This document shows positions 1 to 64,000 of a stretch of 64,000 nucleotides of DNA, one piece after another. Position 1 is the stretch's first letter, and the number at the start of each line of letters is the position of its first letter. The stretch lies in NCBI GenBank assembly GCA_040753815.1, contig JBFMDU010000005.1, forward strand, positions 85,350 through 149,349, in the 5' to 3' direction. The translations under genes were made by a program, and so were the position numbers. The notes beneath the pieces were generated by a model. The model did no database searches, was not told the origin of the DNA, and saw only the letters and a program-made list of their open reading frames with translations. Source of the DNA: Chloroflexota bacterium. GTDB taxonomy: Bacteria; Chloroflexota; Dehalococcoidia; GIF9; JBFMDU01.

Positions 1-900
1 ATGGCAATCGGTACACACCGGCTGTTTGATGAAGGCCACTGACGACTGCTCGGCGAGAAGCGTCGTGGTTACGCCATGGAAGTCCTCCAGGTAGGTCTTG
101 GTTACCGCGGTTGAAAGACCATATTTAGACATTAGCTTCTCGTCACCGTGGCACCTGTCGCACAGGGCAGGGATGTTCAGATGAAATGCAACCGTGCGTG
201 GGTCGTAAATGTTGTGCACACCATGGCAATCGGTGCAGACCGGCACATCATTATTGCCTTCCTTGACCAGCGCCGCCCCATGCACGCTCTCACGATACTC
301 CCGGTAAATATCGTCATGACATTTGGCGCAGGTCTGCGAAATACCCCCACGAGACTCACTGGGCCTGGTGACATAATGGGCGCTGTGGCAATCGGTGCAT
401 AGCGCTGACTTAGGATTGCCGGCCTCGAGCACCTTGTAATGAATGCTGTCCAGTGTCCGGGTGTAGTTGGCGAAGTGGCACCGCTTGCAGATCTCATAGT
501 TATCACCGGCATAGTCACGCCGGTCCTGGCTGAAGACCGGCCCGTGCGGTGCCGTCCCATAGCCTCGATGACAATCGGTACAGGTCAGCTTGCCGCCATG
601 CACGGAACTCAGGTAGCGCTCCTGGTCCAGGTCGAGGTCCAGCTTTTCGCCGCCGGAGAATGCTAAAACCAACCCCCGGGAGGCATGGCAAACAAGACAT
701 GCCTTCTCCCCGTCATCCGGAGGCGGTGCTGCCTGAATATAAGGCTCACTCGCAGGCGGACTTGACACTGTCATCGCGGCGGCAGCTAACCCGAACAACA
801 GGCTGGCCATGATGGCTATGGCCCCACCGATCACAAAGAGGAGACCGCGATTACCCGCAAGTCTCCTCCAGACAGTTTTCCCTATATTTGAAAACGACAT
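1..900 (-). CDS. Multiheme c-type cytochrome (N-terminal 300 aa; runs off the window edge)
   Basis: Manual translation from ATG at 900 (MSFSNIGKTVWRRLAGNRGLLFVIGGAIAIMASLLFGLAA...) is open to position 1. It has an N-terminal hydrophobic helix and 8 CxxCH motifs (CLVCH, CTDCH, CKRCH, CTDCH, CAKCH, CTDCH, CDRCH, CTDCH). Absent from the ORF track. Confidence 0.92.
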   Translation of the reverse strand, partial: MSFSNIGKTVWRRLAGNRGLLFVIGGAIAIMASLLFGLAAAAMTVSSPPASEPYIQAAPPPDDGEKACLVCHASRGLVLAFSGGEKLDLDLDQERYLSSVHGGKLTCTDCHRGYGTAPHGPVFSQDRRDYAGDNYEICKRCHFANYTRTLDSIHYKVLEAGNPKSALCTDCHSAHYVTRPSESRGGISQTCAKCHDDIYREYRESVHGAALVKEGNNDVPVCTDCHGVHNIYDPRTVAFHLNIPALCDRCHGDEKLMSKYGLSTAVTKTYLEDFHGVTTTLLAEQSSVAFIKQPVCTDCH

Positions 901-1054
901 TCTATGTTATCCCGATTACCTCATCTCCTCACAACCCTCGAACCCAGCACCCCTGCAGATAAGATACCACGGAAGGGTACCAGTCTGAAATTGTACCTTT
1001 CTCTCGGCAGAATAACAAACATCACAAGGTTCTGGACTTGAGCGCCAGACGCGT

Positions 1055-1360
1055 TCAGGACCGGTGTTTCAATTCGCCGGGCGTCGCCTCTTCTGTTCGC
1101 CGCACAGCCCCACGCACTACCAGCCAACCCTTGCGAACCATCAGACTGCCGCCCAGAACGAAGCCGACCAGCGGCAGGAAGATCAAGTAGGCAAGCCCGA
1201 GGAACGGTGCGGCAACCCCCGCCACCGGCATGCTCAAGTAACTCCTCTTGCTCTCCCCCGGCAGAATGCCTCCTTGCTTAGGGATACGCACCCACTCACC
1301 GGTGGCAAGCCCGACATAGGTTCCTTCCTTAACCTTCTGACCACCACGATGCACTAACAT
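1055..1360 (-). CDS. Small conserved membrane protein upstream of the multiheme cytochrome
   Basis: 101 aa; HRGGQKVKEGTY...GGILPG followed by a hydrophobic APFLGLAYLIFLP segment; co-oriented with the cytochrome. Confidence 0.7.
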   Translation of the reverse strand: MLVHRGGQKVKEGTYVGLATGEWVRIPKQGGILPGESKRSYLSMPVAGVAAPFLGLAYLIFLPLVGFVLGGSLMVRKGWLVVRGAVRRTEEATPGELKHRS

Positions 1361-1439
1361 TATTGTTACCCCCTTTCCATCCCTTCTACCCCCTCATCTA
1401 CCAGCCACATTCTAGACCACGTCCACTCGTCGCAGAATA

Positions 1440-1478
1440 GGTAAACCGCCCTGTTGAACAAGGGTAAACCGCCCTGTT
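1440..1478. promoter_or_regulatory. Tandem 16-bp direct repeat, candidate response-regulator binding site
   Basis: GGTAAACCGCCCTGTT at 1440-1455 and 1463-1478 (23-bp period), between the NarL regulator and the cytochrome operon. Confidence 0.5.
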
Positions 1479-1523
1479 TCAGGGCGCTGTAGCCCGTGGA
1501 GCCGGTGAAGTCCTGCCTGCCGA

Positions 1524-2180
1524 TTACTCTACCCGTATCAGCCCGCGCTTAATGGCGTATTTAATAAGCTCGGTCCGGCTGTGGATGCCGAGCTTTTCCA
1601 TGACATTCTCGCGGTGCCCCATGACTGTCTTCACGCTCAGTGAAAGCATGCTGGCGATGTCTGAGTTGCTGTACCCTTCGGCCACCAGCTTGAGCACCTG
1701 CTTCTCACGGTCGGTAAGCCTTTCATAAGCGTCTTCAGCCTCTGTCAGCTCCTGCCCTTTCAGGTAACCCTCAATGACCGTCCCGGCTATCTGCGGTGAA
1801 AGGAAGGAACTCCCCCTCTGAACCGCCCGAATAGCCGCCACCAGCTCGGTGCCCGCCACTTTCTTGAGCACATAGCCGGAAACACCCGCCTTAAGGAAAC
1901 GGTGGACGTACTCAGGGTCATCATACTGCGTCAGCACCAGCACCTTGGTATCGGGACTGCGCTTGCGTATTTCCAGCGTCGCCTCCAGCCCACCAAGACC
2001 AGGCATGGCAATATCCATGAGCACAATATCCGGAGAAAGCTGGACAACTTTCTCCACAGCCTCCCAACCATCCCCGGCCTCCCCTACCACCTCGATGTCG
2101 TCGTACATCTTGAGAAGACTGCGGATGCCCTCGCGGAGGATAGTGTGGTCGTCGGCTATCAGCACCCTGATTGCGCTCAT
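1524..2180 (-). CDS. NarL/LuxR-family response regulator (REC + HTH_LuxR)
   Basis: IRVLIADDH, DIVLMDIAMPG, LTDREKQVLKLVAEGYSN...KLGIHSRTEL. Confidence 0.95.
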   Translation of the reverse strand: MSAIRVLIADDHTILREGIRSLLKMYDDIEVVGEAGDGWEAVEKVVQLSPDIVLMDIAMPGLGGLEATLEIRKRSPDTKVLVLTQYDDPEYVHRFLKAGVSGYVLKKVAGTELVAAIRAVQRGSSFLSPQIAGTVIEGYLKGQELTEAEDAYERLTDREKQVLKLVAEGYSNSDIASMLSLSVKTVMGHRENVMEKLGIHSRTELIKYAIKRGLIRVE

Positions 2181-4024
2181 CCCGGATCCGTACCTCCCGT
2201 TACCGGCACGCGGACTTTTATCGCCGTGCCGCCTCCCGGTCTAGAGTCTATGGAAAACTTGCCGTTGAGTAAAGACACTCTTTCCTTCATTCCAAGAAGC
2301 CCCAACCCCTGGCCTTTCTCCGATGGTTTAGCCACCTCGAGCGGGTCAAAGCCTTTCCCATCGTCTTCAACATCGACGGCAACCTCGGAAGTCCCGCACT
2401 CAATGCTAAGGACTACGTTTTCCGCCTCAGCGTGCTTGGCGATATTCGTAATCGCCTCCTGGACCACCCTGAACAGCGATGTTTCCACCTGCGGCGGCAG
2501 TCTTTGGTCACTGCCGCTGGACTCTACCCGCACCCTGACTCCAAGCGGCTTAAGTCTCTGTTCCGCGTACCACTTCAAAGCCGGCACCAGCCCCAGGTCA
2601 TCGAGCAGGGCCGGGCGCAGGTCATAAATCATCTGCCGGACGCTGTCGAGCAGTCCGACTGTGACACTCTTCATGAAGGCCAGCCTGGACTTCAGTTTTT
2701 CGTCCAGGTTTACCGTCATAGACGCTGTATCAAGCGATACTACCAACGCCGTGAGCGCCTGGCTGGTCTCGTCGTGCAGTTCCCGGGCGATTCTCCTCCG
2801 CTCATCCTCCTGAGCAGTGATAACCCGATGGAGGAGTTCGCCCTCCATGGCATGCGCCTCCTCAAGCTCACGCGTCCTTTCCCTGACTGTCTGCTCGAGT
2901 TCCCAGTTCCATTGCTGAATCCTTTCAAGGGAAGCTCTCAACTGCTGTCTCATTATGTCGAAATTACGTGCCAGCTCACCAAGTTCGCCCTCCCCGGGAA
3001 CGGGCACCGGATCGTTAAATCTGCCGGCGGCGATTTTCCGTGCCGAATCGGTAAGCTGGACTACCGGCCGTACGATACTGCGTGCCAGCCCCCAGGTGAA
3101 GATAAGACCAACGACAAGTATGGAAATGCCCACCAGGTAGAACTGGCGCTGAAGCGTCTGCGCCGGTACCAACGCCTCGCTCTCGAGTTGACGCACTGCT
3201 ACACCCCACGGTACCAGAAAGACGAATCGTGAGAGCGGGAAGAAAGCAACGATTTCAGCACCAGAAGAGGCCGCACCTTCAACTATCCGCCTCTCGGTCT
3301 CCTGTCTTGCAATCAATGCCGCGAACTCTTCACCCTGCTTGCTCTCCTGAAGGACACGCTCCCGTTTGGTGCTGGCGATAATCACACCCCGACTATCCAC
3401 CAGGTCGGCATACTCGCCACTGCTCCCAAGAGTCGGCAACTGGATGGCCGATTGGAACGAAGGACTTGTCAGGTCGATGTTGCCGACAACCATACCCCCC
3501 AACCTCCCACCCCTGGCCCACGGCATCGCCACCGATACCAGCGGCTCACCGGTCGGCTCCAGGCGATAATATCCCGAGACCACAGGCCGCCGCGTGGCAA
3601 TTGCCTCCCGTATATGTGAATATCCTGTCATGTCCGGCGGCAAGTTCGGACGAGATGGCTCGCTAAGCACCAGTCTGCCGCTCTCATCAAGGAGAAGAAT
3701 GCCGCCGCTGAACGGTGTCTGAAGATACAGGTCATGGACCATACCCTTCAGTTCGGAATCAGTATACTGGCCGGAAGCCAGCGTCAATCCGACCTCATTC
3801 AAGTTCTCAAGGGCGTCCTGAAGTACGTACTGGACATGTCCGGCGGTCGTTTCGGCAAGCCGTAACTGCTGCTGGAGGATATCGTCAACCCGCTCTTTGA
3901 CAGATAGTGTGCCGAATATCCCCAGCGACAGCAACATCAACACCATAGCCGCCATCACCAGAGAAAAGAGCCTTCCCTGCAGACCAAATCTCAATTGCTC
4001 CCCCCATCTGTCATCGTGGCCCAA
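2177..4024 (-). CDS. Membrane sensor histidine kinase (Cache-like, HAMP, HisKA_3, HATPase)
   Basis: Two TM helices, HAMP region, ERRRIARELHDE, EAITNIAKHA, DDGKGF, GLGLLGMKER; 4-bp overlap with the regulator. Confidence 0.95.
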   Translation of the reverse strand: MGHDDRWGEQLRFGLQGRLFSLVMAAMVLMLLSLGIFGTLSVKERVDDILQQQLRLAETTAGHVQYVLQDALENLNEVGLTLASGQYTDSELKGMVHDLYLQTPFSGGILLLDESGRLVLSEPSRPNLPPDMTGYSHIREAIATRRPVVSGYYRLEPTGEPLVSVAMPWARGGRLGGMVVGNIDLTSPSFQSAIQLPTLGSSGEYADLVDSRGVIIASTKRERVLQESKQGEEFAALIARQETERRIVEGAASSGAEIVAFFPLSRFVFLVPWGVAVRQLESEALVPAQTLQRQFYLVGISILVVGLIFTWGLARSIVRPVVQLTDSARKIAAGRFNDPVPVPGEGELGELARNFDIMRQQLRASLERIQQWNWELEQTVRERTRELEEAHAMEGELLHRVITAQEDERRRIARELHDETSQALTALVVSLDTASMTVNLDEKLKSRLAFMKSVTVGLLDSVRQMIYDLRPALLDDLGLVPALKWYAEQRLKPLGVRVRVESSGSDQRLPPQVETSLFRVVQEAITNIAKHAEAENVVLSIECGTSEVAVDVEDDGKGFDPLEVAKPSEKGQGLGLLGMKERVSLLNGKFSIDSRPGGGTAIKVRVPVTGGTDPG

Positions 4025-4108
4025 TTGTAAGTTGTCACCCGTAAGGCGTCAAAGCAGGGCGAATATTGCGCTCACCCATCCCGACAATTCCATAAAATTC
4101 GGCTGGTA

Positions 4109-4124
4109 CATGACCTAAGTCATA
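4109..4124. promoter_or_regulatory. Palindromic box CATGAC-CTAA-GTCATA (variant of the island box)
   Basis: Same GA-N6-TC geometry as the boxes at 36986, 41817, 41863, 43893, 44469 and 45202; upstream of the Zn-ribbon/ferredoxin genes. Confidence 0.45.
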
Positions 4125-4182
4125 TTTCTCCAGGCCGTACAGCTTTAGAATGGGCGCAGAAAAAGTTTGGAGGCCCGGTGAA

Positions 4183-4410
4183 ATGAAATCCTGTTCCGGA
4201 GAAAAAGCCAGACTGCGGCTGGGACTGTACCGCTGTCCGGTCTGCGGCGTACGATTGCAGATATTCTCCGATGAGTCGAGTGTAACCTGTCATAACTGCG
4301 GGATCGCCGTCATCCGGGAACAGGCTGGATGCTGTATGGAATGGTGCGCCTCAGTCCGGGAGTGCCTAGATGAGCGCCAACCCGCAGCATCAAGAACAGA
4401 CAAGAGTTAA
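4183..4410 (+). CDS. Small Cys-rich double Zn-ribbon protein
   Basis: CPVCG...CHNCG...CCMEWCASVREC; paralog of the next gene. Confidence 0.65.
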   Translation: MKSCSGEKARLRLGLYRCPVCGVRLQIFSDESSVTCHNCGIAVIREQAGCCMEWCASVRECLDERQPAASRTDKS

Positions 4411-4421
4411 GGAGGCAAGAA

Positions 4422-4694
4422 ATGTTCGATAAGTGCCCGGGGTCGGGACTGGTAAAGACCCCGACCATCAAGCTCAAGACCTGCCCCCAGTGCGGGGAAA
4501 AAATCGAAATGTTCTCCAACGAACTGCAGGCGCAGTGCCCTAAATGCGGGCTGACCGTTTTTGACGACCTGACCTCATGCGTCCAGTGGTGCAAATGGGC
4601 CGAAGAATGCGTTGGCCCTGAAATGTACCAGAAACTCAAGAAGCAGGCGGCAGAGAAAGCCCAGGCAGAGTCAAAGGGGAAAATTCATAGCTAA
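4422..4694 (+). CDS. Small Cys-rich double Zn-ribbon protein
   Basis: CPG...CPQCGEKIEMFSNE...CPKCG...CVQWCKWAEEC; AGGAGG RBS. Confidence 0.8.
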   Translation: MFDKCPGSGLVKTPTIKLKTCPQCGEKIEMFSNELQAQCPKCGLTVFDDLTSCVQWCKWAEECVGPEMYQKLKKQAAEKAQAESKGKIHS

Positions 4695-4709
4695 TAAGGA
4701 GACCTGCAA

Positions 4710-5447
4710 ATGACGAAAACAGCTACTGCTAAAAAGACGACCCGGAAGATCGTCCATATTGATGAAGAGAAATGTAATGGTTGCGGTGCTTGCATTATTG
4801 CCTGCGCCGAAGGCGCCCTCAAGATTATCGACGGAAAAGCCCGCCTGGTCAGCGATATCTATTGCGACGGCCTGGGAGCCTGTCTCGGTAAGTGCCCTGA
4901 GGACGCCATCACTATCGATGAGAGACCGGCTGAAGAGTTCGATGAAGATGCCGTGAAGCACCATCTGGCCGAGGAGCAAAAGGCGGAGGCCAATCTGCCC
5001 TGCGGCTGTCCCTCAACTGCCGTCCACGAGTTTGACCGCCGCAGTGAAGCTGCTCAACATACCATCCATCACGAGCGCCAGGAATCACGGCTGGCCAACT
5101 GGCCGATCCAGTTGAGGCTGGTGCCGCCGACAGCGCCATTTCTCCAGGGGGCTGACGTACTCCTGGCGGCGCACTGCGCTGCCTTCGCTCACCCGAATTT
5201 CCACTCAGACCTGCTTGACGGGCATGCCCTGCTTATCGCCTGCCCCAAACTCGACGACTTCGAAGGCCACCTGGCCAAGCTCACCCAGGTGCTCAAGCAA
5301 TCGGACGTCAGGAGCGTTACCGTAGCCCATATGGAGGTGCCCTGCTGTTCCGGCCTGGTGCACCTGGCCAAACAGGCAGCTAAGGCCAGCGGCAAGGACA
5401 TCCCGGTCGACGACATCACTATCGGCGTGGAAGGCGAGGTTCTCTGA
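4710..5447 (+). CDS. 2x[4Fe-4S] ferredoxin-domain protein with Cys-rich C-terminal domain
   Basis: CNGCGACIIACAEGA, CDGLGACLGKCP, CGCPS, NWPIQL, IACPKLD, MEVPCC. Confidence 0.88.
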   Translation: MTKTATAKKTTRKIVHIDEEKCNGCGACIIACAEGALKIIDGKARLVSDIYCDGLGACLGKCPEDAITIDERPAEEFDEDAVKHHLAEEQKAEANLPCGCPSTAVHEFDRRSEAAQHTIHHERQESRLANWPIQLRLVPPTAPFLQGADVLLAAHCAAFAHPNFHSDLLDGHALLIACPKLDDFEGHLAKLTQVLKQSDVRSVTVAHMEVPCCSGLVHLAKQAAKASGKDIPVDDITIGVEGEVL

Positions 5448-5474
5448 CACCTCGCTCCACTCTATATATCTGAA

Positions 5475-5509
5475 GGTGCCGCTTCCTTCTGCCACCCGGA
5501 AGCGGCACC
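5475..5509 (+). terminator. Stem-loop, probable terminator
   Basis: 12-bp inverted repeat GGTGCCGCTTCC / GGAAGCGGCACC after the ferredoxin gene. Confidence 0.55.
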
Positions 5510-5756
5510 AGTGTTTTGTCACGCCGAGCACCCTCACTATGTCACCCCACACACCTTTTCCCCCGTACAGCAACTCGGCGTTTCGCACTGCACCGGTTTT
5601 TACGCTTCAGTGCAACTGGCGCAAGAGTTTGGCGACCGCTTCTTCCTCAACAATTCCGGCATCACTATCACCCTGCCCTGACGTGAAAACCACCGCTTGT
5701 GGGCCTATAATAGTGTGGCTTCTAGTCTATTGTTTGTTAAACCCAAGGAGGCAAAC

Positions 5757-5996
5757 ATGTCTCCGCTCAAGCTAAGTGTTGAAGAAATCAAAGCGGCGCG
5801 CATCGTCGGCTACAAAATGCAGATCGTAGCCACCGCTTATGGACAGTACGACGACCGGCCTGTGTTCATCACGCCGGAGTGCGTGACCTTTAACCAGCTT
5901 GAGCGCGAGATAACCAGAATGCAGGACGATTTAAAGAATATACTTGAAGAAGCACGGTCAAAGTTCGACCATCAAGGACAGGACAACCTGCTATGA
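5757..5996 (+). CDS. Hypothetical protein (79 aa)
   Basis: AAGGAGG RBS before ATG 5757; upstream GTGAAA-17-TATAAT (5683-5711). Confidence 0.65.
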   Translation: MSPLKLSVEEIKAARIVGYKMQIVATAYGQYDDRPVFITPECVTFNQLEREITRMQDDLKNILEEARSKFDHQGQDNLL

Positions 5997-6065
5997 GGAG
6001 TACCAACCAAATAGGGCACGGCCCTCTTAATAATGATTTATTCCCCTTCACCGGTTATTAACAAT

Positions 6066-6145
6066 GGAGTCCGAGAGGGGCAGGTCCCCTCTTATTAAAC
6101 CATATTCCCCTTCCCTTGCAACGGAAGGGGACAAAGGAGATCAGG
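6066..6145. repeat. Intergenic REP-like hairpin element (family A)
   Basis: GAGGGG-CAGGT-CCCCTC and CCCCTTCC...GGAAGGGG hairpins; related copies at about 12500-12535, 13157-13194 and 23866-23932. Confidence 0.55.
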
Positions 6146-6146
6146 T

Positions 6147-6704
6147 ATGACTGCTTATTTCAATAACCCGGGCAAGGAGAACACCGCCGAAGCGCTCCGC
6201 ATTGCTAAGGAGCGGGCAACGCAACTCGGCATCAAGAAAATCATCGTGTCCTCAACCACCGGTCCCACGGCACTGGCGGCTATGGAAGCGCTAAAGGGCT
6301 TCCAGGTTATCATTGTAACCCACGAAGCCGGCTTCAAAGAACCGAACACCAGTGAGTTCCCTGAGGATATTCGCCGACAGGTCCAGGAAAAGGGCGGCAC
6401 TGTCATTACTGTCACCCATGCCTTTGGCGGGCTGAGCATGGCCATGCGTAAGAAATTCAATACCCATGTTATCGGCGACATCATTGCCAACACGCTCCGG
6501 ATATTCGGCCAGGGTATGAAGGTCGCCTGCGAAATATTGCTCATGGCGGCTGATGCCGGCGCTGTCCGTACCGACGAGCAGGTTATCTCGATGGGCGGCA
6601 GTAACAGTGGCGTAGACACCGCCATCGTCTGCAGGCCGGTCAATGCCCAGCGTTTCTTCGAGCTAAGGATTCAGGAAATCCTATGCAAGCCGCATTTTAT
6701 GTAG
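6147..6704 (+). CDS. Pyruvate-kinase C-terminal-like domain protein (COG1751/MTH1675 family)
   Basis: YFNNPGKENT, SSTTGPTA, LRIFGQGMKVACEI, DTAIV, EILCKP. Confidence 0.85.
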   Translation: MTAYFNNPGKENTAEALRIAKERATQLGIKKIIVSSTTGPTALAAMEALKGFQVIIVTHEAGFKEPNTSEFPEDIRRQVQEKGGTVITVTHAFGGLSMAMRKKFNTHVIGDIIANTLRIFGQGMKVACEILLMAADAGAVRTDEQVISMGGSNSGVDTAIVCRPVNAQRFFELRIQEILCKPHFM

Positions 6705-6726
6705 CTCATACCAGTGGAGGAATACC

Positions 6727-7296
6727 ATGCCGATTGAAGGCAGAATCGTTTACTTTGAGAAACCGGGCAGACGCAATACTGACGATGTATTGAAAATTGC
6801 CAGAAAGCGCGCCGATGAGCTCGGCATCAAAACAGCCGTTATTGCCTCGGTCACCGGCTACACCGCCGAAAAGGCGCTTGACATCTTCGATGGCATTAAC
6901 GCCGTTATCGTCACCGCCCATACCGGCTTCAGCAAGCCGGACCAGCAGTCATTCTCAGAGGACGTCCGGAGGAAGGCGCTCGCCAAAGGCTGGAAGATAC
7001 TCACCTCTCCCCACGTCTTCGGCGGCCTGAGCTACGCCATGCGCGACTTATACGGTACGGCCACTCTAGGCGTAGATATGGGCAATACCCTGCGCATTCT
7101 GGGTCAGGGAATGAAAGTGGTCTGCGAATGTCCCATGGCCGCCGCCGACGCCGGCCTGGTGCGCACCGACGAGGAGATTGTTTCCATCGGCGGCACCGAC
7201 CAGGGCGCCGACACTGCCGTGGTGTTGAAACCGGTCAACGTCAGGGACTTCTTCAGCCTGCGGGTCAAGGAAATTCTCTGCAAGCCGAGGTTGTAG
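6727..7296 (+). CDS. Second PK_C-like (COG1751) paralog
   Basis: YFEKPGRRNT, ASVTGYTA, LRILGQGMKVVCEC, EILCKP. Confidence 0.85.
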   Translation: MPIEGRIVYFEKPGRRNTDDVLKIARKRADELGIKTAVIASVTGYTAEKALDIFDGINAVIVTAHTGFSKPDQQSFSEDVRRKALAKGWKILTSPHVFGGLSYAMRDLYGTATLGVDMGNTLRILGQGMKVVCECPMAAADAGLVRTDEEIVSIGGTDQGADTAVVLKPVNVRDFFSLRVKEILCKPRL

Positions 7297-7366
7297 TAAT
7301 TAGCCCCACCCTGCCAGATTCCTCAGTAGTTGTGCTCCTTCGGGGTGACAACCAGTCTTGTCTGCT

Positions 7367-7395
7367 TTGATTTTCACCCTTGTCAGCTTTATAAT
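7367..7395 (+). promoter_or_regulatory. Sigma70-type promoter for pdxST
   Basis: TTGATT-17 nt-TATAAT. Confidence 0.55.
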
Positions 7396-7447
7396 GTAGC
7401 TGTTAAAAAGCCCTTTTTAAGGGCTTTGCGGAGGCTTCAGAAACATA

Positions 7448-8329
7448 ATGGAAACCGGTAGCTGGAAAGTTAAGGTCGGCCTGGCGCAAATGCTCAAGGG
7501 CGGCGTCATCATGGACGTCGTCACCCCGGAGCACGCCCGTATTGCTGAAGACGCCGGCGCCTGTGCCGTTATGGCGCTTGAGCGTGTGCCGGCCGATATC
7601 CGCGCCGCCGGCGGTGTTGCCCGCATGGCCGACCCGACCATAATCGAGAACATCAAAAAAACCGTCTCCATCCCGGTCATGGCCAAATGCCGCATCGGTC
7701 ACTTCGTCGAAGCCCAGGTCCTCCAGGCGCTGGGCGTTGACTACATCGACGAGTCCGAGGTGCTGACCCCGGCCGACGAGTCTCATCATGTCTGGAAACA
7801 CGCCTTCAAAGTGCCGTTCGTGTGTGGCTGTCGCGACCTTGGCGAGGCCCTGCGCCGCATCGCTGAAGGCGCCGCCATGATACGCACCAAGGGCGAGGCC
7901 GGCACCGGCAATATTGTCGAAGCCGTGCGCCACATGCGCGCCGTTCAAGACGGCATTCGCCGTCTCAAGTCCCTGCCCGAAGACGAACTGTCTGCCGAGG
8001 CCAAGGCGCTCGGCGCACCGATGGAAATAGTCCTCGAAGTCCACAAGCAGGGAAAACTTACCGTGGTGAACTTCGCCGCCGGCGGTGTGGCCACCCCGGC
8101 TGACGCTGCCTTAATGATGCAATTGGGCGCTGAGGGCGTCTTCGTCGGTTCCGGCATTTTTAAGTCATCCGACCCCGAGGTACGCGCTCGGGCTATCGTT
8201 AAAGCGACTACGCACTACCAGGACCCGGCCGTCATCGCCGAAGTCTCCAAAGGGCTGGGCGAGGCTATGCCCGGTCTCGACGTCAAGACGATGAAGCCCG
8301 ACCAACTGCTTGCCACGCGAGGCTGGTAG
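7448..8329 (+). CDS. pdxS: Pyridoxal 5'-phosphate synthase lyase subunit
   Basis: [58 protein letters not shown]. Confidence 0.98.
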
Positions 8330-8332
8330 CGA

Positions 8333-8929
8333 ATGAGAATCGGTGTCCTGGCTCTTCAGGGAGCCTTCGCCGAGCATATCGCCATCCTCTCCCGACTCGG
8401 TGTCGAAACCCTTGAAGTCCGCCTACCCAAGCACCTGGCCAACCTTGACGGTCTTATCATCCCCGGGGGTGAAAGCACCACCATCAGCCGCCTGATGTGG
8501 GAGTACCAGATGGCTGGCCCTATCACCAAGCTCGCCCTGAACGGTATGGCGGTCATGGGGACCTGCGCTGGCATGATTGTCATGGCCGCCAGCGCGGACT
8601 CCCTCGACCGGCCAACTCTCGGCTTGATTAACGTCGCTATAAAGCGCAATGCCTTCGGCCGGCAGGTCGACAGTTTTGAAACCGACCTCAACATCCCGGC
8701 TCTCGGTGCCGAGCCATTCAAGGGTGTCTTTATCCGTGCTCCGGTTGTCACATCGGTTGGACCTGATGTTGAGGTACTGTGCCGGCTATCGACCGGTGAT
8801 ATTGTGGCAGTGCGTCAGGGAAAACACCTCGCTATGGCTTTCCACCCCGAACTTACGGACGATACCCGATTCCACCGCTATTTCATGAACGTGGTCTCAG
8901 GAGCTCTTATTGCAGAAAGTAGTCGTTGA
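8333..8929 (+). CDS. pdxT: PLP synthase glutaminase subunit
   Basis: [43 protein letters not shown]. Confidence 0.97.
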
Positions 8930-10406
8930 CGACCTCGAAGCTCTGCTTCACGTCCTGCCGCCGCATATCCGCGAACCACTCTCACAGGACCCGCGGGAGC
9001 ACGACCTGATTGAAGTCATCCTCGACCTGGGCCGCCCGCCAGAGGCGCGCTATCCCGACCAGGAAGCCAGCCTCGGCACTCATGAGGTTAGCCAGAACGA
9101 TATTGACTATGTCGTTTCACGCATCGGCAGTTTCGGCGAAGACAACCGTGCCGGCATACCGAGGACACTGCACCGCATCTCGGCCATACGCAACCGCAGC
9201 GGCCAGATAGTCGGCCTTACCTGCCGGGTCGGCCGCGCCGTCCAGGGGACCGTCGACATCATCCGCGACCTGGTCGAGTCCGGCAAAAGCGTCCTCCTCC
9301 TGGGACGGCCCGGCATCGGCAAGACAACCGTCCTGCGTGAGGTCGCCCGGGTCCTGGCCGAAGACCTGAAGAAGCGCGTCATTGTCGTCGATACTTCCAA
9401 CGAGATTGCCGGCGACGGCGACATCCCTCACCCCGCCATCGGCCACGCCCGTCGCATGCAGGTGCGAACGCCGGAGAAACAACATGCAGTGATGATTGAA
9501 GCGGTGGAAAACCACATGCCCCAGGCAATTATCATTGATGAAATCGGCACCGACCTAGAAGCCCAGGCGGCCCGTACCATCGCCGAGCGCGGTGTCCAGC
9601 TTGTCGGGACCGCACACGGCAACACTCTCGATAACCTGATGATGAACCCGACGCTCTCTGACCTCGTCGGCGGTATCCAATCGGTGACGCTCAGCGACGA
9701 GGAAGCCCGGCGGCGAAAAACACAGAAATCGATACTCGAACGCAAGGCGCCGCCGACCTTCGACATCGTCGTTGAAATCCAGGACCGCTGGAAGGTCATC
9801 GTCCATCCCAATGTGAGCGAAGCTATCGATGCCATTCTGCGTGGTCAGGTGCCGCAGGCGGAAACGCGCTGGATGGATGATGAAGGCGTTCACCGGGCCA
9901 CGGTCACCACCAAGCGGGAGGAACCGGTGCGGGTGGAGACAAAAGAGCCGCCGCGGATATATCTTTTCGGCGTCAACCGCGACCGCCTGGAAGACGCCGC
10001 CCGGGAGCGCAACATACCGATTGAGATTGTAAGCGACTTGCATGAGGCAAATATTTTGCTGACGACACGCGGCTTTTACCGGCGAAAACCGCAGAAGATA
10101 CGGGATGCCGAAGCAGCACAGATTCCCATCTATGTTTTGAGAAACAATAACGTGCCGCAGATGCGGCAGTGCCTGGCCAGCCTGTATCCGTCAGCGAAAC
10201 GCGCCTACGGAGTGGAAGATGCCCTGGCCGAAGCGGAGGAAGCGGCACAGCGGGTCAGGAACGGCGAGCCTGCTGTTGAGCTGAGCCCGCAGGCCAGCTA
10301 TATCCGGCGCCTCCAGCACACATTGGCTGATAAGTACGGAATCACATCCCGCAGTGCCGGCAAAGACCCCAACCGGCGCGTCGCCTTTATGACCCGGCAG
10401 CAATAA
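8910..10406 (+). CDS. Ycf45/SpoIIIAA-like AAA ATPase with C-terminal R3H domain
   Basis: GRPGIGKTT Walker A, IIIDEIG Walker B, R3H motif SYIRRLQH. Confidence 0.9.
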
Positions 10407-10687
10407 CTCAGGTGTGAACAAAATAGTCTTGCCCCCTCGTGTGTTTCATCCCTTTGGAAGAGCTTTACTCACATAGTCTCTATAAGCAGTTTTACCCTTT
10501 TAGCAACTGCCGATTCTGCCCGAAACGTCAATATCACACCAAACTCATAAATAAAGTGAATCGAGCCATATTATATTTGGCACTGAACCTTGATATGATA
10601 TTAGACAGATGGAGCGTCTGCTTATGAAGGGCAAGGATAATGGGTGCAGATTGGCTTAGATATAGACATCCGACGGAGAGAACTTAG

Positions 10688-11545
10688 ATGGTTACCGAAA
10701 TAAGGGAGCACTCAGAGATTAGCAAAGCTGAAAAGCCGGGAGGCACATGTGGGGAATTAGAGACTGATCGTATTTACTGCGGTGATTGCGTTGACTTGAT
10801 GAAGCGGATAGCGCCAAACAGTATTGACTTGGTTGTCACTAGCCCACCATATGACACACTGAGAAATTACAACGGATTCTCATTTACTTTCGAGAAAATA
10901 GCCGCCGAATTGCTTCGAGTGCTAAAGGAACACGGAGTTATTGTCTGGGTGGTTGGTGACAAGATAGATAATGGCAACAAAAGCCTTACCAGTTTTCGGC
11001 AGGCTATTTACTTTCAAGAACACGGCTTCAAAATACATGACATCATGATATATGAGAAAAGGAACACGCCTTTTATGCGTTCTAACGCCTATACAAATTG
11101 CTACGAACTAATGATTGTCCTTTCTAAGAAAGGGCCAAAAATTTTCAACCCTATCATGGTTAAAACGAGACGTAAAGGCTATGAGATGCTCCCTCACAAC
11201 AAACTAGCGGATGGCATCAATAAGAAAATTCTCGGCAAACTTAACGAGACAAAGGTCAGGAACAACATCTGGCAATATGCAGTTGGGTTAGGGGGAAGTA
11301 CAAGAGACAAGGTAGCCTTCGCCCATCCAGCAATCTTTCCCGAGCGACTCGCAGAGGACCACATACTATCCTGGACAAATGAAGGAGATATTGTCCTTGA
11401 CCCAATGTGCGGCAGTGGTACAACTTGCAAAATGGCTATGGTAAACAATCGCCGATACATTGGGATTGATATAAGCGAAGAGTATTGTGAGATTGCCAGA
11501 AAGAGATTGGTCACCGCGACAAAAAGGATGGCGAAACTGCAATGA
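10688..11545 (+). CDS. Beta-class amino DNA methyltransferase (N4-C/N6-A)
   Basis: Motif IV DLVVTSPPY precedes HPAIFP and motif I DPMCGSGTT; AT-rich relative to the flanks. Confidence 0.93.
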   Translation: MVTEIREHSEISKAEKPGGTCGELETDRIYCGDCVDLMKRIAPNSIDLVVTSPPYDTLRNYNGFSFTFEKIAAELLRVLKEHGVIVWVVGDKIDNGNKSLTSFRQAIYFQEHGFKIHDIMIYEKRNTPFMRSNAYTNCYELMIVLSKKGPKIFNPIMVKTRRKGYEMLPHNKLADGINKKILGKLNETKVRNNIWQYAVGLGGSTRDKVAFAHPAIFPERLAEDHILSWTNEGDIVLDPMCGSGTTCKMAMVNNRRYIGIDISEEYCEIARKRLVTATKRMAKLQ

Positions 11546-12456
11546 CGGATAATGAAGACATTGGCTACACAGAGTATCTCAAGAATGGTAGTGGGATAAA
11601 GCGCTACAGAACTACCAAGCTGGTGAGAGCTTGGCAGTTCGGACGCTCTCAGAAAGCCTTAAAAGAACTAGAAGCCGAAATGGGGAATCTTGATTATCCC
11701 GGGCTGTATATCCTGTTTGAAGGCGACCGGAAAGTCTATGTAGGTGAGGCTAAAGCCATTTGCAGGCGTCTCGAAACTCACACAAAGACACCCGAAGACA
11801 AGATAAAGAATTGGAGCACTGTAATTTGCCTTAATGACGGCCGGCCAGCTACACAATCTGATTTCAATGATGAAGTCGTGAGAAAAGCATTGGAACTCTA
11901 CCTTATCAACCTATTCAAGACTAATAGATACACTGTCGTTTCGCAGGGAGAACCGCAAAACCTAAACCCCATGCAGAAACAGTTAGTAAACTCACTAAAA
12001 AATGAGCTTCTGTTCTTTTTCATGAAGGCTACCCTTGTAGACAAGGATGTCGAGAGTAGAGAGGAGCGAGAGGTTTTTTCCGATGAAGTGCAAGCAATCT
12101 TAAAGAAGCGCGGGATAACCATCAACCACTGGAAAGAAAAAGACGCCATAATCGATGGCAAACCTACTTTTGTGCGGCAAGGCAGCAAGAAGGATAAAGG
12201 CTATCAAATCACCATCAGAGGCAGGAAGCCGGGCAGCTTCATTGACTGTTTAAAGTCTCGAAAAGGTAACTTGTTGGTGCGTAGAGATGGTGTCCTATTG
12301 ATCCCGTTAACGAAAATCCGTGATGTAATTAAGGATGATTCAGCCCTAGAGCAAGATACAGTTGATATCTATATCACATTCAAGGATGAAAAGGCATCCC
12401 TAACTTACAAGACCAATATGATTGATGTCACTGAATACAAATTATCAACTGGATGA
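11542..12456 (+). CDS. GIY-YIG nuclease family protein, putative restriction endonuclease
   Basis: PGLYIL...KVYVGEA...RRLETH, downstream ALELYLI (metal-binding Glu); ATGA overlap with the MTase. Confidence 0.75.
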   Translation: MTDNEDIGYTEYLKNGSGIKRYRTTKLVRAWQFGRSQKALKELEAEMGNLDYPGLYILFEGDRKVYVGEAKAICRRLETHTKTPEDKIKNWSTVICLNDGRPATQSDFNDEVVRKALELYLINLFKTNRYTVVSQGEPQNLNPMQKQLVNSLKNELLFFFMKATLVDKDVESREEREVFSDEVQAILKKRGITINHWKEKDAIIDGKPTFVRQGSKKDKGYQITIRGRKPGSFIDCLKSRKGNLLVRRDGVLLIPLTKIRDVIKDDSALEQDTVDIYITFKDEKASLTYKTNMIDVTEYKLSTG

Positions 12457-12535
12457 CTTTTAAGGCAACTTATTGACTTTTTGGGGTAAATAACAACTGT
12501 GAGGCAAAGCCCTTCCGGAAAGGCCGGGGGATAGG

Positions 12536-13156
12536 TTGAAAAGACTCTTCATTACCTTCGAGGGAGGTGAGGGCTGCGGCAAGAGCACCCAGGCCAGGGC
12601 TCTCTATACTCACCTCAAGCGCCAAGGAATCCCTGTCCTGCTGACACAGGAACCCGGAGGGACAGACCTCGGACGGCATATCCGCGACCTGCTCAAGCGG
12701 CAGGTAAGCACCAGCATCTCACCCGAAGCCGAACTCCTGTTGTTCAACGCCTCCCGCGCCCAACTGGTCAGTGAAGTCATTAAGCCGGCCCTCAAAAAGG
12801 GGATGGTCGTCATCTGTGACCGTTTCTACGATTCGACCACCGCCTACCAGGGCTATGGGCGCGGGCTGGATTTGACTGCGGTCAAAGCGGTCAACGATTT
12901 TGGCGCCGGCGGGTTGAAGCCTGACCTCACCATTCTGCTGGATATCCCTCCCGAGCGCGGCCTTGACCGTAAAGGGCGCAGTGTCGAAGACCGGTACGAG
13001 CAGGAAGCAGTACGCTTTCACAAACGCGTCCGTGCCGGCTACCTCAAGCTGGCCAGGATGGAGCCGGAGCGATGGCTGGTCATTGACGGCCGGCTCAAAA
13101 GACGCGAAATCGCCGACCGCATCTGGGAACGCATCGGCCAGATGGTCAAACGCTAA
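12536..13156 (+). CDS. tmk: Thymidylate kinase
   Basis: FITFEGGEGCGKSTQ, TQEPGGT, DRFYDSTTAYQG. Confidence 0.97.
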   Translation: MKRLFITFEGGEGCGKSTQARALYTHLKRQGIPVLLTQEPGGTDLGRHIRDLLKRQVSTSISPEAELLLFNASRAQLVSEVIKPALKKGMVVICDRFYDSTTAYQGYGRGLDLTAVKAVNDFGAGGLKPDLTILLDIPPERGLDRKGRSVEDRYEQEAVRFHKRVRAGYLKLARMEPERWLVIDGRLKRREIADRIWERIGQMVKR

Positions 13157-13194
13157 CTCCCTTCCCTTCGAAGGGAAGGGGGCAAGGGGATAGG

Positions 13195-14256
13195 TTGAGC
13201 TTACGAGTAGTGGCCGCGATGAGCGGCGGCGTTGACTCCTCGGTAGCCGCCGCTCTCCTCAAAAATTCCGGCTACGAGGTCACCGGCATCTACCTGCGCC
13301 TCTGGCCGGGCGGGACGACTGCCCCCGGCAACCGCTGTTGTTCCGACGAAGCGCTTGAGGATGCCCGCCGTGTCTGCCAGGCCATCAGCATTCCATTCTA
13401 CGTTCTCAACTTCGAGGACGAGTTCCGCAACTACGTTGTTGAATATTACACCACCGAGTCCGCTCGGGGACGCACGCCGAACCCCTGCATCGTCTGCAAC
13501 CGGCATCTCAAGTTCGGCTTCTTGATGAGCCACGCCGTCGCTCTGAAAGCCGACTTTCTGGCCACCGGCCACTACGCCCGGATAACTCAGAACGAATCCG
13601 GCTACCATCTCCTCAAAGGCAAACACCACGATAAGGACCAGTCATACGTCCTGTACACTCTTGACCAGACCAGCCTGGCCCGCATCCTGTTCCCACTTGG
13701 AGAAATGACCAAGGCTGAGGTCAGAGAGATTGCACAGGTCAAGAGTCTTCCAGTAAGCGACAAACCGGAAAGCCAGGACCTCTGCTTCCTCTATGCCGAA
13801 TCTGGTTACGTTCCGACGGGGGCCGGCGACACACCCGGTGAAATTGTGGATACCCGGGGCAAGATACTCGGCAAACACCGAGGCATCGCCCATTACACCA
13901 TCGGCCAGAGGCACGGCCTTAACGTCACTGTGGGACACCCCGTCTATGTCATCCGCATTGACGCCGGTGTCAACCGTGTCATTGTTGGCGGAGAGCGCGA
14001 CCTGCTTCACAAGCGACTCATCGCCAGCCAGCTTAGCTGGGTATCAGGCAGGCCGCCTCAAGTCCCTGTTAGCATCACTGCCAAGATACGCTACAAGTCA
14101 CCAGAAGCGCCGGCCACGCTGAAAGTCAACGGTGATACCACTGAGGTCACTTTTAACGAACCACAGCGGGCTATTACCCCCGGCCAAGCGGTGGTCTTCT
14201 ACCAGGGGGAAGAGGTGCTGGGCGGCGGCGCCATCGAGACTGTCACCGAGTCTTGA
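13195..14256 (+). CDS. mnmA: tRNA-specific 2-thiouridylase
   Basis: AMSGGVDSSV, TPNPCIVCN, ATGHYAR, KDQSY, PGQAVVFY. Confidence 0.96.
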   Translation: MSLRVVAAMSGGVDSSVAAALLKNSGYEVTGIYLRLWPGGTTAPGNRCCSDEALEDARRVCQAISIPFYVLNFEDEFRNYVVEYYTTESARGRTPNPCIVCNRHLKFGFLMSHAVALKADFLATGHYARITQNESGYHLLKGKHHDKDQSYVLYTLDQTSLARILFPLGEMTKAEVREIAQVKSLPVSDKPESQDLCFLYAESGYVPTGAGDTPGEIVDTRGKILGKHRGIAHYTIGQRHGLNVTVGHPVYVIRIDAGVNRVIVGGERDLLHKRLIASQLSWVSGRPPQVPVSITAKIRYKSPEAPATLKVNGDTTEVTFNEPQRAITPGQAVVFYQGEEVLGGGAIETVTES

Positions 14257-14274
14257 CACCAGGTGCTAGGATAA

Positions 14275-14913
14275 ATGCCAGCCATGTCGAAACCAATCCC
14301 CAACACCGACTATGAGACGGCCTTCAACTCCCGTGGCTACACCCTCATCGCCGGGGTTGATGAGGCGGGACGCGGCGCACTGGCCGGGCCGGTAGTAGCC
14401 AGCGCCGTTATCCTGCCCGGGAATGCCCCCTATCCATGGCTAGCCGATGTCAGGGACAGCAAGCAGTTAACTCCAAAAAAACGCGAGGAATTGGCTCCAC
14501 TTATTCAGGACGCAGCGATTGCCTGGAGCACCGGCATCGTACCTCCGGAAGTCATCGACATGATCGGCATCGCCGCCGCGACCTTCGATGCCATGCGCCA
14601 GGCAGTAAAACAGCTTTCAAGACGGCCGGAATACGTACTCGTTGACTATTTCACCATCCCGCGCCTCGGCATACCGCAAAAGGGCGTGGTCAATGGCGAT
14701 GACTCCTGCCTGTCAATCGCCTGCGCCTCAATCATCGCCAAGGTAACGCGCGACCGGATAATGTGCGAACTAGACGGGGATTACCCCGGCTATGGTTTCA
14801 CCCGGCACAAGGGCTACGGAACGGCCGGCCATCTTGAATGTCTCCAGAAATTTGGCCCCTGCCGCATCCACAGGACTTCATTCGCCCATGTCCTGGGCGA
14901 TGAGTACGAGTAG
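14275..14913 (+). CDS. rnhB: Ribonuclease HII
   Basis: AGVDEAGRG, DSKQL, SIACASIIAKVTRD, HKGYGT. Confidence 0.96.
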   Translation: MPAMSKPIPNTDYETAFNSRGYTLIAGVDEAGRGALAGPVVASAVILPGNAPYPWLADVRDSKQLTPKKREELAPLIQDAAIAWSTGIVPPEVIDMIGIAAATFDAMRQAVKQLSRRPEYVLVDYFTIPRLGIPQKGVVNGDDSCLSIACASIIAKVTRDRIMCELDGDYPGYGFTRHKGYGTAGHLECLQKFGPCRIHRTSFAHVLGDEYE

Positions 14914-15274
14914 ATTGAAACGACAGGAGCTTGGTGCCGCCGGCGAGAAAGTCGCACGGGACTTCCTCAGGAAAAAAGGCTATAAAATCATCGAGACCAA
15001 CTTCCGGTGCCGCCACGGCGAAATCGACATCATCACCAGGAAGGGCGGCTCGGTCGTTTTCGTCGAAGTCCGCACCAAAAGCAGTGACGCCTTCGGGACT
15101 CCCGAGGAATCGGTGACACGCCAGAAGCGGGAGAGACTCGTCGCCACCGCCCTCACCTACTTGATCAGTCATCCTGGTCTTCCTGAGAATTGGCGCATCG
15201 ATTTGCTGGCAATTGAAACCGACCGTGATGGCAAAACCCAGCGCGTCTCGCTCATCGAAAACGCCGTGAGTTGA
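14900..15274 (+). CDS. yraN: YraN/UPF0102 family protein
   Basis: GAAGEKVARDFL, NFRCRHGEIDII, FVEVRTK. Confidence 0.92.
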   Translation: MSTSRLKRQELGAAGEKVARDFLRKKGYKIIETNFRCRHGEIDIITRKGGSVVFVEVRTKSSDAFGTPEESVTRQKRERLVATALTYLISHPGLPENWRIDLLAIETDRDGKTQRVSLIENAVS

Positions 15275-15361
15275 CTCACATGCTCCACCTATTGCCAGAC
15301 CTGCTAAAATAGCACCAACCGGACGAGCATGCCCGGCGACCGGCCGGGGGGAGGTGAAACC

Positions 15362-15655
15362 ATGCCGCTCTACGTGATGTTGACCAACCTGACTGAAGAA
15401 GGGCGCAAGACCATCAAGGAAAAACCGGAGAGAATTAAAGAGGTGAACAAAGAGGTGGAGGCGATGGGCGTCAAGATTCTCAACCAGTGGGCACTGCTCG
15501 GCCCCTATGACTTCCTCAATATCCTGGACGCGCCGAATAACGAGGCCATCGCCAGAGTAGCCGTTGAGCTAAGCGCCCGCGGTACACTATCCACCCAGAC
15601 CATGCCCGCTATCAGCGTGGATATGCTGATGGCTACGCTGAAGCCTAAAAAGTAA
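15362..15655 (+). CDS. GYD domain protein
   Basis: MPLYVMLTNLTEEG...LLGPYDFL. Confidence 0.88.
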   Translation: MPLYVMLTNLTEEGRKTIKEKPERIKEVNKEVEAMGVKILNQWALLGPYDFLNILDAPNNEAIARVAVELSARGTLSTQTMPAISVDMLMATLKPKK

Positions 15656-15665
15656 GAGGGATACC

Positions 15666-15792
15666 ACCCCACCAGACCTCTCACTTCGTTCGAGGTGGCG
15701 TGTCGAATTCGCATCATTCTGGAAGGCATAAGGCGACGAAGAACCCGGCGGTGTATCGCCCGCCCCACCAGACTCCTCGCTACGCCGGGATG
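15666..15792. repeat. Intergenic REP-like element (family B)
   Basis: CCCCACCAGA(C/T)(C/T)C core present twice here; related cores at about 7305-7326, 60620-60720 and 63411-63452. Confidence 0.45.
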
Positions 15793-15802
15793 GCATGTAA
15801 TA

Positions 15803-17506
15803 CTAAGGCGTGATTATCTGAAACGCCGCCACATCAACCAGCCCCTTATCAGTCAGCTTTAATTCCGGAATGACCGGCAGGGCCAGGAAAGAAAGCAGGG
15901 CGAATGGCGAAGGCGGTAAAGTTCCCAGGCCGGCAGCGGCTTTTTCCACCTGGTTAAACTTCCGCACTACCTGCTTAAGCGGCTCAGGCGAAAGCAAGCC
16001 GGCGACAGGGAGAGGCAGACTGGCCAGCACTTTGCCTTGGGAGCAGACAACAAGGCCGCCTTCCATCCGCTGGATTTCCTTAACCGCCGTAATGATATCG
16101 TCATCCATCACGCCGACCGCCACGATATTATGCGAATCATGGGCGACCGATGAAGCTATCGCGCCATGTTTCAGACCAAAGCCTTTGACCAGCGCCACAC
16201 CAACATTTCCGGTCGCCTTATGCCTTTCCACCACTACCAGCTTCAGCAAATCCTTGAAAGCATCGGGCTGGGCGACGCCGTTATCAATAGCAATCTTGAC
16301 CATCCGCTTCTTGGTCACTATCTGGCCAGGTACCACCTGTATAACAGGGTAATAGTCGCTCCTGGTCCGCAATTGCAGGGCATCTTCAGTCAACCGCTTT
16401 ATTTTCACCGTCCCTGTCAGCTCCACTGCCATAACAGCCGGCATGGGTATGACCAGCGACCCACCATCGGCAACGAGCCGCCCGTAATGAAAGACTTTCT
16501 TTATTTCAAGCCGTTCGAGACTGCCCATGGTAATCAGGTTTGCCATATAGCCGGGAGCCACCGCACCCCGGTCGTGAAGCCGGAAATACTCCGCGGTGTT
16601 GATGGTAGCCAACTGTATCGCCCGCACCGGGTCGAGGCCAAGCTTGATGGCCTTACGTACTACCCCATCAATATCGCCATCGCTCAGTAAATCGGAGCAA
16701 CTGCGGTCATCGACCACAAACATGCACCGCTTATACGTCTTATCGGTCACAAGCGGCAGTAGCTCCTGAAGGTTCTTTTCCGAAGACCCTTCCCGGATCA
16801 TGATATACATTCCTCGGCGTAGTTTCTCGCTGGCCTCAGCCAACTTGGTGCACTCGTGGTCGGAGCGAATTCCGGCAACAATGTAGGCGCTTAGTTCCTT
16901 GCCGGAAACACCCAGGGCGTGGCCGTCAATTACCCGACTGGACATGGCCGTTATCTTCGCCAGGACATCTTCAGAACCCCCGATAACGCCGGGAAAATTC
17001 ATCATTTCCCCCAGGCCAATAACGCGGTGCATCCGCTTCAGCATGGCTATCTGGGACACGCCGATCTCTGCCCCGGATGTCTCGAGATGGGTGGCAGGGA
17101 CACATGAAGGCAGCATGAAGAACATGTCCAGCGGCAGTTCATCCGCCCAGTGGTCGATAAACTTTATACCGCTGATACCGCATACATTGGCTATCTCATG
17201 GAGGTCGGTGACGACAGCAGTCGTCCCGCGCGGCACAACCGCCTCGGCATAGCGCAGGGGATGAAGCATCGAGCTTTCGATATGGGTATGGCCGTTAATC
17301 AATCCGGGCGCAACGTAATCGCCCTTCAAATCAATAATGTTTCGACCCTTCTTATGGTCCCCGACTCCGGCGATCCGGCCCTCACAAACGGCGATATTGG
17401 CGTACTCGATATCACCATTAAAAACGTTAACGATACGTGCATTGGCAAGAAGCAAATCGGGAACTCCATCCCCCCTGCCCACGGCAACCATTTCTGAAAG
17501 TCCCAT
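15803..17506 (-). CDS. ade: Adenine deaminase
   Basis: PGLINGHTHIESS, DLHEIANV, GLGEMMNFPG, SDHEC, HDSHN. Confidence 0.96.
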   Translation of the reverse strand: MGLSEMVAVGRGDGVPDLLLANARIVNVFNGDIEYANIAVCEGRIAGVGDHKKGRNIIDLKGDYVAPGLINGHTHIESSMLHPLRYAEAVVPRGTTAVVTDLHEIANVCGISGIKFIDHWADELPLDMFFMLPSCVPATHLETSGAEIGVSQIAMLKRMHRVIGLGEMMNFPGVIGGSEDVLAKITAMSSRVIDGHALGVSGKELSAYIVAGIRSDHECTKLAEASEKLRRGMYIMIREGSSEKNLQELLPLVTDKTYKRCMFVVDDRSCSDLLSDGDIDGVVRKAIKLGLDPVRAIQLATINTAEYFRLHDRGAVAPGYMANLITMGSLERLEIKKVFHYGRLVADGGSLVIPMPAVMAVELTGTVKIKRLTEDALQLRTRSDYYPVIQVVPGQIVTKKRMVKIAIDNGVAQPDAFKDLLKLVVVERHKATGNVGVALVKGFGLKHGAIASSVAHDSHNIVAVGVMDDDIITAVKEIQRMEGGLVVCSQGKVLASLPLPVAGLLSPEPLKQVVRKFNQVEKAAAGLGTLPPSPFALLSFLALPVIPELKLTDKGLVDVAAFQIITP

Positions 17507-18264
17507 GAGCCTCCTCCTCTATTAGTGTGGCACCTGATACAAGATAGCACAGGTCGCGGTAGTTTGTAAGACCTGCCCCGCCTGCTATGTTGCCTTACCC
17601 CCATGACATCTGGCTGTATTCGCAAGTTAACAAATAATTAATATTTGTGTGATAAAATGAGCACATTGAAAGCTTACCGGAGATAGAACCGGTGACTCAT
17701 TTCTCGTCTGACACCTGGAGGTAACAACTCCCATGCTGAACCATCGGCATATGCGGCAGGTCATAAGCGCCATCAGTATCATTACCCTGTTAACATTAAG
17801 CCTGCTGTTATCGAGTCCGACATCTGCGGCGGCAACCATCAATGTATCCCCCGCCAGCGGTACCGTCGGAACAAGCGTGACGGTAACTGGAACCGTCGAT
17901 GCTAACGGAAACACCTTTGAAATACAGTGGGACGGGGCGGCTATTACCAGCGGATCCGCTCCGTCAGGAAGCACCAACATCACCTCTACCTTCAGCATCC
18001 CGAACACCACGGGAGGCGTGCATACCGTTACCCTGAAAGACACGGCAACACAGGTCACAGCATCAACAACCGTCACGGTCAACCCGGCAATAACAGTAAC
18101 CCCTGCAACCGGCTCGGTGGGCACGATTATCACTGTTAATGGCTCGGGGTTCAACGCCAGCGAGACCGGTGTTACCATCAACTACGACGGAACGCCCACA
18201 AATGCTGTTGTAACCGTCAGCTCTTCAGGGAGCTGGTCCACTACTTTCAACATCCCGGACAGCC

Positions 18265-18374
18265 CATCCAGCCTAACCCACTCTGTCAGCATCACACGCA
18301 CTATTATGCCCAGCAATACGGCACGGCGTGGTCTATGCATCCAGCCTAACCCACTCTGTCAGCATCACACGCAC
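18265..18374. repeat. 37-bp perfect direct repeat flanking a 36-bp unrelated insert
   Basis: CATCCAGCCTAACCCACTCTGTCAGCATCACACGCAC at 18265-18301 and 18338-18374; insert TATTATGCCCAGCAATACGGCACGGCGTGGTCTATG at 18302-18337. Confidence 0.95.
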
Positions 18375-18975
18375 AGCTACCGGCGCCAGCATACCTCCCA
18401 GCCAGAACCTGACCGTCACCCCCAGCTTTACCATTACTCCAACTACCGGAGTTGTCGGCACCAGCATCACCGCCACAGGTAAAGGCTTCGCCGCCAATGA
18501 AACTGGCATCAACGTATCCATCAACGGCGAAAGTGTTAAAACCGGCCTTACCGCAGACACCAACGGAAGCTGGCAAAGCACCTTCGCCTTACCCGATAGC
18601 CCCGGCGGCACATGCAGCATCGGCGTTTATGGTTCGACAACGGGCTCTGGTGCTATAACACCCCACGCTTTCACAGTCGTTCCTCAAGTCACGATGAGTC
18701 CGAGTTCCGGCAGCGCCGGTACCCAGGTTACGGTAACCGGCACCGGCTTCGGAGCCGGGGAGACCGGCATCACCGTAATGTTTGGCAACATCGCTGTAGG
18801 CCAGGGGATTACCGCAAACACGAAAGGAAGATGGACCACCACATTCATCGTACCGATAGGAAGCGGCGGAGGGCAGGTTGTAAACGCCTACGGAAGTATT
18901 ACCAGCGCTTCTCAGGTCGCGGGGTTAAGTTTCAATGTCACAGCGCGCATCGCAGTCAGCCAGAACTCAGGAACG

Positions 18976-19796
18976 GTCGGCGACACGGTAAATGTCACCG
19001 GCCAGAGCTTCGGCGCTAACGAGACTGGCATCAGCATCCTCTACGACGGCTCCCCGGTCGCCAGCAATCTCACCGCCAGCGCCACCGGCGACTGGACCGC
19101 TACCTTTACCATCCCACCAAGCACCACTGGTAATCACCGTATCGGCGCCTCCGGCGCCTTCACCGCCGCCGCTTCAGTGCCCGAGCAGGGATTCTCGGTC
19201 ACCCCCAAGCTCTCCATCACCCCGGCTACCGGCGCCGTCGGCACCCAGATAACCATAACCGGCACCGGCTTCGCCGCCACCAGACCAGTGACCCTCTCTT
19301 ACGATAACCAGCCTGTTACCCCAACCTCCGGTACCACCCAAAGCACGGCTCAGGGCAACATCACCGCTACTTTCAACGCCCCCAAGAGCAAGGGCGGCGT
19401 CCATAAAATCATAGTCAGCGACGGCACCAACCAGCGCGACAGCGACTGGACCATGGAAAGCACCCCACCTCCACTACCTGCCCTCTCCAAACCTTCCAAC
19501 GGCGAACTCATCGGCTGGTTCGGCGATGACCCTGTCACCTTCAAATGGTCCGAGATCCAGGACCCCTCCGGTGTCTCCTATACCCTTCACGTCTCAACCG
19601 ATGCCTCCTTCTCTACCCTGGCTATTAAACAAGAGGGCCTTACCAAACCCGAATTTACCACCAGCCCGCTCCCGCTGGGCGTCTACCACTGGCGCGTCAG
19701 GGCTATCGACGGCGCCGATAATACCTCCGACTGGACGCCGGTCATGTCCGTCCGCGTCGGCATTATGCCCTTGTGGGCCTTCATCGCTATCGCAGC
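18976..19796 (+). repeat. Near-identical 821-bp segment shared with 21276-22096
   Basis: Constant 2300-bp offset at both ends with scattered substitutions only; flanking parts of the paralogs are much more diverged. Confidence 0.9.
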
Positions 19797-20108
19797 AGCG
19801 CTTATATGCGTCATGGCGATAGTCATTTTTACACTGATGCGCCGCCGCTCATCAGCACCTTGGTAGAGAACTACACAGGGTTTATTCCAACCGGTCAGGA
19901 CCGGTGAGCCGATGCTCTCCACCTTAAACCACAGCACCAGCCAGCCTTTTCAGGGAAACTGTCATTTCTCCGGCACCGCCCGCGAACTGGCAGAAATCAC
20001 TGAACCATCCGCTGAGCTATCCGTTATTAGTGGTAGAATAATGTCAATAACGTTGACCGGAATCAGTATCGTCTGGTTCGCCTCACCATAGTCTGGGAGG
20101 ACAACATC

Positions 20109-23100
20109 ATGCGGAATATAAAAACCACCTGGGCCAGGCTGATAGCCAGTCTGGTTCTAGCCGCAATTGCCACAGCGCCTCTGCTCTTCACGGCGCCGAC
20201 GCAAGCGGTAACAATCATGATTTCACCGACCAGCGGCCCCGTCGGCACTACGGTGACGGTGACCGGTGCGGTCGATGGTAATGGGAACTCCTATGATGTG
20301 TTGTGGGATAATGTAGTTGTCCAAAACGGGACGGCTGCGGCGAGCAGTGTTATTGTATCTACCGCCATCACCGTGCCGGTGACAAATGGCGGCACGCACA
20401 CCGTCGCGCTGAGAGATGCCTTAACTCTAAACTCTGTTTCGACAACCTTCACTGTTACCCCGACCATCACAATAACACCGACCAGCGGCACCGTCGGCAC
20501 CACCATAACCATGAATGGTACCGGCTTTGATAACGGTGAGACCGGTATCTCGATTACCTATAATGCCAACACAATCAAGAGCAATATTTCTGCAGATACC
20601 ACAGGGAGCTGGTCAACTACCTTCAACATCCCGGACAGCCCTTCCGGTGCGACACACGTTGTCGGCGTATCACGTACTGCCACCGGAGCTACTGCTCCAA
20701 CCAGTCAGAACCTGACAGTCGTACCCAGTTTCACAGTAACCCCGACCAGCGGCACAATCAGCACCAGCATTACTGTCACTGGCAAGGGTTTCGCCGCCAG
20801 TGAAACCATAACTATAACAATCGACGATGAGAGCGCAAAGACTGGAATTGCCACAGACACCAACGGTAGCTGGCTGAGTACCTTTGCCTTCCCCGACAGC
20901 CCGGGCGGCGTACACAACATCGGCGTCTACGGCTCGACCACGAGCACCGGCACTGTGACTGATAAGACCTTCACCGTAAGTCCCGGCATCACGGTAACCC
21001 CCAGCACCGGCACGGTCGGCACCCAGGTTACGGTAACCGGCACCGGCTTCGGAGCCGGGGAGACCGGCATCGTTGTAACTTTCAATGCTATGTCTGTCAG
21101 CTCCGGTATTACCGCCTCAACCAAAGGCCGATGGACGACAACCTTCCAGGTGCCGTCTGGCGCCGGCGGTGCACACAGCATATCGGCCTACGGCAACACG
21201 ACGCCGGCCTCGGGATTAGCAACGGCGACCTTTGGCATAGTCGCCCGCATCACCGTTAACCCTGCCAGTGGAGTAGTCGGCGACACAGTGAATGTCACCG
21301 GCCAGAGCTTCGGCGCTAACGAGACTGGCATCAGCATCCTCTACGACGGCTCCCCGGTCGCCAGCAATCTCACCGCCAGCGCCACCGGCGACTGGACCGC
21401 TACCTTTACTATCCCTCCAAGCACCACCGGTAATCACCGCATCGGCGCCTCCGGCGCCTTCACCGCCGCCGCCTCAGTGCCCGAACAGGGATTCTCTGTC
21501 ACCCCCAAACTCTCCATCACCCCGGCTACCGGCGCCGTCGGCACCCAGATAACCATAACCGGCACCGGCTTCGCCGCCGCCAGACCAGTGACCATCTCTT
21601 ACGATAACCAGCCTGTTACCCCAACCTCCGGTACCGCCCAAAGCACCGCTCAGGGCAACATCACCGCCACCTTAAACGCCCCCAAGAGCAAGGGCGGCGT
21701 ACACAAAATCACAGTCAGTGACGGCACCAGCCAGCGCGACAGTGACTGGACCATGGAAAACACCCCACCTCCACTACCTGCCCTCTCCAAACCTTCCAAC
21801 GGCGAACTCATCGGCTGGTTCGGCGATGACCCTGTCACCTTCAAATGGTCCGAGGTCCAGGACCCCTCCGGTGTCTCCTATACCCTTCACGTCTCGACCG
21901 ATGCTTCCTTCTCTACCCTGGCTATTAAACAAGAAGGCCTCACCAAACCCGAATTTACCAGCGGCCCGCTCCCACTGGGCGCTTACCACTGGCGCGTCAA
22001 GGCTATCGACGGCGCCGATAATGCCTCCGACTGGACGCCGGTCATGTCCGTCCGCGTCGGCATCATGCCCTTGTGGGCCTTCATCGCTATCGCAGCCCTG
22101 GTCTTCGCTATTCTTGGCGCCGTTATTTTCCTCCTCGTCGGCCGGAAAGGCCGGAGCGTACCAAGAGCGAAGCGGGAAAAGTTACCGAAGGCAAAACCCA
22201 GGCGCATAAGCGAACCGGAGTTAGAGGCTGAACTGAGGCCTGTAGAGGAAGCGGAGGAGGTGAGTGAAGGAGAACCCGAACCAACGCCACCACCGCCGCC
22301 ACCACCCAGAGCGGTGCCTAAGACACCAGCCAAGGCTGTACCACCCCACACGACTGCGCCTCAGCCATCTCCTGCTCCATCACCTCAACCCGAGATAGAG
22401 CCCGACCAGGCTGAGACCGAAGAAATCGTAATCAAAGCGGTATCCGGACTCACCGATACCGATATCAGCCTTCTCGCCCAGCGTGAAGACCTGCGGCAGC
22501 GCGGGCTCACCCTGGCCAAACTCTATAGAATCTGTTCCCGTCTTGAGCGAGAGGGTAGACTCGTCCGCGACCGGAACGACCGCTATCAGCCATCGGGCAT
22601 ACCGGCCGGTGGTAAACCAACCCCACCAGAACCACCGCTGGCAAAAGCGCCGGTACCACCACACGAGGGGATTGTCGCCGAAGAGCCAACCAGGCCGCCG
22701 TCGAAGCCAAAGCCGGTGGCCCGGCCGGCGCCATCCGTGGAAAGTCCACCCGGACTGGTGAAGAAGGCGCCGCCGCCAGAAGAGCCATCACTGCCGCCAC
22801 CACAGGCTGACACGTTAGACCCGGAGACCGAACAACTGGTAGCCGACTCCGTAATCGGCATGAGCGATGCCGATATAACTCAGGTCGCCCAGTCCGAACT
22901 TATCCGCTCACGCGGACTAACCCTAGCCAGGGTCTACAAGATTGTCGGCCGGCTGGAGAAAGGCGGCCAACTGGTCCGTGACGATAATGGCCGCTATCAA
23001 AAGGCAGCAGGCAAAGCCATACCGAAACCACCAGCTAAAGAAGAGACCTTCCCAACCTGGGAGAAACCCGGTGCGGAGGAGAATGAAGCGATTGAAACGG

Positions 23101-23852
23101 TTGGCTTGGAAGACTACAGGCCGCTTGAGAAACCACCAACCGCTAAGGAAACCAAGCCACAGCTAAAACCAGCCGGCACAACTGAGGAAATTTTCGATGT
23201 CGTGATCGAGGCGATAGTTAACCAGACCGATGCCGACATACCACAGATCGCCCAGCAACCTGAACTCAGGTCACGCGGCCTGAACCTGGCCAAAATATAT
23301 CAGATAACCAGCCGGCTGGAGAAAGATGGCAGAATAATCCGTGACGACGCCGGTTATTACCGGCGGGCAACCGGTAAACCCGAGAAGACAGAACCCCCAA
23401 AACGCTTCACTACTATCGAATGGACAGGCAAACTGCCCTGGCAACAATGGTCGCAGTTCTACGCCCAGGTGCTATCAGCATACCTTACTGAAGACGTGCT
23501 GAGTATCGACGTCTACTTCAAAGTAGGTCCCGAAGCCAGTATATCCAGCGAAAAGCTTGAAGAAACCCGAGCGGCGCTCAGAGAACTCAAACTGAGCGAC
23601 GAAATGACAGCGGAACGCCGAGCAGACGCGCCAGCGCGGCTCTCAAGAGTCGAACGGTCAGGAAACCTGCCGTGGCAGAGCTGGGAGGCTTTCTTCGCCA
23701 AAGTGCTCTCGCGGTTCCTGTCCGAGACCACTCTCTCTATCTCTGTCAGCGTGAAGGCAGTCTCGAAGGCCGGCTTCAATCAGGCCCGGGTTGATGGGAC
23801 TACCGCCGCTCTAAAAGGCCTGGCCCTTACCCCTGACCTCAAGGTTTCTTAA
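20109..23852 (+). CDS. Single-pass membrane protein: 6 Ig-like + FN3-like ectodomain, TM, Pro-rich linkers, 3 wHTH-like repeats, 2 C-terminal alpha/beta repeats
   Basis: 1247 aa; signal peptide; repeats IT(V/I)xPxxGxVGTxxTVTGxGF; TM LWAFIAIAALVFAILGAVIFLLV; 3x RGLxLAxxYxIxxRLExxGxxxRD; 2x (W/R)xGxLPWQxWxxFxAxVLSxxL. Confidence 0.88.
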   Translation: MRNIKTTWARLIASLVLAAIATAPLLFTAPTQAVTIMISPTSGPVGTTVTVTGAVDGNGNSYDVLWDNVVVQNGTAAASSVIVSTAITVPVTNGGTHTVALRDALTLNSVSTTFTVTPTITITPTSGTVGTTITMNGTGFDNGETGISITYNANTIKSNISADTTGSWSTTFNIPDSPSGATHVVGVSRTATGATAPTSQNLTVVPSFTVTPTSGTISTSITVTGKGFAASETITITIDDESAKTGIATDTNGSWLSTFAFPDSPGGVHNIGVYGSTTSTGTVTDKTFTVSPGITVTPSTGTVGTQVTVTGTGFGAGETGIVVTFNAMSVSSGITASTKGRWTTTFQVPSGAGGAHSISAYGNTTPASGLATATFGIVARITVNPASGVVGDTVNVTGQSFGANETGISILYDGSPVASNLTASATGDWTATFTIPPSTTGNHRIGASGAFTAAASVPEQGFSVTPKLSITPATGAVGTQITITGTGFAAARPVTISYDNQPVTPTSGTAQSTAQGNITATLNAPKSKGGVHKITVSDGTSQRDSDWTMENTPPPLPALSKPSNGELIGWFGDDPVTFKWSEVQDPSGVSYTLHVSTDASFSTLAIKQEGLTKPEFTSGPLPLGAYHWRVKAIDGADNASDWTPVMSVRVGIMPLWAFIAIAALVFAILGAVIFLLVGRKGRSVPRAKREKLPKAKPRRISEPELEAELRPVEEAEEVSEGEPEPTPPPPPPPRAVPKTPAKAVPPHTTAPQPSPAPSPQPEIEPDQAETEEIVIKAVSGLTDTDISLLAQREDLRQRGLTLAKLYRICSRLEREGRLVRDRNDRYQPSGIPAGGKPTPPEPPLAKAPVPPHEGIVAEEPTRPPSKPKPVARPAPSVESPPGLVKKAPPPEEPSLPPPQADTLDPETEQLVADSVIGMSDADITQVAQSELIRSRGLTLARVYKIVGRLEKGGQLVRDDNGRYQKAAGKAIPKPPAKEETFPTWEKPGAEENEAIETVGLEDYRPLEKPPTAKETKPQLKPAGTTEEIFDVVIEAIVNQTDADIPQIAQQPELRSRGLNLAKIYQITSRLEKDGRIIRDDAGYYRRATGKPEKTEPPKRFTTIEWTGKLPWQQWSQFYAQVLSAYLTEDVLSIDVYFKVGPEASISSEKLEETRAALRELKLSDEMTAERRADAPARLSRVERSGNLPWQSWEAFFAKVLSRFLSETTLSISVSVKAVSKAGFNQARVDGTTAALKGLALTPDLKVS

Positions 23853-23904
23853 GAGACAGACCTAAGGGGCAGCGACCCTTCGAAACTCAACACCCCTTTT
23901 CCCC

Positions 23905-24456
23905 TCAGAGAGAGGTGGCCGGAGGTGTGGGCTCTTCTATGCAGCGTATGTCCGACAGGTAGCGATACTTCTCATCGTAGTCTAACCCATAACCCACGAC
24001 GAACTTATTGGGCACACGGAAGCCGCGGTAATCTACAACAACCGGCACTTTCCGCCTTAGTTCCTTATCCAGCAAAACACATAGCTTCAACGAGGCTGGC
24101 CGCCGCTGGCGGAGGTAATCGAGAAGATAGCTTACGGTGTAGCCGGAGTCAATGATATCCTCTACCACCAGCACGTGACGTCCTTTAATAGTGGTATGGA
24201 CACCCTTGGCCATCCGTACCTTACCGGCACTTTCAGTCTCACTGCCATAGCTGGAAAGCACCACAAATTCCACCTCCACCGGCATAGCTAGCTCCCGTAT
24301 CAGGTCAGCAATGAACATGAATGAGCCTTTGAGGATGCCGATAATCACCGGATTTTTACCCTGATAGTCGTGCCTTATCTCAGACGCCAGGCGACCGACG
24401 GCTTCAACAATCTGCTCGCGGGCGTACAGGACTACCGGCTCTTTTTCATCGGTCAT
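23905..24456 (-). CDS. hpt: Hypoxanthine phosphoribosyltransferase
   Basis: IGILKGSFMF, VLVVEDIIDSG, FVVGYGLDY. Confidence 0.96.
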   Translation of the reverse strand: MTDEKEPVVLYAREQIVEAVGRLASEIRHDYQGKNPVIIGILKGSFMFIADLIRELAMPVEVEFVVLSSYGSETESAGKVRMAKGVHTTIKGRHVLVVEDIIDSGYTVSYLLDYLRQRRPASLKLCVLLDKELRRKVPVVVDYRGFRVPNKFVVGYGLDYDEKYRYLSDIRCIEEPTPPATSL

Positions 24457-24480
24457 AGGCGATTACGGCCTCCGGCCGGC

Positions 24481-25464
24481 TTAGAGTTTACCAAATATCT
24501 CCGGATGCAGGAACTTCGCTGCCTGTTCCAGGGCCAGCACCAGCCTTGGCCCGGCCCGTTCTATGATGGCCGAATCCATCTCATAGACCTGACCCTTAAC
24601 CCTGGCTTCGATACCGCTAAGACGCGCTTCCGACATTATAGCGTTGTAAGTCTTCTTACGGTTGTCACCCATGCCGCTAACGATGATGACCTGGGGATTC
24701 CGGTCTATTATGGTTTCCAGAGAAATCGTACTATACCCGGACAAATCGGTGGCTACATTATCACCGCCCGCCTTCGCAATAAGGTCGTCGGCAAAAGTAT
24801 CACTCCCCGCTATTTTAATCGGGTCGGCCCAGTTTATGTAAAGGACCCTTGGATACTTCCCCGGGGGGAGACCGCCGGTCTTGGACACCACCGCCGCTAT
24901 GCGGGTTTTCAACTCCCCGGTCAACCTCTCTGCGGCAGATACCTGACCGGTTATTTTACCCGTCAGCGTAATGCTCTCCAGTACCGCGTCAACCGTCTTC
25001 GGGCTAAGCCCGAAGACTTTCAAGCCCACCCTTTCCAGCGCCGGTATTACCTCCTTTTGGTGAATCCTGGTTGCCAGAACCAGGTCGGGAGATAGGGAAA
25101 CAATCTTTTCGATATCGGCAGTAGAGAAGCCGCCTATTTTCGGTTTGCTCTTAGCTTCCTCGGGAAAGTCGCAGTACTGGGTTACCCCGACTAATCTATC
25201 TCCAATCCCGAGAGCAAACAGGATTTCGGTGTTGCTAGGCGCCAGTGAGACTAGTTTCTCTGGCATCATTTCCAACTTAACCTGGCGGCCGAGCATATCA
25301 GTCACCATCATCGGAAAACTACCCTGCGGCGGGATGTTTACTGAAGCAACAGGAGAAGCGGCTGGAGAGGCTGAAGGGTTTGCCGGACCCGGTGCGCATC
25401 CAGACAGCAACAACATTACCGCAACAACCAATGATAATGCGGCACCAAACAACTTTTTACTCAT
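24481..25464 (-). CDS. btuF: Cobalamin ABC transporter substrate-binding lipoprotein
   Basis: Lipobox LLSGC, VSLAPSNTEILFALG, VGVTQYCDFP; located in the B12 operon. Confidence 0.9.
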   Translation of the reverse strand: MSKKLFGAALSLVVAVMLLLSGCAPGPANPSASPAASPVASVNIPPQGSFPMMVTDMLGRQVKLEMMPEKLVSLAPSNTEILFALGIGDRLVGVTQYCDFPEEAKSKPKIGGFSTADIEKIVSLSPDLVLATRIHQKEVIPALERVGLKVFGLSPKTVDAVLESITLTGKITGQVSAAERLTGELKTRIAAVVSKTGGLPPGKYPRVLYINWADPIKIAGSDTFADDLIAKAGGDNVATDLSGYSTISLETIIDRNPQVIIVSGMGDNRKKTYNAIMSEARLSGIEARVKGQVYEMDSAIIERAGPRLVLALEQAAKFLHPEIFGKL

Positions 25465-26005
25465 CAGTTTTCCCCTTCAGTTTGAGCGGCATACTAGCAA
25501 CCATGAAATAGACCTCATCGGCCCGGCGTGCTACCGCCTGGTTGGCTTCGCCAAGAAGGTCACGATACAAACGACCCAGGGGATTATCCGGCACGAGACC
25601 AAGGCCAACTTCGTTAGAAACGATAACAAAAGTCGCATTAGTGCCGTCCAGGCACCTGAGCAACGAGCTAATCTCTCGCTGGACGCGGCGTCCGGCCTCT
25701 TCACCACTGCCGCCCCGGCCAACCAGATTCGAGACCAGCAGGGTAAGACAATCGATAATCACCACTCCGGCATCATCTGCATGTTCCGGAATACGGCGAC
25801 CGAGACCCTTTGTTAGCTCAAGCGTTCGCCATTCTGCCGGCCGTGCCTTACGGTGCGCCTCGATCCGCACCCGCATCTCATCATCCAGCGCCTGTGCCGT
25901 AGCCACGAAAAGCACATCACCGCCGTGACTTAACGCCAGCTTCTGAGCATAGTCGCTTTTACCACTCCGGGCACCGCCGATTATCAGAATGCACTTGTTC
26001 GCCAA
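25457..26005 (-). CDS. cobU: Adenosylcobinamide kinase / adenosylcobinamide-phosphate guanylyltransferase
   Basis: IIGGARSGKS, RIEAHRKARP, IDCLTLLVSN, VSNEVGLG; probable TTG start at 26005. Confidence 0.95.
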   Translation of the reverse strand: MANKCILIIGGARSGKSDYAQKLALSHGGDVLFVATAQALDDEMRVRIEAHRKARPAEWRTLELTKGLGRRIPEHADDAGVVIIDCLTLLVSNLVGRGGSGEEAGRRVQREISSLLRCLDGTNATFVIVSNEVGLGLVPDNPLGRLYRDLLGEANQAVARRADEVYFMVASMPLKLKGKTDE

Positions 26006-26015
26006 TTCATACTCC

Positions 26016-26681
26016 TCACTCGTATTCCAGCACCTCAAGGAACCATCGCCCGTCTCTGAGCACCCGCTCTGTCCTCTTGACTGTTACCGGCCTCCGGAAT
26101 AATGGGCCATCGATAACGAAGGTGTGGTACTCACCCGATTCGCCGCATGGATGAAATCCGGTACTTTCCTGAAGGCCCCTGAACTTATCAAGCACATCCC
26201 TAGTAATCTCCCTACCCAGCCACTCTTTACCCAGGATATCGGCTTTAGTCGCTACGATGATCGTCCTGAAGCCAGCACTGGTGAACCCGTTAAGAATCGC
26301 CCATGGAGGCCATTGCCACAGTGGCAACAGTAGTTCCATGCCAGCTTCAGCGCAGACCTTTTCCAGCCAGTCGCGGTGTTCTCGAAGCTCCAGGTCGCCC
26401 GCTACAACGCCGGTGATACCTTGTGAGACCCTCAATTCCTGGAAGGTTGCCTTGAAGGTCTTCTCATAAGCACCTCGGTCAGTCACCGGCTGTACCACAG
26501 GCAGTCCGATTGACTCTGCCTGATAGGCCAGAAGCGCCGCCGGCAGACCGTGGGAGCGCGACCATCCATCCTCACCGGCAAAATTGACTAGGCATGAGAC
26601 CTCAAGGCCGGCGCGCATCGCGCAATAGCCGGCATAGCAGCTATCCTTGCCACCGCTCCACAAACATGCGTACTTCGTCAT
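26016..26681 (-). CDS. Diphthine-ammonia ligase-like PP-loop ATPase (Dph6/DUF71 family)
   Basis: WSGGKDS, SHG, GDL, PCGESGEYHTFVIDGPLF. Confidence 0.9.
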   Translation of the reverse strand: MTKYACLWSGGKDSCYAGYCAMRAGLEVSCLVNFAGEDGWSRSHGLPAALLAYQAESIGLPVVQPVTDRGAYEKTFKATFQELRVSQGITGVVAGDLELREHRDWLEKVCAEAGMELLLPLWQWPPWAILNGFTSAGFRTIIVATKADILGKEWLGREITRDVLDKFRGLQESTGFHPCGESGEYHTFVIDGPLFRRPVTVKRTERVLRDGRWFLEVLEYE

Positions 26682-27413
26682 TTACAGCCACCTCATTAAA
26701 GCTATTACCAGTACCAGGATCAGAACTTCAGACACTTCGATAATCGCTCCATAGCTGTCGCCGGTAAGCCCCCCGAGTTTCGACTTCAACAGGGCGGCAA
26801 CACCATACGCGATAGCCCAAACGAGCAACATGATAGCGATGCCTGCCAACCAGAACGTCGCCAATGATGCCGCCAGGGCGATTACAGTAGCGATAAGGAA
26901 GTGATACCAGCGTACGCCCTGCTTATACGGTGTCCCCATGCCCGAAGCGCGGGCATAGGGAAAAACAAGAATAGCCCCAACCACTACCCAGCGGCTTAGC
27001 ACCGGCATCAACAGCACGGCGGCTCTGTCGCCGACAGAATAAAGAGCCGCGAACTTGAGAAGCAGGATGACACAGATACCGGTAGCCCCGAAGGCGCCAA
27101 TGCCGCTTCTTGTCATCAACTCAAGGCGCTCATCTGGCGTCTTGCCGCTCACAAGGCCGTCGCAGGTATCTGCCAGCCCGTCAAGATGGTGCCCGCCGTT
27201 GAGCACCGCCAGCACCAGAACTATAACCGCGGCAGTTACGCCCGGCGGGAAGAGATAGCTAAGGCCCCAGTCAAGCCCGAACAGAATGAACCCCAGCAGA
27301 AGCCCGACTACCGGAAAGCACGACAGTGAAGCGCCCAGTTTGCTTGCGTCTACCTCACCCGTCTTCGGCACCGGGATAATAGTCAGGAATTGTAATGCCA
27401 GCCAGAAAGACAT
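26682..27413 (-). CDS. cobS: Cobalamin 5'-phosphate synthase
   Basis: ALQFLTIIP, GHHLDGLADTCDG, GGLTGDSYGA. Confidence 0.95.
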   Translation of the reverse strand: MSFWLALQFLTIIPVPKTGEVDASKLGASLSCFPVVGLLLGFILFGLDWGLSYLFPPGVTAAVIVLVLAVLNGGHHLDGLADTCDGLVSGKTPDERLELMTRSGIGAFGATGICVILLLKFAALYSVGDRAAVLLMPVLSRWVVVGAILVFPYARASGMGTPYKQGVRWYHFLIATVIALAASLATFWLAGIAIMLLVWAIAYGVAALLKSKLGGLTGDSYGAIIEVSEVLILVLVIALMRWL

Positions 27414-28478
27414 CTATGATTTCTCGATATCAGAAACTCCGGCTTCCTTAAAGGTCGCCATCTCCGTCAGCGTCTTGACCGCCGCTTCAGCCAGAAACAT
27501 CGCCAGCACTCCGCCTGTCCCCTCACCCAACCTCATCCCGAGGTCAAGCAGAGGTGTAAGCCCGAGATGTTTCAGCATCAGTCCGTGACCGGTCTCAGCC
27601 GAAAGGTGCGCCGCAATCAGATACTCTCTCACTTGCGGACACAGACCAACCGCTGCCATCGCCGCCGCCCCGGAGACAAAGCCGTCAATGACCACGGGAA
27701 TCCGCCGCGCCGCGGCGCCAAGGATAACACCGACCAGCCCGCCAATCTCAAACCCGCCGACCTTAGCCAGCACATCCAGTGCGTCACGGCGGTCCGGCTT
27801 GTTGACTTTAAGCGCCTGCTCAATAACTTGAACCTTGTGGCGAAGCTGGGCATCATCGAGTCCGGCGCCCCTGCCAGCTACCATAGCCGCCGGCTCACCA
27901 CTGAACACGGCGCAAATGGCGGCGCTGGCGGTGGTATTGCCAATACCCATATCACCGGTGCCGACGATGTCCAGCCCCACAGCGGTTTCCCCTTCAAGAA
28001 TCTCGATGCCAGCCTCCACCGCATCCACGGCTTGCGTTCGTGTCATCGCCGGGCCATTGGCCATGTCCTTCGTCCCGAAGTCAATCATCTTACAGACCAG
28101 CCCCGGCGTCGGTGGAAAACCACCGACGACCCCCATGTCAACCACAGTGACTCTTACCCCGACGAGCTTGGCCAGGACGTTGATGCCGGCGCCGCCGCGG
28201 ACGAAGTTGAGCACCATCTCCCGTGTCACCGCCTGCGGATAAAGACTTACCCCTTCGGCGACGACACCGTGGTCGGCGGCCATAGTGACAATCACCTTCC
28301 GGCCCAGCTTCGGCAACGGATTACCGGTGATACCGGCAATCTGAATTGAAAGCTCCTCCAGTCTGCCAAGGGCGCCCCTTGGTTTAGTAAGCCATTGCTG
28401 ACGCTCCCGCGCTGCCGCCATCGCTGATCTATCCAGCGGCTTGATTAACTTGATAACACGCTCCAGAGAATCCGCCAT
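27414..28478 (-). CDS. cobT: Nicotinate-nucleotide-dimethylbenzimidazole phosphoribosyltransferase
   Basis: LTKPRGALGRLE, AADHGV, GDMGIGNTT, MRLGEGTG. Confidence 0.96.
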   Translation of the reverse strand: MADSLERVIKLIKPLDRSAMAAARERQQWLTKPRGALGRLEELSIQIAGITGNPLPKLGRKVIVTMAADHGVVAEGVSLYPQAVTREMVLNFVRGGAGINVLAKLVGVRVTVVDMGVVGGFPPTPGLVCKMIDFGTKDMANGPAMTRTQAVDAVEAGIEILEGETAVGLDIVGTGDMGIGNTTASAAICAVFSGEPAAMVAGRGAGLDDAQLRHKVQVIEQALKVNKPDRRDALDVLAKVGGFEIGGLVGVILGAAARRIPVVIDGFVSGAAAMAAVGLCPQVREYLIAAHLSAETGHGLMLKHLGLTPLLDLGMRLGEGTGGVLAMFLAEAAVKTLTEMATFKEAGVSDIEKS

Positions 28479-28502
28479 GTAGTTAGCCTTTCCTTTGTTG
28501 AT

Positions 28503-29039
28503 TTAAAACTCAATGCCGCGCCGGGCAGAAAGCCCTTGAGCAAACGGGTGCTTGATCGCCAGCATTTCCGTGACCAGGTCGGCCGCCTTGACCACCTCCG
28601 GTGGTGCGTTGCGGCCGGTCAGCACCAGTTCCACCTTCTCCGGTCTCTTCCTGATAAGTTCCATCACCTGCACCCCGTCAAGCAGGCCGTCCCTGACCGC
28701 CACCAGCACTTCATCGAGTATCACCACGTCATACTGCCCGCCAGTGAGGGCCTTTTCGGCAAAGGCGAAAGTTTCTGCCGCCTCCCGTTGCAACTGCTCC
28801 TTAGGAGTAGAGAAAACATCGCTCTGATGAAGTTGGACCAGCTCGAACGGATGATACTTCTCCACGAAGCGGTGCTCCCCGCAGTTCGGGTCGCCCTTCA
28901 TAAACTGAATAAAAATAACCTTCAGCCCCTGCCCCACGGCGCGCATCGCCAGACCCAGCGCCGCCGTTGTTTTCCCCTTACCGTCGCCGGTATATACCTG
29001 CATCAACCCTTTCGAAAGATTGCCGTTGTCAGACATCAT
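28503..29039 (-). CDS. cobO: Cob(I)alamin adenosyltransferase (CobA/CobO/BtuR)
   Basis: YTGDGKGKTTAALG, IQFMKG, VILDE, LVLTGR, RRGIEF. Confidence 0.95.
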   Translation of the reverse strand: MMSDNGNLSKGLMQVYTGDGKGKTTAALGLAMRAVGQGLKVIFIQFMKGDPNCGEHRFVEKYHPFELVQLHQSDVFSTPKEQLQREAAETFAFAEKALTGGQYDVVILDEVLVAVRDGLLDGVQVMELIRKRPEKVELVLTGRNAPPEVVKAADLVTEMLAIKHPFAQGLSARRGIEF

Positions 29040-30544
29040 CGCCTCCCGAAAACGATTTCATAGACACGCCCCATATCAAGGTTCTCTCTCACCAGCCGCG
29101 CCAGCCGGTTATAACGGTCGTCGTGCACTCTCCCCTGATACAGCAAAGCGTCCGGCTTCCTGAGCCGCCGCACGTTCTCCAGAAAGCGTCGCGCGAACTC
29201 CGCGTTGTGGAACAGCCCGTGAATATACGTGCCGAAGACCAGACCGGAGCCGCTGACACGGCCGTCAGGATAATCAGTACTACCCTGCGGTGTGGCGGTC
29301 ACGCGGAATAAGGGCCGACCGTCCCCGGAACTGACACCCATATGTATCTCGTAGCCACCGACCTCCATCCCCCCAAGACCAGCAAAAAGCCCGGTATCAC
29401 AGACAACGCGTGCTTCCACCTGCACCGTGCGTTTTTCCGGCCGGAAGACTGTATCTATATCGAGCAGGCCCAACCCCGGCACACTGCCGGGAATGCCCTC
29501 CACCCCGCCGGGGTCACTGACAACGCGGCCAAGCATCTGATAGCCGCCGCAGATACCGACCACCGGCGTGCCGGCCTCCGCCAGGGACATGATCGCCCTG
29601 TCCAGCCCCTGATGCCGCACATACTCAAGGTCAGCCATGGTGCTTTTGGTGCCGGGGAGGATAACCATATCGGGCATACCTAATTCATCAGCGACCCGGA
29701 CATAGCGCACACTGCATCCGGCCTCTTCCAGCGGGTCAAAATCATCATAGTTGGCCACCCGGGGCAGACGGATGACCACGACATCTAGGCCGCCATTTAC
29801 TGAAGACCGACGACGCTCATCAAGATAGACCGAGTCCTCCTGGGCCACCGCAACGTCACGCGAATAAGGGATGACGCCCAGGACTGGCTTACCCGTCCTC
29901 TGCTCCAGAAAGTCCAGCCCGGGCCGGAGCAGGTCCAGATTACCGCGGAACTTGTTGATGACGAAGCCTTTAATCAGCTCTCTGTCTTCAGGTCCGAGCA
30001 GTTCTAGCGTTCCCACCAGCGAGGCGAAGACGCCGCCGCGGTCAATATCACCCACCAGCAGGACCGGCGTCTGCCGGAGATAGGCGATGCGCATGTTGGC
30101 AATCTCCTGTTCTTTCAGGTTGACCTCGGCGGGGCTGCCGGCGCCCTCAATAACAATTACATCGTAAACAGCACATAAGCGGTCGAGCGCCCCCACCACC
30201 ACCTTCAGCAAATCCGGAGTATGCTCGTAATACTCTTCAGCTTTGAGCTTACCGGCCACCTTACCCAGCACGATAACCTGCGACATGGCATCGGCTTCCG
30301 GCTTGAGCAAGACAGGGTTCATATCAACTGTAGCCTCAATACCCGCAGCCTCGGCCTGGACCGCCTGGGCGCGGCCGATTTCGCCTCCCTCCCTGGTCAC
30401 AAAGGAATTGAGGGCCATGTTTTGAGACTTGAATGGAGCTACCCGGTACCCCCTCTGATGGAAGATTCGGCACAGAGCGGCGGCAATGATACTCTTGCCC
30501 GCCGATGATGCCGTGCCCTGCACCATAACCGTCCGCGCCGTCAT
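29036..30544 (-). CDS. cobQ: Cobyric acid synthase
   Basis: QGTASSAGKS, PFKSQNMALNS, EGAGSPAEVNL, GICGGYQMLG, GTYIHGLF. Confidence 0.97.
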   Translation of the reverse strand: MTARTVMVQGTASSAGKSIIAAALCRIFHQRGYRVAPFKSQNMALNSFVTREGGEIGRAQAVQAEAAGIEATVDMNPVLLKPEADAMSQVIVLGKVAGKLKAEEYYEHTPDLLKVVVGALDRLCAVYDVIVIEGAGSPAEVNLKEQEIANMRIAYLRQTPVLLVGDIDRGGVFASLVGTLELLGPEDRELIKGFVINKFRGNLDLLRPGLDFLEQRTGKPVLGVIPYSRDVAVAQEDSVYLDERRRSSVNGGLDVVVIRLPRVANYDDFDPLEEAGCSVRYVRVADELGMPDMVILPGTKSTMADLEYVRHQGLDRAIMSLAEAGTPVVGICGGYQMLGRVVSDPGGVEGIPGSVPGLGLLDIDTVFRPEKRTVQVEARVVCDTGLFAGLGGMEVGGYEIHMGVSSGDGRPLFRVTATPQGSTDYPDGRVSGSGLVFGTYIHGLFHNAEFARRFLENVRRLRKPDALLYQGRVHDDRYNRLARLVRENLDMGRVYEIVFGRR

Positions 30545-31635
30545 TGCTTCAATACCCCGCTGGACTTAATAGCCTCAATGAGCTTGCGGCACTCGGGCAC
30601 CGTCCTGACTCCAAGCCTTATATATTCCGGCAGTCCGAAAGATGCACAGTCACGGACCAGGAAACCACAGCGGAGCAGACCACGGCGGAACTGCGTCGCG
30701 TTACCGACCCTTACCAGAAAGAAATTAGCCGCCGAAGGCAACGGCCTCAACCCGAGAAGCTTCAGTTCTCGGATAAGAAACCCCTTAGCTTTCTTGATAC
30801 GTCTCCGGCACTTCTCCAGATACCCGGCTGCCTCAAGCGCCGCCAGACCGGCTGACTGGGCCGCCGAGCTGACACTCCAGGGAGACTGTACCCGTTCCAG
30901 CACATGGATAATCGGTTGATGGGCCAGTGCGTATCCCAACCTCAGCCCGGCTAGAGCATAGTCTTTGGTCATGGAACGTACAACCAGCAGATTGCGTCTG
31001 TCCAGGAGCGCTTCAGAAGACCAGCGTTCCGCCACAAAAGACGCATATGCCTCATCAAGCACCACCAGCGTTTCCAGGGATGCGCCAAGGACTGACTCGA
31101 CATCCTGCCGCGAGAAATACTGGCCGGTCGGATTGTTGGGATTGCACAGGAAGAGCAATCGCGGCTGGCGGCGTTTCAAGACCGAAACGATTTCTGGCAG
31201 GTCAAGCTGCAGGTCATTACCACCGGCGCGGGGTCGATCGACTACTGAAGCGCCGCTCAAACGGCAGGCTATCTCATAATCGCCGTAGGCTGGTTGTGGA
31301 ATCACAACAGTATCGCCGGGCCCGGTATAAGCCAGCGCCGCCATACGGATGAGGTCGGTGGAGCCGCTGGACACCAACACATTCCCTTCTTCCACCCCAG
31401 AATACGCCGCCAGCGCCCGCCGGAGCACGGTACTGCGCGAGTCGGGGTAACATTCTAGCTTCGCATGTTGCAATGCTTTCCGGGCGTAAGGAGGCGGCAC
31501 GAATGGATTGGTGCAAACGCTGAAATCGACAACTTTGTCCGGCTCGACCCCCAGCTTCTCCAACTCAGCGTAATCAATGCCGCCGTGGACGCCGGCAACA
31601 AGTTTACCGATATACGGCTTAGGTGAAGGCGGCAC
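30541..31635 (-). CDS. cobD: L-threonine-O-3-phosphate decarboxylase
   Basis: DFSVCTNP, CNPNNPTG, VLDEAY, RSMTKDYALAGLRLGY. Confidence 0.88.
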   Translation of the reverse strand: MPPSPKPYIGKLVAGVHGGIDYAELEKLGVEPDKVVDFSVCTNPFVPPPYARKALQHAKLECYPDSRSTVLRRALAAYSGVEEGNVLVSSGSTDLIRMAALAYTGPGDTVVIPQPAYGDYEIACRLSGASVVDRPRAGGNDLQLDLPEIVSVLKRRQPRLLFLCNPNNPTGQYFSRQDVESVLGASLETLVVLDEAYASFVAERWSSEALLDRRNLLVVRSMTKDYALAGLRLGYALAHQPIIHVLERVQSPWSVSSAAQSAGLAALEAAGYLEKCRRRIKKAKGFLIRELKLLGLRPLPSAANFFLVRVGNATQFRRGLLRCGFLVRDCASFGLPEYIRLGVRTVPECRKLIEAIKSSGVLKQ

Positions 31636-32548
31636 GTAAGACCTCCAGAATAAGGCACAGACCCGTCCAGATAATCGCCTGACCGTTCAGCAGGGACAGC
31701 GAGGCGTCAATCGCCGCCTCGGTCGGCGCCGCCCCGGCATCCCCGAGGCGGTAGTACCCGACTTTTTCCAGCGTCAGCCCGAGGGCGCCGGCGACGGCGC
31801 CCATCGTCCAGCCGGCATTCGGGCTTTCCGTAAGCCGGTGGTCACGCCGCATAATGCGCCAAGCTCCGGCCAGGTTCTGTCGCGTGACTCCGGCGGCAAA
31901 CGTCAGTAAAAGCGCACTTATCCTGGCCGGGATGTAGTTTGCGGCATCGTCCAGCCGCGCCGCAAACTTACCCGGGTACTCCCACTCACCGTGATGTCCG
32001 ATCATGGCGTCGAAGGTATTGATAACGCGGTAGGCAACCGCTCCGGGCACGCCGAACAGGATGAAATAGAAAAGCGGCGCAATAAAGCTGTCGCAACTAT
32101 TTTCGGCCACCGACTCGACCACCGCTGAAGCCATCTGAGAACGGTCAAGCCCGGCGGTGTCCCGCCCCACTAAGACCCTCAGTTCAAACCGTGCCTGGTC
32201 GTCTTTCCGGGCCGAGAGAAGCCTCTTTGCCGAAACCGCCGCCGACCTCAACCCGCGCAGGGAGAACGACGCCTTCAGGAGTAAGGCCGCGGCTATGACA
32301 TAGGCTATGATGCTCACTTCATAGAGATTAACCAGCAAAAAGTAGACTCCTGCCGCAGCCGCGACGGTAACCAGTGACACAACGAGCAGCCCATAAACGA
32401 ACTGCCGCCGCTTGCCGGACCGGAGCGCCGGCCGCATTACCAGCGCTATCAGCCGCCCCAGCCAGGCGACCGGATGAAAAGCGTTTGGTGGGTCGCCAAA
32501 GGCAAGGTCGATTGCCAGAGCCAGCAGCAAGACAGCTACGTTTTCCAT
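31619..32548 (-). CDS. cbiB: Adenosylcobinamide-phosphate synthase
   Basis: GDPPNAFHPV, VGRDT, ESVAEN, YRVINTFDAMIG, SPNAGW. Confidence 0.95.
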   Translation of the reverse strand: MENVAVLLLALAIDLAFGDPPNAFHPVAWLGRLIALVMRPALRSGKRRQFVYGLLVVSLVTVAAAAGVYFLLVNLYEVSIIAYVIAAALLLKASFSLRGLRSAAVSAKRLLSARKDDQARFELRVLVGRDTAGLDRSQMASAVVESVAENSCDSFIAPLFYFILFGVPGAVAYRVINTFDAMIGHHGEWEYPGKFAARLDDAANYIPARISALLLTFAAGVTRQNLAGAWRIMRRDHRLTESPNAGWTMGAVAGALGLTLEKVGYYRLGDAGAAPTEAAIDASLSLLNGQAIIWTGLCLILEVLRAAFT

Positions 32549-33363
32549 AGCATCCGTTCCCGCTCCTCGACCTTGCGTCCGTCCGGAGTAACCGTCACCA
32601 GCGGCAGACCATTCACCGGATGGGGCTGGATATGGACATCCACGCCGTATACTTCACGGATGCTGGCCGTGGTGATAACTTCCTCCGGCCTGCCCTGAGT
32701 ATGAACGCCGCCGCTGGCAATCATCACCAGCCGGTCGCAGTACTGGGCGGCTAGATTCAGGTCATGGAACGCCGCCAACACCGCCAACCCCCGATTGCGG
32801 CAGAGTGCCCGGACCAGGTCAAGCGTTTCCGCCTGATGATTGATGTCAAGATGCACCGTTGGCTCATCAAGAAGGAGCACCTTCGGCTCCTGGGCCAGGG
32901 CGCGGGCGATGCATAGCCGCTGTCTTTCGCCGCCGGAAAACTCTCCAACCCTGCGTTCCGCTAGCCCCAACGTGTCCGTAGCCTCCATTGCCTGCCAGGC
33001 GATGGCGAAATCCCGGGCGCTTTCGTGGTGGAAGCGGCCGAGATGCGGCGTCCGGCCCATCATCACTACCTCAAGGGCAGTGAACAGTTCGGGCAGGGAT
33101 GCGTTCTGAGGGACGACCGCCACGGTCCGGGCCAGGCTCTCACGGCTTAACTGGCGTATTTCCCGGCCGACAAGAAATATCTTACCACCATGTAAAGCAA
33201 CAAGCCGGGTAATTCCCCGGATCAGCGTCGTCTTGCCACTGCCGTTCGGCCCAATCAGACCCAGCATCTCCCCCGACGCCACCTCCAGGGTCACGTTGCG
33301 CAGCACCACACGCTCACCGTAACCAATGGTCATTCCTTCAAGCCGCAATTGAAACTCGCTCAT
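32536..33363 (-). CDS. btuD: Cobalamin ABC transporter ATPase
   Basis: GPNGSGKTT, FSGGERQR, LLLDEPT. Confidence 0.9.
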   Translation of the reverse strand: MSEFQLRLEGMTIGYGERVVLRNVTLEVASGEMLGLIGPNGSGKTTLIRGITRLVALHGGKIFLVGREIRQLSRESLARTVAVVPQNASLPELFTALEVVMMGRTPHLGRFHHESARDFAIAWQAMEATDTLGLAERRVGEFSGGERQRLCIARALAQEPKVLLLDEPTVHLDINHQAETLDLVRALCRNRGLAVLAAFHDLNLAAQYCDRLVMIASGGVHTQGRPEEVITTASIREVYGVDVHIQPHPVNGLPLVTVTPDGRKVEERERMLWKT

Positions 33364-33364
33364 A

Positions 33365-34453
33365 TTAAAAGACCGCCTTCTTCTTACGTCTCAAAAGATA
33401 CAGGAAGAACGGCGCGCCCAGGAACGCCGTGATGACCCCGACCGGCATTTCCGCCGGCGCCGTCAGCGTCCGCGCCGCAGTATCCGCCAGAATGAGAAAA
33501 CTGGCTCCAGCCAGTGCTGAAAGCGGCAGGAGAAAGCGGTGGTCCGGCCCCCATACCAGCCGCACCGCATGGGGGACGATGATGCCGACAAAGCCGATAA
33601 TACCGCAGAAAGAGACAGCCGAAGCGGTGATAAGGGTAGCAACACCCAGCAGGACAAGTTTGACGCGCTCGACATTGATGCCCAGTTGCTGGGCCTGTTC
33701 CTCGTCCAACTGCATCACATTGAGCGGTCTGGCATATAACGAGATAACTGCGACCCCGGCAATCACATAGGGCGCGACGATAGCTACCTGCGCCCAGTTG
33801 CTCACCGAAAACCGCCCCAATATCCAGGCGATTATCCCGTGAAGACGGTCGCCGGAAATCACAATGAGATACGAGGTAATCGACGCCAGGAAAGCTCCCA
33901 GCGCCACACCGGCCAGAATCAGGGTCGTCACTGGCAGGGTCTTGCCGACACGGGCGATAGCGTAGACGACGGCCACGGCGCCGATGCCGCCGGCAAAAGC
34001 CAGGACTGGAATCAGACCAAGCATGGCGGCGTCGGCCATAACCGGCAGGAGAAAGCCGGCGGCCGCACCCAGCGCCGCACCCTGCGAGACGCCGATGAGG
34101 TAAGGGTCGGCCAGCGGATTGCGGAACAGCCCCTGATAGGTCGCCCCGGCTACTGCCAGTGCCATGCCGACCAGCCCGGCCAGGAGCACCCGCGGCAGTC
34201 TGATATCAAAGATAATCGTCTGCAAAGCCGTGGAGACTTCTGCCGCTTCTATGAAAGGCAAGCGGGACAACCATGCCTTAGCCAGGTCACCCAGCGGTAT
34301 CTGGGTGCTTCCCACTGCCGTCGCCAAGAAGACCACCAGCGCCAGCAAGATAGCCAGCCCGGCCATAGCATAGACGCGCCGCCGCCACGGAAGGTAGAGG
34401 ACCAGGTCAACCTGTCTGACGGTATCCGTCTGTTTTACCGAAACAGCTTTCAC
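33365..34453 (-). CDS. btuC: Cobalamin ABC transporter permease (FecCD family)
   Basis: DIRLPRV, QGLFRNPLADPY, GFVGIIVPH, ADTAAR. The ORF-track start (34474) lies inside the attenuator hairpin, so the true start is at or after the GTG at 34453. Confidence 0.9.
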   Translation of the reverse strand: MKAVSVKQTDTVRQVDLVLYLPWRRRVYAMAGLAILLALVVFLATAVGSTQIPLGDLAKAWLSRLPFIEAAEVSTALQTIIFDIRLPRVLLAGLVGMALAVAGATYQGLFRNPLADPYLIGVSQGAALGAAAGFLLPVMADAAMLGLIPVLAFAGGIGAVAVVYAIARVGKTLPVTTLILAGVALGAFLASITSYLIVISGDRLHGIIAWILGRFSVSNWAQVAIVAPYVIAGVAVISLYARPLNVMQLDEEQAQQLGINVERVKLVLLGVATLITASAVSFCGIIGFVGIIVPHAVRLVWGPDHRFLLPLSALAGASFLILADTAARTLTAPAEMPVGVITAFLGAPFFLYLLRRKKKAVF

Positions 34454-34455
34454 CG

Positions 34456-34490
34456 AAAAAAATCCCCTTGCCACCCGAGCAAGGGGATTT
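34456..34490 (-). terminator. Intrinsic terminator (riboswitch expression platform)
   Basis: Minus strand AAATCCCCTTGC-TCGGGTG-GCAAGGGGATTT followed by a U-run. Confidence 0.8.
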
Positions 34491-34569
34491 CACGACTTAC
34501 GCTTGGTCTTGCGGACCTTTCCCGAATCAGCCCGCTACAAACAATAAGTCCCGCCCCCTTACTCCGCGG

Positions 34570-34705
34570 AGGCAGAAAACTCTGGCTGGGGCTGACGTCC
34601 TGGCTATACAGTAGGCGGGACTGCGCCGGAATCACACCGGCTTGCCGTCCAATTAAGCCCCTCGGTCGCCCGGGGGCGCCCCATTTGCACTATTCAGTTG
34701 TCTAA
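34570..34705 (-). ncRNA. Cobalamin riboswitch
   Basis: Minus strand ...GTGC...GGCAAGCCGGTGTGATTCCGGCGCAGTCCCGCCTACTGTA...AGCCAGA...CTGCC matches the B12-element core; sits directly upstream of the btu/cob operon. Confidence 0.85.
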
Positions 34706-34749
34706 AAGGTAACAGAGAAACGGGACAAAGTCAACACCCACCACGCCAT

Positions 34750-35172
34750 TTAGATGTACCAGTTGATGGTCGCGTCACTTGCCAGAGGTAGGAACGTAGC
34801 CAGTCCCATGGTACCATCAACTTCCGAACGCAGGTCACTCCGGGCAATATTAAGTGCCGCCATTGCATTCGGGCAAGCGTATATCTTCAACCCGAGAACC
34901 CTGGCATCTGCCAACTGCGTTTCCAGTGTCTGGATGCCGCCTGTCGCCAATCCACGCTGAATACGTTCCTTAGTCAACGGCGAAGTCTCGTCACCCATTT
35001 GCATCAGACGGTTGCCAACAAAACGGCCTAAAGCCCCGTAAGTAAGGAGGACATATACTTCCATACCGGACGCAAGCGCCACCTGCGCCAGAGACAGGGC
35101 GTAACTCACCCTGTCGTAAGCTTCACTGTGGAGAATGATAGCAACCCGCTTTCCCTCAGTGCGGGCCCCCAT
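34750..35172 (-). CDS. DsrE/DsrF-like (DrsE_2) protein
   Basis: VAIILHS...ALSLAQVALASGMEVYVLLTY, KIYACPNAM, GLATFL...INWYI. Confidence 0.8.
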   Translation of the reverse strand: MGARTEGKRVAIILHSEAYDRVSYALSLAQVALASGMEVYVLLTYGALGRFVGNRLMQMGDETSPLTKERIQRGLATGGIQTLETQLADARVLGLKIYACPNAMAALNIARSDLRSEVDGTMGLATFLPLASDATINWYI

Positions 35173-35182
35173 AGTCACTGTC

Positions 35183-35671
35183 TTAGTTTCGCCTATTCCG
35201 AATAGTATCGGCCCAGCGCAGTAGCGGTACACCGGCGCCCCGGGACTCAGCGTAATGCGTCCCGAGATCATCTAGTTGGCCCGGTGATAACCGTTCGGTA
35301 AGTATGTTGAGACCGTCGCAGTTACTCACATGCACCAGCAGTGCCCTGGCCGCCTTAGACACCGCCTTCCTTTCTTCTCCAGAAAGCGTTGACTGGGACA
35401 GCAGTCTGGCCGCCGTCTTGGCAGTCTCGATGGCTCCATCATGTTCGCCTATGAGGGTGTCCACATAATCACCCAGAAATTCCCGCAGGGTCGGATAGAG
35501 GGATTCCTCTTCATAGCGAAAATGGGGGCCAACCAGCGTATCAATGTCGCCTAGAATTTTACGGGCTTTATCCAGGTCCCCGACCTCGGCGGCCCCGGCC
35601 AGATTCAAAAGGCCGTCACGAACCTTCCGGTGATCCTCCCGGAATTCGACGATTGGGTCAAGCTTTGCCAT
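35183..35671 (-). CDS. Hemerythrin-like (HHE) protein
   Basis: FREDHRKV, PHFRYEEESLYP, GEHD, VHVSNCDGL. Confidence 0.82.
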   Translation of the reverse strand: MAKLDPIVEFREDHRKVRDGLLNLAGAAEVGDLDKARKILGDIDTLVGPHFRYEEESLYPTLREFLGDYVDTLIGEHDGAIETAKTAARLLSQSTLSGEERKAVSKAARALLVHVSNCDGLNILTERLSPGQLDDLGTHYAESRGAGVPLLRWADTIRNRRN

Positions 35672-35683
35672 CTTCCTTCCTCC

Positions 35684-36925
35684 TTATTTCGTTTTCTTAA
35701 TTTTCACTATCCAGTCCTGCGGGCCTTTCTGCTCGTACTCCCACTGATAAGCGTCCTTATATTCGGCCTCAAACTGGTAGTGGAGCGGTTTGGGGTCGTG
35801 GTCGTTAATAATCCTCAACGTTTCGCCAGGCCTCAAGGCATCCCAGTTCTCAAATATCTTGTCATGCCGCAGGAAAGGCGGCAGGCTCCTCAAGTCCAGT
35901 GTAACCACCTTAGGTCCCTCCTCATGATGTTCTTTCCCCGGTGTAAAACAACAATATCCAATCCGATCGCACGCCTTCTTAATCTCTGCCCATTCTCCAT
36001 CGGACAGCACCTGAAGCGCTATCTGATAGAGGATGTTATCCTCCTTGAAAATATGACCCTCAAGCTCCTGAGTGAGGAATTCCCCGGCATCTATAACCCG
36101 TGTTTTGAATTCGCTGAATGGAGTATCCTCAGCGTTGTGGCTGGCCCCGTATAGTTCCTTTTTCTTCTGCCGCAGGTCCACATGCTCTGCTTTCATAATT
36201 TGCGGCGGCTCGACCACGTCGTGCTTCTCCAGCACCGGGAACAGTACCTCTTCCTCGCGCTGGTGATGACTTTCGGCTTCAACTAGGTGATGAGCGATGT
36301 CCTTCAGCCTTTCCAGATCACCGCCCAGGTCGGCAAGGTTGTCCTTATCCTTCAACCCCTCCACAATGGTCTTGAGCTCAGACAAATTGCGCAGGATGAC
36401 CTTATGCTCCTCCATAAAAGTATGGATCGGGTGCCCTGGCGGCGCTTCAAGTTTCTGGGCCACCAGGCTCTCCCTCATGATATCCAGGTGGACATCGCAC
36501 AGGCTTTTCCTGATATCCTCGTGAGAAACCCCTTCCCGGATTAACTCCTGCTCCAGCCGTCCCAGCGTCCCAGCGTCCACCGTTTCCAGCAACTTCCTGG
36601 CCTTGTTCTTAGCTTCCTGAGAGACCTGTCCCTCTTTCAACTCCTTAAGTAATTGCCTGAACTGCGCCTTCTTCTCGTCCTCCGGGCCGGTACCGGTTCG
36701 GACTACCTTCAAAATCCACTCGTCCGGACCCTCTTTCTCGTATGTTACACTGAATTCACCCCGGGCCTTGAGCATATAGACCAGCGGCACCGGATTAAAC
36801 TCCACGACAATTCTCAAGGTTTCGCCTTCAGCCAGTTCCTCGATGGCCGGGAAAATAACCTGTTCTCTCTGACCATGCTCCAGCTTTCTTACATCAACTG
36901 TTCTTGCCGTATTAGTCGTAGTCAT
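35684..36925 (-). CDS. DUF2249-DUF438-hemerythrin-DUF2249 protein
   Basis: N- and C-terminal LDLR/DVR...NDHDPKPL domains; CDVH; HPIHTFMEEH; HHQREEEVLFP; HIFKEDNILY. Confidence 0.85.
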   Translation of the reverse strand: MTTTNTARTVDVRKLEHGQREQVIFPAIEELAEGETLRIVVEFNPVPLVYMLKARGEFSVTYEKEGPDEWILKVVRTGTGPEDEKKAQFRQLLKELKEGQVSQEAKNKARKLLETVDAGTLGRLEQELIREGVSHEDIRKSLCDVHLDIMRESLVAQKLEAPPGHPIHTFMEEHKVILRNLSELKTIVEGLKDKDNLADLGGDLERLKDIAHHLVEAESHHQREEEVLFPVLEKHDVVEPPQIMKAEHVDLRQKKKELYGASHNAEDTPFSEFKTRVIDAGEFLTQELEGHIFKEDNILYQIALQVLSDGEWAEIKKACDRIGYCCFTPGKEHHEEGPKVVTLDLRSLPPFLRHDKIFENWDALRPGETLRIINDHDPKPLHYQFEAEYKDAYQWEYEQKGPQDWIVKIKKTK

Positions 36926-36985
36926 CTTCCTCTCCTCCTTTCAAGTTTTCACGCGGACATGTTAGTCCTTCTCAACATCGCCGGA

Positions 36986-37001
36986 TACGACTATTGTCGT
37001 A
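36986..37001. promoter_or_regulatory. Crp/Fnr-type palindrome TACGAC-TATT-GTCGTA
   Basis: Perfect 6-bp arms about 60 bp upstream of the DUF438/hemerythrin gene; recurs across the island. Confidence 0.7.
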
Positions 37002-37158
37002 CTAAACTTTCCTCCGTAAATCAGACCCAAGCTACCAGTTCTTAGAGTTCTTCGCTGCGATAAGGAAGCTCACCCTGGTGTAAGGGTATTGGTCCAGCGT
37101 CTCAGTAGCTAAATCAGTCCAAGACGGACCGGGGTGATGGCGTTAGCAATCTTAAAGA

Positions 37159-37190
37159 GAAGGGGCCTAGCTCTACCGCAAGGCCCCTTA
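37159..37190 (-). terminator. Stem-loop after nirK
   Basis: AAGGGGCCT...AGGCCCCTT inverted repeat. Confidence 0.5.
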
Positions 37191-37198
37191 ACAGATTC

Positions 37199-38308
37199 CT
37201 AGTGACCCATGACCGGTTTGCCACTGCTGTCCGGCGGCGCTTCGCGCGGGCCCTTGTAGATTTCAGGATTGTCCAGACCCGATACTTTAAGTATGCCGAG
37301 CGCCCCTTTATCCATGGCACGGGATATAGCGTGATCAACAAGAACGAAGTCCCCGGGCACTTCTAACTTCAAATCCACTACCACCGCACCACCCGGCGGC
37401 ACCAGTGTCGTTTGGATACCCTGCTGGGGTGAAGATATGAGGTCTCCCATGAGGTACACGCGGTCGAAGATTTCCCCGATGATATGAAAGGACGAAATCA
37501 GGTTAGGCCCACCGACTCCAAAATAGATGCGGATAGTCTCACCAACATTAGCTTTGAGGGCGTGATCCCCGGTCAATCCATGGAACCTTCCATTGAACAA
37601 GACGTAAGTCGGCTTCTCGTCCTTGACCGCCTCCGTATCGAAAATCTGATGCCCCTTGGTTCCGGCTGGCCACTTGGTGTAAAAATCTCCCTGCATCACA
37701 TAGAACTCTTTATCGACTGGAGGTAGTCCTCCCTTCGGCTCCACCAGTATCAGCCCGTATAGGCCGTTGGCAATGTGCCAGGCGACATTAGGGATAGCAC
37801 AATGGTATATGTAGAGCCCGGGGGAAAGGGCTTTGAATTCGAAGCTGGTTTCTTGCCCTGGTGGGGTTCTGGTTGCCACAGCACCACCGCCAGGACCGGT
37901 AACGGCGTGGAAATCAACATCGTGGTTCTGCGGGTTAGACGCTGCGTTCTTAAAGTTCACCTTGACTGTATCGCCTACCATAACACGGAAAAACGGCCCG
38001 GGAACCTGCCCGTTAAACGTCCAGTAGGTGTAGGTAGTGCCATCCTCTATCTCGGCGACGAGTTCTTTAGCTTCCAGGCTAATCTCAACCCTTGTCGGCG
38101 TGGTCCGTTTCAACGGCGGTGGAAGGTCAGTCACAGACCTTGAAATGTATGGTACGTCAACTTGCCTGGCTGGCCCGGGCTTCTCCGTTCTGGCCACAGT
38201 AATCGAAGCCGGCGAGAATAAGCCGCCCAGTAAAATGCCGGTAATTATGCCCACCAGGGCAACTGCAATTGCAGTATAAACAAGTCTTCTTCTTTCACTG
38301 ATCGCCAT
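37199..38308 (-). CDS. nirK: Copper-containing nitrite reductase (AniA-like), N-terminal membrane anchor
   Basis: WTFNGQVPGP, HDVDFHA, GLYIYHCA...WHIANGLYG, SSFHIIGE, LVDHAISR. Confidence 0.93.
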   Translation of the reverse strand: MAISERRRLVYTAIAVALVGIITGILLGGLFSPASITVARTEKPGPARQVDVPYISRSVTDLPPPLKRTTPTRVEISLEAKELVAEIEDGTTYTYWTFNGQVPGPFFRVMVGDTVKVNFKNAASNPQNHDVDFHAVTGPGGGAVATRTPPGQETSFEFKALSPGLYIYHCAIPNVAWHIANGLYGLILVEPKGGLPPVDKEFYVMQGDFYTKWPAGTKGHQIFDTEAVKDEKPTYVLFNGRFHGLTGDHALKANVGETIRIYFGVGGPNLISSFHIIGEIFDRVYLMGDLISSPQQGIQTTLVPPGGAVVVDLKLEVPGDFVLVDHAISRAMDKGALGILKVSGLDNPEIYKGPREAPPDSSGKPVMGH

Positions 38309-38318
38309 GTTTTCCTCC

Positions 38319-41174
38319 TTAAATGGCCGCCGAAAGCGCCCAGACGGCCGCCATAGTCATGATAAATATGAAAGTCCCTATGGGAAGAAAGGCTCTAAAA
38401 GCCGTTTCTCTATCCGGCAGGAGCCGCAATGCCAGCTTGTATGCCGCAAAGATACTGAACACGAACCCGACCGTGACCATGAGCATTTGCATGATGTATG
38501 TCTGGTCGGCGCTCATGAGCTGCTGGACAGTGATCCCTTCCGGGATGACGCGGTTGAAGGGGAAATCCTGGGCCAGTGCCCGAATAACATCAAACACCGC
38601 CCCCCACGTACGGAATACATGGTCAAGAATATCGGCAAGGAATTTCATCCCGGCCAGCGGTAGTAAAGCATAACCAAAGTGAATAAAGAATTCCTTTACT
38701 GTCTTGTTTTTCATTCCACTGAACAGTTTTGAAAGATAGCTGAACCCGAATCCCAAACCAAGAGTCGCTGATATGCCTCCCAGGTATAACGCAATCACGC
38801 TCACAACACGAGGCCAGTCGTTGGGAGGTTCGCCAGCAGGCAGGACAAGCTTCAACACCGACCTTAAAGGCGACATGTAAAGCACCAGCAGTAGCGAGAC
38901 AATGGTGACCAGTGACGTGATGATGAGCGAGGCTACCGATTCATCCAGCTTGGCCGTAGTCCTCCCCCATAGGTCCAGCCCTGGTTTCCGGAACCCTATT
39001 TTCAGATTATAGTTGGGACATGCCTTAATACACTCGGTGCAGAGGATGCAGTTCAGATTCCGATCAACGCGCTCAGCGAACGGAGAATAACCACAATTCC
39101 AACAGCGTCCGCTTTCTAAAACCGCCGCGGCGTCATCCAGTCCTTTTTCAACTTCCCGGAACGACGTCTGACGTACGTTTGCTTCGAGCAAAGGCATGAT
39201 TGTCCTGGCTTTGAACTCAGCCGCCATTGCTGTCCCAGCACCGTCGTAACTGGCTGAAGTCCTGCCTTTCCTCAGGTCCATCCCTCTTAGATACCGTTCA
39301 ATCGAAACCGCCGCCTCTCTCCCGTCAGATATCGCATGGACAACATCGGCCGGCCCTCTTACCGCATCACCCCCGGCGAAGACGCCCGGCATATCGGTTT
39401 GCATCGTCAGCATATCAACTGAGAGGTACCCCGGTTCAGTGTATTTAAGTTCCGTCGCCAACCCCCGACCGTCTACTGATTGCCTGATAGCAACAATAAC
39501 GTTATCAACCTCAATTGCAAAGTCAGACACACTAACTGGCGTGAGACGCCGCTGATCATCCGCTTCCGGCTCACCAGCTTTCACATTAATACACTCAATA
39601 CCAGTCACCCGATTGCCGTTCGATAGTATGTTAATCGGCGCCGCTAGGTAATAGAACTTAATCCCTTCTGCCTCGGCGGCCTGTATCTCAGAAGCCAGCG
39701 CAGACAAGTCTTCACGTGACTGGCGGCTTATTACCGCGACTTCACCCGCGCCAAGCCGCCGCGCAACCCGGGCGGAGTGAATCGCAGCGTTCCCACTGCC
39801 AATGATACCCACTCGTCTTCCAATCTCGATAGTTCCGTTTACATTGACATCCCGGAGGAAATCTAGAGCGTTAATAACACCGGTATTCTCCTCACCCGGA
39901 ATACCTGGCTTCTGGCTGACCCCAGCGCCGATCCCCACGAAAACGGCCCGGTAGCCCTGCTGGAATAACGCCCCGATATCTTTAACCGGGGAACCAGTCT
40001 TGATTTCCACCCCCAAGCGCTTGATGTATTTTATCTCTCCATCGAGGATGTTCTTGGGCAGTCGGTAGCCTGGTATGCCGTACCGGAGGAGACCACCGGC
40101 TTCCGGCGCGGCTTCGAAGACCGTGACCGGGTAGCCCCGCTTAACCAGGTCATAAGCGCAGGTTAGCCCCGCTGGCCCGGACCCGACGACGGCCACCCGG
40201 TCGGAATGCTTTGCTCTCACCGGTTTGACCTTCTCTTCCCCCATCGCTAGGAACTGGTCTGCCATGTAGCGCTTAATATCGCGGATGGTCACGTTCCCAT
40301 CAACCTTCGCCCTCTCACATCCGATTTCACAGGGATGAGTGCAGACTCGTCCCAGCGTGCCTACCAGGGCCGTGGTCTTACGATGAAGTTCCACACCCTC
40401 GCGGTACCTGCCCTGCGCCGCAAGCTGAATGTAGCCAGCGCTGTCCACACCGGCAGGGCATGTCGCCTGACATAAGGGATACCCTTTCGAATCGATGGTG
40501 AAATCGCAGTGCCGGAGCATCATCGGGCAACCATAAGCCTGCTCGCTGCCGTTTATGCAAGCCTTCGCCTTACACTTGCGGCAGACTATCTCGCGCTTCC
40601 TACGGACTTCGAACGGAGCGGCCATCGAACTCATGCCAATAAAGACGGTCAGCGGACAAAGGTATAAACAAAAGGTCCGCCTTTCAAAGAAGAGATTTAT
40701 CCAGACCGGCCCGAGTATCATTACCGTAATCAACCCGGCGGTCAAAGCCGGGCTATTAGAAATACCGTAGCCGGTATCAAGAAAAATGAAGACCACAAAG
40801 AATACGATGCCTATCCACAGGTTGCGCAGGCGCCGAGGGTACTTAAAGTTGAATCCCAGCCCCCATTTCCTCTTCCACCACAGGCTCAGCCTCTGAAACC
40901 ACTCGCCGGCAACTCCGAAGGGACACATTATGCACCAACCCCGACCCACCAAAATGAAGAGCACGATGAGGAGTCCCCACCACACCACCCAGGTAAAAAC
41001 GGTACCGAAGTTGAAGGCCGGGTTGGAAACCCCCCAGAAGAGGGAGGCCGCGGCGATGATAAAAACTAAAAACGCCGGCGCCACCAGCAGAAACTGGAAA
41101 TAGCGGCGGGTAATAAGAAACTTCAGGGCACGCGCTTCAAGCAGGTTGGTAAGAATAACCTGTAGTTTTTTCAT
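38319..41174 (-). CDS. NapH/MauN-like membrane polyferredoxin containing an inserted GltD-like FAD/[4Fe-4S] oxidoreductase module
   Basis: N-terminal TMs with GRGWCIMCP and RTFCLYLCP; CQATCPAG, GRVCTHPCEIGC, VGSGPAG, GLLRYGIPGYRL, GVFAGGD, RCWNCG; then NCILCTECIKACP and C-terminal TMs. Confidence 0.88.
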   Translation of the reverse strand: MKKLQVILTNLLEARALKFLITRRYFQFLLVAPAFLVFIIAAASLFWGVSNPAFNFGTVFTWVVWWGLLIVLFILVGRGWCIMCPFGVAGEWFQRLSLWWKRKWGLGFNFKYPRRLRNLWIGIVFFVVFIFLDTGYGISNSPALTAGLITVMILGPVWINLFFERRTFCLYLCPLTVFIGMSSMAAPFEVRRKREIVCRKCKAKACINGSEQAYGCPMMLRHCDFTIDSKGYPLCQATCPAGVDSAGYIQLAAQGRYREGVELHRKTTALVGTLGRVCTHPCEIGCERAKVDGNVTIRDIKRYMADQFLAMGEEKVKPVRAKHSDRVAVVGSGPAGLTCAYDLVKRGYPVTVFEAAPEAGGLLRYGIPGYRLPKNILDGEIKYIKRLGVEIKTGSPVKDIGALFQQGYRAVFVGIGAGVSQKPGIPGEENTGVINALDFLRDVNVNGTIEIGRRVGIIGSGNAAIHSARVARRLGAGEVAVISRQSREDLSALASEIQAAEAEGIKFYYLAAPINILSNGNRVTGIECINVKAGEPEADDQRRLTPVSVSDFAIEVDNVIVAIRQSVDGRGLATELKYTEPGYLSVDMLTMQTDMPGVFAGGDAVRGPADVVHAISDGREAAVSIERYLRGMDLRKGRTSASYDGAGTAMAAEFKARTIMPLLEANVRQTSFREVEKGLDDAAAVLESGRCWNCGYSPFAERVDRNLNCILCTECIKACPNYNLKIGFRKPGLDLWGRTTAKLDESVASLIITSLVTIVSLLLVLYMSPLRSVLKLVLPAGEPPNDWPRVVSVIALYLGGISATLGLGFGFSYLSKLFSGMKNKTVKEFFIHFGYALLPLAGMKFLADILDHVFRTWGAVFDVIRALAQDFPFNRVIPEGITVQQLMSADQTYIMQMLMVTVGFVFSIFAAYKLALRLLPDRETAFRAFLPIGTFIFIMTMAAVWALSAAI

Positions 41175-41749
41175 CTTATCCAGCGCCGCGCAACGGCAGT
41201 GAAACCGCCGAAAACGACGACAACCAGCGCCGCGCTGGCAAATGGCAGGTATTTAGTCATCCCACCACCGGCTTCCCCGATTATAAGATGCGCCTTCATG
41301 TAGGGATGGCCGATACCGCAAAACACCGTGCAGTACATCGCGTATGTCCCCTCGGAAATATCGGCCGGTATCGTGACGCGGCGCGTTATCTTCTCCCCTG
41401 GCGGCAGATCCATGTTGATACCCAGTTCATTAATCGCAAAACCGTGGGTGATATCCTCGCTCTGAAGCGTCAGCATAATATTTTCCCCACGGTTTACCTT
41501 GATGGCCCTGGGTTCAAATTCCCATTGCTGAGCCTTCAGTTCAAACTCCCTGACCCCATTAACCATCCTACCTTCCGATATGCTCACGGCGGCCACATTA
41601 TGGACGCCATACGCCATACCGAAGGTGATCAGGATGCCGATAACCGCGACTATAGCAGCAATAAGCGGCACTTTGTTGAAGACGCCGCTGCTGTTCGAAA
41701 CCATCTGTGGGTCAGCCCCGCTGTTGGTCATCTTTACAAATATCCACAT
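41171..41749 (-). CDS. Membrane-anchored CuA cupredoxin (Cox2/NosZ C-terminal-like)
   Basis: EDITHGF and CTVFCGIGHPYM (complete CuA ligand set); N- and C-terminal TM helices. Confidence 0.88.
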   Translation of the reverse strand: MWIFVKMTNSGADPQMVSNSSGVFNKVPLIAAIVAVIGILITFGMAYGVHNVAAVSISEGRMVNGVREFELKAQQWEFEPRAIKVNRGENIMLTLQSEDITHGFAINELGINMDLPPGEKITRRVTIPADISEGTYAMYCTVFCGIGHPYMKAHLIIGEAGGGMTKYLPFASAALVVVVFGGFTAVARRWIR

Positions 41750-41816
41750 ACCTTTATTTTCTCAACCCGATTGAACGACCATCCTGGTTAACATAATGGA
41801 ATATCTGACCTGTTCA

Positions 41817-41878
41817 TAGGACTTTTGTCGTAATTCTAAAACCTGGTGGCGCCGAAGCCTTTTGGGACAAAAGTCGTA
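41817..41878. promoter_or_regulatory. Two Crp/Fnr-type boxes in a divergent promoter
   Basis: TAGGAC-TTTT-GTCGTA (41817-41832) and TGGGAC-AAAA-GTCGTA (41863-41878). Confidence 0.65.
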
Positions 41879-41942
41879 GCCGCAAATCAAATAACCGCGT
41901 ATCGTACGGAACACCAAGCCTTTCGAAGAGGAGTACCGTAAA

Positions 41943-42437
41943 GTGGATATCAGGAAAGCTCTGACAGATGCCATGGAAGAATATTTCAATGGCGATACGA
42001 AGAGAATAAACCATGCCCGCAAAGTGACCGAATATGCCGAGAAACTAATCGACCTGGAAAAAGGAGACGGTGTAATTGTGCTGGGAGCATCAGTCCTCCA
42101 CGACATCGGCATTCACGAGGCGGAGAGGAAATATAACAGCACCGCCGGGAAATACCAGGAAATTGAGGGGCCGCCTATCGCTCGCAGCATATTAAATAGA
42201 CTCGGATTCCAGCCCGAGCAAATCGATGAAATATGCAACATCATTGCTCATCACCACAGCCCCGGAATAATCAATACCCAAAACTTCAAGATACTCTATG
42301 ACGCTGACTGGCTGGTGAATTTAAGAGATGAATACGATATCAAGGACCGGCAAAAGCTGACGAACATCATTGATCGCGTCTTCCTAACCGATACCGGCAA
42401 GTCCATGGCGCGGGCGATATACCTGGGAAAACACTGA
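41943..42437 (+). CDS. HD-domain phosphohydrolase
   Basis: RINHARKV, VLHDIG, AHHH, LYDAD. Confidence 0.9.
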   Translation: MDIRKALTDAMEEYFNGDTKRINHARKVTEYAEKLIDLEKGDGVIVLGASVLHDIGIHEAERKYNSTAGKYQEIEGPPIARSILNRLGFQPEQIDEICNIIAHHHSPGIINTQNFKILYDADWLVNLRDEYDIKDRQKLTNIIDRVFLTDTGKSMARAIYLGKH

Positions 42438-42495
42438 CAACAGACGAACTACGGGTAAAGCCACAAATTCGTACCGACAAGTATACTGCCTGCAC

Positions 42496-43215
42496 CTAAA
42501 TCCCATAGGATTGAAGACCATCGGACATAGCGAAATAAAAGGCGGCCTCGGCATGAATTCTGGCTGTGTCGAGTACCGGGATACCAATCGAATCTTGAGT
42601 CATCACCATCGGCAACTCGGTACACCCGAGTATCAGAGCCTGTATCTCTTTCTCTTTCGCCATTACCCTTGCGAGACTGCATAATCCCTGTCGCGTTTCC
42701 TCAACAATGACGCCGCTCACCAATTCCGACATGATCTTGTGGTGAATATAATCCTGCTCTGGCTCTTCAGGGGTAACCACGGCTATCCCATACCTAGTCG
42801 AAAGTACTCTGTTATAGAAGCCAGCCTTCATCGTGAAGTTTGTACCGAAGAGTCCAACCCTGCTATACCCAAGACCCTTTGCCACCCGGCCGGTCTCCTC
42901 TACTATACTCAGCAAGGGGACTGGTGAGCTGGCAGCCACATCGTCGAATACCACATGTGGTGTATTTGAAGCCAATAAAGCGAATTCCGCCCCAGCTCTG
43001 TGAAGAGACCTGATAGCACCGACCAGCAGGTGGGCTAGGCCTGATAAATCCCGGGCGGCGAGAAGACCAACCATCTCCTCAAAGTTCAAGCTATAAACGA
43101 GTACTTCCGGATAGAAGTACTCCTTGCCTTTTCGTGGACCAAGGCGCGTTATGGTGCGATAGTATTCGATGGTTGACTCCGGAGCCATCCCTCCGACGAT
43201 ACCTATCTTTTTCAT
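42496..43215 (-). CDS. Aspartate/glutamate racemase family protein
   Basis: IGIVGGMAPESTIEYY, ASNTPH, LGCTELP. Confidence 0.92.
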   Translation of the reverse strand: MKKIGIVGGMAPESTIEYYRTITRLGPRKGKEYFYPEVLVYSLNFEEMVGLLAARDLSGLAHLLVGAIRSLHRAGAEFALLASNTPHVVFDDVAASSPVPLLSIVEETGRVAKGLGYSRVGLFGTNFTMKAGFYNRVLSTRYGIAVVTPEEPEQDYIHHKIMSELVSGVIVEETRQGLCSLARVMAKEKEIQALILGCTELPMVMTQDSIGIPVLDTARIHAEAAFYFAMSDGLQSYGI

Positions 43216-43288
43216 CGTCCACCACTTAGGAATATCGTGATTCCCGGCAGTCTATGTTTTCTGTTCTCAGGCTAACAACCATGCCAAC

Positions 43289-43795
43289 CTACTTTCGTAC
43301 GGGGCGTTGCTTTTCCAGCTTTTGAAATACCCGAAGAATCTTCTCATTCTGGTTTTTATCCAGATGCATATTGGCCATCATAAAAAGGATATGATCCTCC
43401 TTCTCTATGTGCTGACGCAACGTTGAAATGATGTGCTGTCCCTCGTACTTGACCACCTCTCTTGCATTACCATCGTTAGAGTTCTTGATTACACGAGCCA
43501 GGGCATCCTGGAACCTGTCATTGCTTGCCCGCAGGTACTCATGCTCCGCCAACATAACTCCTATGGGTCCACTGTCCCTGGGTAAAAACTTCTCTATCTC
43601 AGGGAACAACCCCTCCTCTTCCTTGATGAAATGAGTCCATATCTCATCCTTAAAGAACTTACCGTATCCCTGAAGACGTGAAATATCAGCCTTGATGTTC
43701 ATCCTGTCAAGAACTTCGTCAAGACCATCCAGTATTTTCAACACCTCCCGATGCTCCTCGCTCAAGATATCAGTCGGTTTAAATTGTGTGTCCAT
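43289..43795 (-). CDS. Hemerythrin-like protein
   Basis: LSEEHREV, THFIKEEEGLFP, MLAEH, HIEKEDHILF. Confidence 0.9.
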   Translation of the reverse strand: MDTQFKPTDILSEEHREVLKILDGLDEVLDRMNIKADISRLQGYGKFFKDEIWTHFIKEEEGLFPEIEKFLPRDSGPIGVMLAEHEYLRASNDRFQDALARVIKNSNDGNAREVVKYEGQHIISTLRQHIEKEDHILFMMANMHLDKNQNEKILRVFQKLEKQRPVRK

Positions 43796-43892
43796 TTTCT
43801 ACTTTTATTCCTCTTCCTCGATTATCCCCTTCCAAGAGCCGGTGTGGTTATAACCTCGTTGGAAAATATAGTTAACCTTCCCCCGACTAAAC

Positions 43893-43908
43893 AACGACAT
43901 AAGTCACA
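43893..43908. promoter_or_regulatory. Crp/Fnr-type box AACGAC-ATAA-GTCACA
   Basis: Upstream of the hemerythrin gene. Confidence 0.5.
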
Positions 43909-44027
43909 CTGCACCTAACAATATCCAGCGGGCGGCTATCAATGGCAGAGGGATAAAGCGCCAGATATCGTCAAGTACTAGAAGTTACCTCCGCTAGTGA
44001 TGTTCCCAATCCGGAAAACTACAAATG

Positions 44028-44411
44028 TTACGGGAAACAGCCAAGCTGACACCTGACAATCTTTATCTTCAACATGGTGGCGGTGTCGCCGATCTCCTTC
44101 AGACTGACCCCGAGTTCCGTCCTTAACTTGAATGCTTTTGCACAGGGGAGACTTCCATTGACGAGAGAGCCTTTCACTGCCTCAGCCATGACATCGCTAA
44201 TGCTTGCCTTGTCGAGGTCGTCATGCGTCGCCTTTTTTACGGCGAAGCATCCCAGCTGGCAATCTCTGATGCGTACTCCCATCTCATCTGCCGCATCCCC
44301 GATAGTTTTTGGCACCACTTTTAATTTTCCCGCTAATTCAAGAGCGCTGGAGCAGGGAAGATAGCCACCAACCAGAGAGGCTTTTATTTCATCCTTCAAT
44401 GTCGTCGCCAT
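44028..44411 (-). CDS. Small Cys protein with an internal duplication (LPC...CQLGCF x2)
   Basis: YLPCSSALELA...IRDCQLGCF and SLPCAKAFKL...IVRCQLGCF. Confidence 0.8.
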   Translation of the reverse strand: MATTLKDEIKASLVGGYLPCSSALELAGKLKVVPKTIGDAADEMGVRIRDCQLGCFAVKKATHDDLDKASISDVMAEAVKGSLVNGSLPCAKAFKLRTELGVSLKEIGDTATMLKIKIVRCQLGCFP

Positions 44412-44468
44412 GCTTAATACCCTCCAGAAATATCCTGTTTATTGTCGGACATTCGCCAAGAAGCCGTA

Positions 44469-44484
44469 AATGACTTTTGTCGGG
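44469..44484. promoter_or_regulatory. Crp/Fnr-type box AATGAC-TTTT-GTCGGG
   Basis: In the divergent promoter of the Crp/Fnr gene. Confidence 0.55.
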
Positions 44485-44535
44485 ATTCTATGGTAGTATT
44501 TCGATAGCCATACATAACTTTCGAGATTCTTACTG

Positions 44536-45198
44536 ATGCCTCCAACAATTAATTTCTTAAAATCACTACCCTACTTCGCCGCCTTGCGGCCAGCCACACT
44601 AGACAACATTGCCAGGACGGCGACGGAGCTTTCCTTCGCCAGGGGCGAGGTCGTCATACTGGAGGGAGAGCCCTGCCGCGGCTTATACATCGTCAGGATG
44701 GGGCGAGTGCGCATCTTCAAAAGTTCGGCTGAGGGACGGGAGCAAGTGCTGTACATCGCTGGCCCGGGCGATACCTTTAACGACGTCCCGGTCTTCGATG
44801 ACGGCGCCAACCCGGCCAGCGCTTCGGCACTAGAACCAGCCACCATCTACCTCATTCCCAGGCAGACAATGACCTACCTGGCAACCGACAGCCAGACGGC
44901 CCAGGCAATTATCAAGGTCTTCGCCACCCGCCTCCGCCACCTGACTACGATAGCTGAAGATCTCTCTTTCCGCAGTGTCCCCAGCCGGCTGGCCAAGCTG
45001 CTACTAAAGCTGGCCGTGGTCGAAGGCGGCGAAGCGCCAATCCCACAATTAACCCAGGACGAGATGGCGGCCATGGTCGGCTCGGTCAGGGATGTCGTCG
45101 GTCGGTCGCTTAGAACCATGACAGGCATGGGAGTTATCGAAATAAAGGGGAAGCGCATTACTATTACCGATCCCGATAAGCTTAAGGACATAAGTTGA
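44536..45198 (+). CDS. Crp/Fnr-family regulator (no FNR Cys cluster; DNR/HcpR-like)
   Basis: cNMP-binding fold (GRVRIFKSSAEGREQ, GDTFNDV); HTH LTQDEMAAMVGSVRDVVGRSL. Confidence 0.92.
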   Translation: MPPTINFLKSLPYFAALRPATLDNIARTATELSFARGEVVILEGEPCRGLYIVRMGRVRIFKSSAEGREQVLYIAGPGDTFNDVPVFDDGANPASASALEPATIYLIPRQTMTYLATDSQTAQAIIKVFATRLRHLTTIAEDLSFRSVPSRLAKLLLKLAVVEGGEAPIPQLTQDEMAAMVGSVRDVVGRSLRTMTGMGVIEIKGKRITITDPDKLKDIS

Positions 45199-45201
45199 GT
45201 C

Positions 45202-45217
45202 TGCGACAAAAGTCGTA
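45202..45217. promoter_or_regulatory. Crp/Fnr-type box TGCGAC-AAAA-GTCGTA
   Basis: Upstream of the ferredoxin/NOR operon. Confidence 0.65.
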
Positions 45218-45295
45218 TCACCATTGCCGCCCCTTGCCTACAATCACCCTGTCGCTTGACAAGGCAGGGGCTTGGTATAAATAAATAGAGGACTA

Positions 45296-45589
45296 ATGAA
45301 GACGGCCATACCCGAAGTTGACAGCGAAAAGTGCACCGGATGCGGGGACTGTGTCGAACAATGTCCCACCGATGCGGTTGAGGTGATTGATGGCAAGGCT
45401 GTCATCGTCAGGCCCGGCGACTGCACCTACTGCACCGACTGTGAAGCCTACTGCCCTGCCCACGCGATCCGATGCCCGTATGAAATCGTCCTCCTTCCGG
45501 CAGGAACCAGAAAACGTACTCCGGTGAGGAGGTCACACGGCAAAAGAGCAGATGGCACGCACACAAAGACACGCACATTCCGAAGGTAG
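45296..45589 (+). CDS. 2x[4Fe-4S] ferredoxin
   Basis: CTGCGDCVEQCP and CTYCTDCEAYCP. Confidence 0.92.
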   Translation: MKTAIPEVDSEKCTGCGDCVEQCPTDAVEVIDGKAVIVRPGDCTYCTDCEAYCPAHAIRCPYEIVLLPAGTRKRTPVRRSHGKRADGTHTKTRTFRR

Positions 45590-46100
45590 CGAAAATCCAG
45601 CCGCCAACCCTGTACCATCAGGGTGGCTGAAAACTTCCCGAAGTCGGCTCCGTTTCGAATTAGCTGGCCTGGCCTTTGCCTGTCGCCACGGCTTTGCCCC
45701 GGAGGACTACGCCCATCACCTGTGGAGCCGCGGTGCGGCGGCGTGGATGGGCAAGGAAAATCCCGACGCCGCCGAATACTTGCGTAAAGAAGCCGGAGCC
45801 TGCCGGGAGTTCTACCCCGAAGTAGCTATGTCCCTGATAAAGGCCCGCCCCGGGATGGCCGAACTTGTCTTCACCCGGGGCTGTCTCGGGGGATGGGGAG
45901 ACGACCAGTGGGCACTGGCCAGAAGTCTGGGACTGAACAAGAAACGCATCTGTGCCTACTGTCAGGAATCTTTCCGTGTCTGGACAAAGCAGTTAGGACT
46001 GGCATCACATATCGGCCCGTCAACGGATGGTCACTGCCACCTGCTGGTAGTAATAGATGGCGATTCGTTAGCGCCTCCAGGCGCTGACTGCAACAAATAA
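45552..46100 (+). CDS. Hypothetical Cys/His-containing protein
   Basis: 182-aa ORF filling the gap in the operon; RGC, CAYC, HCH. Confidence 0.6.
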   Translation: MARTQRHAHSEGSENPAANPVPSGWLKTSRSRLRFELAGLAFACRHGFAPEDYAHHLWSRGAAAWMGKENPDAAEYLRKEAGACREFYPEVAMSLIKARPGMAELVFTRGCLGGWGDDQWALARSLGLNKKRICAYCQESFRVWTKQLGLASHIGPSTDGHCHLLVVIDGDSLAPPGADCNK

Positions 46101-46115
46101 AAGGAGGTATGGCTT

Positions 46116-46220
46116 ATGTACGTAACCGATTACATTTTCTGGGCTTACACCACCTTCCTGGTGGCGGCTGCGGTCTTCATGGCCGTCTTCGTCTCCCTGG
46201 TGCGGAAGAAGAGGGAGTAA
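46116..46220 (+). CDS. 34-aa single-TM protein, probable small subunit of the heme-copper enzyme
   Basis: AAGGAGG RBS; MYVTDYIFWAYTTFLVAAAVFMAVFVSLVRKKRE; stop lies 1 nt before subunit II; not in the ORF track. Confidence 0.75.
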   Translation: MYVTDYIFWAYTTFLVAAAVFMAVFVSLVRKKRE

Positions 46221-46221
46221 C

Positions 46222-46644
46222 ATGGAAAAACACGAACGAGTCTGGCTGGGAATCCTGTGTGTCGTCTTTATCATCGTCAACGCCATCACCATCTCACCGC
46301 TGGTCCCCTGGCAGGAGTGGCAGGTCTGGTCAAAACCAGTCCCGGAAAAGATAATCCCGGTCGAGGTGGAAAATTACCGCTTCAAGCTCCCTCCACAGGG
46401 AATCGAGGCCAAAGCCAACCAGTACGTGGAGTTCGTCGCCACATCGAAGGACGTGACCTACGGTTTCGGGGTTTTCCGGCAGGATGGCTCCCTGGTTTTC
46501 CAGATGCAGGTCATACCCGGCCGTGAGAGCCGGCTTGCCTGGAAATTTGACGCCCCCGGCGTCTACGATGTCCGCTCCACCGAATACTCCGGGCCAAGAC
46601 ATCCGGAGATGTTCGTCAAGAACGCCATCCGGGTAACGGCATAG
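46222..46644 (+). CDS. Heme-copper oxidoreductase subunit II lacking CuA ligands
   Basis: One TM plus cupredoxin fold; DVTYGF (His->Tyr) and STEYSGPRHPEM (both Cys->Ser). Confidence 0.88.
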   Translation: MEKHERVWLGILCVVFIIVNAITISPLVPWQEWQVWSKPVPEKIIPVEVENYRFKLPPQGIEAKANQYVEFVATSKDVTYGFGVFRQDGSLVFQMQVIPGRESRLAWKFDAPGVYDVRSTEYSGPRHPEMFVKNAIRVTA

Positions 46645-46657
46645 AGGAGACACTGAA

Positions 46658-48364
46658 ATGCTGAAATTAGGCTGGCAAGAGAAATGGACACTAAGGTACG
46701 CAGTGGTCGCCCTCTTATTCTTAGCCCTGGCCGGTATCGAAGGCGTCATGATGCGTTCGCAATTAATATCGCCAACTTCACTGGAGAGCCTGGAAACGAC
46801 ACTGGCGGCACTCCGTGGCGGCAGTCAGTCGGGGCCGGCTGAGCTGTTTTACTCCGTCCTGACCGCCCACCCCATCGTCGGCATCTACGGCTTCGCCTAC
46901 ATGGCCGTCTTCGGCGCTTTTTACTTCCTGGTGCCATTCCTGCTGAACAAGCCAGTCCGCCACAAGCGCCTGGTTCCGGTCAATTTCTGGCTCCAGATTG
47001 CCGGTGTGCTGGTCTGCTGGGGAGCCGGTTTCTTCGCCCTGTTCAATGCCACCTACACCCTCTACTGGCCCTTGCCGGTAGCCTACGACCGGGTGCCGCT
47101 AATAGGCAGTATCGTCTTCGGCTTCGGCCTTGCCTTAATTGAAGCTAACGTCCTGCTCTTCGTTTTCAATGTTTTCAGCACCGTACTCAGCAAAAGCAAC
47201 CCGCATCCTTACAGCTTCCGCCAATTCCTTGCCTCGGCTTTCGGCATACCCCGCCTGTTAAAGCTGTTCGGCAGGAAACCGGCCAACGGCGGCGAGGTCA
47301 ACTATAACGACCTTCCTGTCTTCGTCGTCGCTGTCGGGCGCGGGTCTATTGATACCGTTATTAACGCCATCGTTCTGCTGACCGCCGGTGTGCTCATGCT
47401 GGTCTATGGCCTACCCGCCCTTATCCAGGGCATCATGCTCAACTCCGGCGCTGTGGACGCCCTCATTTATAAGAACTTCTTCTGGTGGGGGCTGGACATG
47501 ATTGCCGATGGCAACGTTCTCATGTACGCCGCCGGCACCTGGTACCTGTTGGTCCCTCTATTGGTGGGCCGCAAGCTCTACGGCGAATCCGTGGTAAGAA
47601 CCGTCATCCTGGCCGACCTGCTGGTGTCCATGGGCGTCTGGAGTCACCATCTGCTGGCCGACCAACCCCAACCCTTCGGCCTCCGCCTCATCTCCGGCCA
47701 GTTCATCACCTGGGGTGAGTTCTTCACCATGGGTCTGACCATGTTCGCCATCCTGATGACCATCTGGCTGGCCAGACCGGTCAAGTTCACCGCGCCGCTT
47801 AAGTTCGTCCTCGCCTCGGTCTTCGGATTTGCCGTCGGCGGTATCGCCGGCATCACCCAGGCCAACGTCGGCCTTAACGTCGTTCTCCACAACACCCAGT
47901 GGGTTATCGGCACCCACGGCCACATGATGCTGTTAGGAGGGCTAGCATCACTGCTGTTCGCTGTGATTTATGCCCTTATCCCGATGCTGACCAAAGCCGA
48001 AATCTGGAGCCAGAAGCTGGTCAGCGTCCACCTAGGGCTGTGGCTGCCCGGCGCCGTCCTCATGGCTGACTCCATGGGGCTGGCTGGCATCGAGGGCATG
48101 TTGAGGCGGACGCTCTACTCGGGCGGCGAGTACCAGTTGCACATGATTGTCGCTACTCTTGGCGGCATCCTAATGGCCGCTGGTTTTACCGTTTTCCTGG
48201 TCAACGTCATCAAGACGCTGGGGCTGAAGAATGTGCTCGGACTGGTCTTACCGGAACAGTGGCTGATGCCAAAGCCAGCCGTAGCGGCAGGCGTTATCCC
48301 GGCTACTGGATTGCCTGAACCAGCGCCGGTTCCTGTGACTGTAATCCAGAACATCCAAAGATAA
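46658..48364 (+). CDS. Heme-copper superfamily subunit I, gNOR-type nitric oxide reductase
   Basis: TAHP (low-spin His), WWGLDMIADGNVL in place of WxxGHPxVY, VWSHHL, THGHMM; about 13 TM helices. Confidence 0.8.
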   Translation: MLKLGWQEKWTLRYAVVALLFLALAGIEGVMMRSQLISPTSLESLETTLAALRGGSQSGPAELFYSVLTAHPIVGIYGFAYMAVFGAFYFLVPFLLNKPVRHKRLVPVNFWLQIAGVLVCWGAGFFALFNATYTLYWPLPVAYDRVPLIGSIVFGFGLALIEANVLLFVFNVFSTVLSKSNPHPYSFRQFLASAFGIPRLLKLFGRKPANGGEVNYNDLPVFVVAVGRGSIDTVINAIVLLTAGVLMLVYGLPALIQGIMLNSGAVDALIYKNFFWWGLDMIADGNVLMYAAGTWYLLVPLLVGRKLYGESVVRTVILADLLVSMGVWSHHLLADQPQPFGLRLISGQFITWGEFFTMGLTMFAILMTIWLARPVKFTAPLKFVLASVFGFAVGGIAGITQANVGLNVVLHNTQWVIGTHGHMMLLGGLASLLFAVIYALIPMLTKAEIWSQKLVSVHLGLWLPGAVLMADSMGLAGIEGMLRRTLYSGGEYQLHMIVATLGGILMAAGFTVFLVNVIKTLGLKNVLGLVLPEQWLMPKPAVAAGVIPATGLPEPAPVPVTVIQNIQR

Positions 48365-48444
48365 GACCAGAACGTTAACGGCAGAGATGCGGCGATTAGT
48401 ACCAGTCGCCGCATCTCTATACATATTGAACCACCAAGCAAAGC

Positions 48445-49131
48445 GTGATAGCATCAAAGCCAATGGAACATAAAGAGCGCCGTACCCTGCTGGAACTTCT
48501 GGAACCAGACACCCGGGAGAAACTGCAGAGCATAACCCAGAAGAAGTCCTTTACTGCCGGGGAACAAATATTTCCCCAGGGCTCACCGCCAACAGCTATC
48601 TATTTCATAACCTGCGGACAGGTCAAGGTAGCGCGTACCACGCCCGATGGGCATGAGATTATCCTGTGTATGCCCGGCCCTGGCGATTCTTTCTGCCCGG
48701 TGACTTTACTTGACGGCGGGCCGCAACTGGGCATGGCCCAGGCCGTGACCGATACCGAGGTAATGCGGGTCGACAGCCGCCAATTCCTCGCCCTCTGCCG
48801 CGAGCGCCCGCAACTGCAGGCCTCGGTACAGCAGGCGTGCCTGGGCGAGGTGCGGCGACTCGTCCAGCGCATGGAACTGCTCTCTTTCCGCACTTTGAGA
48901 CAGCGGCTGTCTACCGTCCTGCGGCATACCATCCGACGCCAGCGGTCCGGTCCGTGCCAGCCAGCAGAAATACGCATTACCCAGCAGGAACTGGCCCAAC
49001 TGGCCGGAGGCTCCCGGGAAAGCACCTCGCGGCTCCTCGCCATGTGGCAGCGGGAAGGCATCGTATCGCTCGGCCGGGGCCGCATCACCATTCTCGACCC
49101 AGACCGGCTTGAATCCCTATCTCGCGAGTAG
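48445..49131 (+). CDS. Second Crp/Fnr-family regulator
   Basis: GQVKVARTTPDGHE, HTH ITQQELAQLAGGSRESTSRLL. Confidence 0.92.
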   Translation: MIASKPMEHKERRTLLELLEPDTREKLQSITQKKSFTAGEQIFPQGSPPTAIYFITCGQVKVARTTPDGHEIILCMPGPGDSFCPVTLLDGGPQLGMAQAVTDTEVMRVDSRQFLALCRERPQLQASVQQACLGEVRRLVQRMELLSFRTLRQRLSTVLRHTIRRQRSGPCQPAEIRITQQELAQLAGGSRESTSRLLAMWQREGIVSLGRGRITILDPDRLESLSRE

Positions 49132-49172
49132 CCTGACGGTGTCATCGGTTGGACTAACGACATGCGGCGTTG

Positions 49173-49188
49173 TGTGACAAACCTCACA
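49173..49188. promoter_or_regulatory. Perfect CRP-consensus box TGTGA-CAAACC-TCACA
   Basis: Centre about 31 bp upstream of GATAAT (49211), i.e. class II activation geometry for the 49253 operon. Confidence 0.75.
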
Positions 49189-49252
49189 GACATATGGTAA
49201 TACCTGTTACGATAATATGCTGTAATTAATCAGATGTGAGGAGGACTCGAAG

Positions 49253-49873
49253 ATGCTTGACCAGATTATTCTGCTGGCGACGGGGCTAACGGCTATCTAT
49301 CTCATCTGGCGGTTCGTCCAGGACTACCGACGCAAGGGAAAACCGGCACATGACATCGCCTATATTGTAGCTTTTGCCGTACTCCTGATAGCCGGGCTTC
49401 TGCTTATCGGCTTCGGATACGGCGTCCTCGGGTCGCCTCTGGTCGTGACCGTAGCTGTCCTAATCCCGGCTGGCATTGCCCTGGGGCTGGTTTCGGAATA
49501 CACGACTAAATGGCGGCTTGCCTATCTTATCTTCGCCATTGTTGGGCTTGTGGCTATCGCTGTTACCCGCTTCACCGGACCGGCCCTGGTTGCCACCATC
49601 ATCCTTGTCATCGTCCACTCCGTCAGTGGTCTGCTTATCTTCGCCCTACCCATAGTTGCCGTCAACAAAGGCACGGCTCCCAGTGGTTTCATCGGCGTCA
49701 CTGTCGGCGGTGCCCTTATCGGCATCGGCGGCATTGCCATGGCGGCACTCAAGACCGGCGGCCAGCTTCTCTTCTTCAGCGCACCGGTGGTCTTTGCTAT
49801 CTTAGCACCGCTTCTGCTGCTAATGACCCTGGCCTTTACCTGGGGCTTTGTCAAGAAAATCAAAGCGGCTTAG
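49253..49873 (+). CDS. Polytopic membrane protein (about 7 TM), unknown function
   Basis: Highly hydrophobic 206 aa; AGGAGG RBS. Confidence 0.8.
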   Translation: MLDQIILLATGLTAIYLIWRFVQDYRRKGKPAHDIAYIVAFAVLLIAGLLLIGFGYGVLGSPLVVTVAVLIPAGIALGLVSEYTTKWRLAYLIFAIVGLVAIAVTRFTGPALVATIILVIVHSVSGLLIFALPIVAVNKGTAPSGFIGVTVGGALIGIGGIAMAALKTGGQLLFFSAPVVFAILAPLLLLMTLAFTWGFVKKIKAA

Positions 49874-49914
49874 ACTGACTTCATACCGGTATCCCAGCAA
49901 CGGAAAGTATTGAT

Positions 49915-51393
49915 ATGCAGGCTCTTGCCAGCAGGTTCGATTATCTCTTCCACTCAACCAGGGGCCTGGCGCTGGTGGCCATTGCTCTCATCGGTCTCGT
50001 CACCGCCGTCTTCGGTACACTCTCCGGACCGATGGCCGACCTCGGCCTCAAAGACATCTCCGTCCGCATCTTCGGCATGCAGTTGGTCGAGGCCGAGCGT
50101 GAGGCGCGCATCATCATGCTCTACCACACCATCGCCATGGCGGTAATCGCTATCGAGACCTATTTCATCACCGCCATCGTCCCGATGAAGAAGAGCCAGC
50201 AGGCTAATATCAACGCCACTATAACCGTCGGCTACATCACGTCGCTTGTCTTTGGTCTGCTCTTCGCCTACTTCGGCGGCAACTTCATCTTCCACGGCCT
50301 TTTTATCTTCGGACAGTCTCTGGTCTTCTTCGCCGGCCTCCTGCTGGCCAAAGCCCTCTGGCCCTGGAGCAAGGAGTACCGCCAGCCAAATCGCGACTAC
50401 GCCCGCACCCGCGGTGGCATTGACCTGGAGCGCGCCGCCTTCTTCACCATGGCCGTCTGTACGCTCGGTTCGGCGCTGTTCGGGGCGATACCCGGCTCGA
50501 TGTTCGGCACCGGCTTTGAATCTTTCCTGGCCGAAGACATCGTACGCGAGCCGCACAAAACGACCCTTCAACTCTCGGTCATCGGCCACCTCCATATCAT
50601 GCTGACGCTTATCGCCGTTGCCCTGTCCCTTATCCTTGTCCGGTGGATAGACTTCAAGGGCTGGATGCACAAAGTATCCATGCCGCTTATCATCGCCGGT
50701 TCCATCGTTGTTACCCTGGGCGTCTGGCTGGTGGTCCCATTCGAGGCCATCGCCCACTACATCATCTACGCCGGCTCGGTCATCGTCATGCCGGCGGCGC
50801 TTTTTCTGGTGATATTCGCCTGGCGCAAGCTCATCCGTAACCGTTTTGCACAGTTAAACATCAAGAACTGGACCTTCTGGCAGGGAGTAAGCGCCCTGCT
50901 CCACGACCCGCTCAAGTTCGGCACCTTCTGGCAGGTCGTCTACATGAACTTCGTCGTCACCTTCGTCGGCATCTTCATGGCCATCCGGCTCGACAAAGTG
51001 ATGCGCATGATGCCGCTCCGCGAGGAGCGAATCACCCTGACTGGCCACTGGCACATCCTGGCCGGCATTATCGCCACCATTCTTCTGCTCTACTACGCCG
51101 ACCTCTCCGGCCTCAAAGGCAAGGTGAGGCAGTGGTTCGGCTGGCTGGTCATCGTCGGCTCCGACCTCGCTTTTGCCGCAGTCACACTATTCGAGACCAA
51201 ACGTCTCTACGTAGCCGAGTCTGCCCAACAGCCTCTGGTGAACATCACCATGCTGTTGACCGACGTCGGCCTGATTCTGGTCCTGCTGATCCTGGCGGCT
51301 TTCTTGGTCTACCGGCTGGTGGATCTCTTCCATAGCAAAGGCAGGTGGACTAAGGAGCTCGCCGTGGCCGAACCGCCGGAGGTGCGGCGATGA
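49915..51393 (+). CDS. About 12-TM membrane protein with three periodic His motifs (possible divergent HCO-fold protein)
   Basis: LYHTIAM, IGHLHIML and TGHWHIL spaced 156 and 153 aa apart. Confidence 0.75.
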   Translation: MQALASRFDYLFHSTRGLALVAIALIGLVTAVFGTLSGPMADLGLKDISVRIFGMQLVEAEREARIIMLYHTIAMAVIAIETYFITAIVPMKKSQQANINATITVGYITSLVFGLLFAYFGGNFIFHGLFIFGQSLVFFAGLLLAKALWPWSKEYRQPNRDYARTRGGIDLERAAFFTMAVCTLGSALFGAIPGSMFGTGFESFLAEDIVREPHKTTLQLSVIGHLHIMLTLIAVALSLILVRWIDFKGWMHKVSMPLIIAGSIVVTLGVWLVVPFEAIAHYIIYAGSVIVMPAALFLVIFAWRKLIRNRFAQLNIKNWTFWQGVSALLHDPLKFGTFWQVVYMNFVVTFVGIFMAIRLDKVMRMMPLREERITLTGHWHILAGIIATILLLYYADLSGLKGKVRQWFGWLVIVGSDLAFAAVTLFETKRLYVAESAQQPLVNITMLLTDVGLILVLLILAAFLVYRLVDLFHSKGRWTKELAVAEPPEVRR

Positions 51394-52292
51394 AGGGCGC
51401 TGTCATCCTGCTGATTGCAGTGACCCTGCTCGCAGTTGGCTGCTCCACCCCGGCGGCAACGACCCCGCCGCAGTTCGAGACCGGCGTTGACCCGGCCTCG
51501 TGGGCACGGGTACCCATCGGCGATTTCCTGATGGGACAACATGAACATAAGACCTCTGTCAACTACGATTACGAAATCATGGTGACGCCGGTAAGCAACG
51601 CCCAGTTTGCCCGGTACCTCAACTCGGCGTTGGCGGCAAGTAAGGTCAAGATTTCCGGCAACTTCGTTGTCGGCTACTACCCCGGAGACACGTTCCACGG
51701 CTACCGGCATGAGATGAGAATCGACCCCGGCGACTATCCTCATTTCCCACTCAGTGACCGTGACTCCCGGATGTCCTTCGATGGCAAGACTTTCACCGTC
51801 AAGCCTGGCTATGAGAACCACCCGGTGACCACAGTCACCTGGTTCGGCGCCAAGGCATACTGCGAGTCTATTGGAGGACGCCTTCCCACCGAAGCCGAAT
51901 GGGAAAAGGCCGCCCGCGGCACCGATGCCCGGCCTTTCCCCTGGGGCAACGGTATCACCCCGGCCAACGCCAACTACTACAACAGCCATGACCCGTTCGA
52001 GAAAGGCATCGGTGCTATCGGCAATACCACGCCAGTCGGCTTCTACAACGGCAAGGCCTATGATGGTTTCGCTACTGTCGACTCCCCAAGCCCCTACGGC
52101 CTGTACGATATGGCCGGCAACGTCTGGCAATGGACGGCGGATATTTATGAGGGTGTACACTATCGCTATCTCCGCGGCGGCAGTCACGCCGATTACGGTT
52201 ATAATCTGCGTGCATGGACGCGCAATAGCGTCCGTCCCGACTACTATGGCCCGAGCATCGGCTTCCGCGCCGTTCGGGACGTGAAGAAATAA
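51390..52292 (+). CDS. FGE-sulfatase/SUMF1-fold lipoprotein (NirV-like)
   Basis: Lipobox LAVGC; VSNAQF, HPVTTVTW, RLPTEAEWEKAARG, YDMAGNVWQW, RGGS, GFR; no catalytic Cys pair. Confidence 0.85.
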   Translation: MKGAVILLIAVTLLAVGCSTPAATTPPQFETGVDPASWARVPIGDFLMGQHEHKTSVNYDYEIMVTPVSNAQFARYLNSALAASKVKISGNFVVGYYPGDTFHGYRHEMRIDPGDYPHFPLSDRDSRMSFDGKTFTVKPGYENHPVTTVTWFGAKAYCESIGGRLPTEAEWEKAARGTDARPFPWGNGITPANANYYNSHDPFEKGIGAIGNTTPVGFYNGKAYDGFATVDSPSPYGLYDMAGNVWQWTADIYEGVHYRYLRGGSHADYGYNLRAWTRNSVRPDYYGPSIGFRAVRDVKK

Positions 52293-52294
52293 TC

Positions 52295-53173
52295 ATGGCA
52301 GTTTACTCTATGCCAGGACAGTTCGGGAGAAGGCTCAGGGCTTACTGGAGCCTGACCAAGAGCCTGCAGACGGCCCTCCTGCTGGCGACCGGCATTGCCG
52401 GCTATCTGAGCGCCCGCTGTCCTGTCTTTGCCTGGCAGACTGTGCTGGCCCTGGCCGCTAGCCTGTTCCTGGCCATCGCCGGCAGTACCGTACTCAACAT
52501 GGTCTATGACCGCGATATCGACTTCGCCATGTCCCGCACCTGCCGTCGTCCTTTACCTTCCAGACTGGTTTCACTCAGAGAAACGCTGACGGTGGGCCTA
52601 TTGCTGTCATTTGCCGGTGTTGCCTGGGCCTTTGTGATGAGCCCGCTTTATGGCACTATCGTTCTTGCCGGGGTCTTCTTCGACGTGGTTATTTATACTC
52701 TGTGGCTCAAGCGTCGGACGCCCTGGTCAATCGTCTGGGGCGGGCTGGCTGGAGGTATGCCCATCCTGGCCGGGCGCGCCCTCGGCACCGGACAAATCGA
52801 CCTGGCCGGATTGACGCTGGCCGTAGCGGTGCTTTTCTGGATACCGACGCACATCGTCACCTTCAGCATCAAGTACGCCGATGACTATAGAAACGCCGGA
52901 GTGCCGGTAATACCCAACGCTTACGGGCTAAAGGCGGCGCGGCTGGTGATTGCTGTTTCGACCTGTCTGGCGGCGGCCGCCATGCTGGCATCGGGGTGGC
53001 TCATCGGCATCCGCTGGGGATTCCTCTACGCCGTGTCCGGCCTTGGCGCGGTGCTCGTCGCTCTTGCTCTGGTCACCGTCATCAGGGCTTCCCCGAAGCT
53101 GAACTTTGCCCTTTTCAAGATGGCTTCGGTCTATATGCTGGCTTCGACGGCGGTCATCGCCGCCGGCGCCTGA
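52295..53173 (+). CDS. ctaB: Protoheme IX farnesyltransferase (heme O synthase)
   Basis: NMVYDRDIDFAMSRTCRRP, YTLWLKRRTP, GGMPILAG, FWIPTH, DDYRNAGVP. Confidence 0.92.
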   Translation: MAVYSMPGQFGRRLRAYWSLTKSLQTALLLATGIAGYLSARCPVFAWQTVLALAASLFLAIAGSTVLNMVYDRDIDFAMSRTCRRPLPSRLVSLRETLTVGLLLSFAGVAWAFVMSPLYGTIVLAGVFFDVVIYTLWLKRRTPWSIVWGGLAGGMPILAGRALGTGQIDLAGLTLAVAVLFWIPTHIVTFSIKYADDYRNAGVPVIPNAYGLKAARLVIAVSTCLAAAAMLASGWLIGIRWGFLYAVSGLGAVLVALALVTVIRASPKLNFALFKMASVYMLASTAVIAAGA

Positions 53174-53211
53174 CAATAAATGCGAATAAAATCAAGGGAG
53201 GTTGACGAGAT

Positions 53212-53937
53212 ATGAAATCGAAAACCGGTATGGTGCTGCGCATTGTGGCTATTGTCCTCATGGGCATGGCAACGGTGTTCACACTTTTAGGCGGACTTGG
53301 TACCGTCTGTATTGCATGGAACGCCGACAAGTACCCAGCGGCGGCATTTGGTGTATTCGTGCCTTTTATGCCCGTTTACCAGACATTCGTCTACACTAAA
53401 GTCATCACCGCCCTGATCATGTCGGCCGTTGTCTATGCCCTGGTGAAAGGCGATAAGTGGGCTTACTGGGGCGCGGTCGGGACGCTCGTCGTCGGTCTCG
53501 CCGCGGCCGCACTTCAGATGTTCTATACCAGCACCCTGAAAGGCGTTTCTTTCTTCCAGACGCCGCCGACCAATGTCCGCTTCTACATTACTCTGCTAAC
53601 TTTGGTCTTCTTCCTGATTCTACTTATCCCCGGTATTAAAGAGCGGGCCTCAATGAGCGGGCCGTGGAAGTCGAAGGGGACTGGTGCTATGACCGGCGGC
53701 GTGACTGCCATCGTCACCGGCATCATCGCCCTGACCACACCCTTCTGGACCGCGGAATCACACACCGTCGATGGCAATAACCTGGTCTATGTCTTCGAAA
53801 CACCACTGATGGTCTTCGGCTGGGTGGTACTCTTCACCGGCATCGTTCTGGTTACTTATGTCATCCTCGGCCCAAGCCGTGAGGCAGTAATCGCCTCACT
53901 AAAGAAATGGTTAAGGATAGCACCAGCGGCATCTTAG
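53212..53937 (+). CDS. Hypothetical membrane protein
   Basis: Six hydrophobic segments; GGGAGG RBS; last gene of the operon. Confidence 0.75.
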   Translation: MKSKTGMVLRIVAIVLMGMATVFTLLGGLGTVCIAWNADKYPAAAFGVFVPFMPVYQTFVYTKVITALIMSAVVYALVKGDKWAYWGAVGTLVVGLAAAALQMFYTSTLKGVSFFQTPPTNVRFYITLLTLVFFLILLIPGIKERASMSGPWKSKGTGAMTGGVTAIVTGIIALTTPFWTAESHTVDGNNLVYVFETPLMVFGWVVLFTGIVLVTYVILGPSREAVIASLKKWLRIAPAAS

Positions 53938-54035
53938 ACTTAAAGCGGATATTAGCGTAACCACCCTATAACCATTTCGAGCGTAACGAGAAATCTGGCG
54001 GGGCGAGGCCGGCTCTTAAGACCCTTTCAGTATCG

Positions 54036-57000
54036 CTACTCGAACCGGTTATTCCTTACCCCTACCACCATCTGGGCGATGTACATAGCATCGAAGATGT
54101 CCAGCTTGTCATTGCCGGTGTCATGCTTGACGCAGGCGGCATTGACAGCATTGATTTGAGAAGCCGGCCGCACCCCGACAACATACTGGGCAATGAACAT
54201 GGCATCAAAAACATCCACCGTGCCATTGCCGTTGGTATCACCGCGCCTGAAAGTCACCGTCTTGGCGCTGTCCTCGGGGACGTTGCCTCCGCCAGTGGCG
54301 GCAGTTATTGACTGGAAGGCGACGGTAAAGGTATAGGCGGTGTCCTTGTCGCCGTTGAGTTTCATCAGCAGTTTCACCACGGTGGAGTTATTGGGCTGCT
54401 CCGGCGAGGCGACATTGCTGACGCCGAAAACGCCGGTGGTGGCGTTGAAAGTGGGGTTAAGGTAGGGAGTGACCTCCCCAACACCGGTGAACTCCATTCC
54501 GGAGAAACCGCCTATCATTCCAGTAGCCTGGGCTGACGAGGCGGTAGCCGAGTATGCCCCGATACCTCCAGCGATGGTGGCCGTGTTACCCGTAGCCGGA
54601 TCCTTGATGCGGTTGATTTTCACGCTGACAACAGCAATGTCGCCGGCATCGATCCCCTGAATCAGTGCCGTCTCAGCGACCATCTGGCCGGCGGCGTAAG
54701 TATCGAAAGACAGGGTTGTGCCGTAGCCGATACCGCTTACCCCGCCGTCAGCTTTGGCAAAGAAATAGTATCTTTTAGGCCCAGCAAGCCCGGTCAGGTT
54801 GGCGCTGAAAGCGCCGGTTGCTGTTTTCGTTTCGAGAGCGGTATAAGTAGGAATAAGGGGCCACGAAATCCCGTATCCGAAACTGACGTTCACTGATGTC
54901 GCCGAGCCGAGCGAGGTGAGATTGCCATTAAGCGTGGCTGTATTAACCGCCACATTGGTCGCCGCCAGCGTCGTTACCGCCGGGGCTACAATTGCCGCTA
55001 GGGTGGTAAAAGACGTGTCATCCCCGTAGGCAATGCCGGCGGTGCCGCCGTCAACTCTGGCGCGATTGTGGTATAAAGTGCTGACGCTAAGGCTTGTGAT
55101 AGCGGCGCTGAACGGACCGGTAACAGTCCTGGCCTGAGATGGCGTCGTTATGCCATAAGCAGTAGTCGTCCCGTATTCGAACGACACGTTGACTGTCGTT
55201 GCCAGGCCGAGCGAAGCGAGGTTGCCATTGAGGGTTGCGGTGATGTCACGAATGTCGCTGGCGCTGCCGGTGGTCACGGCAAGCGCTAAAGGAGCGTAGT
55301 GGAGGATAGTACCCCATCGGCCAACAGCAAAGACATCGGATGCGGAGCTACCCCAAATCCCCATGAGGTTATTGGAAGGGCTGCCGCCGGACATCGTGGC
55401 CCAGGCGCTGCCGTTGTAGTGAAGAATAATGCCACCGTCCCCAACCGCAAAGACGTCGGAGCCGGAACTGCCCCAGACCCCCCAGAGAATGCTGGTTACG
55501 CCGGAAGTCATGGCGCTCCAGGCAGTGCCGTTGTAGTGGAGGATGGTGCCGCCTGCGCCCACGGCGAAGACATCAGAGGCGGAACTACCCCAAACGCCAT
55601 AAAGCAGGTTGTTAGTGCCGCTGGTCATGGCATTCCAAGAACTGCCGTTATAACGGATGATAGTGCCGTTAGCTCCGACGGCGAAGATGTCTGAAGCCGA
55701 GCTTCCCCATATGCCATAAAGATTGTTCCCTGTACTGCTGGCCACAGCGCTGAAAGCGCTGCCGTTGTAGCGAAGGATAGAGCCACTGTCCCCGGCAATA
55801 TAGATGTCCGAAGCGGAACTTCCCCAGATACCATAGTAGTTCCCGAAGGTTCCGGTATTGATGTAGCTCCAGGAACTACCGTTGTAGCGCAGAATGACGG
55901 CGGCTCCGCCCGAGGGGACGGTGGCGAAGATATTGGAGGCGGAAGCGCCCCAGATTCCATAAGGCGTCCAACCATAGCTGTAGCCGGTCATGGCGCTCCA
56001 GGCAGTGCCGTTGTAATGGAGGATGGCACCGCTGTCTCCCACGGCGAAGACATCTGTGGCTGAGCAGCCCCAGACACCCTTCAGCCAGTTGGCGGTGCCG
56101 GTAGCCATGTCGCTCCAGGCAGTGCCGTTGTAGTGCACAATCATGCCGCCGTCACCCACCGCGAAGATGTCCGAGGCGGATGTTCCCCAGATGCCGTTCA
56201 GATGGTAGCTCTTACCGCCGAATGCGTAATTCCAGGCGCTGCCGTCATAGCGGTAGATATTCGCGTTCCACCCGGCAGCGTAAACGTTGCTACCGGAGCT
56301 TCCCCAGACCCCTAGGTAGATGAGGCCAGTGCCGGAGGTCATAACGCTCCAAGTATTACCGTTGTAATGGAGAATCGTGCCGGCCCCACCCACCGCGAAA
56401 ACATCGGATGCCGAATTGCCCCAAACACCGTACAGGAAACTTTCGGTACCGGAGGTCATGGCGCTCCAGACACTGCCGTCGTAATGGTATATTTTCCCGC
56501 TATACCCAACAGCGAAGACATCCGAAGCGGAACTGCCCCAGACGCTGTTGAAATCGTACCAGATGGCACCGCTCGTCATAGTGGTCCAGGACGTGCCGTT
56601 GTAGCGGAGTATGACGCCGCCGTTCCCCACAGCAAAGACATTTGTTGACGAACTGCCCCAGATGCCGTTGAGGTTTTGCGTGGTGCCGGAGGTCATGGCA
56701 CTCCAGGCAGTGCCGTCGTAGTGGAGGATGGTACCGCCGGACCCGACGGCGAAGACATCAGATGCGGAACTGCCCCAGACCCCGGTCAGGTCCGCGATCG
56801 TCCCGCTGGTCATGGCACTCCAGGCAGTGCCGTTATAGTGGACGATAGTACCGTGCTGACCCACGGCGAAAACGTTCGAAGACGAACTGCCCCAGACTGC
56901 CTGTAATCCGTATCCCTGCGTCAGGGGGTTCTGCCACTGCCATGACATGGGGAAAGCCATGTCAGAGCCATAAACCGTGCCGGCAGCGCCAGCCTCGGCC

Positions 57001-59438
57001 TTTGCCCGGTAGTGGTAGGCTGGCCCAGTTGCCAGGCCGGTAAGGCCGGCGCTGAAGGGGCCGGTGGCGGTCCTTGCCTGTGGGGTCGTAGTGCTCCCAT
57101 AGTTTGTGGTTTGCCCGTACTCAAAAGAGACATTGACAGTAGTGGATGAACCGAGCGAAGTCAGGTTGCCATTCAGGGTTGCCGAGGTGGCCGTCACGTC
57201 GGTGGCCGTTACTGTCGCCACGGCCGGCGGTGTCGCCGTTGTAAAGGATATATCAGTACCGTTGGCGATGCCCGCGATGCCGCCATCAGCCTTGGCCCGG
57301 GCATGGTAGCCAGTGCCGTTGGCGAGTCCGGTCACGTCCTGGCTAAAGGTACCGGTAGCGGTCTTGGCCTGCGGCGGCGTCGGCGTGCCGTAGCTGGTAG
57401 TCGTACCGTACTCAAAATAGACATTGACGCTGGTAGCCGAGCCGAGCGATGTCAGGTTGCCGTTCAGGGTTGCCGAGTTAGAAGTTACCGCGCTGGCGGC
57501 GGATGTTTCGACAGTCGGGGCTACAATGGGCACCCCTACCCGGGCGCGCAGGCACACATTCAGGCCGCCGGCATAGCCGCTACCGTCCGTCCACGCACCA
57601 GAGTTACCCGCCCGGACAAATGATACTCCTGTCTGTAGCGTGGGATTACAGTAACCTTCCCAGTAGTGCTCCACCGGTATCGGGTAGTTGTAACCGGGGG
57701 TAGTCATCTTCACCGCTATTGTGAACTGCTGGCCGGCAGTGAAGTTAATGGCAGTGGTCAAGGGAATCGAGTAGTAGCCTGCCTCGGCACAGGTGCCCGA
57801 CTGGGAAGTCAGTTGCGCGCCAAAGGAGCCGTTGTAAACGTAGGCCTGGTACTGGGCGTTGTTGCTGGTGGTCCAGAACTCCACCCGGCTAAGGCCGCAG
57901 GCCGAATCCGCAGTAAAGACGCTGGCCATCCAGCCTGACGTCGGCGTCGCACCACCGAAGCCAAGCGAGTTTACCCACCCCGCCTCGTCCCAGTAGTACA
58001 GCTTGTCGCTAGCACCGGGGGTGATGTAGCCATTACTACCGTGGTACGACCCGACGGAGCTGAGATTGGCCGAGCCGTAGCACAGGTAGAAGTAGCCGCT
58101 GTTGGCCCAGGCCGTGCCCCAGCTGTTCTTGACAATCCAGGCGCCGGTTCCGCCGCCAGCGGGGTGGGCCACAGCATCATCCCAGCCGACGATGGTGACG
58201 GCATGGTTGGTACTCTGCGTGCAGTTGGGCCAGTAGTAGATATTGCCGGTATACAACTTTGAGTTGTCATGACGGTACGAGACCCTCAACGGGCCGTAGG
58301 TGTAAAGAGCGTTCTTGATTTCGGTGGTCTGGCTGGCGGAACTAGCCACGATGCGCAGGTCGGTCACATTAACCACGGTGGTGCAGGTATCGTTGCAGGC
58401 CTGGCTGTTGATAGTACTGGTGTTGTAGGGATTGCATGATTCCAGCCGCGCTCCCTTCTTGATGAGGGTCTCGGTGCTCATGATGATGTTGCCGCCGCCG
58501 TTGCACCGGTTCCCCACCAAGAAGTAGTACGCCGGGTCGGTACAGCAGGCGAGGTTCTGCTCGGAGAAGTCGTAGGTTGTCCCGTCAACGATGGCAATTC
58601 GTGACTCCAGTGAAGCCAGCGCGGCGAAGGTCCAGCAGGTGCCGCACGGGTTCTGGTCTTTGACCGGCGTCACTTTGCTCTGCGTCCTCCAGTCAAAGGT
58701 GTTGGGCAGTGCCTCACGGCGGACCGAGGCCGACGAGGTCGTCACGGGTATCTGCTTGAGGTGATTCAAGTCCATAGGAAGGGGAATATCGCCATACTGC
58801 GGCCCGGCCTGGAGGCGGTCGGCACTGCGTGATTTCTGCCATTCCTCGAACTGGGGGTTCAGCGGGGCGAGCTGGAACTGGCCCTGCGGGTCAGCCGCAG
58901 CAAGCCATGATGGCTTCGGGAGAGGCATGGGGCTGAATGAGGCGGCCAGAACAATGAGCACGGCCATGACGGAGATAGCTGCCCTGGCGATTGACATCAC
59001 CCGCCGCTTCTTTTCACCAGTTAGCGGGATGTTCCCGGGTTGGCGTTTGAGCAGGCAGGCCAGTACCATGCCCAGCATGATGATGTTGAGCGTGAGCGAC
59101 TGCCAGTGGCCGAGAGGGATGGCGTTCCCGAAGCAGCCGCAATCGCTTTGGGTGCCGGCGAGCAGGGCCTGGATGTTAGCGGTGATAAAGGCAAGCACCA
59201 GCACCAGCGCCAGGGCGGCGCCAGCGGCTGGCTGTCTCATCGGGCCGAGGAATAGCGCCAGCCCAACTGCGATTTCAAGCCAGGGCAGGATGGGGACAAG
59301 CGCCCCGGCGGGGGCAGGCAATGCACTGAGGAAAGCGGCAATGGCGTCCGGGGCCTGCTGACCCGACGTCAGCTTAAGTACTCCCGCGGAAAGGAAGAGC
59401 ACCCCGAGGATGTAGCTAAATATCTTTACCATGGACAT
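54036..59438 (-). CDS. Multidomain surface protein: MauE/DoxX - C1A cysteine peptidase - lectin-like - Ig/FN3 repeats - 14 beta-propeller repeats - dockerin
   Basis: DCGCFG (MauE); DQNPCGTCWTF, NHAVTIVGW, WIVKNSWG (papain Gln/Cys/His/Asn); 4x ATLNGNLxSLG; 14x GxWGSSxSxxFAVG; GDTNGNGTVDVFDA (dockerin). Confidence 0.9.
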   Translation of the reverse strand: MSMVKIFSYILGVLFLSAGVLKLTSGQQAPDAIAAFLSALPAPAGALVPILPWLEIAVGLALFLGPMRQPAAGAALALVLVLAFITANIQALLAGTQSDCGCFGNAIPLGHWQSLTLNIIMLGMVLACLLKRQPGNIPLTGEKKRRVMSIARAAISVMAVLIVLAASFSPMPLPKPSWLAAADPQGQFQLAPLNPQFEEWQKSRSADRLQAGPQYGDIPLPMDLNHLKQIPVTTSSASVRREALPNTFDWRTQSKVTPVKDQNPCGTCWTFAALASLESRIAIVDGTTYDFSEQNLACCTDPAYYFLVGNRCNGGGNIIMSTETLIKKGARLESCNPYNTSTINSQACNDTCTTVVNVTDLRIVASSASQTTEIKNALYTYGPLRVSYRHDNSKLYTGNIYYWPNCTQSTNHAVTIVGWDDAVAHPAGGGTGAWIVKNSWGTAWANSGYFYLCYGSANLSSVGSYHGSNGYITPGASDKLYYWDEAGWVNSLGFGGATPTSGWMASVFTADSACGLSRVEFWTTSNNAQYQAYVYNGSFGAQLTSQSGTCAEAGYYSIPLTTAINFTAGQQFTIAVKMTTPGYNYPIPVEHYWEGYCNPTLQTGVSFVRAGNSGAWTDGSGYAGGLNVCLRARVGVPIVAPTVETSAASAVTSNSATLNGNLTSLGSATSVNVYFEYGTTTSYGTPTPPQAKTATGTFSQDVTGLANGTGYHARAKADGGIAGIANGTDISFTTATPPAVATVTATDVTATSATLNGNLTSLGSSTTVNVSFEYGQTTNYGSTTTPQARTATGPFSAGLTGLATGPAYHYRAKAEAGAAGTVYGSDMAFPMSWQWQNPLTQGYGLQAVWGSSSSNVFAVGQHGTIVHYNGTAWSAMTSGTIADLTGVWGSSASDVFAVGSGGTILHYDGTAWSAMTSGTTQNLNGIWGSSSTNVFAVGNGGVILRYNGTSWTTMTSGAIWYDFNSVWGSSASDVFAVGYSGKIYHYDGSVWSAMTSGTESFLYGVWGNSASDVFAVGGAGTILHYNGNTWSVMTSGTGLIYLGVWGSSGSNVYAAGWNANIYRYDGSAWNYAFGGKSYHLNGIWGTSASDIFAVGDGGMIVHYNGTAWSDMATGTANWLKGVWGCSATDVFAVGDSGAILHYNGTAWSAMTGYSYGWTPYGIWGASASNIFATVPSGGAAVILRYNGSSWSYINTGTFGNYYGIWGSSASDIYIAGDSGSILRYNGSAFSAVASSTGNNLYGIWGSSASDIFAVGANGTIIRYNGSSWNAMTSGTNNLLYGVWGSSASDVFAVGAGGTILHYNGTAWSAMTSGVTSILWGVWGSSGSDVFAVGDGGIILHYNGSAWATMSGGSPSNNLMGIWGSSASDVFAVGRWGTILHYAPLALAVTTGSASDIRDITATLNGNLASLGLATTVNVSFEYGTTTAYGITTPSQARTVTGPFSAAITSLSVSTLYHNRARVDGGTAGIAYGDDTSFTTLAAIVAPAVTTLAATNVAVNTATLNGNLTSLGSATSVNVSFGYGISWPLIPTYTALETKTATGAFSANLTGLAGPKRYYFFAKADGGVSGIGYGTTLSFDTYAAGQMVAETALIQGIDAGDIAVVSVKINRIKDPATGNTATIAGGIGAYSATASSAQATGMIGGFSGMEFTGVGEVTPYLNPTFNATTGVFGVSNVASPEQPNNSTVVKLLMKLNGDKDTAYTFTVAFQSITAATGGGNVPEDSAKTVTFRRGDTNGNGTVDVFDAMFIAQYVVGVRPASQINAVNAACVKHDTGNDKLDIFDAMYIAQMVVGVRNNRFE
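55300..56910 (-). repeat. 14 tandem ~39-41-aa coding repeats (two 7-bladed propellers predicted)
   Basis: Consensus LxGVWGSSASDVFAVGxxGTILHYNGTAWSAMTSG. Confidence 0.85.
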
Positions 59439-59578
59439 ATCTCAACGTCCCGAGAATGTCAGAGCTTTCTTTCACAGCTCCAGGTATTCCATATGTAATG
59501 ATGTAATGCGGGCTTCACAACCCGCGTTAGCGTCGCCACCAGTGGTTATGAGAATAATTTCAGCGTCTGGCACCCGCT

Positions 59579-60190
59579 TTATCTCTGTTTGGTCAGGATA
59601 TAGGCCTTAGGGTCGCACTGGTTGGGCAAGTTGGAAGTGAAATGGCCGCTCATCAGGTCGGAGGTGAAGGTGAACTCCCACCGCCAGTTGTCTACCCTGA
59701 AATATAAGCGCGTATCGCCTGCTTGACCATCCCTGATCTGGTCTGGCCCGAAGTTCTGCGCCGGGAATCTGGCGGGAGTCAGGTCCTCATGTTTTATATC
59801 TATCATCGTCAATGTACCCTGGGGGACATTGCCGTTGACTGCGGCTATGTTGAGGGTTGCACGATAGGTGACTTTGGTTACCCGCTGCCCGTTATTCCCA
59901 TCTACTATGTAACTTGTTCCGGTTCCTTGCCACGTCCCCACCAGTTCACGGGACGGTTCCAGAACCAGCGTTGCCCTTGGCGTTGGAGAGGCTGGAACCG
60001 GCGCCGGGGCTTGCGGTGCTGGGGCTTGAGGTGCTGGAATTGGCGCTGGTGCCGGTGCTGGCGCTGGCGACGGTGGTGATGGACGCGGTTCGATCAGGGA
60101 CTGTGGAGGAGCAGGCGAAGAACATGATGTAAATGAAATCGCCAGAACCAGAATAACAGTGAACAGGGTTGCTGCCCTGCTTGGCATCAT
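59579..60190 (-). CDS. Pro/Ala-rich lipoprotein, unknown function
   Basis: Lipobox FTSC, PAPAP linker, beta-rich C-terminus. Confidence 0.75.
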   Translation of the reverse strand: MMPSRAATLFTVILVLAISFTSCSSPAPPQSLIEPRPSPPSPAPAPAPAPIPAPQAPAPQAPAPVPASPTPRATLVLEPSRELVGTWQGTGTSYIVDGNNGQRVTKVTYRATLNIAAVNGNVPQGTLTMIDIKHEDLTPARFPAQNFGPDQIRDGQAGDTRLYFRVDNWRWEFTFTSDLMSGHFTSNLPNQCDPKAYILTKQR

Positions 60191-60453
60191 TTACCCACCT
60201 GCTTTTATCAGGCGCGGGCCTGCATTACGGTTCGTAACGCAACTCTGGCTTCACTCTACTCCGGATTGAAAAGCTTGTCAATCTCAGTCACCACTTTCAG
60301 CTCCATTAGCTACAAACTGATTCTACCCCCCAGATCGCTCGTCAACTGGTTATGGTATACCCACCCCAGGCTCCTCACATCCATAGAACCTGTTAACAGG
60401 GTCCACTCACCACCAGATGCTTCCCTTCGCTCCAGCATGACATGATTTTTACC

Positions 60454-60482
60454 TTGAAACACCCCACCCCTTATGTTATATT
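60454..60482 (+). promoter_or_regulatory. Sigma70 promoter of the tRNA gene
   Basis: TTGAAA-17 nt-TATATT with extended -10 TG. Confidence 0.55.
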
Positions 60483-60518
60483 TCGCGCCGTCAGAAACCC
60501 TCTTTTTCGGCACCGGTT

Positions 60519-60613
60519 GGAGGGATCGCATAGTGGTCTAGTGCGGCCGCCTGCTAAGCGGTTACACGAGGTTAAAACTCGTGTCACGGGTTCGAATCCC
60601 GTTCCCTCCGCCA
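60519..60613 (+). tRNA. tRNA-Ser (GCT)
   Basis: GGAGGGA/TCCCTCC acceptor stem, GCCGC-CTGCTAA-GCGGT anticodon arm, long variable arm, GTTCGAATC T-loop, encoded CCA. Confidence 0.97.
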
Positions 60614-60719
60614 CTTAAAACCCATCTCGCCAGATTCCTCAGGGACAGTGCCCGTTTACCACCCCACCAGATTCTCACGCGCTCCTTTGGATGCGCTCAG
60701 AATAACATAGGCGAGATTC

Positions 60720-61994
60720 TCACGGCCGGCGCCGCTTCAACCAGTCAAGCAGAGGCACAAAGACCTGATCCCTGGCTTTCTCCCCGAGCAAGATGTCAAT
60801 ATGGCCGAATCCCTCCAGGAGATGGTACTCAGTATCCCTTGACCTGACCATCACCGTTCCCATCTCCCGCCACCAGCCGACCATCCCCATGGCATCCTTC
60901 CATTCGCCCGAGGCGAAGGCGATGACCGGTACGTCAATCTGACAGAGTTTCTCATGATAGCTATATTCCGCCCGGGGCGCCTTACCCCTCCAGTTGCCGA
61001 TATAGACATCATCAAGATAATCTGCTATCGGCCAATAGGGGTCGGAGGCCTTAAGGGCGAAGTTCAACAGCATATCTATTGACGCATACCCACCAAGCGG
61101 GTTACTGAATTGTCCCGAACCCCAGAGGTCCTGAAACTGCGAGGCGATGTAATCGCTGACCGTGCTGTATCCCTTGACCGGGCTTGGCGCTTTCGGCCCC
61201 TGCTCGTAGTAGACGCGTATCGCCATGGGAAACTCCGGGGCAAAGTCAGAAATACCGCCAACCTCGTAGTAGCCAGGGCCGGACGTTACCTCCCAGCTCT
61301 TGAACAGAGCGCGGTTGGCCGGCGTATCACCCTCTTTTAACGCCCGGTTGACCTGGTCGATATCAAGCGTGTAGGCCGAGCCATCCGGGCCATCCGTTTC
61401 CCAAGGGGAACCGTCAAGTGGTATCAGGCCGACGACGTCTTCCCGCCACCGCAGAGCACCGTAAAGATAGACATAGCGAGCGCCAGTGCTGTGCCCAGAA
61501 AGAAAGACCTTGCTGAAGCCGCTCTTCTGCTTGGCCAAAGCCACCGCTGCCTCAATGTCGCCGAGGAACACCCGCGTGTTCCATCCCGCCATACTGGACA
61601 AGTCCTTCTCTTCAGCCGGGATAAAGCTGGCCCGGTAATCAAGGCTGTAAATCTCGTAGCCGCGGTTGGCGAGGAATAAACGGAAATCGTGATCCTCGGA
61701 TGATGTATACAGTCGGGCGCTGGTGACCGAGGACGGAATGAAAAAGATAATCCCCAAAGTCGGACCAAGTGAGGTTGACTTCAAGCGCCTGACGCCGACT
61801 TTGTCATACTTCGCTTGGGGAGGCCTTTCGGTTTCCCAGACCGTTTCTAACAGGCCGGGCTGGCCTTCAACCGGTTTGGATGACACCTCGGTCCATGCCG
61901 CCTGCCCACCAGAACCAGCGGATGAAACACAACCGGTTATCACCACGGACGCCAGCATAACCGCAACCGTCAATGCTAGTAAGGCCTTTTTCAT
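60720..61994 (-). CDS. Alpha/beta-hydrolase lipoprotein
   Basis: Lipobox ITGC; GHSTG nucleophile elbow; GFGHIDIL catalytic His. Confidence 0.85.
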   Translation of the reverse strand: MKKALLALTVAVMLASVVITGCVSSAGSGGQAAWTEVSSKPVEGQPGLLETVWETERPPQAKYDKVGVRRLKSTSLGPTLGIIFFIPSSVTSARLYTSSEDHDFRLFLANRGYEIYSLDYRASFIPAEEKDLSSMAGWNTRVFLGDIEAAVALAKQKSGFSKVFLSGHSTGARYVYLYGALRWREDVVGLIPLDGSPWETDGPDGSAYTLDIDQVNRALKEGDTPANRALFKSWEVTSGPGYYEVGGISDFAPEFPMAIRVYYEQGPKAPSPVKGYSTVSDYIASQFQDLWGSGQFSNPLGGYASIDMLLNFALKASDPYWPIADYLDDVYIGNWRGKAPRAEYSYHEKLCQIDVPVIAFASGEWKDAMGMVGWWREMGTVMVRSRDTEYHLLEGFGHIDILLGEKARDQVFVPLLDWLKRRRP

Positions 61995-62136
61995 TCGTAT
62001 CCGCCTTTCAGCTTGAGTTACTCAAGTGCGGCGCTTCAAGAGCCTGCAGCCATTCTCGCATGCCAGCGAACGTCAGTGCAATACGCGTGATTGATGATTC
62101 TGCGTCAGACAAGGCAATCAACTATAATTAGCCGCT

Positions 62137-63396
62137 ATGCCCAAATACCATATCTGGACCATCGGCTGTCAGATGAACAAGGCAGAGACCAGGGAAATCT
62201 CCGACTACCTGGAGATGCTCAACTATACGCCAGCAGTCAAACCCGATGATGCTGACCTGGTAATCCTCAACACCTGCGTCGTCCGCCAGAGCGCCGAGAG
62301 CAAAGTCATCGGCACCCTCGGCTACCTGAAGGGGCTGAAAAGACCCAGCCAGGCCATCATGGTCACCGGCTGTTTCGTCGATTCCGATATACCCGGCCTC
62401 AGGAAGCGCTACCCCCAGGTTGACCTTTTCTTCAGGCCCGGGGAGCTTGATGTCCTGCGGCAGTGGATGGCGGAAAGCGGCGAAAGCGTGATTTCGGAAC
62501 TGCCGCCCACGGCCACCGAAGTCACCGCCTACGTGCCCATCATCCAGGGCTGTAACAACTTCTGCTCCTACTGCATCGTCCCGTTCCGCCGCGGACGGGA
62601 AAAGAGCCGTCCTCCCGATGAAATTATCTACGAAGTCGAGCGGCTGGCACAGCGCGGCATGAGAGAAGTCACTCTGGTCGGCCAGAACGTCGATTCCTAC
62701 GGCCACGACCTGCCCGGCAAGCCAGACCTGGCCGGATTACTCCGAGAATTGAACAGCATCGATGGTCTGTGGCGTATCCGCTTCCTGACCAACCACCCCA
62801 AAGATATGAGCGACCTCCTTATCGACGCTATGGCGGCGCTAGACAAAGTCTGCGAGCAAATCAACCTGCCGGCGCAGGCCGGCGATAACGATATTTTGAA
62901 AGCCATGCGCCGCGGCTATACCATCGAACAGTACCGCGCCCTGGTCGCCCGCACCCGTGAAAAAGTGCCGGGCATCGCCCTAAGTACCGACCTCATCGTT
63001 GGCTTCCCCGGCGAGACCGATGAGCAGTTCCAGCATACCCTTGAGCTGGTGCGCAATGTCCGCTTCGATAACGTCTTCTGCGCCATGTACTCGCCGCGTC
63101 CGGAGACCCTGGCGGCGCGGCAGTATGAGGACAACGTCCCCCGTGACGCCAAAGAAAGCCGCCACAAGGCAATTGAAGACCTTCAGACGCGAATTGCCAC
63201 TGAAATCAACGCCGGTCTGCTTGGCAAGACGGTCGAAGTCCTCGTCGAAAGCAGAAAGTCGGGCAAGTGGTTCGGGCGCACCCGCACTAACAAGCTGGTG
63301 TTCTTCAGTGGCGAAACCAACCATACCGGCAGGCTGGTCAATATCGAAGTCACTCACACCAGCCCGTGGCACCTCAGCGGGCGCGAGACAGGATAA
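62137..63396 (+). CDS. miaB: tRNA-i6A37 methylthiotransferase
   Basis: TIGCQMN, NTCVVRQSAE, GCNNFCSYC, STDLIVGFPGET, C-terminal TRAM domain. Confidence 0.95.
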   Translation: MPKYHIWTIGCQMNKAETREISDYLEMLNYTPAVKPDDADLVILNTCVVRQSAESKVIGTLGYLKGLKRPSQAIMVTGCFVDSDIPGLRKRYPQVDLFFRPGELDVLRQWMAESGESVISELPPTATEVTAYVPIIQGCNNFCSYCIVPFRRGREKSRPPDEIIYEVERLAQRGMREVTLVGQNVDSYGHDLPGKPDLAGLLRELNSIDGLWRIRFLTNHPKDMSDLLIDAMAALDKVCEQINLPAQAGDNDILKAMRRGYTIEQYRALVARTREKVPGIALSTDLIVGFPGETDEQFQHTLELVRNVRFDNVFCAMYSPRPETLAARQYEDNVPRDAKESRHKAIEDLQTRIATEINAGLLGKTVEVLVESRKSGKWFGRTRTNKLVFFSGETNHTGRLVNIEVTHTSPWHLSGRETG

Positions 63397-63526
63397 TGCC
63401 GGACTCGCCCGGCCACCCCATCAGATTCCGCAGGGCCGGCCTGCGGAATGACACAATCGGGATTCGCTCCAGGCAACACCAGCGAAACCCGGGGACTAAT
63501 CCCCGCGTTTTGAGAGGAGGCGTCGT

Positions 63527-64000
63527 ATGAAATCGCGTCTAATTACTGCTGTTGTCATCTCTATTCTGCTATTGTTTGTAGCAGTTGGCTGTGCCTTGAG
63601 CCCCGGCCAGGGACCCGGTACTACTACCGAGAAAGGAGCACCAAAACCGGTGGAAGACCTGCTGAAATTCGTTTTCAACGACCCCCAGTACTCCTTCCAG
63701 GCCATGCGGGCCGCGGCTGTGGCACCGTTCGGCGGAGCCGACATCGGCGAATGCCTTTCAACCAGCTACCTCATCACGGAAGGCGATGATGAAAGCTGGT
63801 ACCGGGAATGGCTGAAGCTGGCCCAGCGGATTGATAAAAAAGGCCAGGACTTCGAAGCCACAAAGGACACCGTCAGCGCGCAGGAGTGCTACTTCCGCGC
63901 TTCTAACTACTACCGAACCGCCGAATTCTTCCTCCATGCCAATCCGCAGGACACGCGTATTCTCCAGACCTGGGGCAAGAGCCGCGAGACCTTTCTCAAG
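63527..64000 (+). CDS. Alpha/beta-hydrolase (FrsA/S9-like) lipoprotein, partial
   Basis: Manual translation MKSRLITAVVISILLLFVAVGC...GGADIGEC...RASNYYRTAEFF; open to the window end. Confidence 0.8.
   Translation, partial: MKSRLITAVVISILLLFVAVGCALSPGQGPGTTTEKGAPKPVEDLLKFVFNDPQYSFQAMRAAAVAPFGGADIGECLSTSYLITEGDDESWYREWLKLAQRIDKKGQDFEATKDTVSAQECYFRASNYYRTAEFFLHANPQDTRILQTWGKSRETFLK

What the first reader, a model, noticed from the sequence alone, without database searches (positions are those of the whole stretch)
18265..18374. CRISPR-like repeat-spacer-repeat scar (37/36/37 bp) inside a surface-protein gene
Seen: 37 bp of native coding sequence is perfectly duplicated around a 36-bp unrelated insert. 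This adds 73 bp and frameshifts the Ig-repeat gene; the paralog has no insert. The duplication is far longer than IS target-site duplications, and both lengths match CRISPR repeat and spacer sizes. Known: Cas1-Cas2 can integrate spacers off-target and duplicate the target. Inference: this may be a natural off-target acquisition event (a neo-CRISPR). Recombination between the repeats would restore the ORF exactly, so it could also act as a reversible ON/OFF switch.
Basis: partly seen in the sequence, partly recalled or inferred. Interest (0 to 1): 0.75.

Follow-up and report, generated by a model that had tools for sequence, protein, structure and literature searches.

The report
Off-target CRISPR spacer insertion scar
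A 36-base DNA fragment flanked by an exact 37-base duplication splits a surface-protein gene, and it is most likely a recent wrong-address insertion by this bacterium's own CRISPR spacer-integrating enzyme (Cas1-Cas2), a rare natural trace of a phenomenon so far shown mainly in the laboratory.

Summary
A 37-bp stretch of native coding sequence (window 18265-18301) is repeated at 18338-18374 around an unrelated 36-bp insert. This splits an IPT/TIG surface-protein gene, and joining the flanks restores a 686-aa frame collinear with the tandem paralogue.

The host, an uncultured Dehalococcoidia with a 1.99-Mb assembly, has intact cas1-cas2 beside a type III-A (Csm) locus. Its CRISPR repeat is exactly 37 nt and its spacers are 36-41 nt, with 36 nt in six of 24.

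A genome-wide scan found only one other such structure, on contig C17: again 37/36/37, with unrelated sequences, splitting a Yip1 membrane-protein gene. Its insert is an exact copy of host DNA at the obg start. That source lies within 465 bp of the source sites of the two newest spacers in the canonical array (chance about 6e-4).

This ties the scars to the adaptation machinery. Off-target Cas1-Cas2 integration ("neo-CRISPR") is the best explanation, at about 0.85.

Open points:
- The source of the window's own insert was not found.
- Resemblance of this target to the native leader-repeat junction is weak.
- The ON/OFF switch idea is at best a one-way revertible knock-out.

This is a new member of a known kind.

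The parts
18265..18301 (.). Copy 1 of the duplicated 37-bp target (native coding sequence of the IPT/TIG gene)
   Evidence: 100% identical to 18338-18374, with boundaries fixed by mismatching outside bases.
18302..18337 (.). 36-bp insert X1, spacer-like, source unknown
   Evidence: Unique in the window and genome. No match in viral, metagenome, species-genome or phage collections or in 201 genomes of the order. Its length equals a frequent native spacer length.
18338..18374 (.). Copy 2 of the duplicated 37-bp target
17733..18482 (+). N-terminal fragment of the split IPT/TIG surface-protein gene. Native frame up to 18301, then frameshifted read-through to a stop.
   Evidence: PF01833 TIG.
18328..19866 (+). 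C-terminal fragment of the same gene. Native frame from 18338; the ORF opens at a GTG inside the insert.
   Evidence: four TIG domains; the public gene call P0001 is this fragment.
20109..23852 (+). Tandem paralogue with the uninterrupted (empty) version of the site
   Evidence: 83% nt identity and a single copy of the R1-equivalent (FNIPDSPSGATHVVGVSRTATGAT).

Best explanation
The scar is a full-site, off-target integration of one prespacer by the host's own Cas1-Cas2 integrase.

Shown:
- The scar's geometry.
- The native 37-nt repeat and 36-41-nt spacers.
- Intact cas1-cas2.
- A second scar with identical geometry on contig C17.
- The shared source region of that second insert and the two newest array spacers.

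Inferred mechanism: Cas1-Cas2 carrying a 36-bp fragment made its two staggered attacks 37 bp apart, the native repeat length, on opposite strands of ordinary coding DNA instead of at the leader-proximal CRISPR repeat. Gap repair then duplicated the 37-bp target on both sides of the insert.

Consequences:
- The event is recent, since the two copies are still identical.
- It knocks out one of two tandem IPT/TIG surface-protein genes.
- It is a scar, not a working CRISPR unit. The duplicated sequence lacks the Cas6-type hairpin of the native repeat, and only one spacer was added.
For: (1) Duplication of 37 bp and insert of 36 bp, exact.
(2) The native array at C1:1515-3119 has a repeat of exactly 37 nt. 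Its 24 unique spacers are 36-41 nt, six of them 36 nt.
(3) Cas1 and Cas2 are full length beside Cas6 and a Csm effector, with the leader next to cas2.
(4) Genome-wide, only one other structure of this kind exists, at C17:28158-28267. It is also 37/36/37, with unrelated repeat and insert sequences, and it splits a Yip1-domain gene.
(5) That second insert is a 36/36 exact copy of C10:1815-1850, at the obg start. The two leader-proximal canonical spacers are exact copies of C10:1538-1577 and C10:1386-1423. All three sources lie within 465 bp. The chance of a random source falling this close is about 6e-4.
(6) The two inserts are unrelated to each other (P 0.2-0.4), so they are not footprints of one element.
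(7) Both targets start with G and end with G or C, 37 bp apart, and carry leader-junction-like bases: tagct|GT and ctgcg|GC against the native tagcg|GT. Site 2 matches 21 of 47 positions of leader plus repeat, P=0.006.
(8) Precedent: P. furiosus Cas1-Cas2 makes full-site integrations at non-CRISPR sites with G/C one repeat length apart (PMC6698737). A type III-A Cas1-Cas2 is promiscuous without HU (PMC13769266). No HU/IHF-family gene was detected in this genome or in 25 relatives.
Against: - No source for X1 was found anywhere, so for the window's own scar the 'captured fragment' step rests on analogy with site 2.
- Over the whole leader plus repeat, site 1 is no more like the native target than random DNA (15/47, P=0.34). 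The junction-window statistics (P about 0.003) were chosen after looking.
- No reads could be examined, so physical reality and fixation are unverified.
- Only one assembly of this organism was available.
- A later check of another finding in this scan (e1-3342317) reported that similar scars in one actinobacterial genus did not track with cas1. An unknown Cas-independent mechanism therefore cannot be dismissed in general.
Confidence: 0.85

Rival explanations
1. A Cas-independent process produced a target duplication plus a short templated insert. Candidates are an unknown integrase, or replication template switching or break repair that copies a short stretch from elsewhere.
For:: a later check of a similar multi-scar finding in another genome found no association with cas1 within that genus. 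X2 is copied from the host chromosome, which template switching could also do.
Against: - Both events have exactly the native repeat length (37) and a native spacer length (36).
- There is no microhomology at the X2 junctions beyond one base.
- The X2 source lies in the same 465-bp region as the two newest canonical spacers, which only the adaptation machinery explains.
- Only one Cas1-family gene is present in the genome, and no other candidate integrase was sought.
Confidence: 0.07
2. Assembly or sequencing artefact in a metagenome-assembled genome.
For: The genome is a 23-contig, roughly 90%-complete assembly with strain heterogeneity in the CRISPR arrays. Reads could not be checked.
Against: An artefact would have to create, on two different contigs, precise 37-bp duplications of unique coding sequence around 36-bp inserts, with lengths that happen to equal the organism's own CRISPR geometry. 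It would also have to take one insert from the very region sampled by the array. The 37-bp length does not correspond to common assembler k-mer overlaps (my own knowledge).
Confidence: 0.04
3. A programmed reversible ON/OFF (phase-variation) switch of the surface protein.
For: Deletion between the two 37-bp direct repeats would restore the ORF exactly. The target is a surface protein with a tandem paralogue.
Against: There is no mechanism for the OFF direction other than a new random integration. The second scar is in an unrelated membrane-protein gene. No polymorphism data exist. The structure is unique rather than a conserved feature of homologues.
Confidence: 0.03
4. Footprint or target-site duplication of a transposon or MITE.
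For: Direct repeats flank an insert.
Against: The 37-bp duplication is far longer than known IS duplications (my own knowledge). The inserts have no terminal inverted repeats and are unrelated to each other. One insert is a verbatim piece of the obg start region.
Confidence: 0.01

Closest known systems
Non-canonical (off-target) Cas1-Cas2 spacer integration generating neo-CRISPR loci. Source: Nivala, Shipman and Church 2018, Nat Microbiol, as cited in bioRxiv 10.1101/148544. Off-target acquisition is also listed as one proposed origin of isolated arrays by Shmakov et al. 2020, as cited in PMC13142298.
   Same: A spacer-sized insert is flanked by a duplication of the target equal to the native repeat length, at a non-CRISPR chromosomal site, in a genome with active-looking cas1-cas2.
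   Different: The published in vivo demonstration is E. coli type I-E with over-expressed Cas1-Cas2, and natural cases were only circumstantial. Here the events are natural and sit next to a type III-A system with 37-nt repeats. Both lie inside protein-coding genes. One carries a self-derived insert that can be traced to the same hot spot as canonical spacers.
In vitro full-site integration at non-CRISPR sequences by Pyrococcus furiosus Cas1-Cas2 (PMC6698737)
   Same: The integration borders are G/C residues one repeat length apart, with a few positionally conserved bases, mainly at the leader-repeat junction.
   Different: That system is archaeal with 30-bp repeats, tested on plasmid substrates in vitro. 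Here the site preference rests on two sites only and is statistically weak for site 1.
Type III-A adaptation in Thermotoga profunda, where HU restrains off-target integration (PMC13769266)
   Same: A type III-A-associated Cas1-Cas2 with intrinsically low target fidelity.
   Different: No HU/IHF-family gene was detected in this genome or in 25 relatives. If a fidelity factor exists here it is a different protein. This is an inference, not a test.

Membership tests
Off-target Cas1-Cas2 spacer integration (neo-CRISPR scar) | Target duplication equals the native CRISPR repeat length | tested here: met
   37 bp at both scars. The native repeat is exactly 37 nt in 27 copies.
Off-target Cas1-Cas2 spacer integration (neo-CRISPR scar) | Insert length within the native spacer length range | tested here: met
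   36 bp at both scars. Native spacers are 36-41 nt, six of 24 being 36 nt.
Off-target Cas1-Cas2 spacer integration (neo-CRISPR scar) | Intact cas1 and cas2 in the same genome | tested here: met
   Cas1 matches TIGR00287 at 302 bits over its full length. Cas2 matches TIGR01573 at 71 bits. Both lie adjacent to the leader and array.
Off-target Cas1-Cas2 spacer integration (neo-CRISPR scar) | The insert is a captured copy of DNA from elsewhere (a protospacer) | tested here: inconclusive
   Met for the second scar: X2 = C10:1815-1850, 36/36. Not met for the window's insert X1, for which no source was found.
Off-target Cas1-Cas2 spacer integration (neo-CRISPR scar) | The insert source is shared with the canonical adaptation pathway | tested here: met
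   The X2 source lies within 465 bp of the sources of the two newest array spacers, P about 6e-4. This applies to scar 2 only.
Off-target Cas1-Cas2 spacer integration (neo-CRISPR scar) | The target resembles the native leader-repeat junction and repeat | tested here: inconclusive
   Site 2 scores 21/47, P=0.006. Site 1 scores 15/47, P=0.34. Junction windows give 12/21 for both sites, P about 0.003, but the windows were chosen post hoc.
Off-target Cas1-Cas2 spacer integration (neo-CRISPR scar) | Physically present in the DNA (spanning reads) and dependent on Cas1-Cas2 | not testable with these tools
No independent assembly was found.
Functional CRISPR array | Repeats carry the Cas6-type hairpin and 8-nt handle of the native repeat | tested here: not met
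   The native repeat folds into a 6-bp stem followed by GGAAC (-7.5 kcal/mol). R1 has no comparable hairpin on the + strand (-0.4) and a different, irregular fold on the - strand.
Functional CRISPR array | Growth beyond one spacer, with a leader | tested here: not met
   Each scar has two repeats and one spacer only. The flank similarity to the leader is limited to 3-4 bases.
IS/MITE insertion or excision footprint | Terminal inverted repeats, or shared element ends, with a short target duplication | tested here: not met
   There are no inverted repeats at the insert ends. X1 and X2 are unrelated. The duplication is 37 bp.
Phase-variation switch | Both states interconvert and coexist in the population | not testable with these tools
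   There is no read access. Only the OFF-to-ON direction has a plausible mechanism.

The most novel reading that the evidence does not exclude
This Dehalococcoidia lineage has no detectable HU/IHF-type fidelity factor. On this reading, its type III-A-associated Cas1-Cas2 recently went through a burst of self-directed acquisition centred on the dnaA-obg (probably origin-proximal) region. It wrote host fragments both into the array and into ordinary genes. CRISPR adaptation would then act as a natural insertional mutagen, whose repeat-length duplications make the knock-outs precisely revertible. The hits that survive, in a redundant surface protein and an accessory membrane protein, could even be selected, for example by loss of a phage receptor.
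Probability: 0.2. Interest if true: 0.75.

Novelty: new member of a known kind. Interest (0 to 1): 0.6.

Why it matters
Off-target spacer integration has been demonstrated in vivo essentially only in E. coli over-expressing Cas1-Cas2. Natural cases are few and circumstantial.

This case matters for four reasons:
- **Internal cross-check:** two fresh scars in one wild genome, one of them tied through a shared source hot spot to the newest spacers of the real array.
- **Fitness cost:** CRISPR adaptation can disrupt genes in nature.
- **Ruler rule:** the rule that the duplication equals the repeat length holds for a type III-A-associated integrase with 37-nt repeats.
- **Array birth:** it gives concrete sequences (two empty sites, a leader-repeat and a cas1-cas2 pair) for testing what directs integration in a lineage without HU/IHF, and how new arrays might begin.

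Tried and rejected
- **Source of X1.** I ran exact searches in viral, metagenome and species-genome collections and BLAST against phages (chance hits only). I also ran blastn-short against the host assembly (nothing longer than 12 nt) and a search with up to 3 mismatches in 201 genomes of the order. Wobble-masked patterns went into viral contigs in all three phases and into the order in one phase. All were negative.
- **X2 in external collections.** No match in viral or metagenome contigs. Its source is the host itself.
- **Independent assemblies.** Exact-protein look-ups of the neighbour gene and the N-terminal fragment found nothing on record.
- **Orthologous empty sites in relatives.** The same-genus genome has only a distant homologue of the surface gene (66% nt) and lacks the Yip1 gene between relA and hisS. 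The paralogue and P0002/P0003 served instead.
- **Exact CRISPR repeat in other species.** None found; only weak relatives in the order.
- **Shared element footprint.** Rejected, because X1 and X2 are unrelated.
- **Tandem duplication.** Rejected, because the sequence after copy 2 is unrelated to X1.
- **RNA-derived spacers through an RT.** No RT was found in the genome.
- **Papers not held.** The Nivala 2018 and Shmakov 2020 papers are not in the library and are cited through papers that cite them.

Full report
**Observation.** The sequence is as described. A 37-bp stretch, CATCCAGCCTAACCCACTCTGTCAGCATCACACGCAC, occurs at window 18265-18301 and again at 18338-18374 with no mismatch. Between the copies lies a 36-bp insert, TATTATGCCCAGCAATACGGCACGGCGTGGTCTATG. 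The bases immediately outside the two copies differ, so the lengths 37 and 36 are exact. The extra 73 bp breaks one gene into ORFs 17733-18482 and 18328-19866.

Joining the flanks in a script gives a 686-aa open frame with a signal peptide, IPT/TIG repeats (PF01833) and a C-terminal membrane anchor. This frame is collinear with the paralogue 240 bp downstream (window 20109-23852)...FNIPDSPSSLTHSVSITRTATGAS... against ...FNIPDSPSGATHVVGVSRTATGAT.... An intact 650-aa homologue from another metagenome (P0002, 72% identity) also reads through with a single copy. The duplicated 37-mer is therefore native coding sequence and the 36-mer is an insertion.

**The host's CRISPR system.** The window is C5:85350-149349 of a 1.985-Mb, 23-contig assembly that is about 90% complete. 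Earlier notes of this scan call it an uncultured Dehalococcoidia, and the names on homologous proteins agree. The genome has one cas1.

On contig C1 the minus strand carries, in order, cas10/csm1, csm2, csm3, csm4, a CARF gene, cas6, cas1 and cas2. A leader of about 115 bp and an array follow. No csm5 was detected. The repeat is exactly 37 nt: GTAGGAAAGACGAACGTCCTCGAAAGGGGATTGGAAC in the transcribed orientation, which has a 6-bp hairpin and a 3' ATTGGAAC handle. The 24 unique spacers are 36-41 nt, and six of them are 36 nt. The scar in the window therefore has exactly the geometry that this integrase produces at its proper site.

**A second scar.** I scanned the whole genome for exact direct repeats of at least 20 bp spaced up to 300 bp apart, and separately for 37-mers at least 31/37 identical at spacings of 60-94 bp. 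Apart from the CRISPR arrays and ordinary tandem repeats, only two structures stand out. One is the finding. The other is at C17:28158-28267.

The second is also 37/36/37, with repeat GCTTCAATGAAACAGCGGCTCTCCTGGGCTTTGCCGC and insert TTTACTTTAGATACGGTAGTGTTAACAGTGGATAGA. It splits a Yip1-domain membrane-protein gene between relA/spoT and hisS. The same-genus relative lacks that gene at this position. The two repeats are unrelated, and so are the two inserts (alignment scores within the shuffled range, P 0.2-0.4). This excludes a shared mobile element.

**Where the inserts come from.** The second insert is an exact 36/36 copy of C10:1815-1850. That stretch covers the start of obg and lies about 120 bp downstream of dnaA.

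I then compared all canonical spacers with the genome. The three leader-proximal, and so most recent, spacers are all exact self-matches:
- Newest spacer: C10:1538-1577, inside obg.
- Second newest: C10:1386-1423, inside obg.
- Third newest: C21:195711-195746, inside enolase.

The ectopic insert and the two newest array spacers were thus all taken from one 465-bp stretch of the host chromosome. For a randomly placed source the chance of this is about 6e-4. This is the strongest link between the scars and the adaptation machinery, and a Cas-independent process does not explain it.

The window's own insert could not be traced. There was no match in the assembly longer than 12 nt. Nothing matched in the viral, metagenome, species-genome or phage collections, nor in 201 genomes of the order. 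That is the usual fate of CRISPR spacers. It does mean that, for this scar, capture of a fragment is inferred by analogy with the second scar.

**Target choice.** In the orientation where the leader-like side is to the right on the + strand, the junctions read tagct|GT (site 1) and ctgcg|GC (site 2), against the native tagcg|GT. The distal ends read GCTGGATG and ATTGAAGC, against the native ATTGGAAC. With windows of 6+6+9 positions both sites match 12 of 21, P about 0.003 against random genomic sites, but I chose those windows after looking.

A plain test over 10 leader plus 37 repeat positions gives 21/47 (P=0.006) for site 2 and only 15/47 (P=0.34) for site 1. For site 2 both orientations score alike. 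Both targets begin with G and end with G or C, 37 bp apart. That fits what was found for P. furiosus Cas1-Cas2 at non-CRISPR sites in vitro (PMC6698737). I treat the site-preference evidence as suggestive only.

**Mechanism.** The shown elements are the geometry, the matching native system, the second event and the shared source region. The inferred step is that Cas1-Cas2 loaded with a 36-bp prespacer attacked two phosphodiesters 37 bp apart on opposite strands of the surface-protein gene, and that repair of the two single-stranded gaps duplicated the 37-bp target.

The identity of the two copies, and for site 2 of insert and source, points to recent events. Both hits are in genes that are probably dispensable: one has a tandem paralogue and the other is absent from a congener. 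That is what survivorship would leave.

A type III-A Cas1-Cas2 from Thermotoga profunda is promiscuous in vitro unless HU is added (PMC13769266). No HU/IHF-family gene (PF00216) was detected here or in 25 relatives, while the bacterial controls were positive. That may contribute to low fidelity, but this is an inference. No reverse transcriptase was found, so the fragments were presumably taken from DNA.

**Rivals.** An assembly artefact would need to reproduce the organism's own CRISPR geometry twice, on different contigs, with one insert from the array's own source region.

A Cas-independent duplication-insertion process deserves mention. A later check of a similar finding elsewhere in this scan saw no association with cas1 in one genus. 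Here the exact length match at both sites and the shared hot spot argue against it (about 0.07). A transposon footprint is excluded by the lack of shared ends.

The ON/OFF switch idea is only half right. Slippage or recombination between the 37-bp repeats would restore the gene exactly, but nothing would re-create the insertion, so this is at most a revertible knock-out.

**Comparison with what is known.** The closest known phenomenon is non-canonical spacer integration giving neo-CRISPR loci. It was shown in E. coli with over-expressed Cas1-Cas2, with circumstantial natural cases in two other species (Nivala et al. 2018, as described in bioRxiv 10.1101/148544). It is also listed among the proposed origins of isolated arrays (Shmakov et al. 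2020, as cited in PMC13142298).

This case meets the features that could be tested: repeat-length duplication, spacer-length insert, intact cas1-cas2 and, for the sister scar, a traceable protospacer shared with the canonical pathway. It is not a functional CRISPR array. The duplicated sequence lacks the native hairpin and each locus has a single spacer. I class it as a new member of a known kind. It is notable for being natural, for sitting beside a type III-A system, for disrupting genes, and for its internal cross-check through the shared hot spot.

**Unexplained.** The crRNA from the third-newest spacer would be antisense to enolase mRNA, with no protective tag complementarity. Yet Cas10 keeps its HD and GGDD motifs, and Csm2-4 look intact. 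Why such a self-targeting spacer is tolerated is open. The two obg spacers would give sense-strand crRNAs and should be harmless.

Noticed in passing
Outside the window: G000 contig C17:28158-28267: A second, independent 37/36/37 scar splits a Yip1-domain membrane-protein gene between relA/spoT and hisS. Its insert is an exact copy of C10:1815-1850, at the obg start region.
   Followed up: yes
Outside the window: G000 contig C1:2895-3082 (array) versus C10:1386-1577 and C21:195711-195746: The three newest canonical spacers are exact matches to the host's own obg (two) and enolase (one). The enolase spacer would give a crRNA antisense to the mRNA although the Csm effector looks intact (Cas10 HD and GGDD present, no csm5 detected). 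Why this is tolerated is unexplained.
   Followed up: partly
Outside the window: G000 contig C10:1386-1850, next to dnaA (C10:1973-3415, minus strand): Three of the four traceable protospacers cluster in 465 bp just downstream of dnaA. This may be an origin-proximal acquisition hot spot.
   Followed up: partly
Whole genome and 25 relatives of the same order: No HU/IHF-family gene (PF00216) was detected in any of 26 genomes, while all nine bacterial control genomes that should have one were positive. This lineage seems to lack the usual nucleoid protein that guides spacer integration in other systems.
   Followed up: partly
window 22000-23852 (C-terminal part of the paralogue, ORF 20109-23852): After its membrane anchor the paralogue carries a cytoplasmic extension of about 560 aa. 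It has proline-rich linkers and three repeats of a module of about 60 aa (…DADI..IAQ..L.SRGL.LAK.Y.I..RLEK.G...RD..G.Y…). The split gene lacks this extension. Function unknown.
   Followed up: no
Outside the window: G000 contig C1:2-340 and the end of C23: A second small array with the same repeat bridges contigs C23 and C1. It shows one spacer three times in a row and a one-base spacer variant between the contigs, which suggests strain heterogeneity or assembly collapse. Its cas-side repeat has a changed end base.
   Followed up: no
Outside the window: G000 contig C21:7528-7700: A diverged tandem repeat of about 72 bp whose unit contains GTCATTGAAAC, reminiscent of a CRISPR repeat 3' end. It is not a 37/36 scar, and its nature is unknown.
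   Followed up: no

Follow-up and report, generated by a model that had tools for sequence, protein, structure and literature searches.

The window analysed here, a stretch of 64,000 nucleotides from a Dehalococcoidia (Chloroflexota) genome, carries on its + strand, at 20109..23852, an open reading frame that is unbroken over 1247 codons. A GGGAGG ribosome-binding site lies 7 nt 5' of its ATG. The 1247-aa product is a single-pass membrane protein comprised of a signal peptide, six IPT/TIG repeats, an FN3-like domain, a TM helix and a cytoplasmic tail, in which three ~60-aa repeats on Pro-rich linkers are followed by two ~70-aa repeats. This anatomy, with the homologies described below, can be assigned with high confidence. 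The features of the gene and of its neighbouring paralog are as follows.

17733..19866, + strand: tail-less paralog with the same ectodomain family and TM; two frames, split by a 73-bp duplication
20109..20207, + strand: signal peptide, aa 1-33, from the hydropathy scan and direct reading; hydrophobic core aa 8-30, likely cleavage after TQA
20208..21767, + strand: six IPT/TIG-like Ig repeats, ~86 aa each, extracellular, from PF01833 (E 1.4e-26) and the motif count
21768..22052, + strand: FN3-like membrane-proximal beta-sandwich with a YHWRVKAIDGADN motif; sub-threshold matches only
22062..22148, + strand: single TM helix, then a basic juxtamembrane stretch, from the hydropathy scan; 82% identity in one ortholog (L002)
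22149..22418, + strand: linker 1, Pro/Glu-rich, 28% Pro by composition; poorly conserved (17-36% identity with gaps among orthologs)
22419..22598, + strand: winged-helix repeat 1 (WH1), aa 771-830, from the repeat alignment; orthologs 51-60% identical with at most 3 gapped positions
22599..22829, + strand: linker 2, 34% Pro, from composition and ortholog comparison
22830..23012, + strand: winged-helix repeat 2 (WH2), aa 908-968, from the repeat alignment and ortholog comparison; weak DUF7343/HTH_24 matches
23013..23183, + strand: linker 3, Pro/Glu/Lys-rich, from composition and ortholog comparison
23184..23375, + strand: winged-helix repeat 3 (WH3), aa 1026-1089, from the AF2 model and Foldseek (the copy that was modelled)
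23403..23621, + strand: RRM/ferredoxin-like domain 1 (RRM1), aa 1099-1171, homologous to the HmaC/DUF499 C-terminal domain by HMM
23640..23849, + strand: RRM/ferredoxin-like domain 2 (RRM2), aa 1178-1247, the more diverged copy, from the same HMM and the AF2 model

A hydropathy scan of the product shows a hydrophobic signal peptide at aa 8-30 and a single TM helix at aa 652-680. The tail is assigned to the cytoplasm because RKGRSVPRAKREKLPKAKPRR stands directly after the TM helix, following the positive-inside rule. The linkers of the tail contain 18-34% proline, and the spacers are 57-90 aa long. An assembly chimera was ruled out, since a second species has the same FN3-TM-tail junction at 64-67% identity and in the same gene neighbourhood.

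The first-pass annotation had described an Ig ectodomain, and PF01833 (IPT/TIG) indeed matches it above the gathering score (92.7 bits against a cut-off of 20.9 bits, with five stretches above the cut-off). Counting motifs gives five strict repeats and a degenerate one, six in all. For the FN3-like domain, Ig_Rha78A_N and Big_13 match only below threshold. The Pfam score, the N-terminal hydrophobic signal and the single downstream TM place the protein among the IPT/TIG surface proteins. A family of this kind with a C-terminal TM anchor has several copies in nearly every genome of this Dehalococcoidia order, and its FN3-like domain and TM are conserved together in 111 of 121 genomes of the order. 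The signal peptide, TIG repeats, FN3-like domain and TM are common to these proteins and the one studied here. Over its membrane-proximal 226 aa, identity is 33-45% across the order and rises to 88% with the neighbouring paralog. Ordinary members, however, end 1-7 residues past the TM, while this protein runs on for 567 residues. No earlier description was found of a type-I surface protein whose long cytoplasmic tail strings winged helices together like beads.

The paralog is read in two ORFs, 17733-18482 and 18328-19866, with an exact 37-bp repeat at 18265-18301 and 18338-18374. Over 821 nt it is 95.5% identical to 21276-22096 of the window. Its earlier interpretation as a decoy or co-receptor was dismissed, given that the tail-less form is the norm of the family across the order and that this copy is split by a frameshift. 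The remaining neighbours include adenine deaminase, hpt and B12-salvage genes, that is, purine and B12 salvage functions that give no functional hint.

The tailed form is very restricted. A survey of the architecture across Chloroflexota, which the first-pass annotation had proposed, places it in one genus and two metagenome fragments, a tiny family. The winged-helix profile found nothing in 400 other Chloroflexota genomes, and a search for the full tail in 400 other Dehalococcoidia genomes returned only three HmaC-type RRM matches. Word-indexed protein searches yielded the protein itself and the two metagenome fragments, and the tail domains have no other copy elsewhere in the genome. Four diverged orthologs (41-67% identity) agree in how many domains they have and in what order; within the domains conservation is 45-85% and gaps are almost absent, while the linkers drift. 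Since WH1, WH2 and WH3, as well as RRM1 and RRM2, are each orthologous position by position across species, the comparison, read at the level of aligned sequences, shows long-term purifying selection on the tail.

The three central repeats share 42-49% mutual identity and 22 invariant columns. In the AF2 model of repeat 3 (pLDDT 88.7) the secondary structure elements are H5-16, H21-27, H31-35, H40-53, E56-58 and E64-66, an H1-H2-H3-hairpin topology that corresponds to the definition of a winged helix-turn-helix. Against the PDB, the top 50 Foldseek matches of this model are all winged helices (probability up to 0.98, TM 0.5-0.62, E of at least 0.046), and they include RPA32C, Fur/Nur/Zur, Z-alpha, IclR, Cdc53 WHB, MCM WH, PadR and Stn1. 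Both the topology and the fold matches thus bear out the earlier proposal of three wHTH-like repeats, which had also been located to within a few bases of the coordinates measured here. The best fold matches mix protein-binding winged helices (RPA32C, Cdc53 WHB, Stn1) with DNA binders; the top one is the protein-binding C-terminal WH of RPA32.

At the sequence level the repeats stand apart from curated families. The best scores against wHTH families (PadR, AbiEi_4, DUF7343, HTH_24, TrmB) are 12-24 bits, below the cut-offs of 22-28, and NCBIfam and PHROG give zero family matches. The weak matches that do occur are all to DNA-binding wHTH families (AbiEi, PadR, Fur, TrmB), and the profile searched against the sequences of solved structures retrieves only Fur and PadR, weakly (E of at least 0.046). 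Net charges of WH1, WH2 and WH3 are +2, +1 and -2, i.e., near neutral; in each the N-terminal half is acidic and the recognition-helix/wing half basic. The conserved polar residues are a TDxDI motif, Q29 and E51.

Between themselves, the two terminal repeats align gaplessly over 70 aa with 40% identity (BLASTP E = 6e-20). No curated family in Pfam, NCBIfam, PHROGs or PADLOC matches the pair, and BFVD holds no viral look-alike at E <= 1e-3. According to AF2 and DSSP, both copies adopt a ferredoxin-like/RRM fold (pLDDT 95.5), and the best PDB matches of the pair are a designed ferredoxin-ferredoxin protein, ACT, PII and SecDF P4 (E of at least 2e-3); for the WH and RRM models alike, Foldseek gives no match at E <= 1e-3. 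A canonical RNA-binding RRM exposes the aromatic RNP1 and RNP2 motifs on beta3 and beta1; here the conserved aromatic residues are W11, W20, F23 and Y24.

A resemblance of these repeats to the C-termini of DUF499 proteins had been suggested in the first-pass annotation, and it is confirmed by searches in both directions. A phmmer search of 1.8 billion proteins with the terminal domain produced 294 matches at E <= 1e-3, almost always situated at the very C-terminal end of the protein. Full-length matches are PF04465/HmaC proteins, in which the domain is likewise at the extreme C-terminus (E 1.7e-7 to 1.8e-6); 25 of 150 proteins found in this way score as HmaC, and the N-terminal parts resemble HmaC in 64 of 97. 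Conversely, an HMM built from 146 HmaC-type tails finds both copies, the first at 82.4 bits (E 1.7e-18, Z = 1.8e9) and the second at 50.9 bits (E 1.2e-8). In a tree of RRMs, the nine copies from the membrane family fall on one side of a branch (UFboot 100, SH-aLRT 57), and RRM1 and RRM2 retain their position-specific orthology. On these sequence grounds, the RRM domains of the membrane family and the C-terminal tail domain found in HmaC/DUF499 (BREX-related) AAA+ ATPases have one common origin. Judging from the models, the tail domain is better called a ferredoxin-like/RRM domain, the fold that a 2026 paper gives for DUF499 (PMC12839542).

HmaC and MtsA are AAA+ ATPases of the Hma systems, which are DUF499-centred and related to BREX (PMC12839542, PMC8565338, bioRxiv 10.64898/2026.09.23.753747). 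At its C-terminus DUF499 carries wHTH units and an RRM, for which a role in recognising the nucleic acid of invaders is proposed (PMC12839542). The likeness to the protein studied here is confined to the tail: the ~70-aa terminal domain is homologous in sequence and keeps the motif WxGxhPxQxWxxFY...ALRELxL, the fold is the same, and in both cases a flexible Pro-rich linker and winged-helix units come before it. The remainder differs. The N-terminal STAND/ORC-Cdc6-type AAA+ ATPase and the wHTH / alpha+beta / wHTH body of DUF499/HmaC are absent, the N-terminal 650 aa being IPT/TIG, and the protein is anchored in the membrane. PF04465 does not match the whole protein at E <= 1 or pieces of the tail at E <= 10, nor does the PADLOC HmaC/DUF499 model (PDLC00662) match the whole protein at E <= 1e-3 or the cytoplasmic tail at E <= 10. 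The RRM is a tandem duplicate here and single in all 147 other hits. Finally, the WH repeats are unrelated in sequence to any HmaC segment; a derivation from HmaC wHTH units was rejected, as a 12-repeat profile aligned with hhalign reaches a probability of 1.4% for the last wHTH of HmaC and 0.3% for the full-length protein.

The host genome differs from those with Hma systems in lacking the methylase and DUF499 genes. The operon of such systems combines DUF499 with a DUF1156 N6-methyltransferase and a Swi2/Snf2 helicase-nuclease. There is no operon of this type at the gene, and neither DUF499 (PF04465) nor DUF1156 (PF06634) was found in the 1.98-Mb, ~90% complete genome, where the controls were positive. 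The link to a resident DUF499 defence system, which the first-pass annotation had raised, is therefore baseless. The remainder, absent from the assembly, could still contain an Hma locus. Hma loci with the RRM tail are present in other Dehalococcoidia.

Two known types of membrane protein invite comparison. FtsK has a membrane anchor, a long Pro/Gln-rich linker and a C-terminal gamma winged helix that binds KOPS DNA. Both proteins thus combine a membrane anchor, a long low-complexity linker and a cytoplasmic winged-helix domain, so that FtsK may serve as an analogy for a membrane-to-DNA tether; no sequence similarity to FtsK was detected. Unlike FtsK, the protein lacks a translocase motor, has type-I topology with a large ectodomain, and carries three WHs and two RRMs. 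In regulators of the ToxR/CadC type, a cytoplasmic, OmpR-type wHTH at the N-terminus adjoins the membrane, and the periplasmic sensor is C-terminal. They too are single-pass membrane proteins with a cytoplasmic winged helix, but the protein studied here is reversed in orientation, has no Trans_reg_C match, and carries winged helices of another family in multiple copies with long spacers.

What might such a tail do? The most likely reading, held tentatively, is a predicted membrane-tethered, multivalent binder of nucleic acid, probably DNA. In one genus, an IPT/TIG surface gene has acquired a cytoplasmic extension of ~570 aa, and this long, flexible tail would tether nucleic acid (DNA being the likeliest) to the membrane. 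The proposal draws on three observations: the WH domains have a basic recognition-helix/wing half opposite an acidic N-terminal half and match, weakly, only DNA-binding wHTH families; the only other setting in which the RRM occurs is a DNA-loading ATPase, where it is likewise carried on a flexible Pro-rich linker; and the two RRMs, modelled as packed together (a packing read from pTM), may mimic within a single chain the two RRMs of a DUF499 dimer. The DUF499 protein MtsA, which loads the methylase on DNA, is found mainly as a dimer in solution and has flexible tails that were not resolved; on its own it gives no DNA shift in EMSA (bioRxiv 10.64898/2026.09.23.753747). Given a genome without Hma genes, the ligand of the RRM should be general (nucleic acid or the RRM itself) rather than an Hma partner. 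The near-neutral WH domains, the EMSA result for MtsA and the protein-binding winged helices among the best fold matches speak against the DNA tether. A more specific version, to which only a small probability is given, is a transmembrane coupler that joins the proteinaceous cell surface to nucleic acid, in which the RRM would read DNA or RNA autonomously or pair with itself, and the chromosome, or DNA entering at the surface protein, would be held at the membrane of a wall-less bacterium.

The same protein-binding fold matches suggest another function, namely a protein-protein scaffold, which is possible but less probable than the nucleic-acid tether. Here, the WH and RRM domains would bind peptides or proteins, in the manner of the winged helices of RPA32C, cullin WHB or ESCRT-II, and recruit cytoskeletal, division or secretion factors to sites marked at the surface, linking the proteinaceous envelope of wall-less bacteria to the interior. 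The RPA32 match at the top of the list, the high rank of Cdc53 WHB, Stn1 and MCM WH, domains that are weakly basic at most, and the long Pro-rich spacers typical of scaffolds are consistent with this, as are the TDxDI motif, Q29 and E51, which fall outside the classical pattern of DNA contacts. However, there is no partner candidate, neither a conserved operon partner nor another protein of the genome with these domains, and the weak WH sequence matches point to DNA-binding families. It is improbable that the protein is a membrane-bound one-component regulator, whose ectodomain senses a surface event and whose WHs bind operators while tethered or after regulated proteolysis. The single-pass topology with cytoplasmic wHTH domains and the ToxR/CadC precedent would fit, but the tail is C-terminal with no OmpR-type wHTH, and its three WHs are set 57-90 disordered residues apart and from the membrane, unlike in any operator-binding regulator. 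Furthermore, the ectodomain is that of a generic structural surface protein that occurs in multiple copies and has no ligand-binding sensor domain, and no site-2 protease or target operon is linked to the gene.

A role in defence surveillance is less probable still. According to this explanation, the surface protein would be a phage receptor or entry site, and the WH and RRM modules would capture or flag entering DNA or dock a defence complex. This would agree with an RRM that elsewhere is all but confined to the HmaC defence ATPase, where it is proposed to recognise invasive nucleic acid (PMC12839542), and with the Hma loci of other Dehalococcoidia, but neither the protein nor the genome has a DUF499, DUF1156 or any PADLOC match, the neighbourhood is housekeeping rather than a defence island, and the protein has no effector domain. 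Least probable, and very improbable, is an evolutionary accident, in which a mobile hmaC 3' module (Pro-rich linker and RRM) and the WH repeats were fused by recombination and are drifting with little function. Stubs of hmaC and ORFs that encode only its tail are common, another Dehalococcoidia genome has a stub that contains stop codons, and the tailed family is very rare. Against this stand the intact reading frame, the four orthologs that keep their domains while the linkers drift, and the position-specific orthology of the WH and RRM copies, which shows long-term purifying selection.

The HmaC/DUF499 RRM is thus encountered here with neither the ATPase nor the methylase and, to judge from the assembly, with no Hma locus; it is duplicated and under purifying selection. 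This shows that a domain whose other occurrences are nearly all at the end of anti-phage DUF499/HmaC ATPases can work outside a defence system. Its retention without the Hma machinery argues for a self-sufficient module whose partner is not defence-specific. The C-terminal tail of DUF499/HmaC/MtsA occurs in thousands of BREX-related defence loci and is too flexible for cryo-EM; the RRM pair offers a small, simple construct for finding what the domain binds. If the coupler reading is true, the family would give a first access, independent of Hma systems, to the ligand of the unresolved DUF499/MtsA tail. If the protein does link the envelope and the nucleoid, it would bear on the cell organisation of the wall-less Dehalococcoidia.

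The long gene is a single uninterrupted reading frame, with a GGGAGG ribosome-binding site upstream of its ATG, and its tail-less paralog lies just upstream. The features discussed here are as follows:

17733-19866, + strand: tail-less paralog, read as two overlapping frames, 17733-18482 and 18328-19866
18265-18301 and 18338-18374: exact 37-bp direct repeat within the paralog, with 36 bp between the copies
20109-23852, + strand: long gene, product of 1247 residues
21276-22096 and 18976-19796: 821-nt block shared by the long gene and the paralog, 95.5% identical

Hydropathy gives the long-gene protein an N-terminal signal sequence and one transmembrane helix (aa 652-680). Because a strongly basic stretch directly follows the helix, the C-terminal 567 residues should be cytoplasmic. 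The ectodomain consists of six ~86-aa repeats, with an IPT/TIG match of 92.7 bits (well over the Pfam cut-off), and a membrane-proximal FN3-like domain. Repeat alignment recovers the cytoplasmic-side repeats where the first-pass annotation had placed them: three of ~60 aa (aa 771-830, 908-968, and 1026-1089; 42-49% identity, 22 invariant columns) and two of ~70 aa (aa 1099-1171 and 1178-1247; 40% identical, gap-free, E 6e-20). Proline makes up 18-34% of the sequence between them.

The three shorter repeats had been guessed to be winged helices, and structure prediction bears this out. An AlphaFold2 model, built on an alignment of all three repeats of four orthologs (12 copies), has a pLDDT of 88.7 and shows H1 and H2, then a long H3 and a beta-hairpin wing. 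The best 50 Foldseek matches in the PDB are all winged-helix domains, among them RPA32C, Fur/Nur/Zur, Z-alpha, IclR, Cdc53 WHB, MCM, DtxR, and PadR, with probabilities up to 0.98 and TM-scores of 0.5-0.62, every E-value being at least 0.046. Sequence-profile matches are sub-threshold, and all go to wHTH families (DUF7343, AbiEi_4, PadR, HTH_24, TrmB, and Fur). As modelled, the repeats are thus winged helices. Their profile has no other match in the same genome or in 400 other Chloroflexota genomes, and the family appears, from these searches, to be private to the long-gene protein. A relationship to part of HmaC, the DUF499 (PF04465) AAA+ ATPase of Hma defence systems, was ruled out, since hhalign finds none to any HmaC segment.

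The two terminal repeats had been likened to the C-terminus of DUF499 proteins, and here sequence searches in both directions and the predicted fold agree; the domain has already been named as RRM/ferredoxin-like. A phmmer search of 1.84 billion representative proteins with the 153-aa tail gave 294 matches at E <= 1e-3, and in 142 of the best 150 no more than 10 residues follow the domain. The full-length matches (911-981 aa) are PF04465/DUF499 proteins that score 387-427 bits on the PADLOC HmaC model. Outright HmaC matches account for 25 of the best 150; of the 97 matches in which 40 or more residues precede the domain, 64 resemble the HmaC C-terminal region, most of the others being short pieces. 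By sequence, then, the matches are HmaC proteins or fragments thereof. Conversely, an HMM built from 146 HmaC-type tails matches only the two terminal repeats in the six-frame translation of the whole window (82.4 and 50.9 bits; E-values of 1.7e-18 and 1.2e-8 at library size). The tandem was modelled with AlphaFold2 from a 60-row alignment, with a pLDDT of 95.5 and a pTM of 0.84, the latter suggesting that the two domains, RRM1 and RRM2, pack together. Its PDB matches are generic ferredoxin-like folds (a designed ferredoxin-ferredoxin protein, ACT, PII, and SecDF P4). The model agrees with a 2026 comparative study, which places additional wHTH units and an RRM/ferredoxin-like domain at the end of DUF499 ATPases and proposes that these together recognise invading nucleic acid (PMC12839542). 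In MtsA, the DUF499 protein of the MANTIS system, the tails are too flexible to resolve (bioRxiv 10.64898/2026.09.23.753747).

Several library proteins show other arrangements. P0092 (307 aa, metagenome), an unrecognised 232-aa N-terminal part with a single RRM tail, joins the tree by a long branch and lies nearer to the membrane-family RRMs than any other outside sequence; it may be another non-HmaC host. In P0120 (572 aa, metagenome), residues 1-127 are a piece of RNA polymerase beta (Rpb2 domain 6), joined straight to an HmaC C-terminal region with its RRM tail; most likely this is a chimera of assembly or gene calling. In many HmaC proteins, including P0100, P0150, P0073, P0083, and P0005, the last wHTH is separated from the RRM's Pro-rich linker by an Ig-like beta-sandwich (motif W.ATGG...G.F.AG..EG), in agreement with an FnIII-like insert that has been reported for Type-2 BR systems.

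The membrane-proximal TIG, FN3-like, and transmembrane module is present in 111 of the 121 genomes of the order, mostly in several copies (range 1-9) and in reading frames of ~500-640 aa; this surface-protein family may make up a major part of the envelope. The same genome carries a third paralog, more distantly related (G000:C23:36416-37069, - strand; 38% identity over the module, 617-aa frame). Since the protein ends 1-7 residues past the transmembrane helix in the eight related loci with a readable gene end, the tail-less form is the ancestral, ordinary one. The neighbouring paralog, previously likened to a decoy or co-receptor, is one of these ordinary forms, its frame shifted by a 73-bp insertion-like duplication. 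The shared 821-nt block covers the last TIG repeat and the FN3-like domain and stops a third of the way into the transmembrane helix; elsewhere, identity between the two genes is at most about 74%. This suggests recent gene conversion.

The tail itself recurs in only a few places: a Dehalococcoidia MAG that is the genus's one further species (64-67% identical, syntenic, cut by a contig end) and two 1.7-kb metagenome contigs from JGI, both with 5'-open frames. The domain order, three winged helices and then two RRMs, is the same in all four orthologs. Identity across the domains is 45-85%, almost without gaps, while the linkers drift (17-57% identical, with indels), which indicates purifying selection on the domains; that the tail is a near-neutral fusion seems very improbable. 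Of 155 RRM copies placed in a tree, the membrane family's nine all lie to one side of a branch (UFboot 100, SH-aLRT 57), with RRM1 and RRM2 as separate sub-groups. This is consistent with the domain having been acquired once and then duplicated in tandem before the orthologs split.

In the tail, five small folded domains would be strung along spacers that are long enough to reach tens of nanometres into a small cell. Our tentative preference is for a membrane-tethered, multivalent binder of nucleic acid, probably DNA, because the C-terminal half of each winged helix (recognition helix and wing) is basic, the wHTH families that it weakly matches in sequence bind DNA, and the only other context of the RRM is a DNA-loading ATPase. 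A tethered transcription factor is an unlikely form for the tail to take. Against nucleic-acid binding, however, the net charge of the winged helices is near neutral, protein-binding winged helices are among their best fold matches, and MtsA alone does not shift DNA (bioRxiv 10.64898/2026.09.23.753747). A protein scaffold is a possible alternative, though a rather doubtful one. The RRM tandem may reproduce within one chain the RRM pair of a DUF499 dimer, as MtsA is predominantly dimeric in solution (same preprint).

The first-pass annotation had proposed a transmembrane sensor or a membrane-tethered nucleoid or defence adaptor, which is only partly supported, and had suggested looking for a DUF499 system in the genome. 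The long-gene protein has no AAA+ module and no DUF499/HmaC body, and neither PF04465 nor PF06634 (DUF1156) was found in the 1.98-Mb, ~90% complete genome, with control genomes positive. The gene is flanked by adenine deaminase, hpt, and a B12-salvage operon, as is the ortholog. A defence-linked role, in which the protein would sense DNA at the cell surface, is quite improbable. Hma loci carrying the same tail domain occur elsewhere in Dehalococcoidia, so a donor was available. In another genome of the class, one locus (L004; G236:C111:14026-14346) matches the HmaC tail domain only, has four stop codons, and looks like the orphaned 3' remnant of a decayed hmaC; many of the library's short tail-only ORFs may have the same origin. 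Judged by its sequence, the long-gene protein combines known parts in a rare new architecture, and its main value is that a DUF499 tail domain is found here, as far as the genes show, outside any defence operon.

Follow-up and report, generated by a model that had tools for sequence, protein, structure and literature searches.

A composite nitrite/NO gene island in a Dehalococcoidia genome and its candidate NAD(P)H-fed route from nitrite to N2O

What are enzymes for nitrite and NO reduction doing in a small anaerobic Dehalococcoidia genome, and what would supply their electrons? We analysed a stretch of 64,000 nucleotides (the window) on contig C5 of a metagenome-assembled genome (MAG) that is 89.7% complete. 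Pfam and NCBIfam profile matches to the region 34750-53937 bore out every gene class that a sequence-only reading had listed there: nirK, a gNOR-type haem-copper oxidoreductase (HCO), ctaB, an FGE-sulfatase lipoprotein, three hemerythrins, DsrE, a ferredoxin and two Crp/Fnr regulators. The unassigned membrane proteins were also seen, at 49253-49873, 49915-51393 and 53212-53937. With moderate confidence, we read the region as a composite nitrite/NO island under one Crp/Fnr-type regulon, in which NAD(P)H would supply the electrons that take nitrite as far as N2O, both to dispose of electrons and to detoxify. This reading is based on gene identities, ligand motifs, operon overlaps, synteny, promoter boxes and lineage rarity, from which we infer each step of electron transfer, that gNOR reduces NO, and what the island does for the cell.

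Lineage and make-up of the island

A pathway of this kind had been called unexpected for this lineage, and the survey agrees: gNOR was found in 0/400 other genomes of the class and NirK in 0/20 genomes of the same order. Such rarity could also reflect an assembly or binning artefact, with the island stemming from another organism, e.g. an Anaerolineae. In favour of this, gNOR is common in Anaerolineae and occurs in no other sampled genome of the window's class, and the segment at 41.7-44.5 kb is low in GC. We nevertheless consider an artefact extremely improbable. Contig C5 is 162 kb long and shows a tetranucleotide correlation of 0.992 with the rest of the genome, the same cobalamin-gene flank together with the gNOR core was assembled independently in three data sets, and the window gNOR branches outside Anaerolineae, beside Dehalococcoid-labelled MAGs. 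There was no sign of mis-binning.

The island is composed of two parts, a gNOR core and a nirK cassette. The core is common to a relative, L083, with 79-84% nucleotide identity; of the cassette, L083 has the DUF2249-hemerythrin gene only. nirK is missing from the closest relative and six other gNOR genomes, and none of 80 other gNOR loci is linked to nirK (0/80), which sets the window apart from them. The earlier description of one co-regulated block is supported as to the co-regulation, given the shared boxes described below, and not as to the single unit, as the two modules have different histories. A synteny comparison found no locus of the same composition elsewhere. Taken singly, gNOR, NirK and CtaB belong to known families.

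The nirK cassette and its proposed electron supply

The cassette and its neighbours up to the core comprise:
34750-35271, minus strand: DsrE/DsrF-like (DsrE_2) protein (PF13686, 34 bits, cut-off 25)
35183-35671, minus strand: hemerythrin-domain protein, 162 aa (PF01814)
35684-36925, minus strand: DUF2249-DUF438-hemerythrin-DUF2249 protein, 413 aa (Pfam matches)
37199-38308, minus strand: nirK, membrane-anchored two-domain copper nitrite reductase of AniA/clade II type (TIGR02376, 356 bits, cut-off 296)
38319-41174, minus strand: NapH-like (Fer4_5) 10-TM polyferredoxin with an inserted NfnB/GltD-type FAD/NAD(P)H/2x[4Fe-4S] module (Pfam and NCBIfam)
41171-41749, minus strand: CuA cupredoxin with TM helices at both ends (COX2 and NosZ CuA-domain matches)
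41943-42437, plus strand: HD-domain protein, 164 aa (PF01966, 33.8 bits, cut-off 22)
42496-43215, minus strand: Asp/Glu/hydantoin racemase-family protein (PF01177), in a low-GC segment (0.476)
43289-43795, minus strand: hemerythrin-domain protein, 168 aa (PF01814, 74.7 bits)
44028-44411, minus strand: h127, 127 aa, two repeats each ending CQLGCF (read from the sequence); no match in Pfam and NCBIfam searches

The DsrE protein probably starts at an internal Met (34750-35172, about 140 aa). An open reading frame at 41762-42112 on the minus strand was rejected as spurious; the HD-domain gene is the real gene there.

Across both cupredoxin domains, NirK is about 60% identical to AniA of Neisseria (PDB 1kbv), with which it has in common the type-2 copper His ligands, the catalytic Asp and His and the type-1 copper His-Cys-His. 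Both proteins are attached to the membrane, AniA by lipid and the window NirK by an N-terminal TM helix. AniA-type clade II enzymes have Met as the axial ligand of type-1 copper, whereas the window enzyme has Leu (HIANGLYG vs HIANGMYG in the PDB alignment; codon CTA). This Leu is shared with the five nearest homologues, throughout a small clade, and other NirKs have Met. The exchange would presumably raise the potential of the type-1 copper; it could also slow transfer from type-1 to type-2 copper, which counts against the NAD(P)H-fed reading.

nirK stands 3' of the CuA cupredoxin and NapH-like genes and not with a pseudoazurin or cytochrome c donor. The order cupredoxin, NapH-like Fer4_5 protein and NirK with Leu, then hemerythrin and DsrE, recurs on three unrelated contigs (L100, L101 and L102). 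On L102, counterparts of the 162-aa hemerythrin and of DsrE lie downstream of NirK, DsrE after the hemerythrin; L083 lacks both genes. The 413-aa protein, which weakly resembles YtfE/RIC and is kept in L083, is found 3' of NirK on L101. In the window, the cupredoxin gene ends within the first codons of the NapH-like fusion gene (overlap at 41171-41174), and nirK starts 11 nt past the fusion stop.

The fusion has in common with NapH, NosR, NosH and CcoG (Fer4_5) the CxxCP and Cx3CP motifs in its TM helices, a cytoplasmic loop that bears two ferredoxin-type Cys clusters, and a place beside periplasmic N-oxide reductases; NosR serves the CuA-containing NosZ. It has 10 TM helices and no NapG partner and, unlike NosR, no periplasmic FMN domain. 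It differs from all four in that a complete NADPH-flavoprotein sits inside the ferredoxin loop, and from other Fer4_5 systems in being paired with a stand-alone CuA cupredoxin, whose CuA site (H102, C140, C144, H148, M151) is invariant in 7 homologues. The complete GltD-type insert occupies approximately residues 225-700, between the two Cys motifs. In a split alignment with the 474-aa NapH-like protein of L100, which does not have it, residues 1-222 are 62% and residues 700-941 are 58% identical. The closest solved structures to the insert are of NfnB/GltD type (1e-72 to 1e-107), and its matches to NfnB and GltD structures span 1e-53 to 1e-107; the search found none for relatives of the membrane part. 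With NfnB, GltD and DPD the insert shares Fer4_20 and Pyr_redox_2 and both Rossmann motifs. Those are soluble subunits, whereas the window module is embedded within a membrane protein, and its acceptor would therefore be the membrane polyferredoxin.

Judged from sequence, the cupredoxin and NapH-GltD fusion appear to be a previously undescribed membrane protein arrangement that feeds NirK. The operon of CuA cupredoxin, fusion and nirK thus supports the earlier suggestion of a non-canonical electron input. In the proposed route, the cytoplasmic insert would oxidise NAD(P)H and pass electrons from its two [4Fe-4S] clusters to the NapH-like membrane domain, with its ferredoxin-type clusters and Cx3CP sites. 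The next carriers would be the membrane-tethered periplasmic CuA cupredoxin and the type-1 copper of the anchored NirK, which would reduce nitrite to NO. Module A would be this operon, followed by hemerythrins and DsrE.

The pair looks portable, because on L085 and L086 it travels with another periplasmic reductase, lying 5' of TAT-exported Nar-like enzymes, together with SCO1. On L103 a Crp-family regulator gene lies before the pair in divergent orientation, and the 10-kb contig stops in a partial gene right after it. The company of the pair bears on a different explanation, in which cupredoxin and NapH-like protein form a maintenance or maturation system (copper reduction or reactivation, cf. 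NosR-NosZ and CcoG-cbb3) and NirK receives its electrons from multihaem cytochromes, which are encoded nearby. Such a role is possible because the cupric reductase CcoG and the maintenance factor NosR also belong to the Fer4_5 family; SCO1 copper chaperones in L085 and L086 and a YtkA-like protein adjoining a more distant fusion homologue point the same way. However, the Nar-like molybdoenzymes that follow the pair on L085 and L086 have no copper site to mature, the electron-transfer CuA site of the cupredoxin is complete and invariant, the assembly of that site would itself account for SCO1, and the three genes are tightly coupled translationally. We thus find a maintenance role quite unlikely.

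The gNOR core and the promoter boxes

The core comprises the following genes, all on the plus strand:
44536-45198: crp1, Crp/Fnr-family regulator 1 (cNMP_binding and HTH_Crp_2)
45296-45589: 2x[4Fe-4S] ferredoxin (Fer4 families)
45552-46100: Cys/His-rich protein, 182 aa (no match in family searches; kept in L082-L084)
46116-46220: 34-aa single-TM open reading frame directly 5' of subunit II (translation; 34-aa gene at the same place in L082-L084), which we take to resemble subunit IIa of ba3 oxidases
46222-46644: gNOR subunit II, a cupredoxin fold that lacks the CuA ligands (STEYSGPRHPEM; profile match and sequence)
46658-48364: gNOR-type HCO subunit I (PF00115, 213 bits)
48445-49131: crp2, Crp/Fnr-family regulator 2 (family profile match)
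49253-49873: membrane protein, 206 aa, about 7 TM helices (absent from L083; homologue in L026)
49915-51393: h492, 12-TM protein with HCO subunit-I-like fold and 7 invariant His (alignment, AF2, Foldseek)
51390-52292: FGE-sulfatase-domain lipoprotein (PF03781, 139 bits)
52295-53173: ctaB, haem O synthase (TIGR01473, 212.5, cut-off 210.3)
53212-53937: membrane protein, 241 aa, 5-6 TM helices (kept in L082-L083 and L026)

The gNOR family of haem-copper oxidoreductases has been described previously (Hemp & Gennis 2008; Sievert 2008; Murali et al. 2024, PMC11214002). The window HCO shares its B-family-like subunit I with an invariant Asp beside the lost helix-VI CuB/FeB His, the retained HH and HxH ligands, the missing cross-linked Tyr and the CuA-less cupredoxin subunit II. 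In subunit I, WWGLDMIADGN stands in place of GHPEVY and the Tyr is replaced by Ala. The His-to-Asp region, the lack of Tyr and subunit II thus uphold the gNOR call. The sequence groups in the gNOR tree with Sulfurimonadaceae (44% identity) and other members. Subunit II is paired with subunit I in 75/80 gNOR loci, and a ferredoxin is close to gNOR in 11/80. Distinctive of the window are the Dehalococcoidia host, where gNOR is otherwise almost absent, and the company of ferredoxin, Cys-rich protein, 34-aa peptide, HCO-fold/FGE pair and ctaB.

The FGE gene had been read as NirV-like. As in the nirK-nirV operons of Proteobacteria, a periplasmic FGE-sulfatase-fold protein occurs in a nitrite/NO gene cluster. 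Here, however, its first codons overlap the end of the gene for h492 (492 aa), to which it is translationally coupled, it lies 13 kb from nirK on the opposite strand, it is retained in a nirK-less relative, and in P0368, from another organism, an h492-like protein and an FGE domain are naturally fused. We therefore rejected it as a nirK partner and assign it to h492. The AF2 model of h492 (pLDDT 74.7, pTM 0.79) gave Foldseek TM-scores of 0.52-0.59 to ba3/cbb3 subunit I; its family is rare, with 319 clusters among 1.84e9 representatives.

Six promoter copies of a shared box, (A)CGAC-W4-GTCG(T), were found in the island; they are given here without strand, with a further palindrome:
36987-37000: ACGACTATTGTCGT, upstream of the 413-aa DUF2249-hemerythrin gene (same position in L083)
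41818-41831 and 41864-41877: two GAC-W4-GTC boxes, divergent promoter of the cupredoxin operon and HD gene (motif scan)
43894-43907: GAC-W4-GTC box, upstream of the 168-aa hemerythrin gene (motif scan)
44470-44483: GAC-W4-GTC box, divergent promoter of h127 and crp1 (motif scan)
45203-45216: GCGACAAAAGTCGT, right after crp1 and upstream of the ferredoxin-gNOR operon (motif scan; position kept in L083, L026, L007, L017 and L020)
49173-49188: perfect palindrome TGTGACAAACCTCACA (TGTGA-N6-TCACA), after crp2 (kept in L083 and L007)

Since 6/27 GAC-W4-GTC palindromes in the genome lie in island promoters and relatives have kept the box, co-regulation is supported. Of the claim that the regulators have their own boxes, the shared promoter boxes stand; an FNR-type identity was rejected, as the canonical FNR box gave 0 matches at <=1 mismatch.

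These data also speak to a third explanation, in which the HCO reduces O2 with high affinity for micro-oxic protection, nirK is unrelated cargo and the island is an oxygen/nitrosative stress cluster. Hemerythrins can bind O2, B-family relatives of the HCO are O2 reductases, and the closest relative and six other gNOR genomes lack nirK. Against this, the Tyr needed for O2 reduction is Ala, the helix-VI His is lost, and the nirK operon has two copies of the promoter box of the gNOR operon, which makes an O2 reductase very unlikely.

On the favoured NAD(P)H-fed reading, module B would consist of crp1, ferredoxin, the 182-aa protein, the 34-aa peptide, subunit II and gNOR, continuing with crp2, the 206-aa membrane protein, h492, the FGE lipoprotein, ctaB and the 241-aa membrane protein. 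gNOR would reduce NO to N2O with haem O from CtaB, and the HCO-fold/FGE pair may be an accessory or a second membrane metalloprotein.

Probable role of the island

The end product would be N2O. The denitrification pathway proposed earlier is supported as to the enzyme assignments, from nitrite through NO to N2O, and truncated, because no nar/nap or nosZ and no NarG/NapA-sized Mo enzyme were found in the roughly 90%-complete genome; a second HCO and cytochrome bd were likewise not found there. Such absences are provisional because of the 89.7% completeness of the MAG.

Energy-conserving nitrite/NO respiration would run from complex I to a (mena)quinone pool, with the NapH-like domain as quinol dehydrogenase as in NapGH, gNOR as quinol:NO oxidoreductase and the GltD insert serving only redox balance. 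A quinone pool is possible because the genome encodes the complex I subunits NuoLMN, a NapC/NirT-type cytochrome adjoining the window and a MenA-like prenyltransferase (95 bits, cut-off 102). Moreover, NapH is a known menaquinol-oxidising protein (PMC3475470), and gNOR has been proposed to oxidise quinol (PMC11214002). The 474-aa GltD-less form beside the same NirK shows that the module can work with another donor, perhaps quinol, which counts against the NAD(P)H-fed reading. On the other hand, MqnA is absent, no match reaches the MenB cut-off, the MenA-like gene has no men operon around it, and the complete NADPH-oxidising module inside the ferredoxin loop speaks for electrons being donated directly from the cytoplasm. 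Quinone-based respiration is thus unlikely.

The term respiration in the sequence-only reading is therefore not supported, because a direct route from NAD(P)H to the periplasm would build no proton-motive force. Most likely, the island serves this strict anaerobe as an NAD(P)H-regenerating electron sink and for nitrite/NO detoxification, and not as a proton-motive chain.

Gene content of the island and its two reductases

The open reading frame listing and the family scans bore out the gene content that the sequence-only reading had given for 34750-53937. The genes named below are located as follows.

37199-38308, minus: nirK
38319-41174, minus: NapH-like membrane protein with a GltD-type insert (the fusion)
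41171-41749, minus: cupredoxin
44028-44411, minus: h127
46116-46220, plus: 34-aa single-helix frame (MYVTDYIFWAYTTFLVAAAVFMAVFVSLVRKKRE), directly 5′ of gNOR subunit II
49915-51393, plus: h492
51390-52292, plus: FGE-sulfatase lipoprotein
53212-53937, plus: h241

In addition to the FGE-sulfatase lipoprotein, the family scans identified three hemerythrin-domain proteins, a DsrE-like protein, a 2x[4Fe-4S] ferredoxin and two Crp/Fnr-family regulators. CtaB scored 212.5 bits on TIGR01473 (cut-off 210.3). Three membrane proteins had no family match in the scans, in line with the several unassigned ones noticed earlier. The 34-aa frame is also called as a gene in the contigs of a relative; in size and position it resembles subunit IIa of ba3-type oxidases. 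The h127 protein is built from two ~60-aa repeats, in each of which a Cys stands near the start and CQLGCF at the end; it matches no family in Pfam or NCBIfam. Two frames were rejected as spurious, 41762-42112 (minus), where an HD-domain gene occupies the opposite strand at 41943-42437, and 33839-34705 (plus). These frames are antisense to real genes or of low complexity, and neither has a family match.

NirK scored 356.4 bits on TIGR02376 (cut-off 296.3) and is an AniA-like, two-domain protein with an N-terminal membrane anchor. Its type-2 copper His ligands and the catalytic Asp and His are intact, as HDVDFH, YHC, SSFHI and LVDHA align with the motifs of 6tfd and 1kbv. The type-1 copper ligand set His-Cys-His-Met is incomplete, with the axial Met replaced by Leu (HIANGLYG). 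The Leu codon is CTA, two changes from ATG. All five nearest homologues (66-69% identity) have the axial Leu, and Met is found in 11 other NirKs of the same class and in all the PDB enzymes shown. The axial-Leu clade offers a natural experiment on the tuning of the type-1 copper potential.

Subunit I of the haem-copper oxidoreductase (HCO) scored 212.9 bits on PF00115 (cut-off 34.8) and fell far under the cut-offs of all O2-reductase equivalogs. At the site of GHPEVY in oxygen reductases it reads WWGLDMIADGN, and the profile alignment to COX1 places G-L-D-M-V-A against G-H-P-E-V-Y. The helix-VI copper-ligand His is absent; more exactly, Leu occupies its column and Asp follows directly. L279, D280 and D284 are invariant in 19 sequences, and A283 stands at the position of the missing cross-linked Tyr. 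The remaining haem/metal His ligands (HH, HxH) are kept, with H71, H330/H331 and H420/H422 invariant. The small subunit II, encoded 5′ of subunit I, gave weak COX2 and CoxB matches, and its cupredoxin domain has STEYSGPRHPEM where CxExCxxxHxxM is expected, so that the CuA ligands are absent. A lost active-site His with Asp beside it, no Tyr and a CuA-less subunit II are the published defining features of gNOR (PMC11214002; PMC3475470). By these residues the HCO is of the gNOR type, and NO reduction is the activity proposed for that family (PMC11214002; PMC3475470).

Relatives of this gNOR occur in at least 588 species genomes, mostly of Anaerolineae, with others in Thermoproteota and in Campylobacterota including Sulfurimonadaceae. 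The gNOR tree places the window and its relative close to the base of the Chloroflexota clade, beside two Dehalococcoid-labelled MAGs and outside Anaerolineae. The gNOR core is therefore read as old and rare in the lineage, and not as a recent import from within Anaerolineae.

Cupredoxin and fusion protein upstream of nirK

The operon 5′ of nirK begins with the cupredoxin gene, followed by that of the 951-aa fusion protein. The cupredoxin has a helix anchor at each end and a complete CuA site, in which the set H-x(n)-C-x3-C-x3-H-x2-M is represented by H102, C140, C144, H148 and M151, invariant in 7 homologues. In the fusion, residues 1-222 and 700-941 are 62% and 58% identical to a 474-aa NapH-like (Fer4_5) protein. 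Residues ~225-700 make up an entire NfnB/GltD-type module, which has FAD and NAD(P)H sites as well as two [4Fe-4S] sites and is placed between the two ferredoxin Cys motifs of the fusion. The fusion scored 28.4 on PF12801 (Fer4_5; cut-off 22) and has the features of a NapH/NosR-type Fer4_5 membrane polyferredoxin, with Cx3CP-type motifs where TM helices end and two ferredoxin Cys clusters. Its Cys motifs GWCIMCPFG, FCLYLCPL, CRKCKAKAC...GCP and CILCTECIKACP are kept in L100, a contig whose Fer4_5 protein has no GltD module. The membrane part has no relative among solved structures, and full-length fusions form only about 12 clusters among 5.8 billion proteins. NapH/NosR-type systems have NapG or a periplasmic FMN-domain partner, whereas the partner of the fusion is a CuA cupredoxin; neither a NapG-like gene nor an FMN_bind domain was found in the cupredoxin/fusion/nirK operon. 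The non-canonical electron input suspected earlier would thus take the form of a CuA cupredoxin and an NADPH-flavoprotein-in-NapH-like fusion in the same operon as nirK.

Three unrelated contigs carry the order cupredoxin, Fer4_5 protein (470-474 aa, without GltD) and axial-Leu NirK. The next gene 3′ is a DUF438-hemerythrin-DUF2249 gene, or hemerythrin and DsrE genes follow; the minus strand of the window has the same cupredoxin/Fer4_5/NirK/hemerythrin order. On two further contigs the cupredoxin/fusion pair (56-59% identity) lies directly 5′ of the gene for a Nar/Nxr-like molybdoenzyme (~1160 aa) with TAT export, at the following loci.

L085, ~11000-18600: pair and molybdoenzyme
L086, ~7870-15700: pair and molybdoenzyme

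The companions of this molybdoenzyme are a Fer4_11 beta subunit, a NarJ-like chaperone, an EB_dh haem-b subunit, an unassigned ~320-aa protein and the copper chaperone SCO1, making the cluster a candidate NAD(P)H-fed periplasmic reductase of nitrate or a related oxyanion. On L103, another contig with the pair (58% identity), a divergent Crp-family regulator gene precedes it and a partial gene follows at the contig end. In a Dehalococcoid-labelled MAG, a more distant fusion homologue (44% identity) is encoded at 5 kb from gNOR. Since the pair recurs beside different reductases, it has the appearance of a portable module delivering electrons to periplasmic reductases. Maturation, rather than electron delivery, is a real alternative role for the cupredoxin/NapH-like pair.

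The exact combination in the window was found nowhere else in the synteny search. No nirK was located within 10 kb of gNOR at any of 80 loci, and none of six gNOR-bearing Chloroflexota genomes had a true nirK.

The FGE gene, the history of the island and its shared box

The FGE gene had been called NirV-like. Its product indeed has an FGE-sulfatase domain (PF03781, 139 bits) and an export signal (lipobox LAVGC, read from the sequence). However, the gene is not immediately downstream of nirK, as expected of nirV, but 13 kb away on the opposite strand, and its start overlaps the stop of h492. The latter encodes a 492-aa, 12-helix protein with seven invariant His in the predicted helices H59-88, H124-147, H217-244, H277-314 and H368-397, counted as TM2, TM4, TM6 (HLH), TM8 and TM10 (HWH). 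The h492/FGE pair is kept in L083, a contig of the relative that has no nirK, and one homologue, P0368, joins an h492-like protein and an FGE-sulfatase domain in a single chain. We therefore assign the FGE protein as partner to h492, the HCO-fold protein, and not to NirK. Two other members of the HCO-fold family, P0440 and P0515, are fused to periplasmic PD40/WD40-type beta-propellers instead of FGE.

No Pfam family, PF00115 included, matched h492 at E < 0.01. Its AlphaFold model (pLDDT 74.7, pTM 0.79) is nearest to subunit I of ba3/cbb3 oxidases and cNOR, with TM-scores of 0.52-0.59 and a Foldseek E-value of only ~1e-2. Among 1.84 billion representatives this rare family accounts for 319 clusters. 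With low probability, the h492/FGE pair may constitute a membrane metalloenzyme that is new to NO metabolism.

To follow the history of the island, we compared the window with independently assembled contigs of 79-84% nucleotide identity from three data sets. All of them have the cobalamin-gene flank and the DUF2249-hemerythrin gene, as well as the run of genes that starts at crp1, passes through gNOR, crp2, h492, the FGE gene and ctaB, and ends at h241. Three segments are present only in the window.

34739-35692: DsrE and a hemerythrin
37000-44532: nirK, fusion, cupredoxin, HD gene, racemase, a hemerythrin and h127
49193-49920: 7-TM protein

The GC content of the inserted material is lower, 0.514 overall and 0.476 at 41750-44532. 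The left flank (28500-34474), syntenic with the relative, holds cobalamin salvage/biosynthesis genes, namely CobQ-like, CobD/CbiB, aminotransferase and FecCD/ABC transporter genes. The right border, where synteny with the relative stops, is the gene for an 1800-aa protein (54036-59438, minus) in which a MauE/DoxX membrane domain at the N-terminus is joined to a papain-family C1 peptidase and a lectin-like domain.

A genome-wide count of the palindrome GAC-W4-GTC, whose extended consensus is ACGAC-W4-GTCGT, gave 27 copies in 1.985 Mb. Six of them, against an expected number of about 0.1, are found within 8.2 kb of the island, each in a promoter region.

5′ of the DUF2249-hemerythrin gene: 1 copy
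5′ of the cupredoxin operon: 2 copies
5′ of the 168-aa hemerythrin gene: 1 copy
h127/crp1 intergenic region: 1 copy
directly 3′ of crp1, ahead of the ferredoxin-gNOR operon: 1 copy

The box after crp1 has the same position in the close relative and at several Anaerolineae loci. Thus, the gNOR core, which is older, and the nirK operon, which was newly added, have the same boxes. The notion of one co-regulated block holds as far as the common box in both parts is concerned, but the block is composite, its nirK operon having been added to an older core. The canonical FNR box TTGAT-N4-ATCAA had no match at one mismatch or fewer; at two mismatches its count barely exceeded chance and the sites lay outside promoters, and it was rejected in favor of GAC-W4-GTC. 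TGTGA-N6-TCACA was also discarded as a regulon motif, its overall count being at chance level. Only one perfect intergenic site was retained, 3′ of crp2 and conserved in two relatives. Outside the island, extended copies (ACGAC-W4-GTCG) lie at C9:35310, C10:47414 and C19:27725 on other contigs of the genome. The first is identical to the copy 5′ of the DUF2249-hemerythrin gene, and no obvious NO-related gene neighbors these outside sites (e.g. C9:35310).

Genome context and the proposed electron route

The genome comprises 1.985 Mb in 23 contigs and is 89.7% complete and 0.44% contaminated. At 90% identity, its EF-Tu falls into one cluster with an NCBI protein that bears the label Dehalococcoidia bacterium. 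The tetranucleotide usage of C5, the contig of the window, matches the rest of the genome (r = 0.992) and speaks against mis-binning. Among 401 genomes sampled evenly across the class, 26 had a true NirK (0 of 20 in the same order), and gNOR was found in no genome besides the source. The island is thus as unexpected for the lineage as had been supposed.

Neither a NarG/NapA-like enzyme nor NosZ was found in the 89.7%-complete genome, which thus shows no complete denitrification set (nar or nap, nir, nor, nosZ). None of its eight Mo enzymes, each of at most 1023 aa, is NarG/NapA-like. One molybdopterin oxidoreductase frame of 1023 aa (C16:60593-62218) is read through one in-frame TGA and is probably a selenocysteine-containing formate dehydrogenase. 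Several multihaem cytochromes are present, one of NapC/NirT type, and no NrfA/HAO-type nitrite reductase was found among them. A multihaem c-type cytochrome cluster lies at window 1-900 (minus) and C5:72922-86249, immediately left of the window. Its proteins have 5, 9, 7 and 9 CxxCH motifs and include the NapC/NirT-type protein and an 897-aa surface-type protein; further multihaem proteins are encoded on C4 (8 haems) and C18 (6 haems). Small Dehalococcoidia genomes do not usually have such a cluster, and its presence suggests that electrons are transferred outside the cell or in the periplasm.

Quinone-linked respiration is a real alternative for the supply of electrons. MqnA and a true MenB were not found, and a sub-threshold MenA-like gene is present with only housekeeping genes around it and no men operon. 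NuoLMN and a second ctaB-like gene are encoded; a second HCO and cytochrome bd were not found in the 89.7%-complete genome.

The best-supported chain would run from NAD(P)H through the fusion and CuA to NirK, and then to gNOR. NAD(P)H would reduce the flavin and Fe-S clusters of the fusion insert, from which electrons would pass through the clusters of the NapH-like domain to the CuA cupredoxin. CuA would then feed the Leu-ligated type-1 copper of NirK and, through it, the type-2 copper, where nitrite would be reduced to NO. Finally, gNOR would convert NO to N2O, which would be the end product, as nosZ is absent from the 89.7%-complete genome. Since this route would carry electrons out of the cytoplasm and use up protons on the outside, it would not itself build proton-motive force. 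Our reading is thus of an electron sink and a means of detoxification rather than of proven respiration, and here we part from the earlier label of nitrite/NO respiration.

We consider it improbable that the NfnB-type module in the NapH-like protein performs flavin-based electron bifurcation during nitrite reduction. If it did, one NADPH electron would run downhill via the membrane clusters and CuA to NirK (nitrite/NO, ~+350 mV) and drive the second onto low-potential ferredoxin. An anaerobe poor in quinones and without a proton-pumping chain would in that way conserve energy from nitrite reduction, and the same module would serve Nar-like enzymes in relatives.

The enzyme families themselves are already known. 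New are the electron-input module, the axial-Leu NirK clade and the HCO-fold/FGE pair, and new too is that one box unites them in a lineage that seldom has them. The pairing of HCO and FGE folds, to which the island draws attention, is rare and accompanies gNOR. The fusion is a Rosetta-stone hint that NapH/NosR-type polyferredoxins draw on cytoplasmic reducing power, and it bears on how NirK is fed in organisms without pseudoazurin or cytochrome c551. Together, cupredoxin, fusion and NirK make up a compact three-gene system that is testable in vitro, and with the island Dehalococcoidia join the possible N2O sources.
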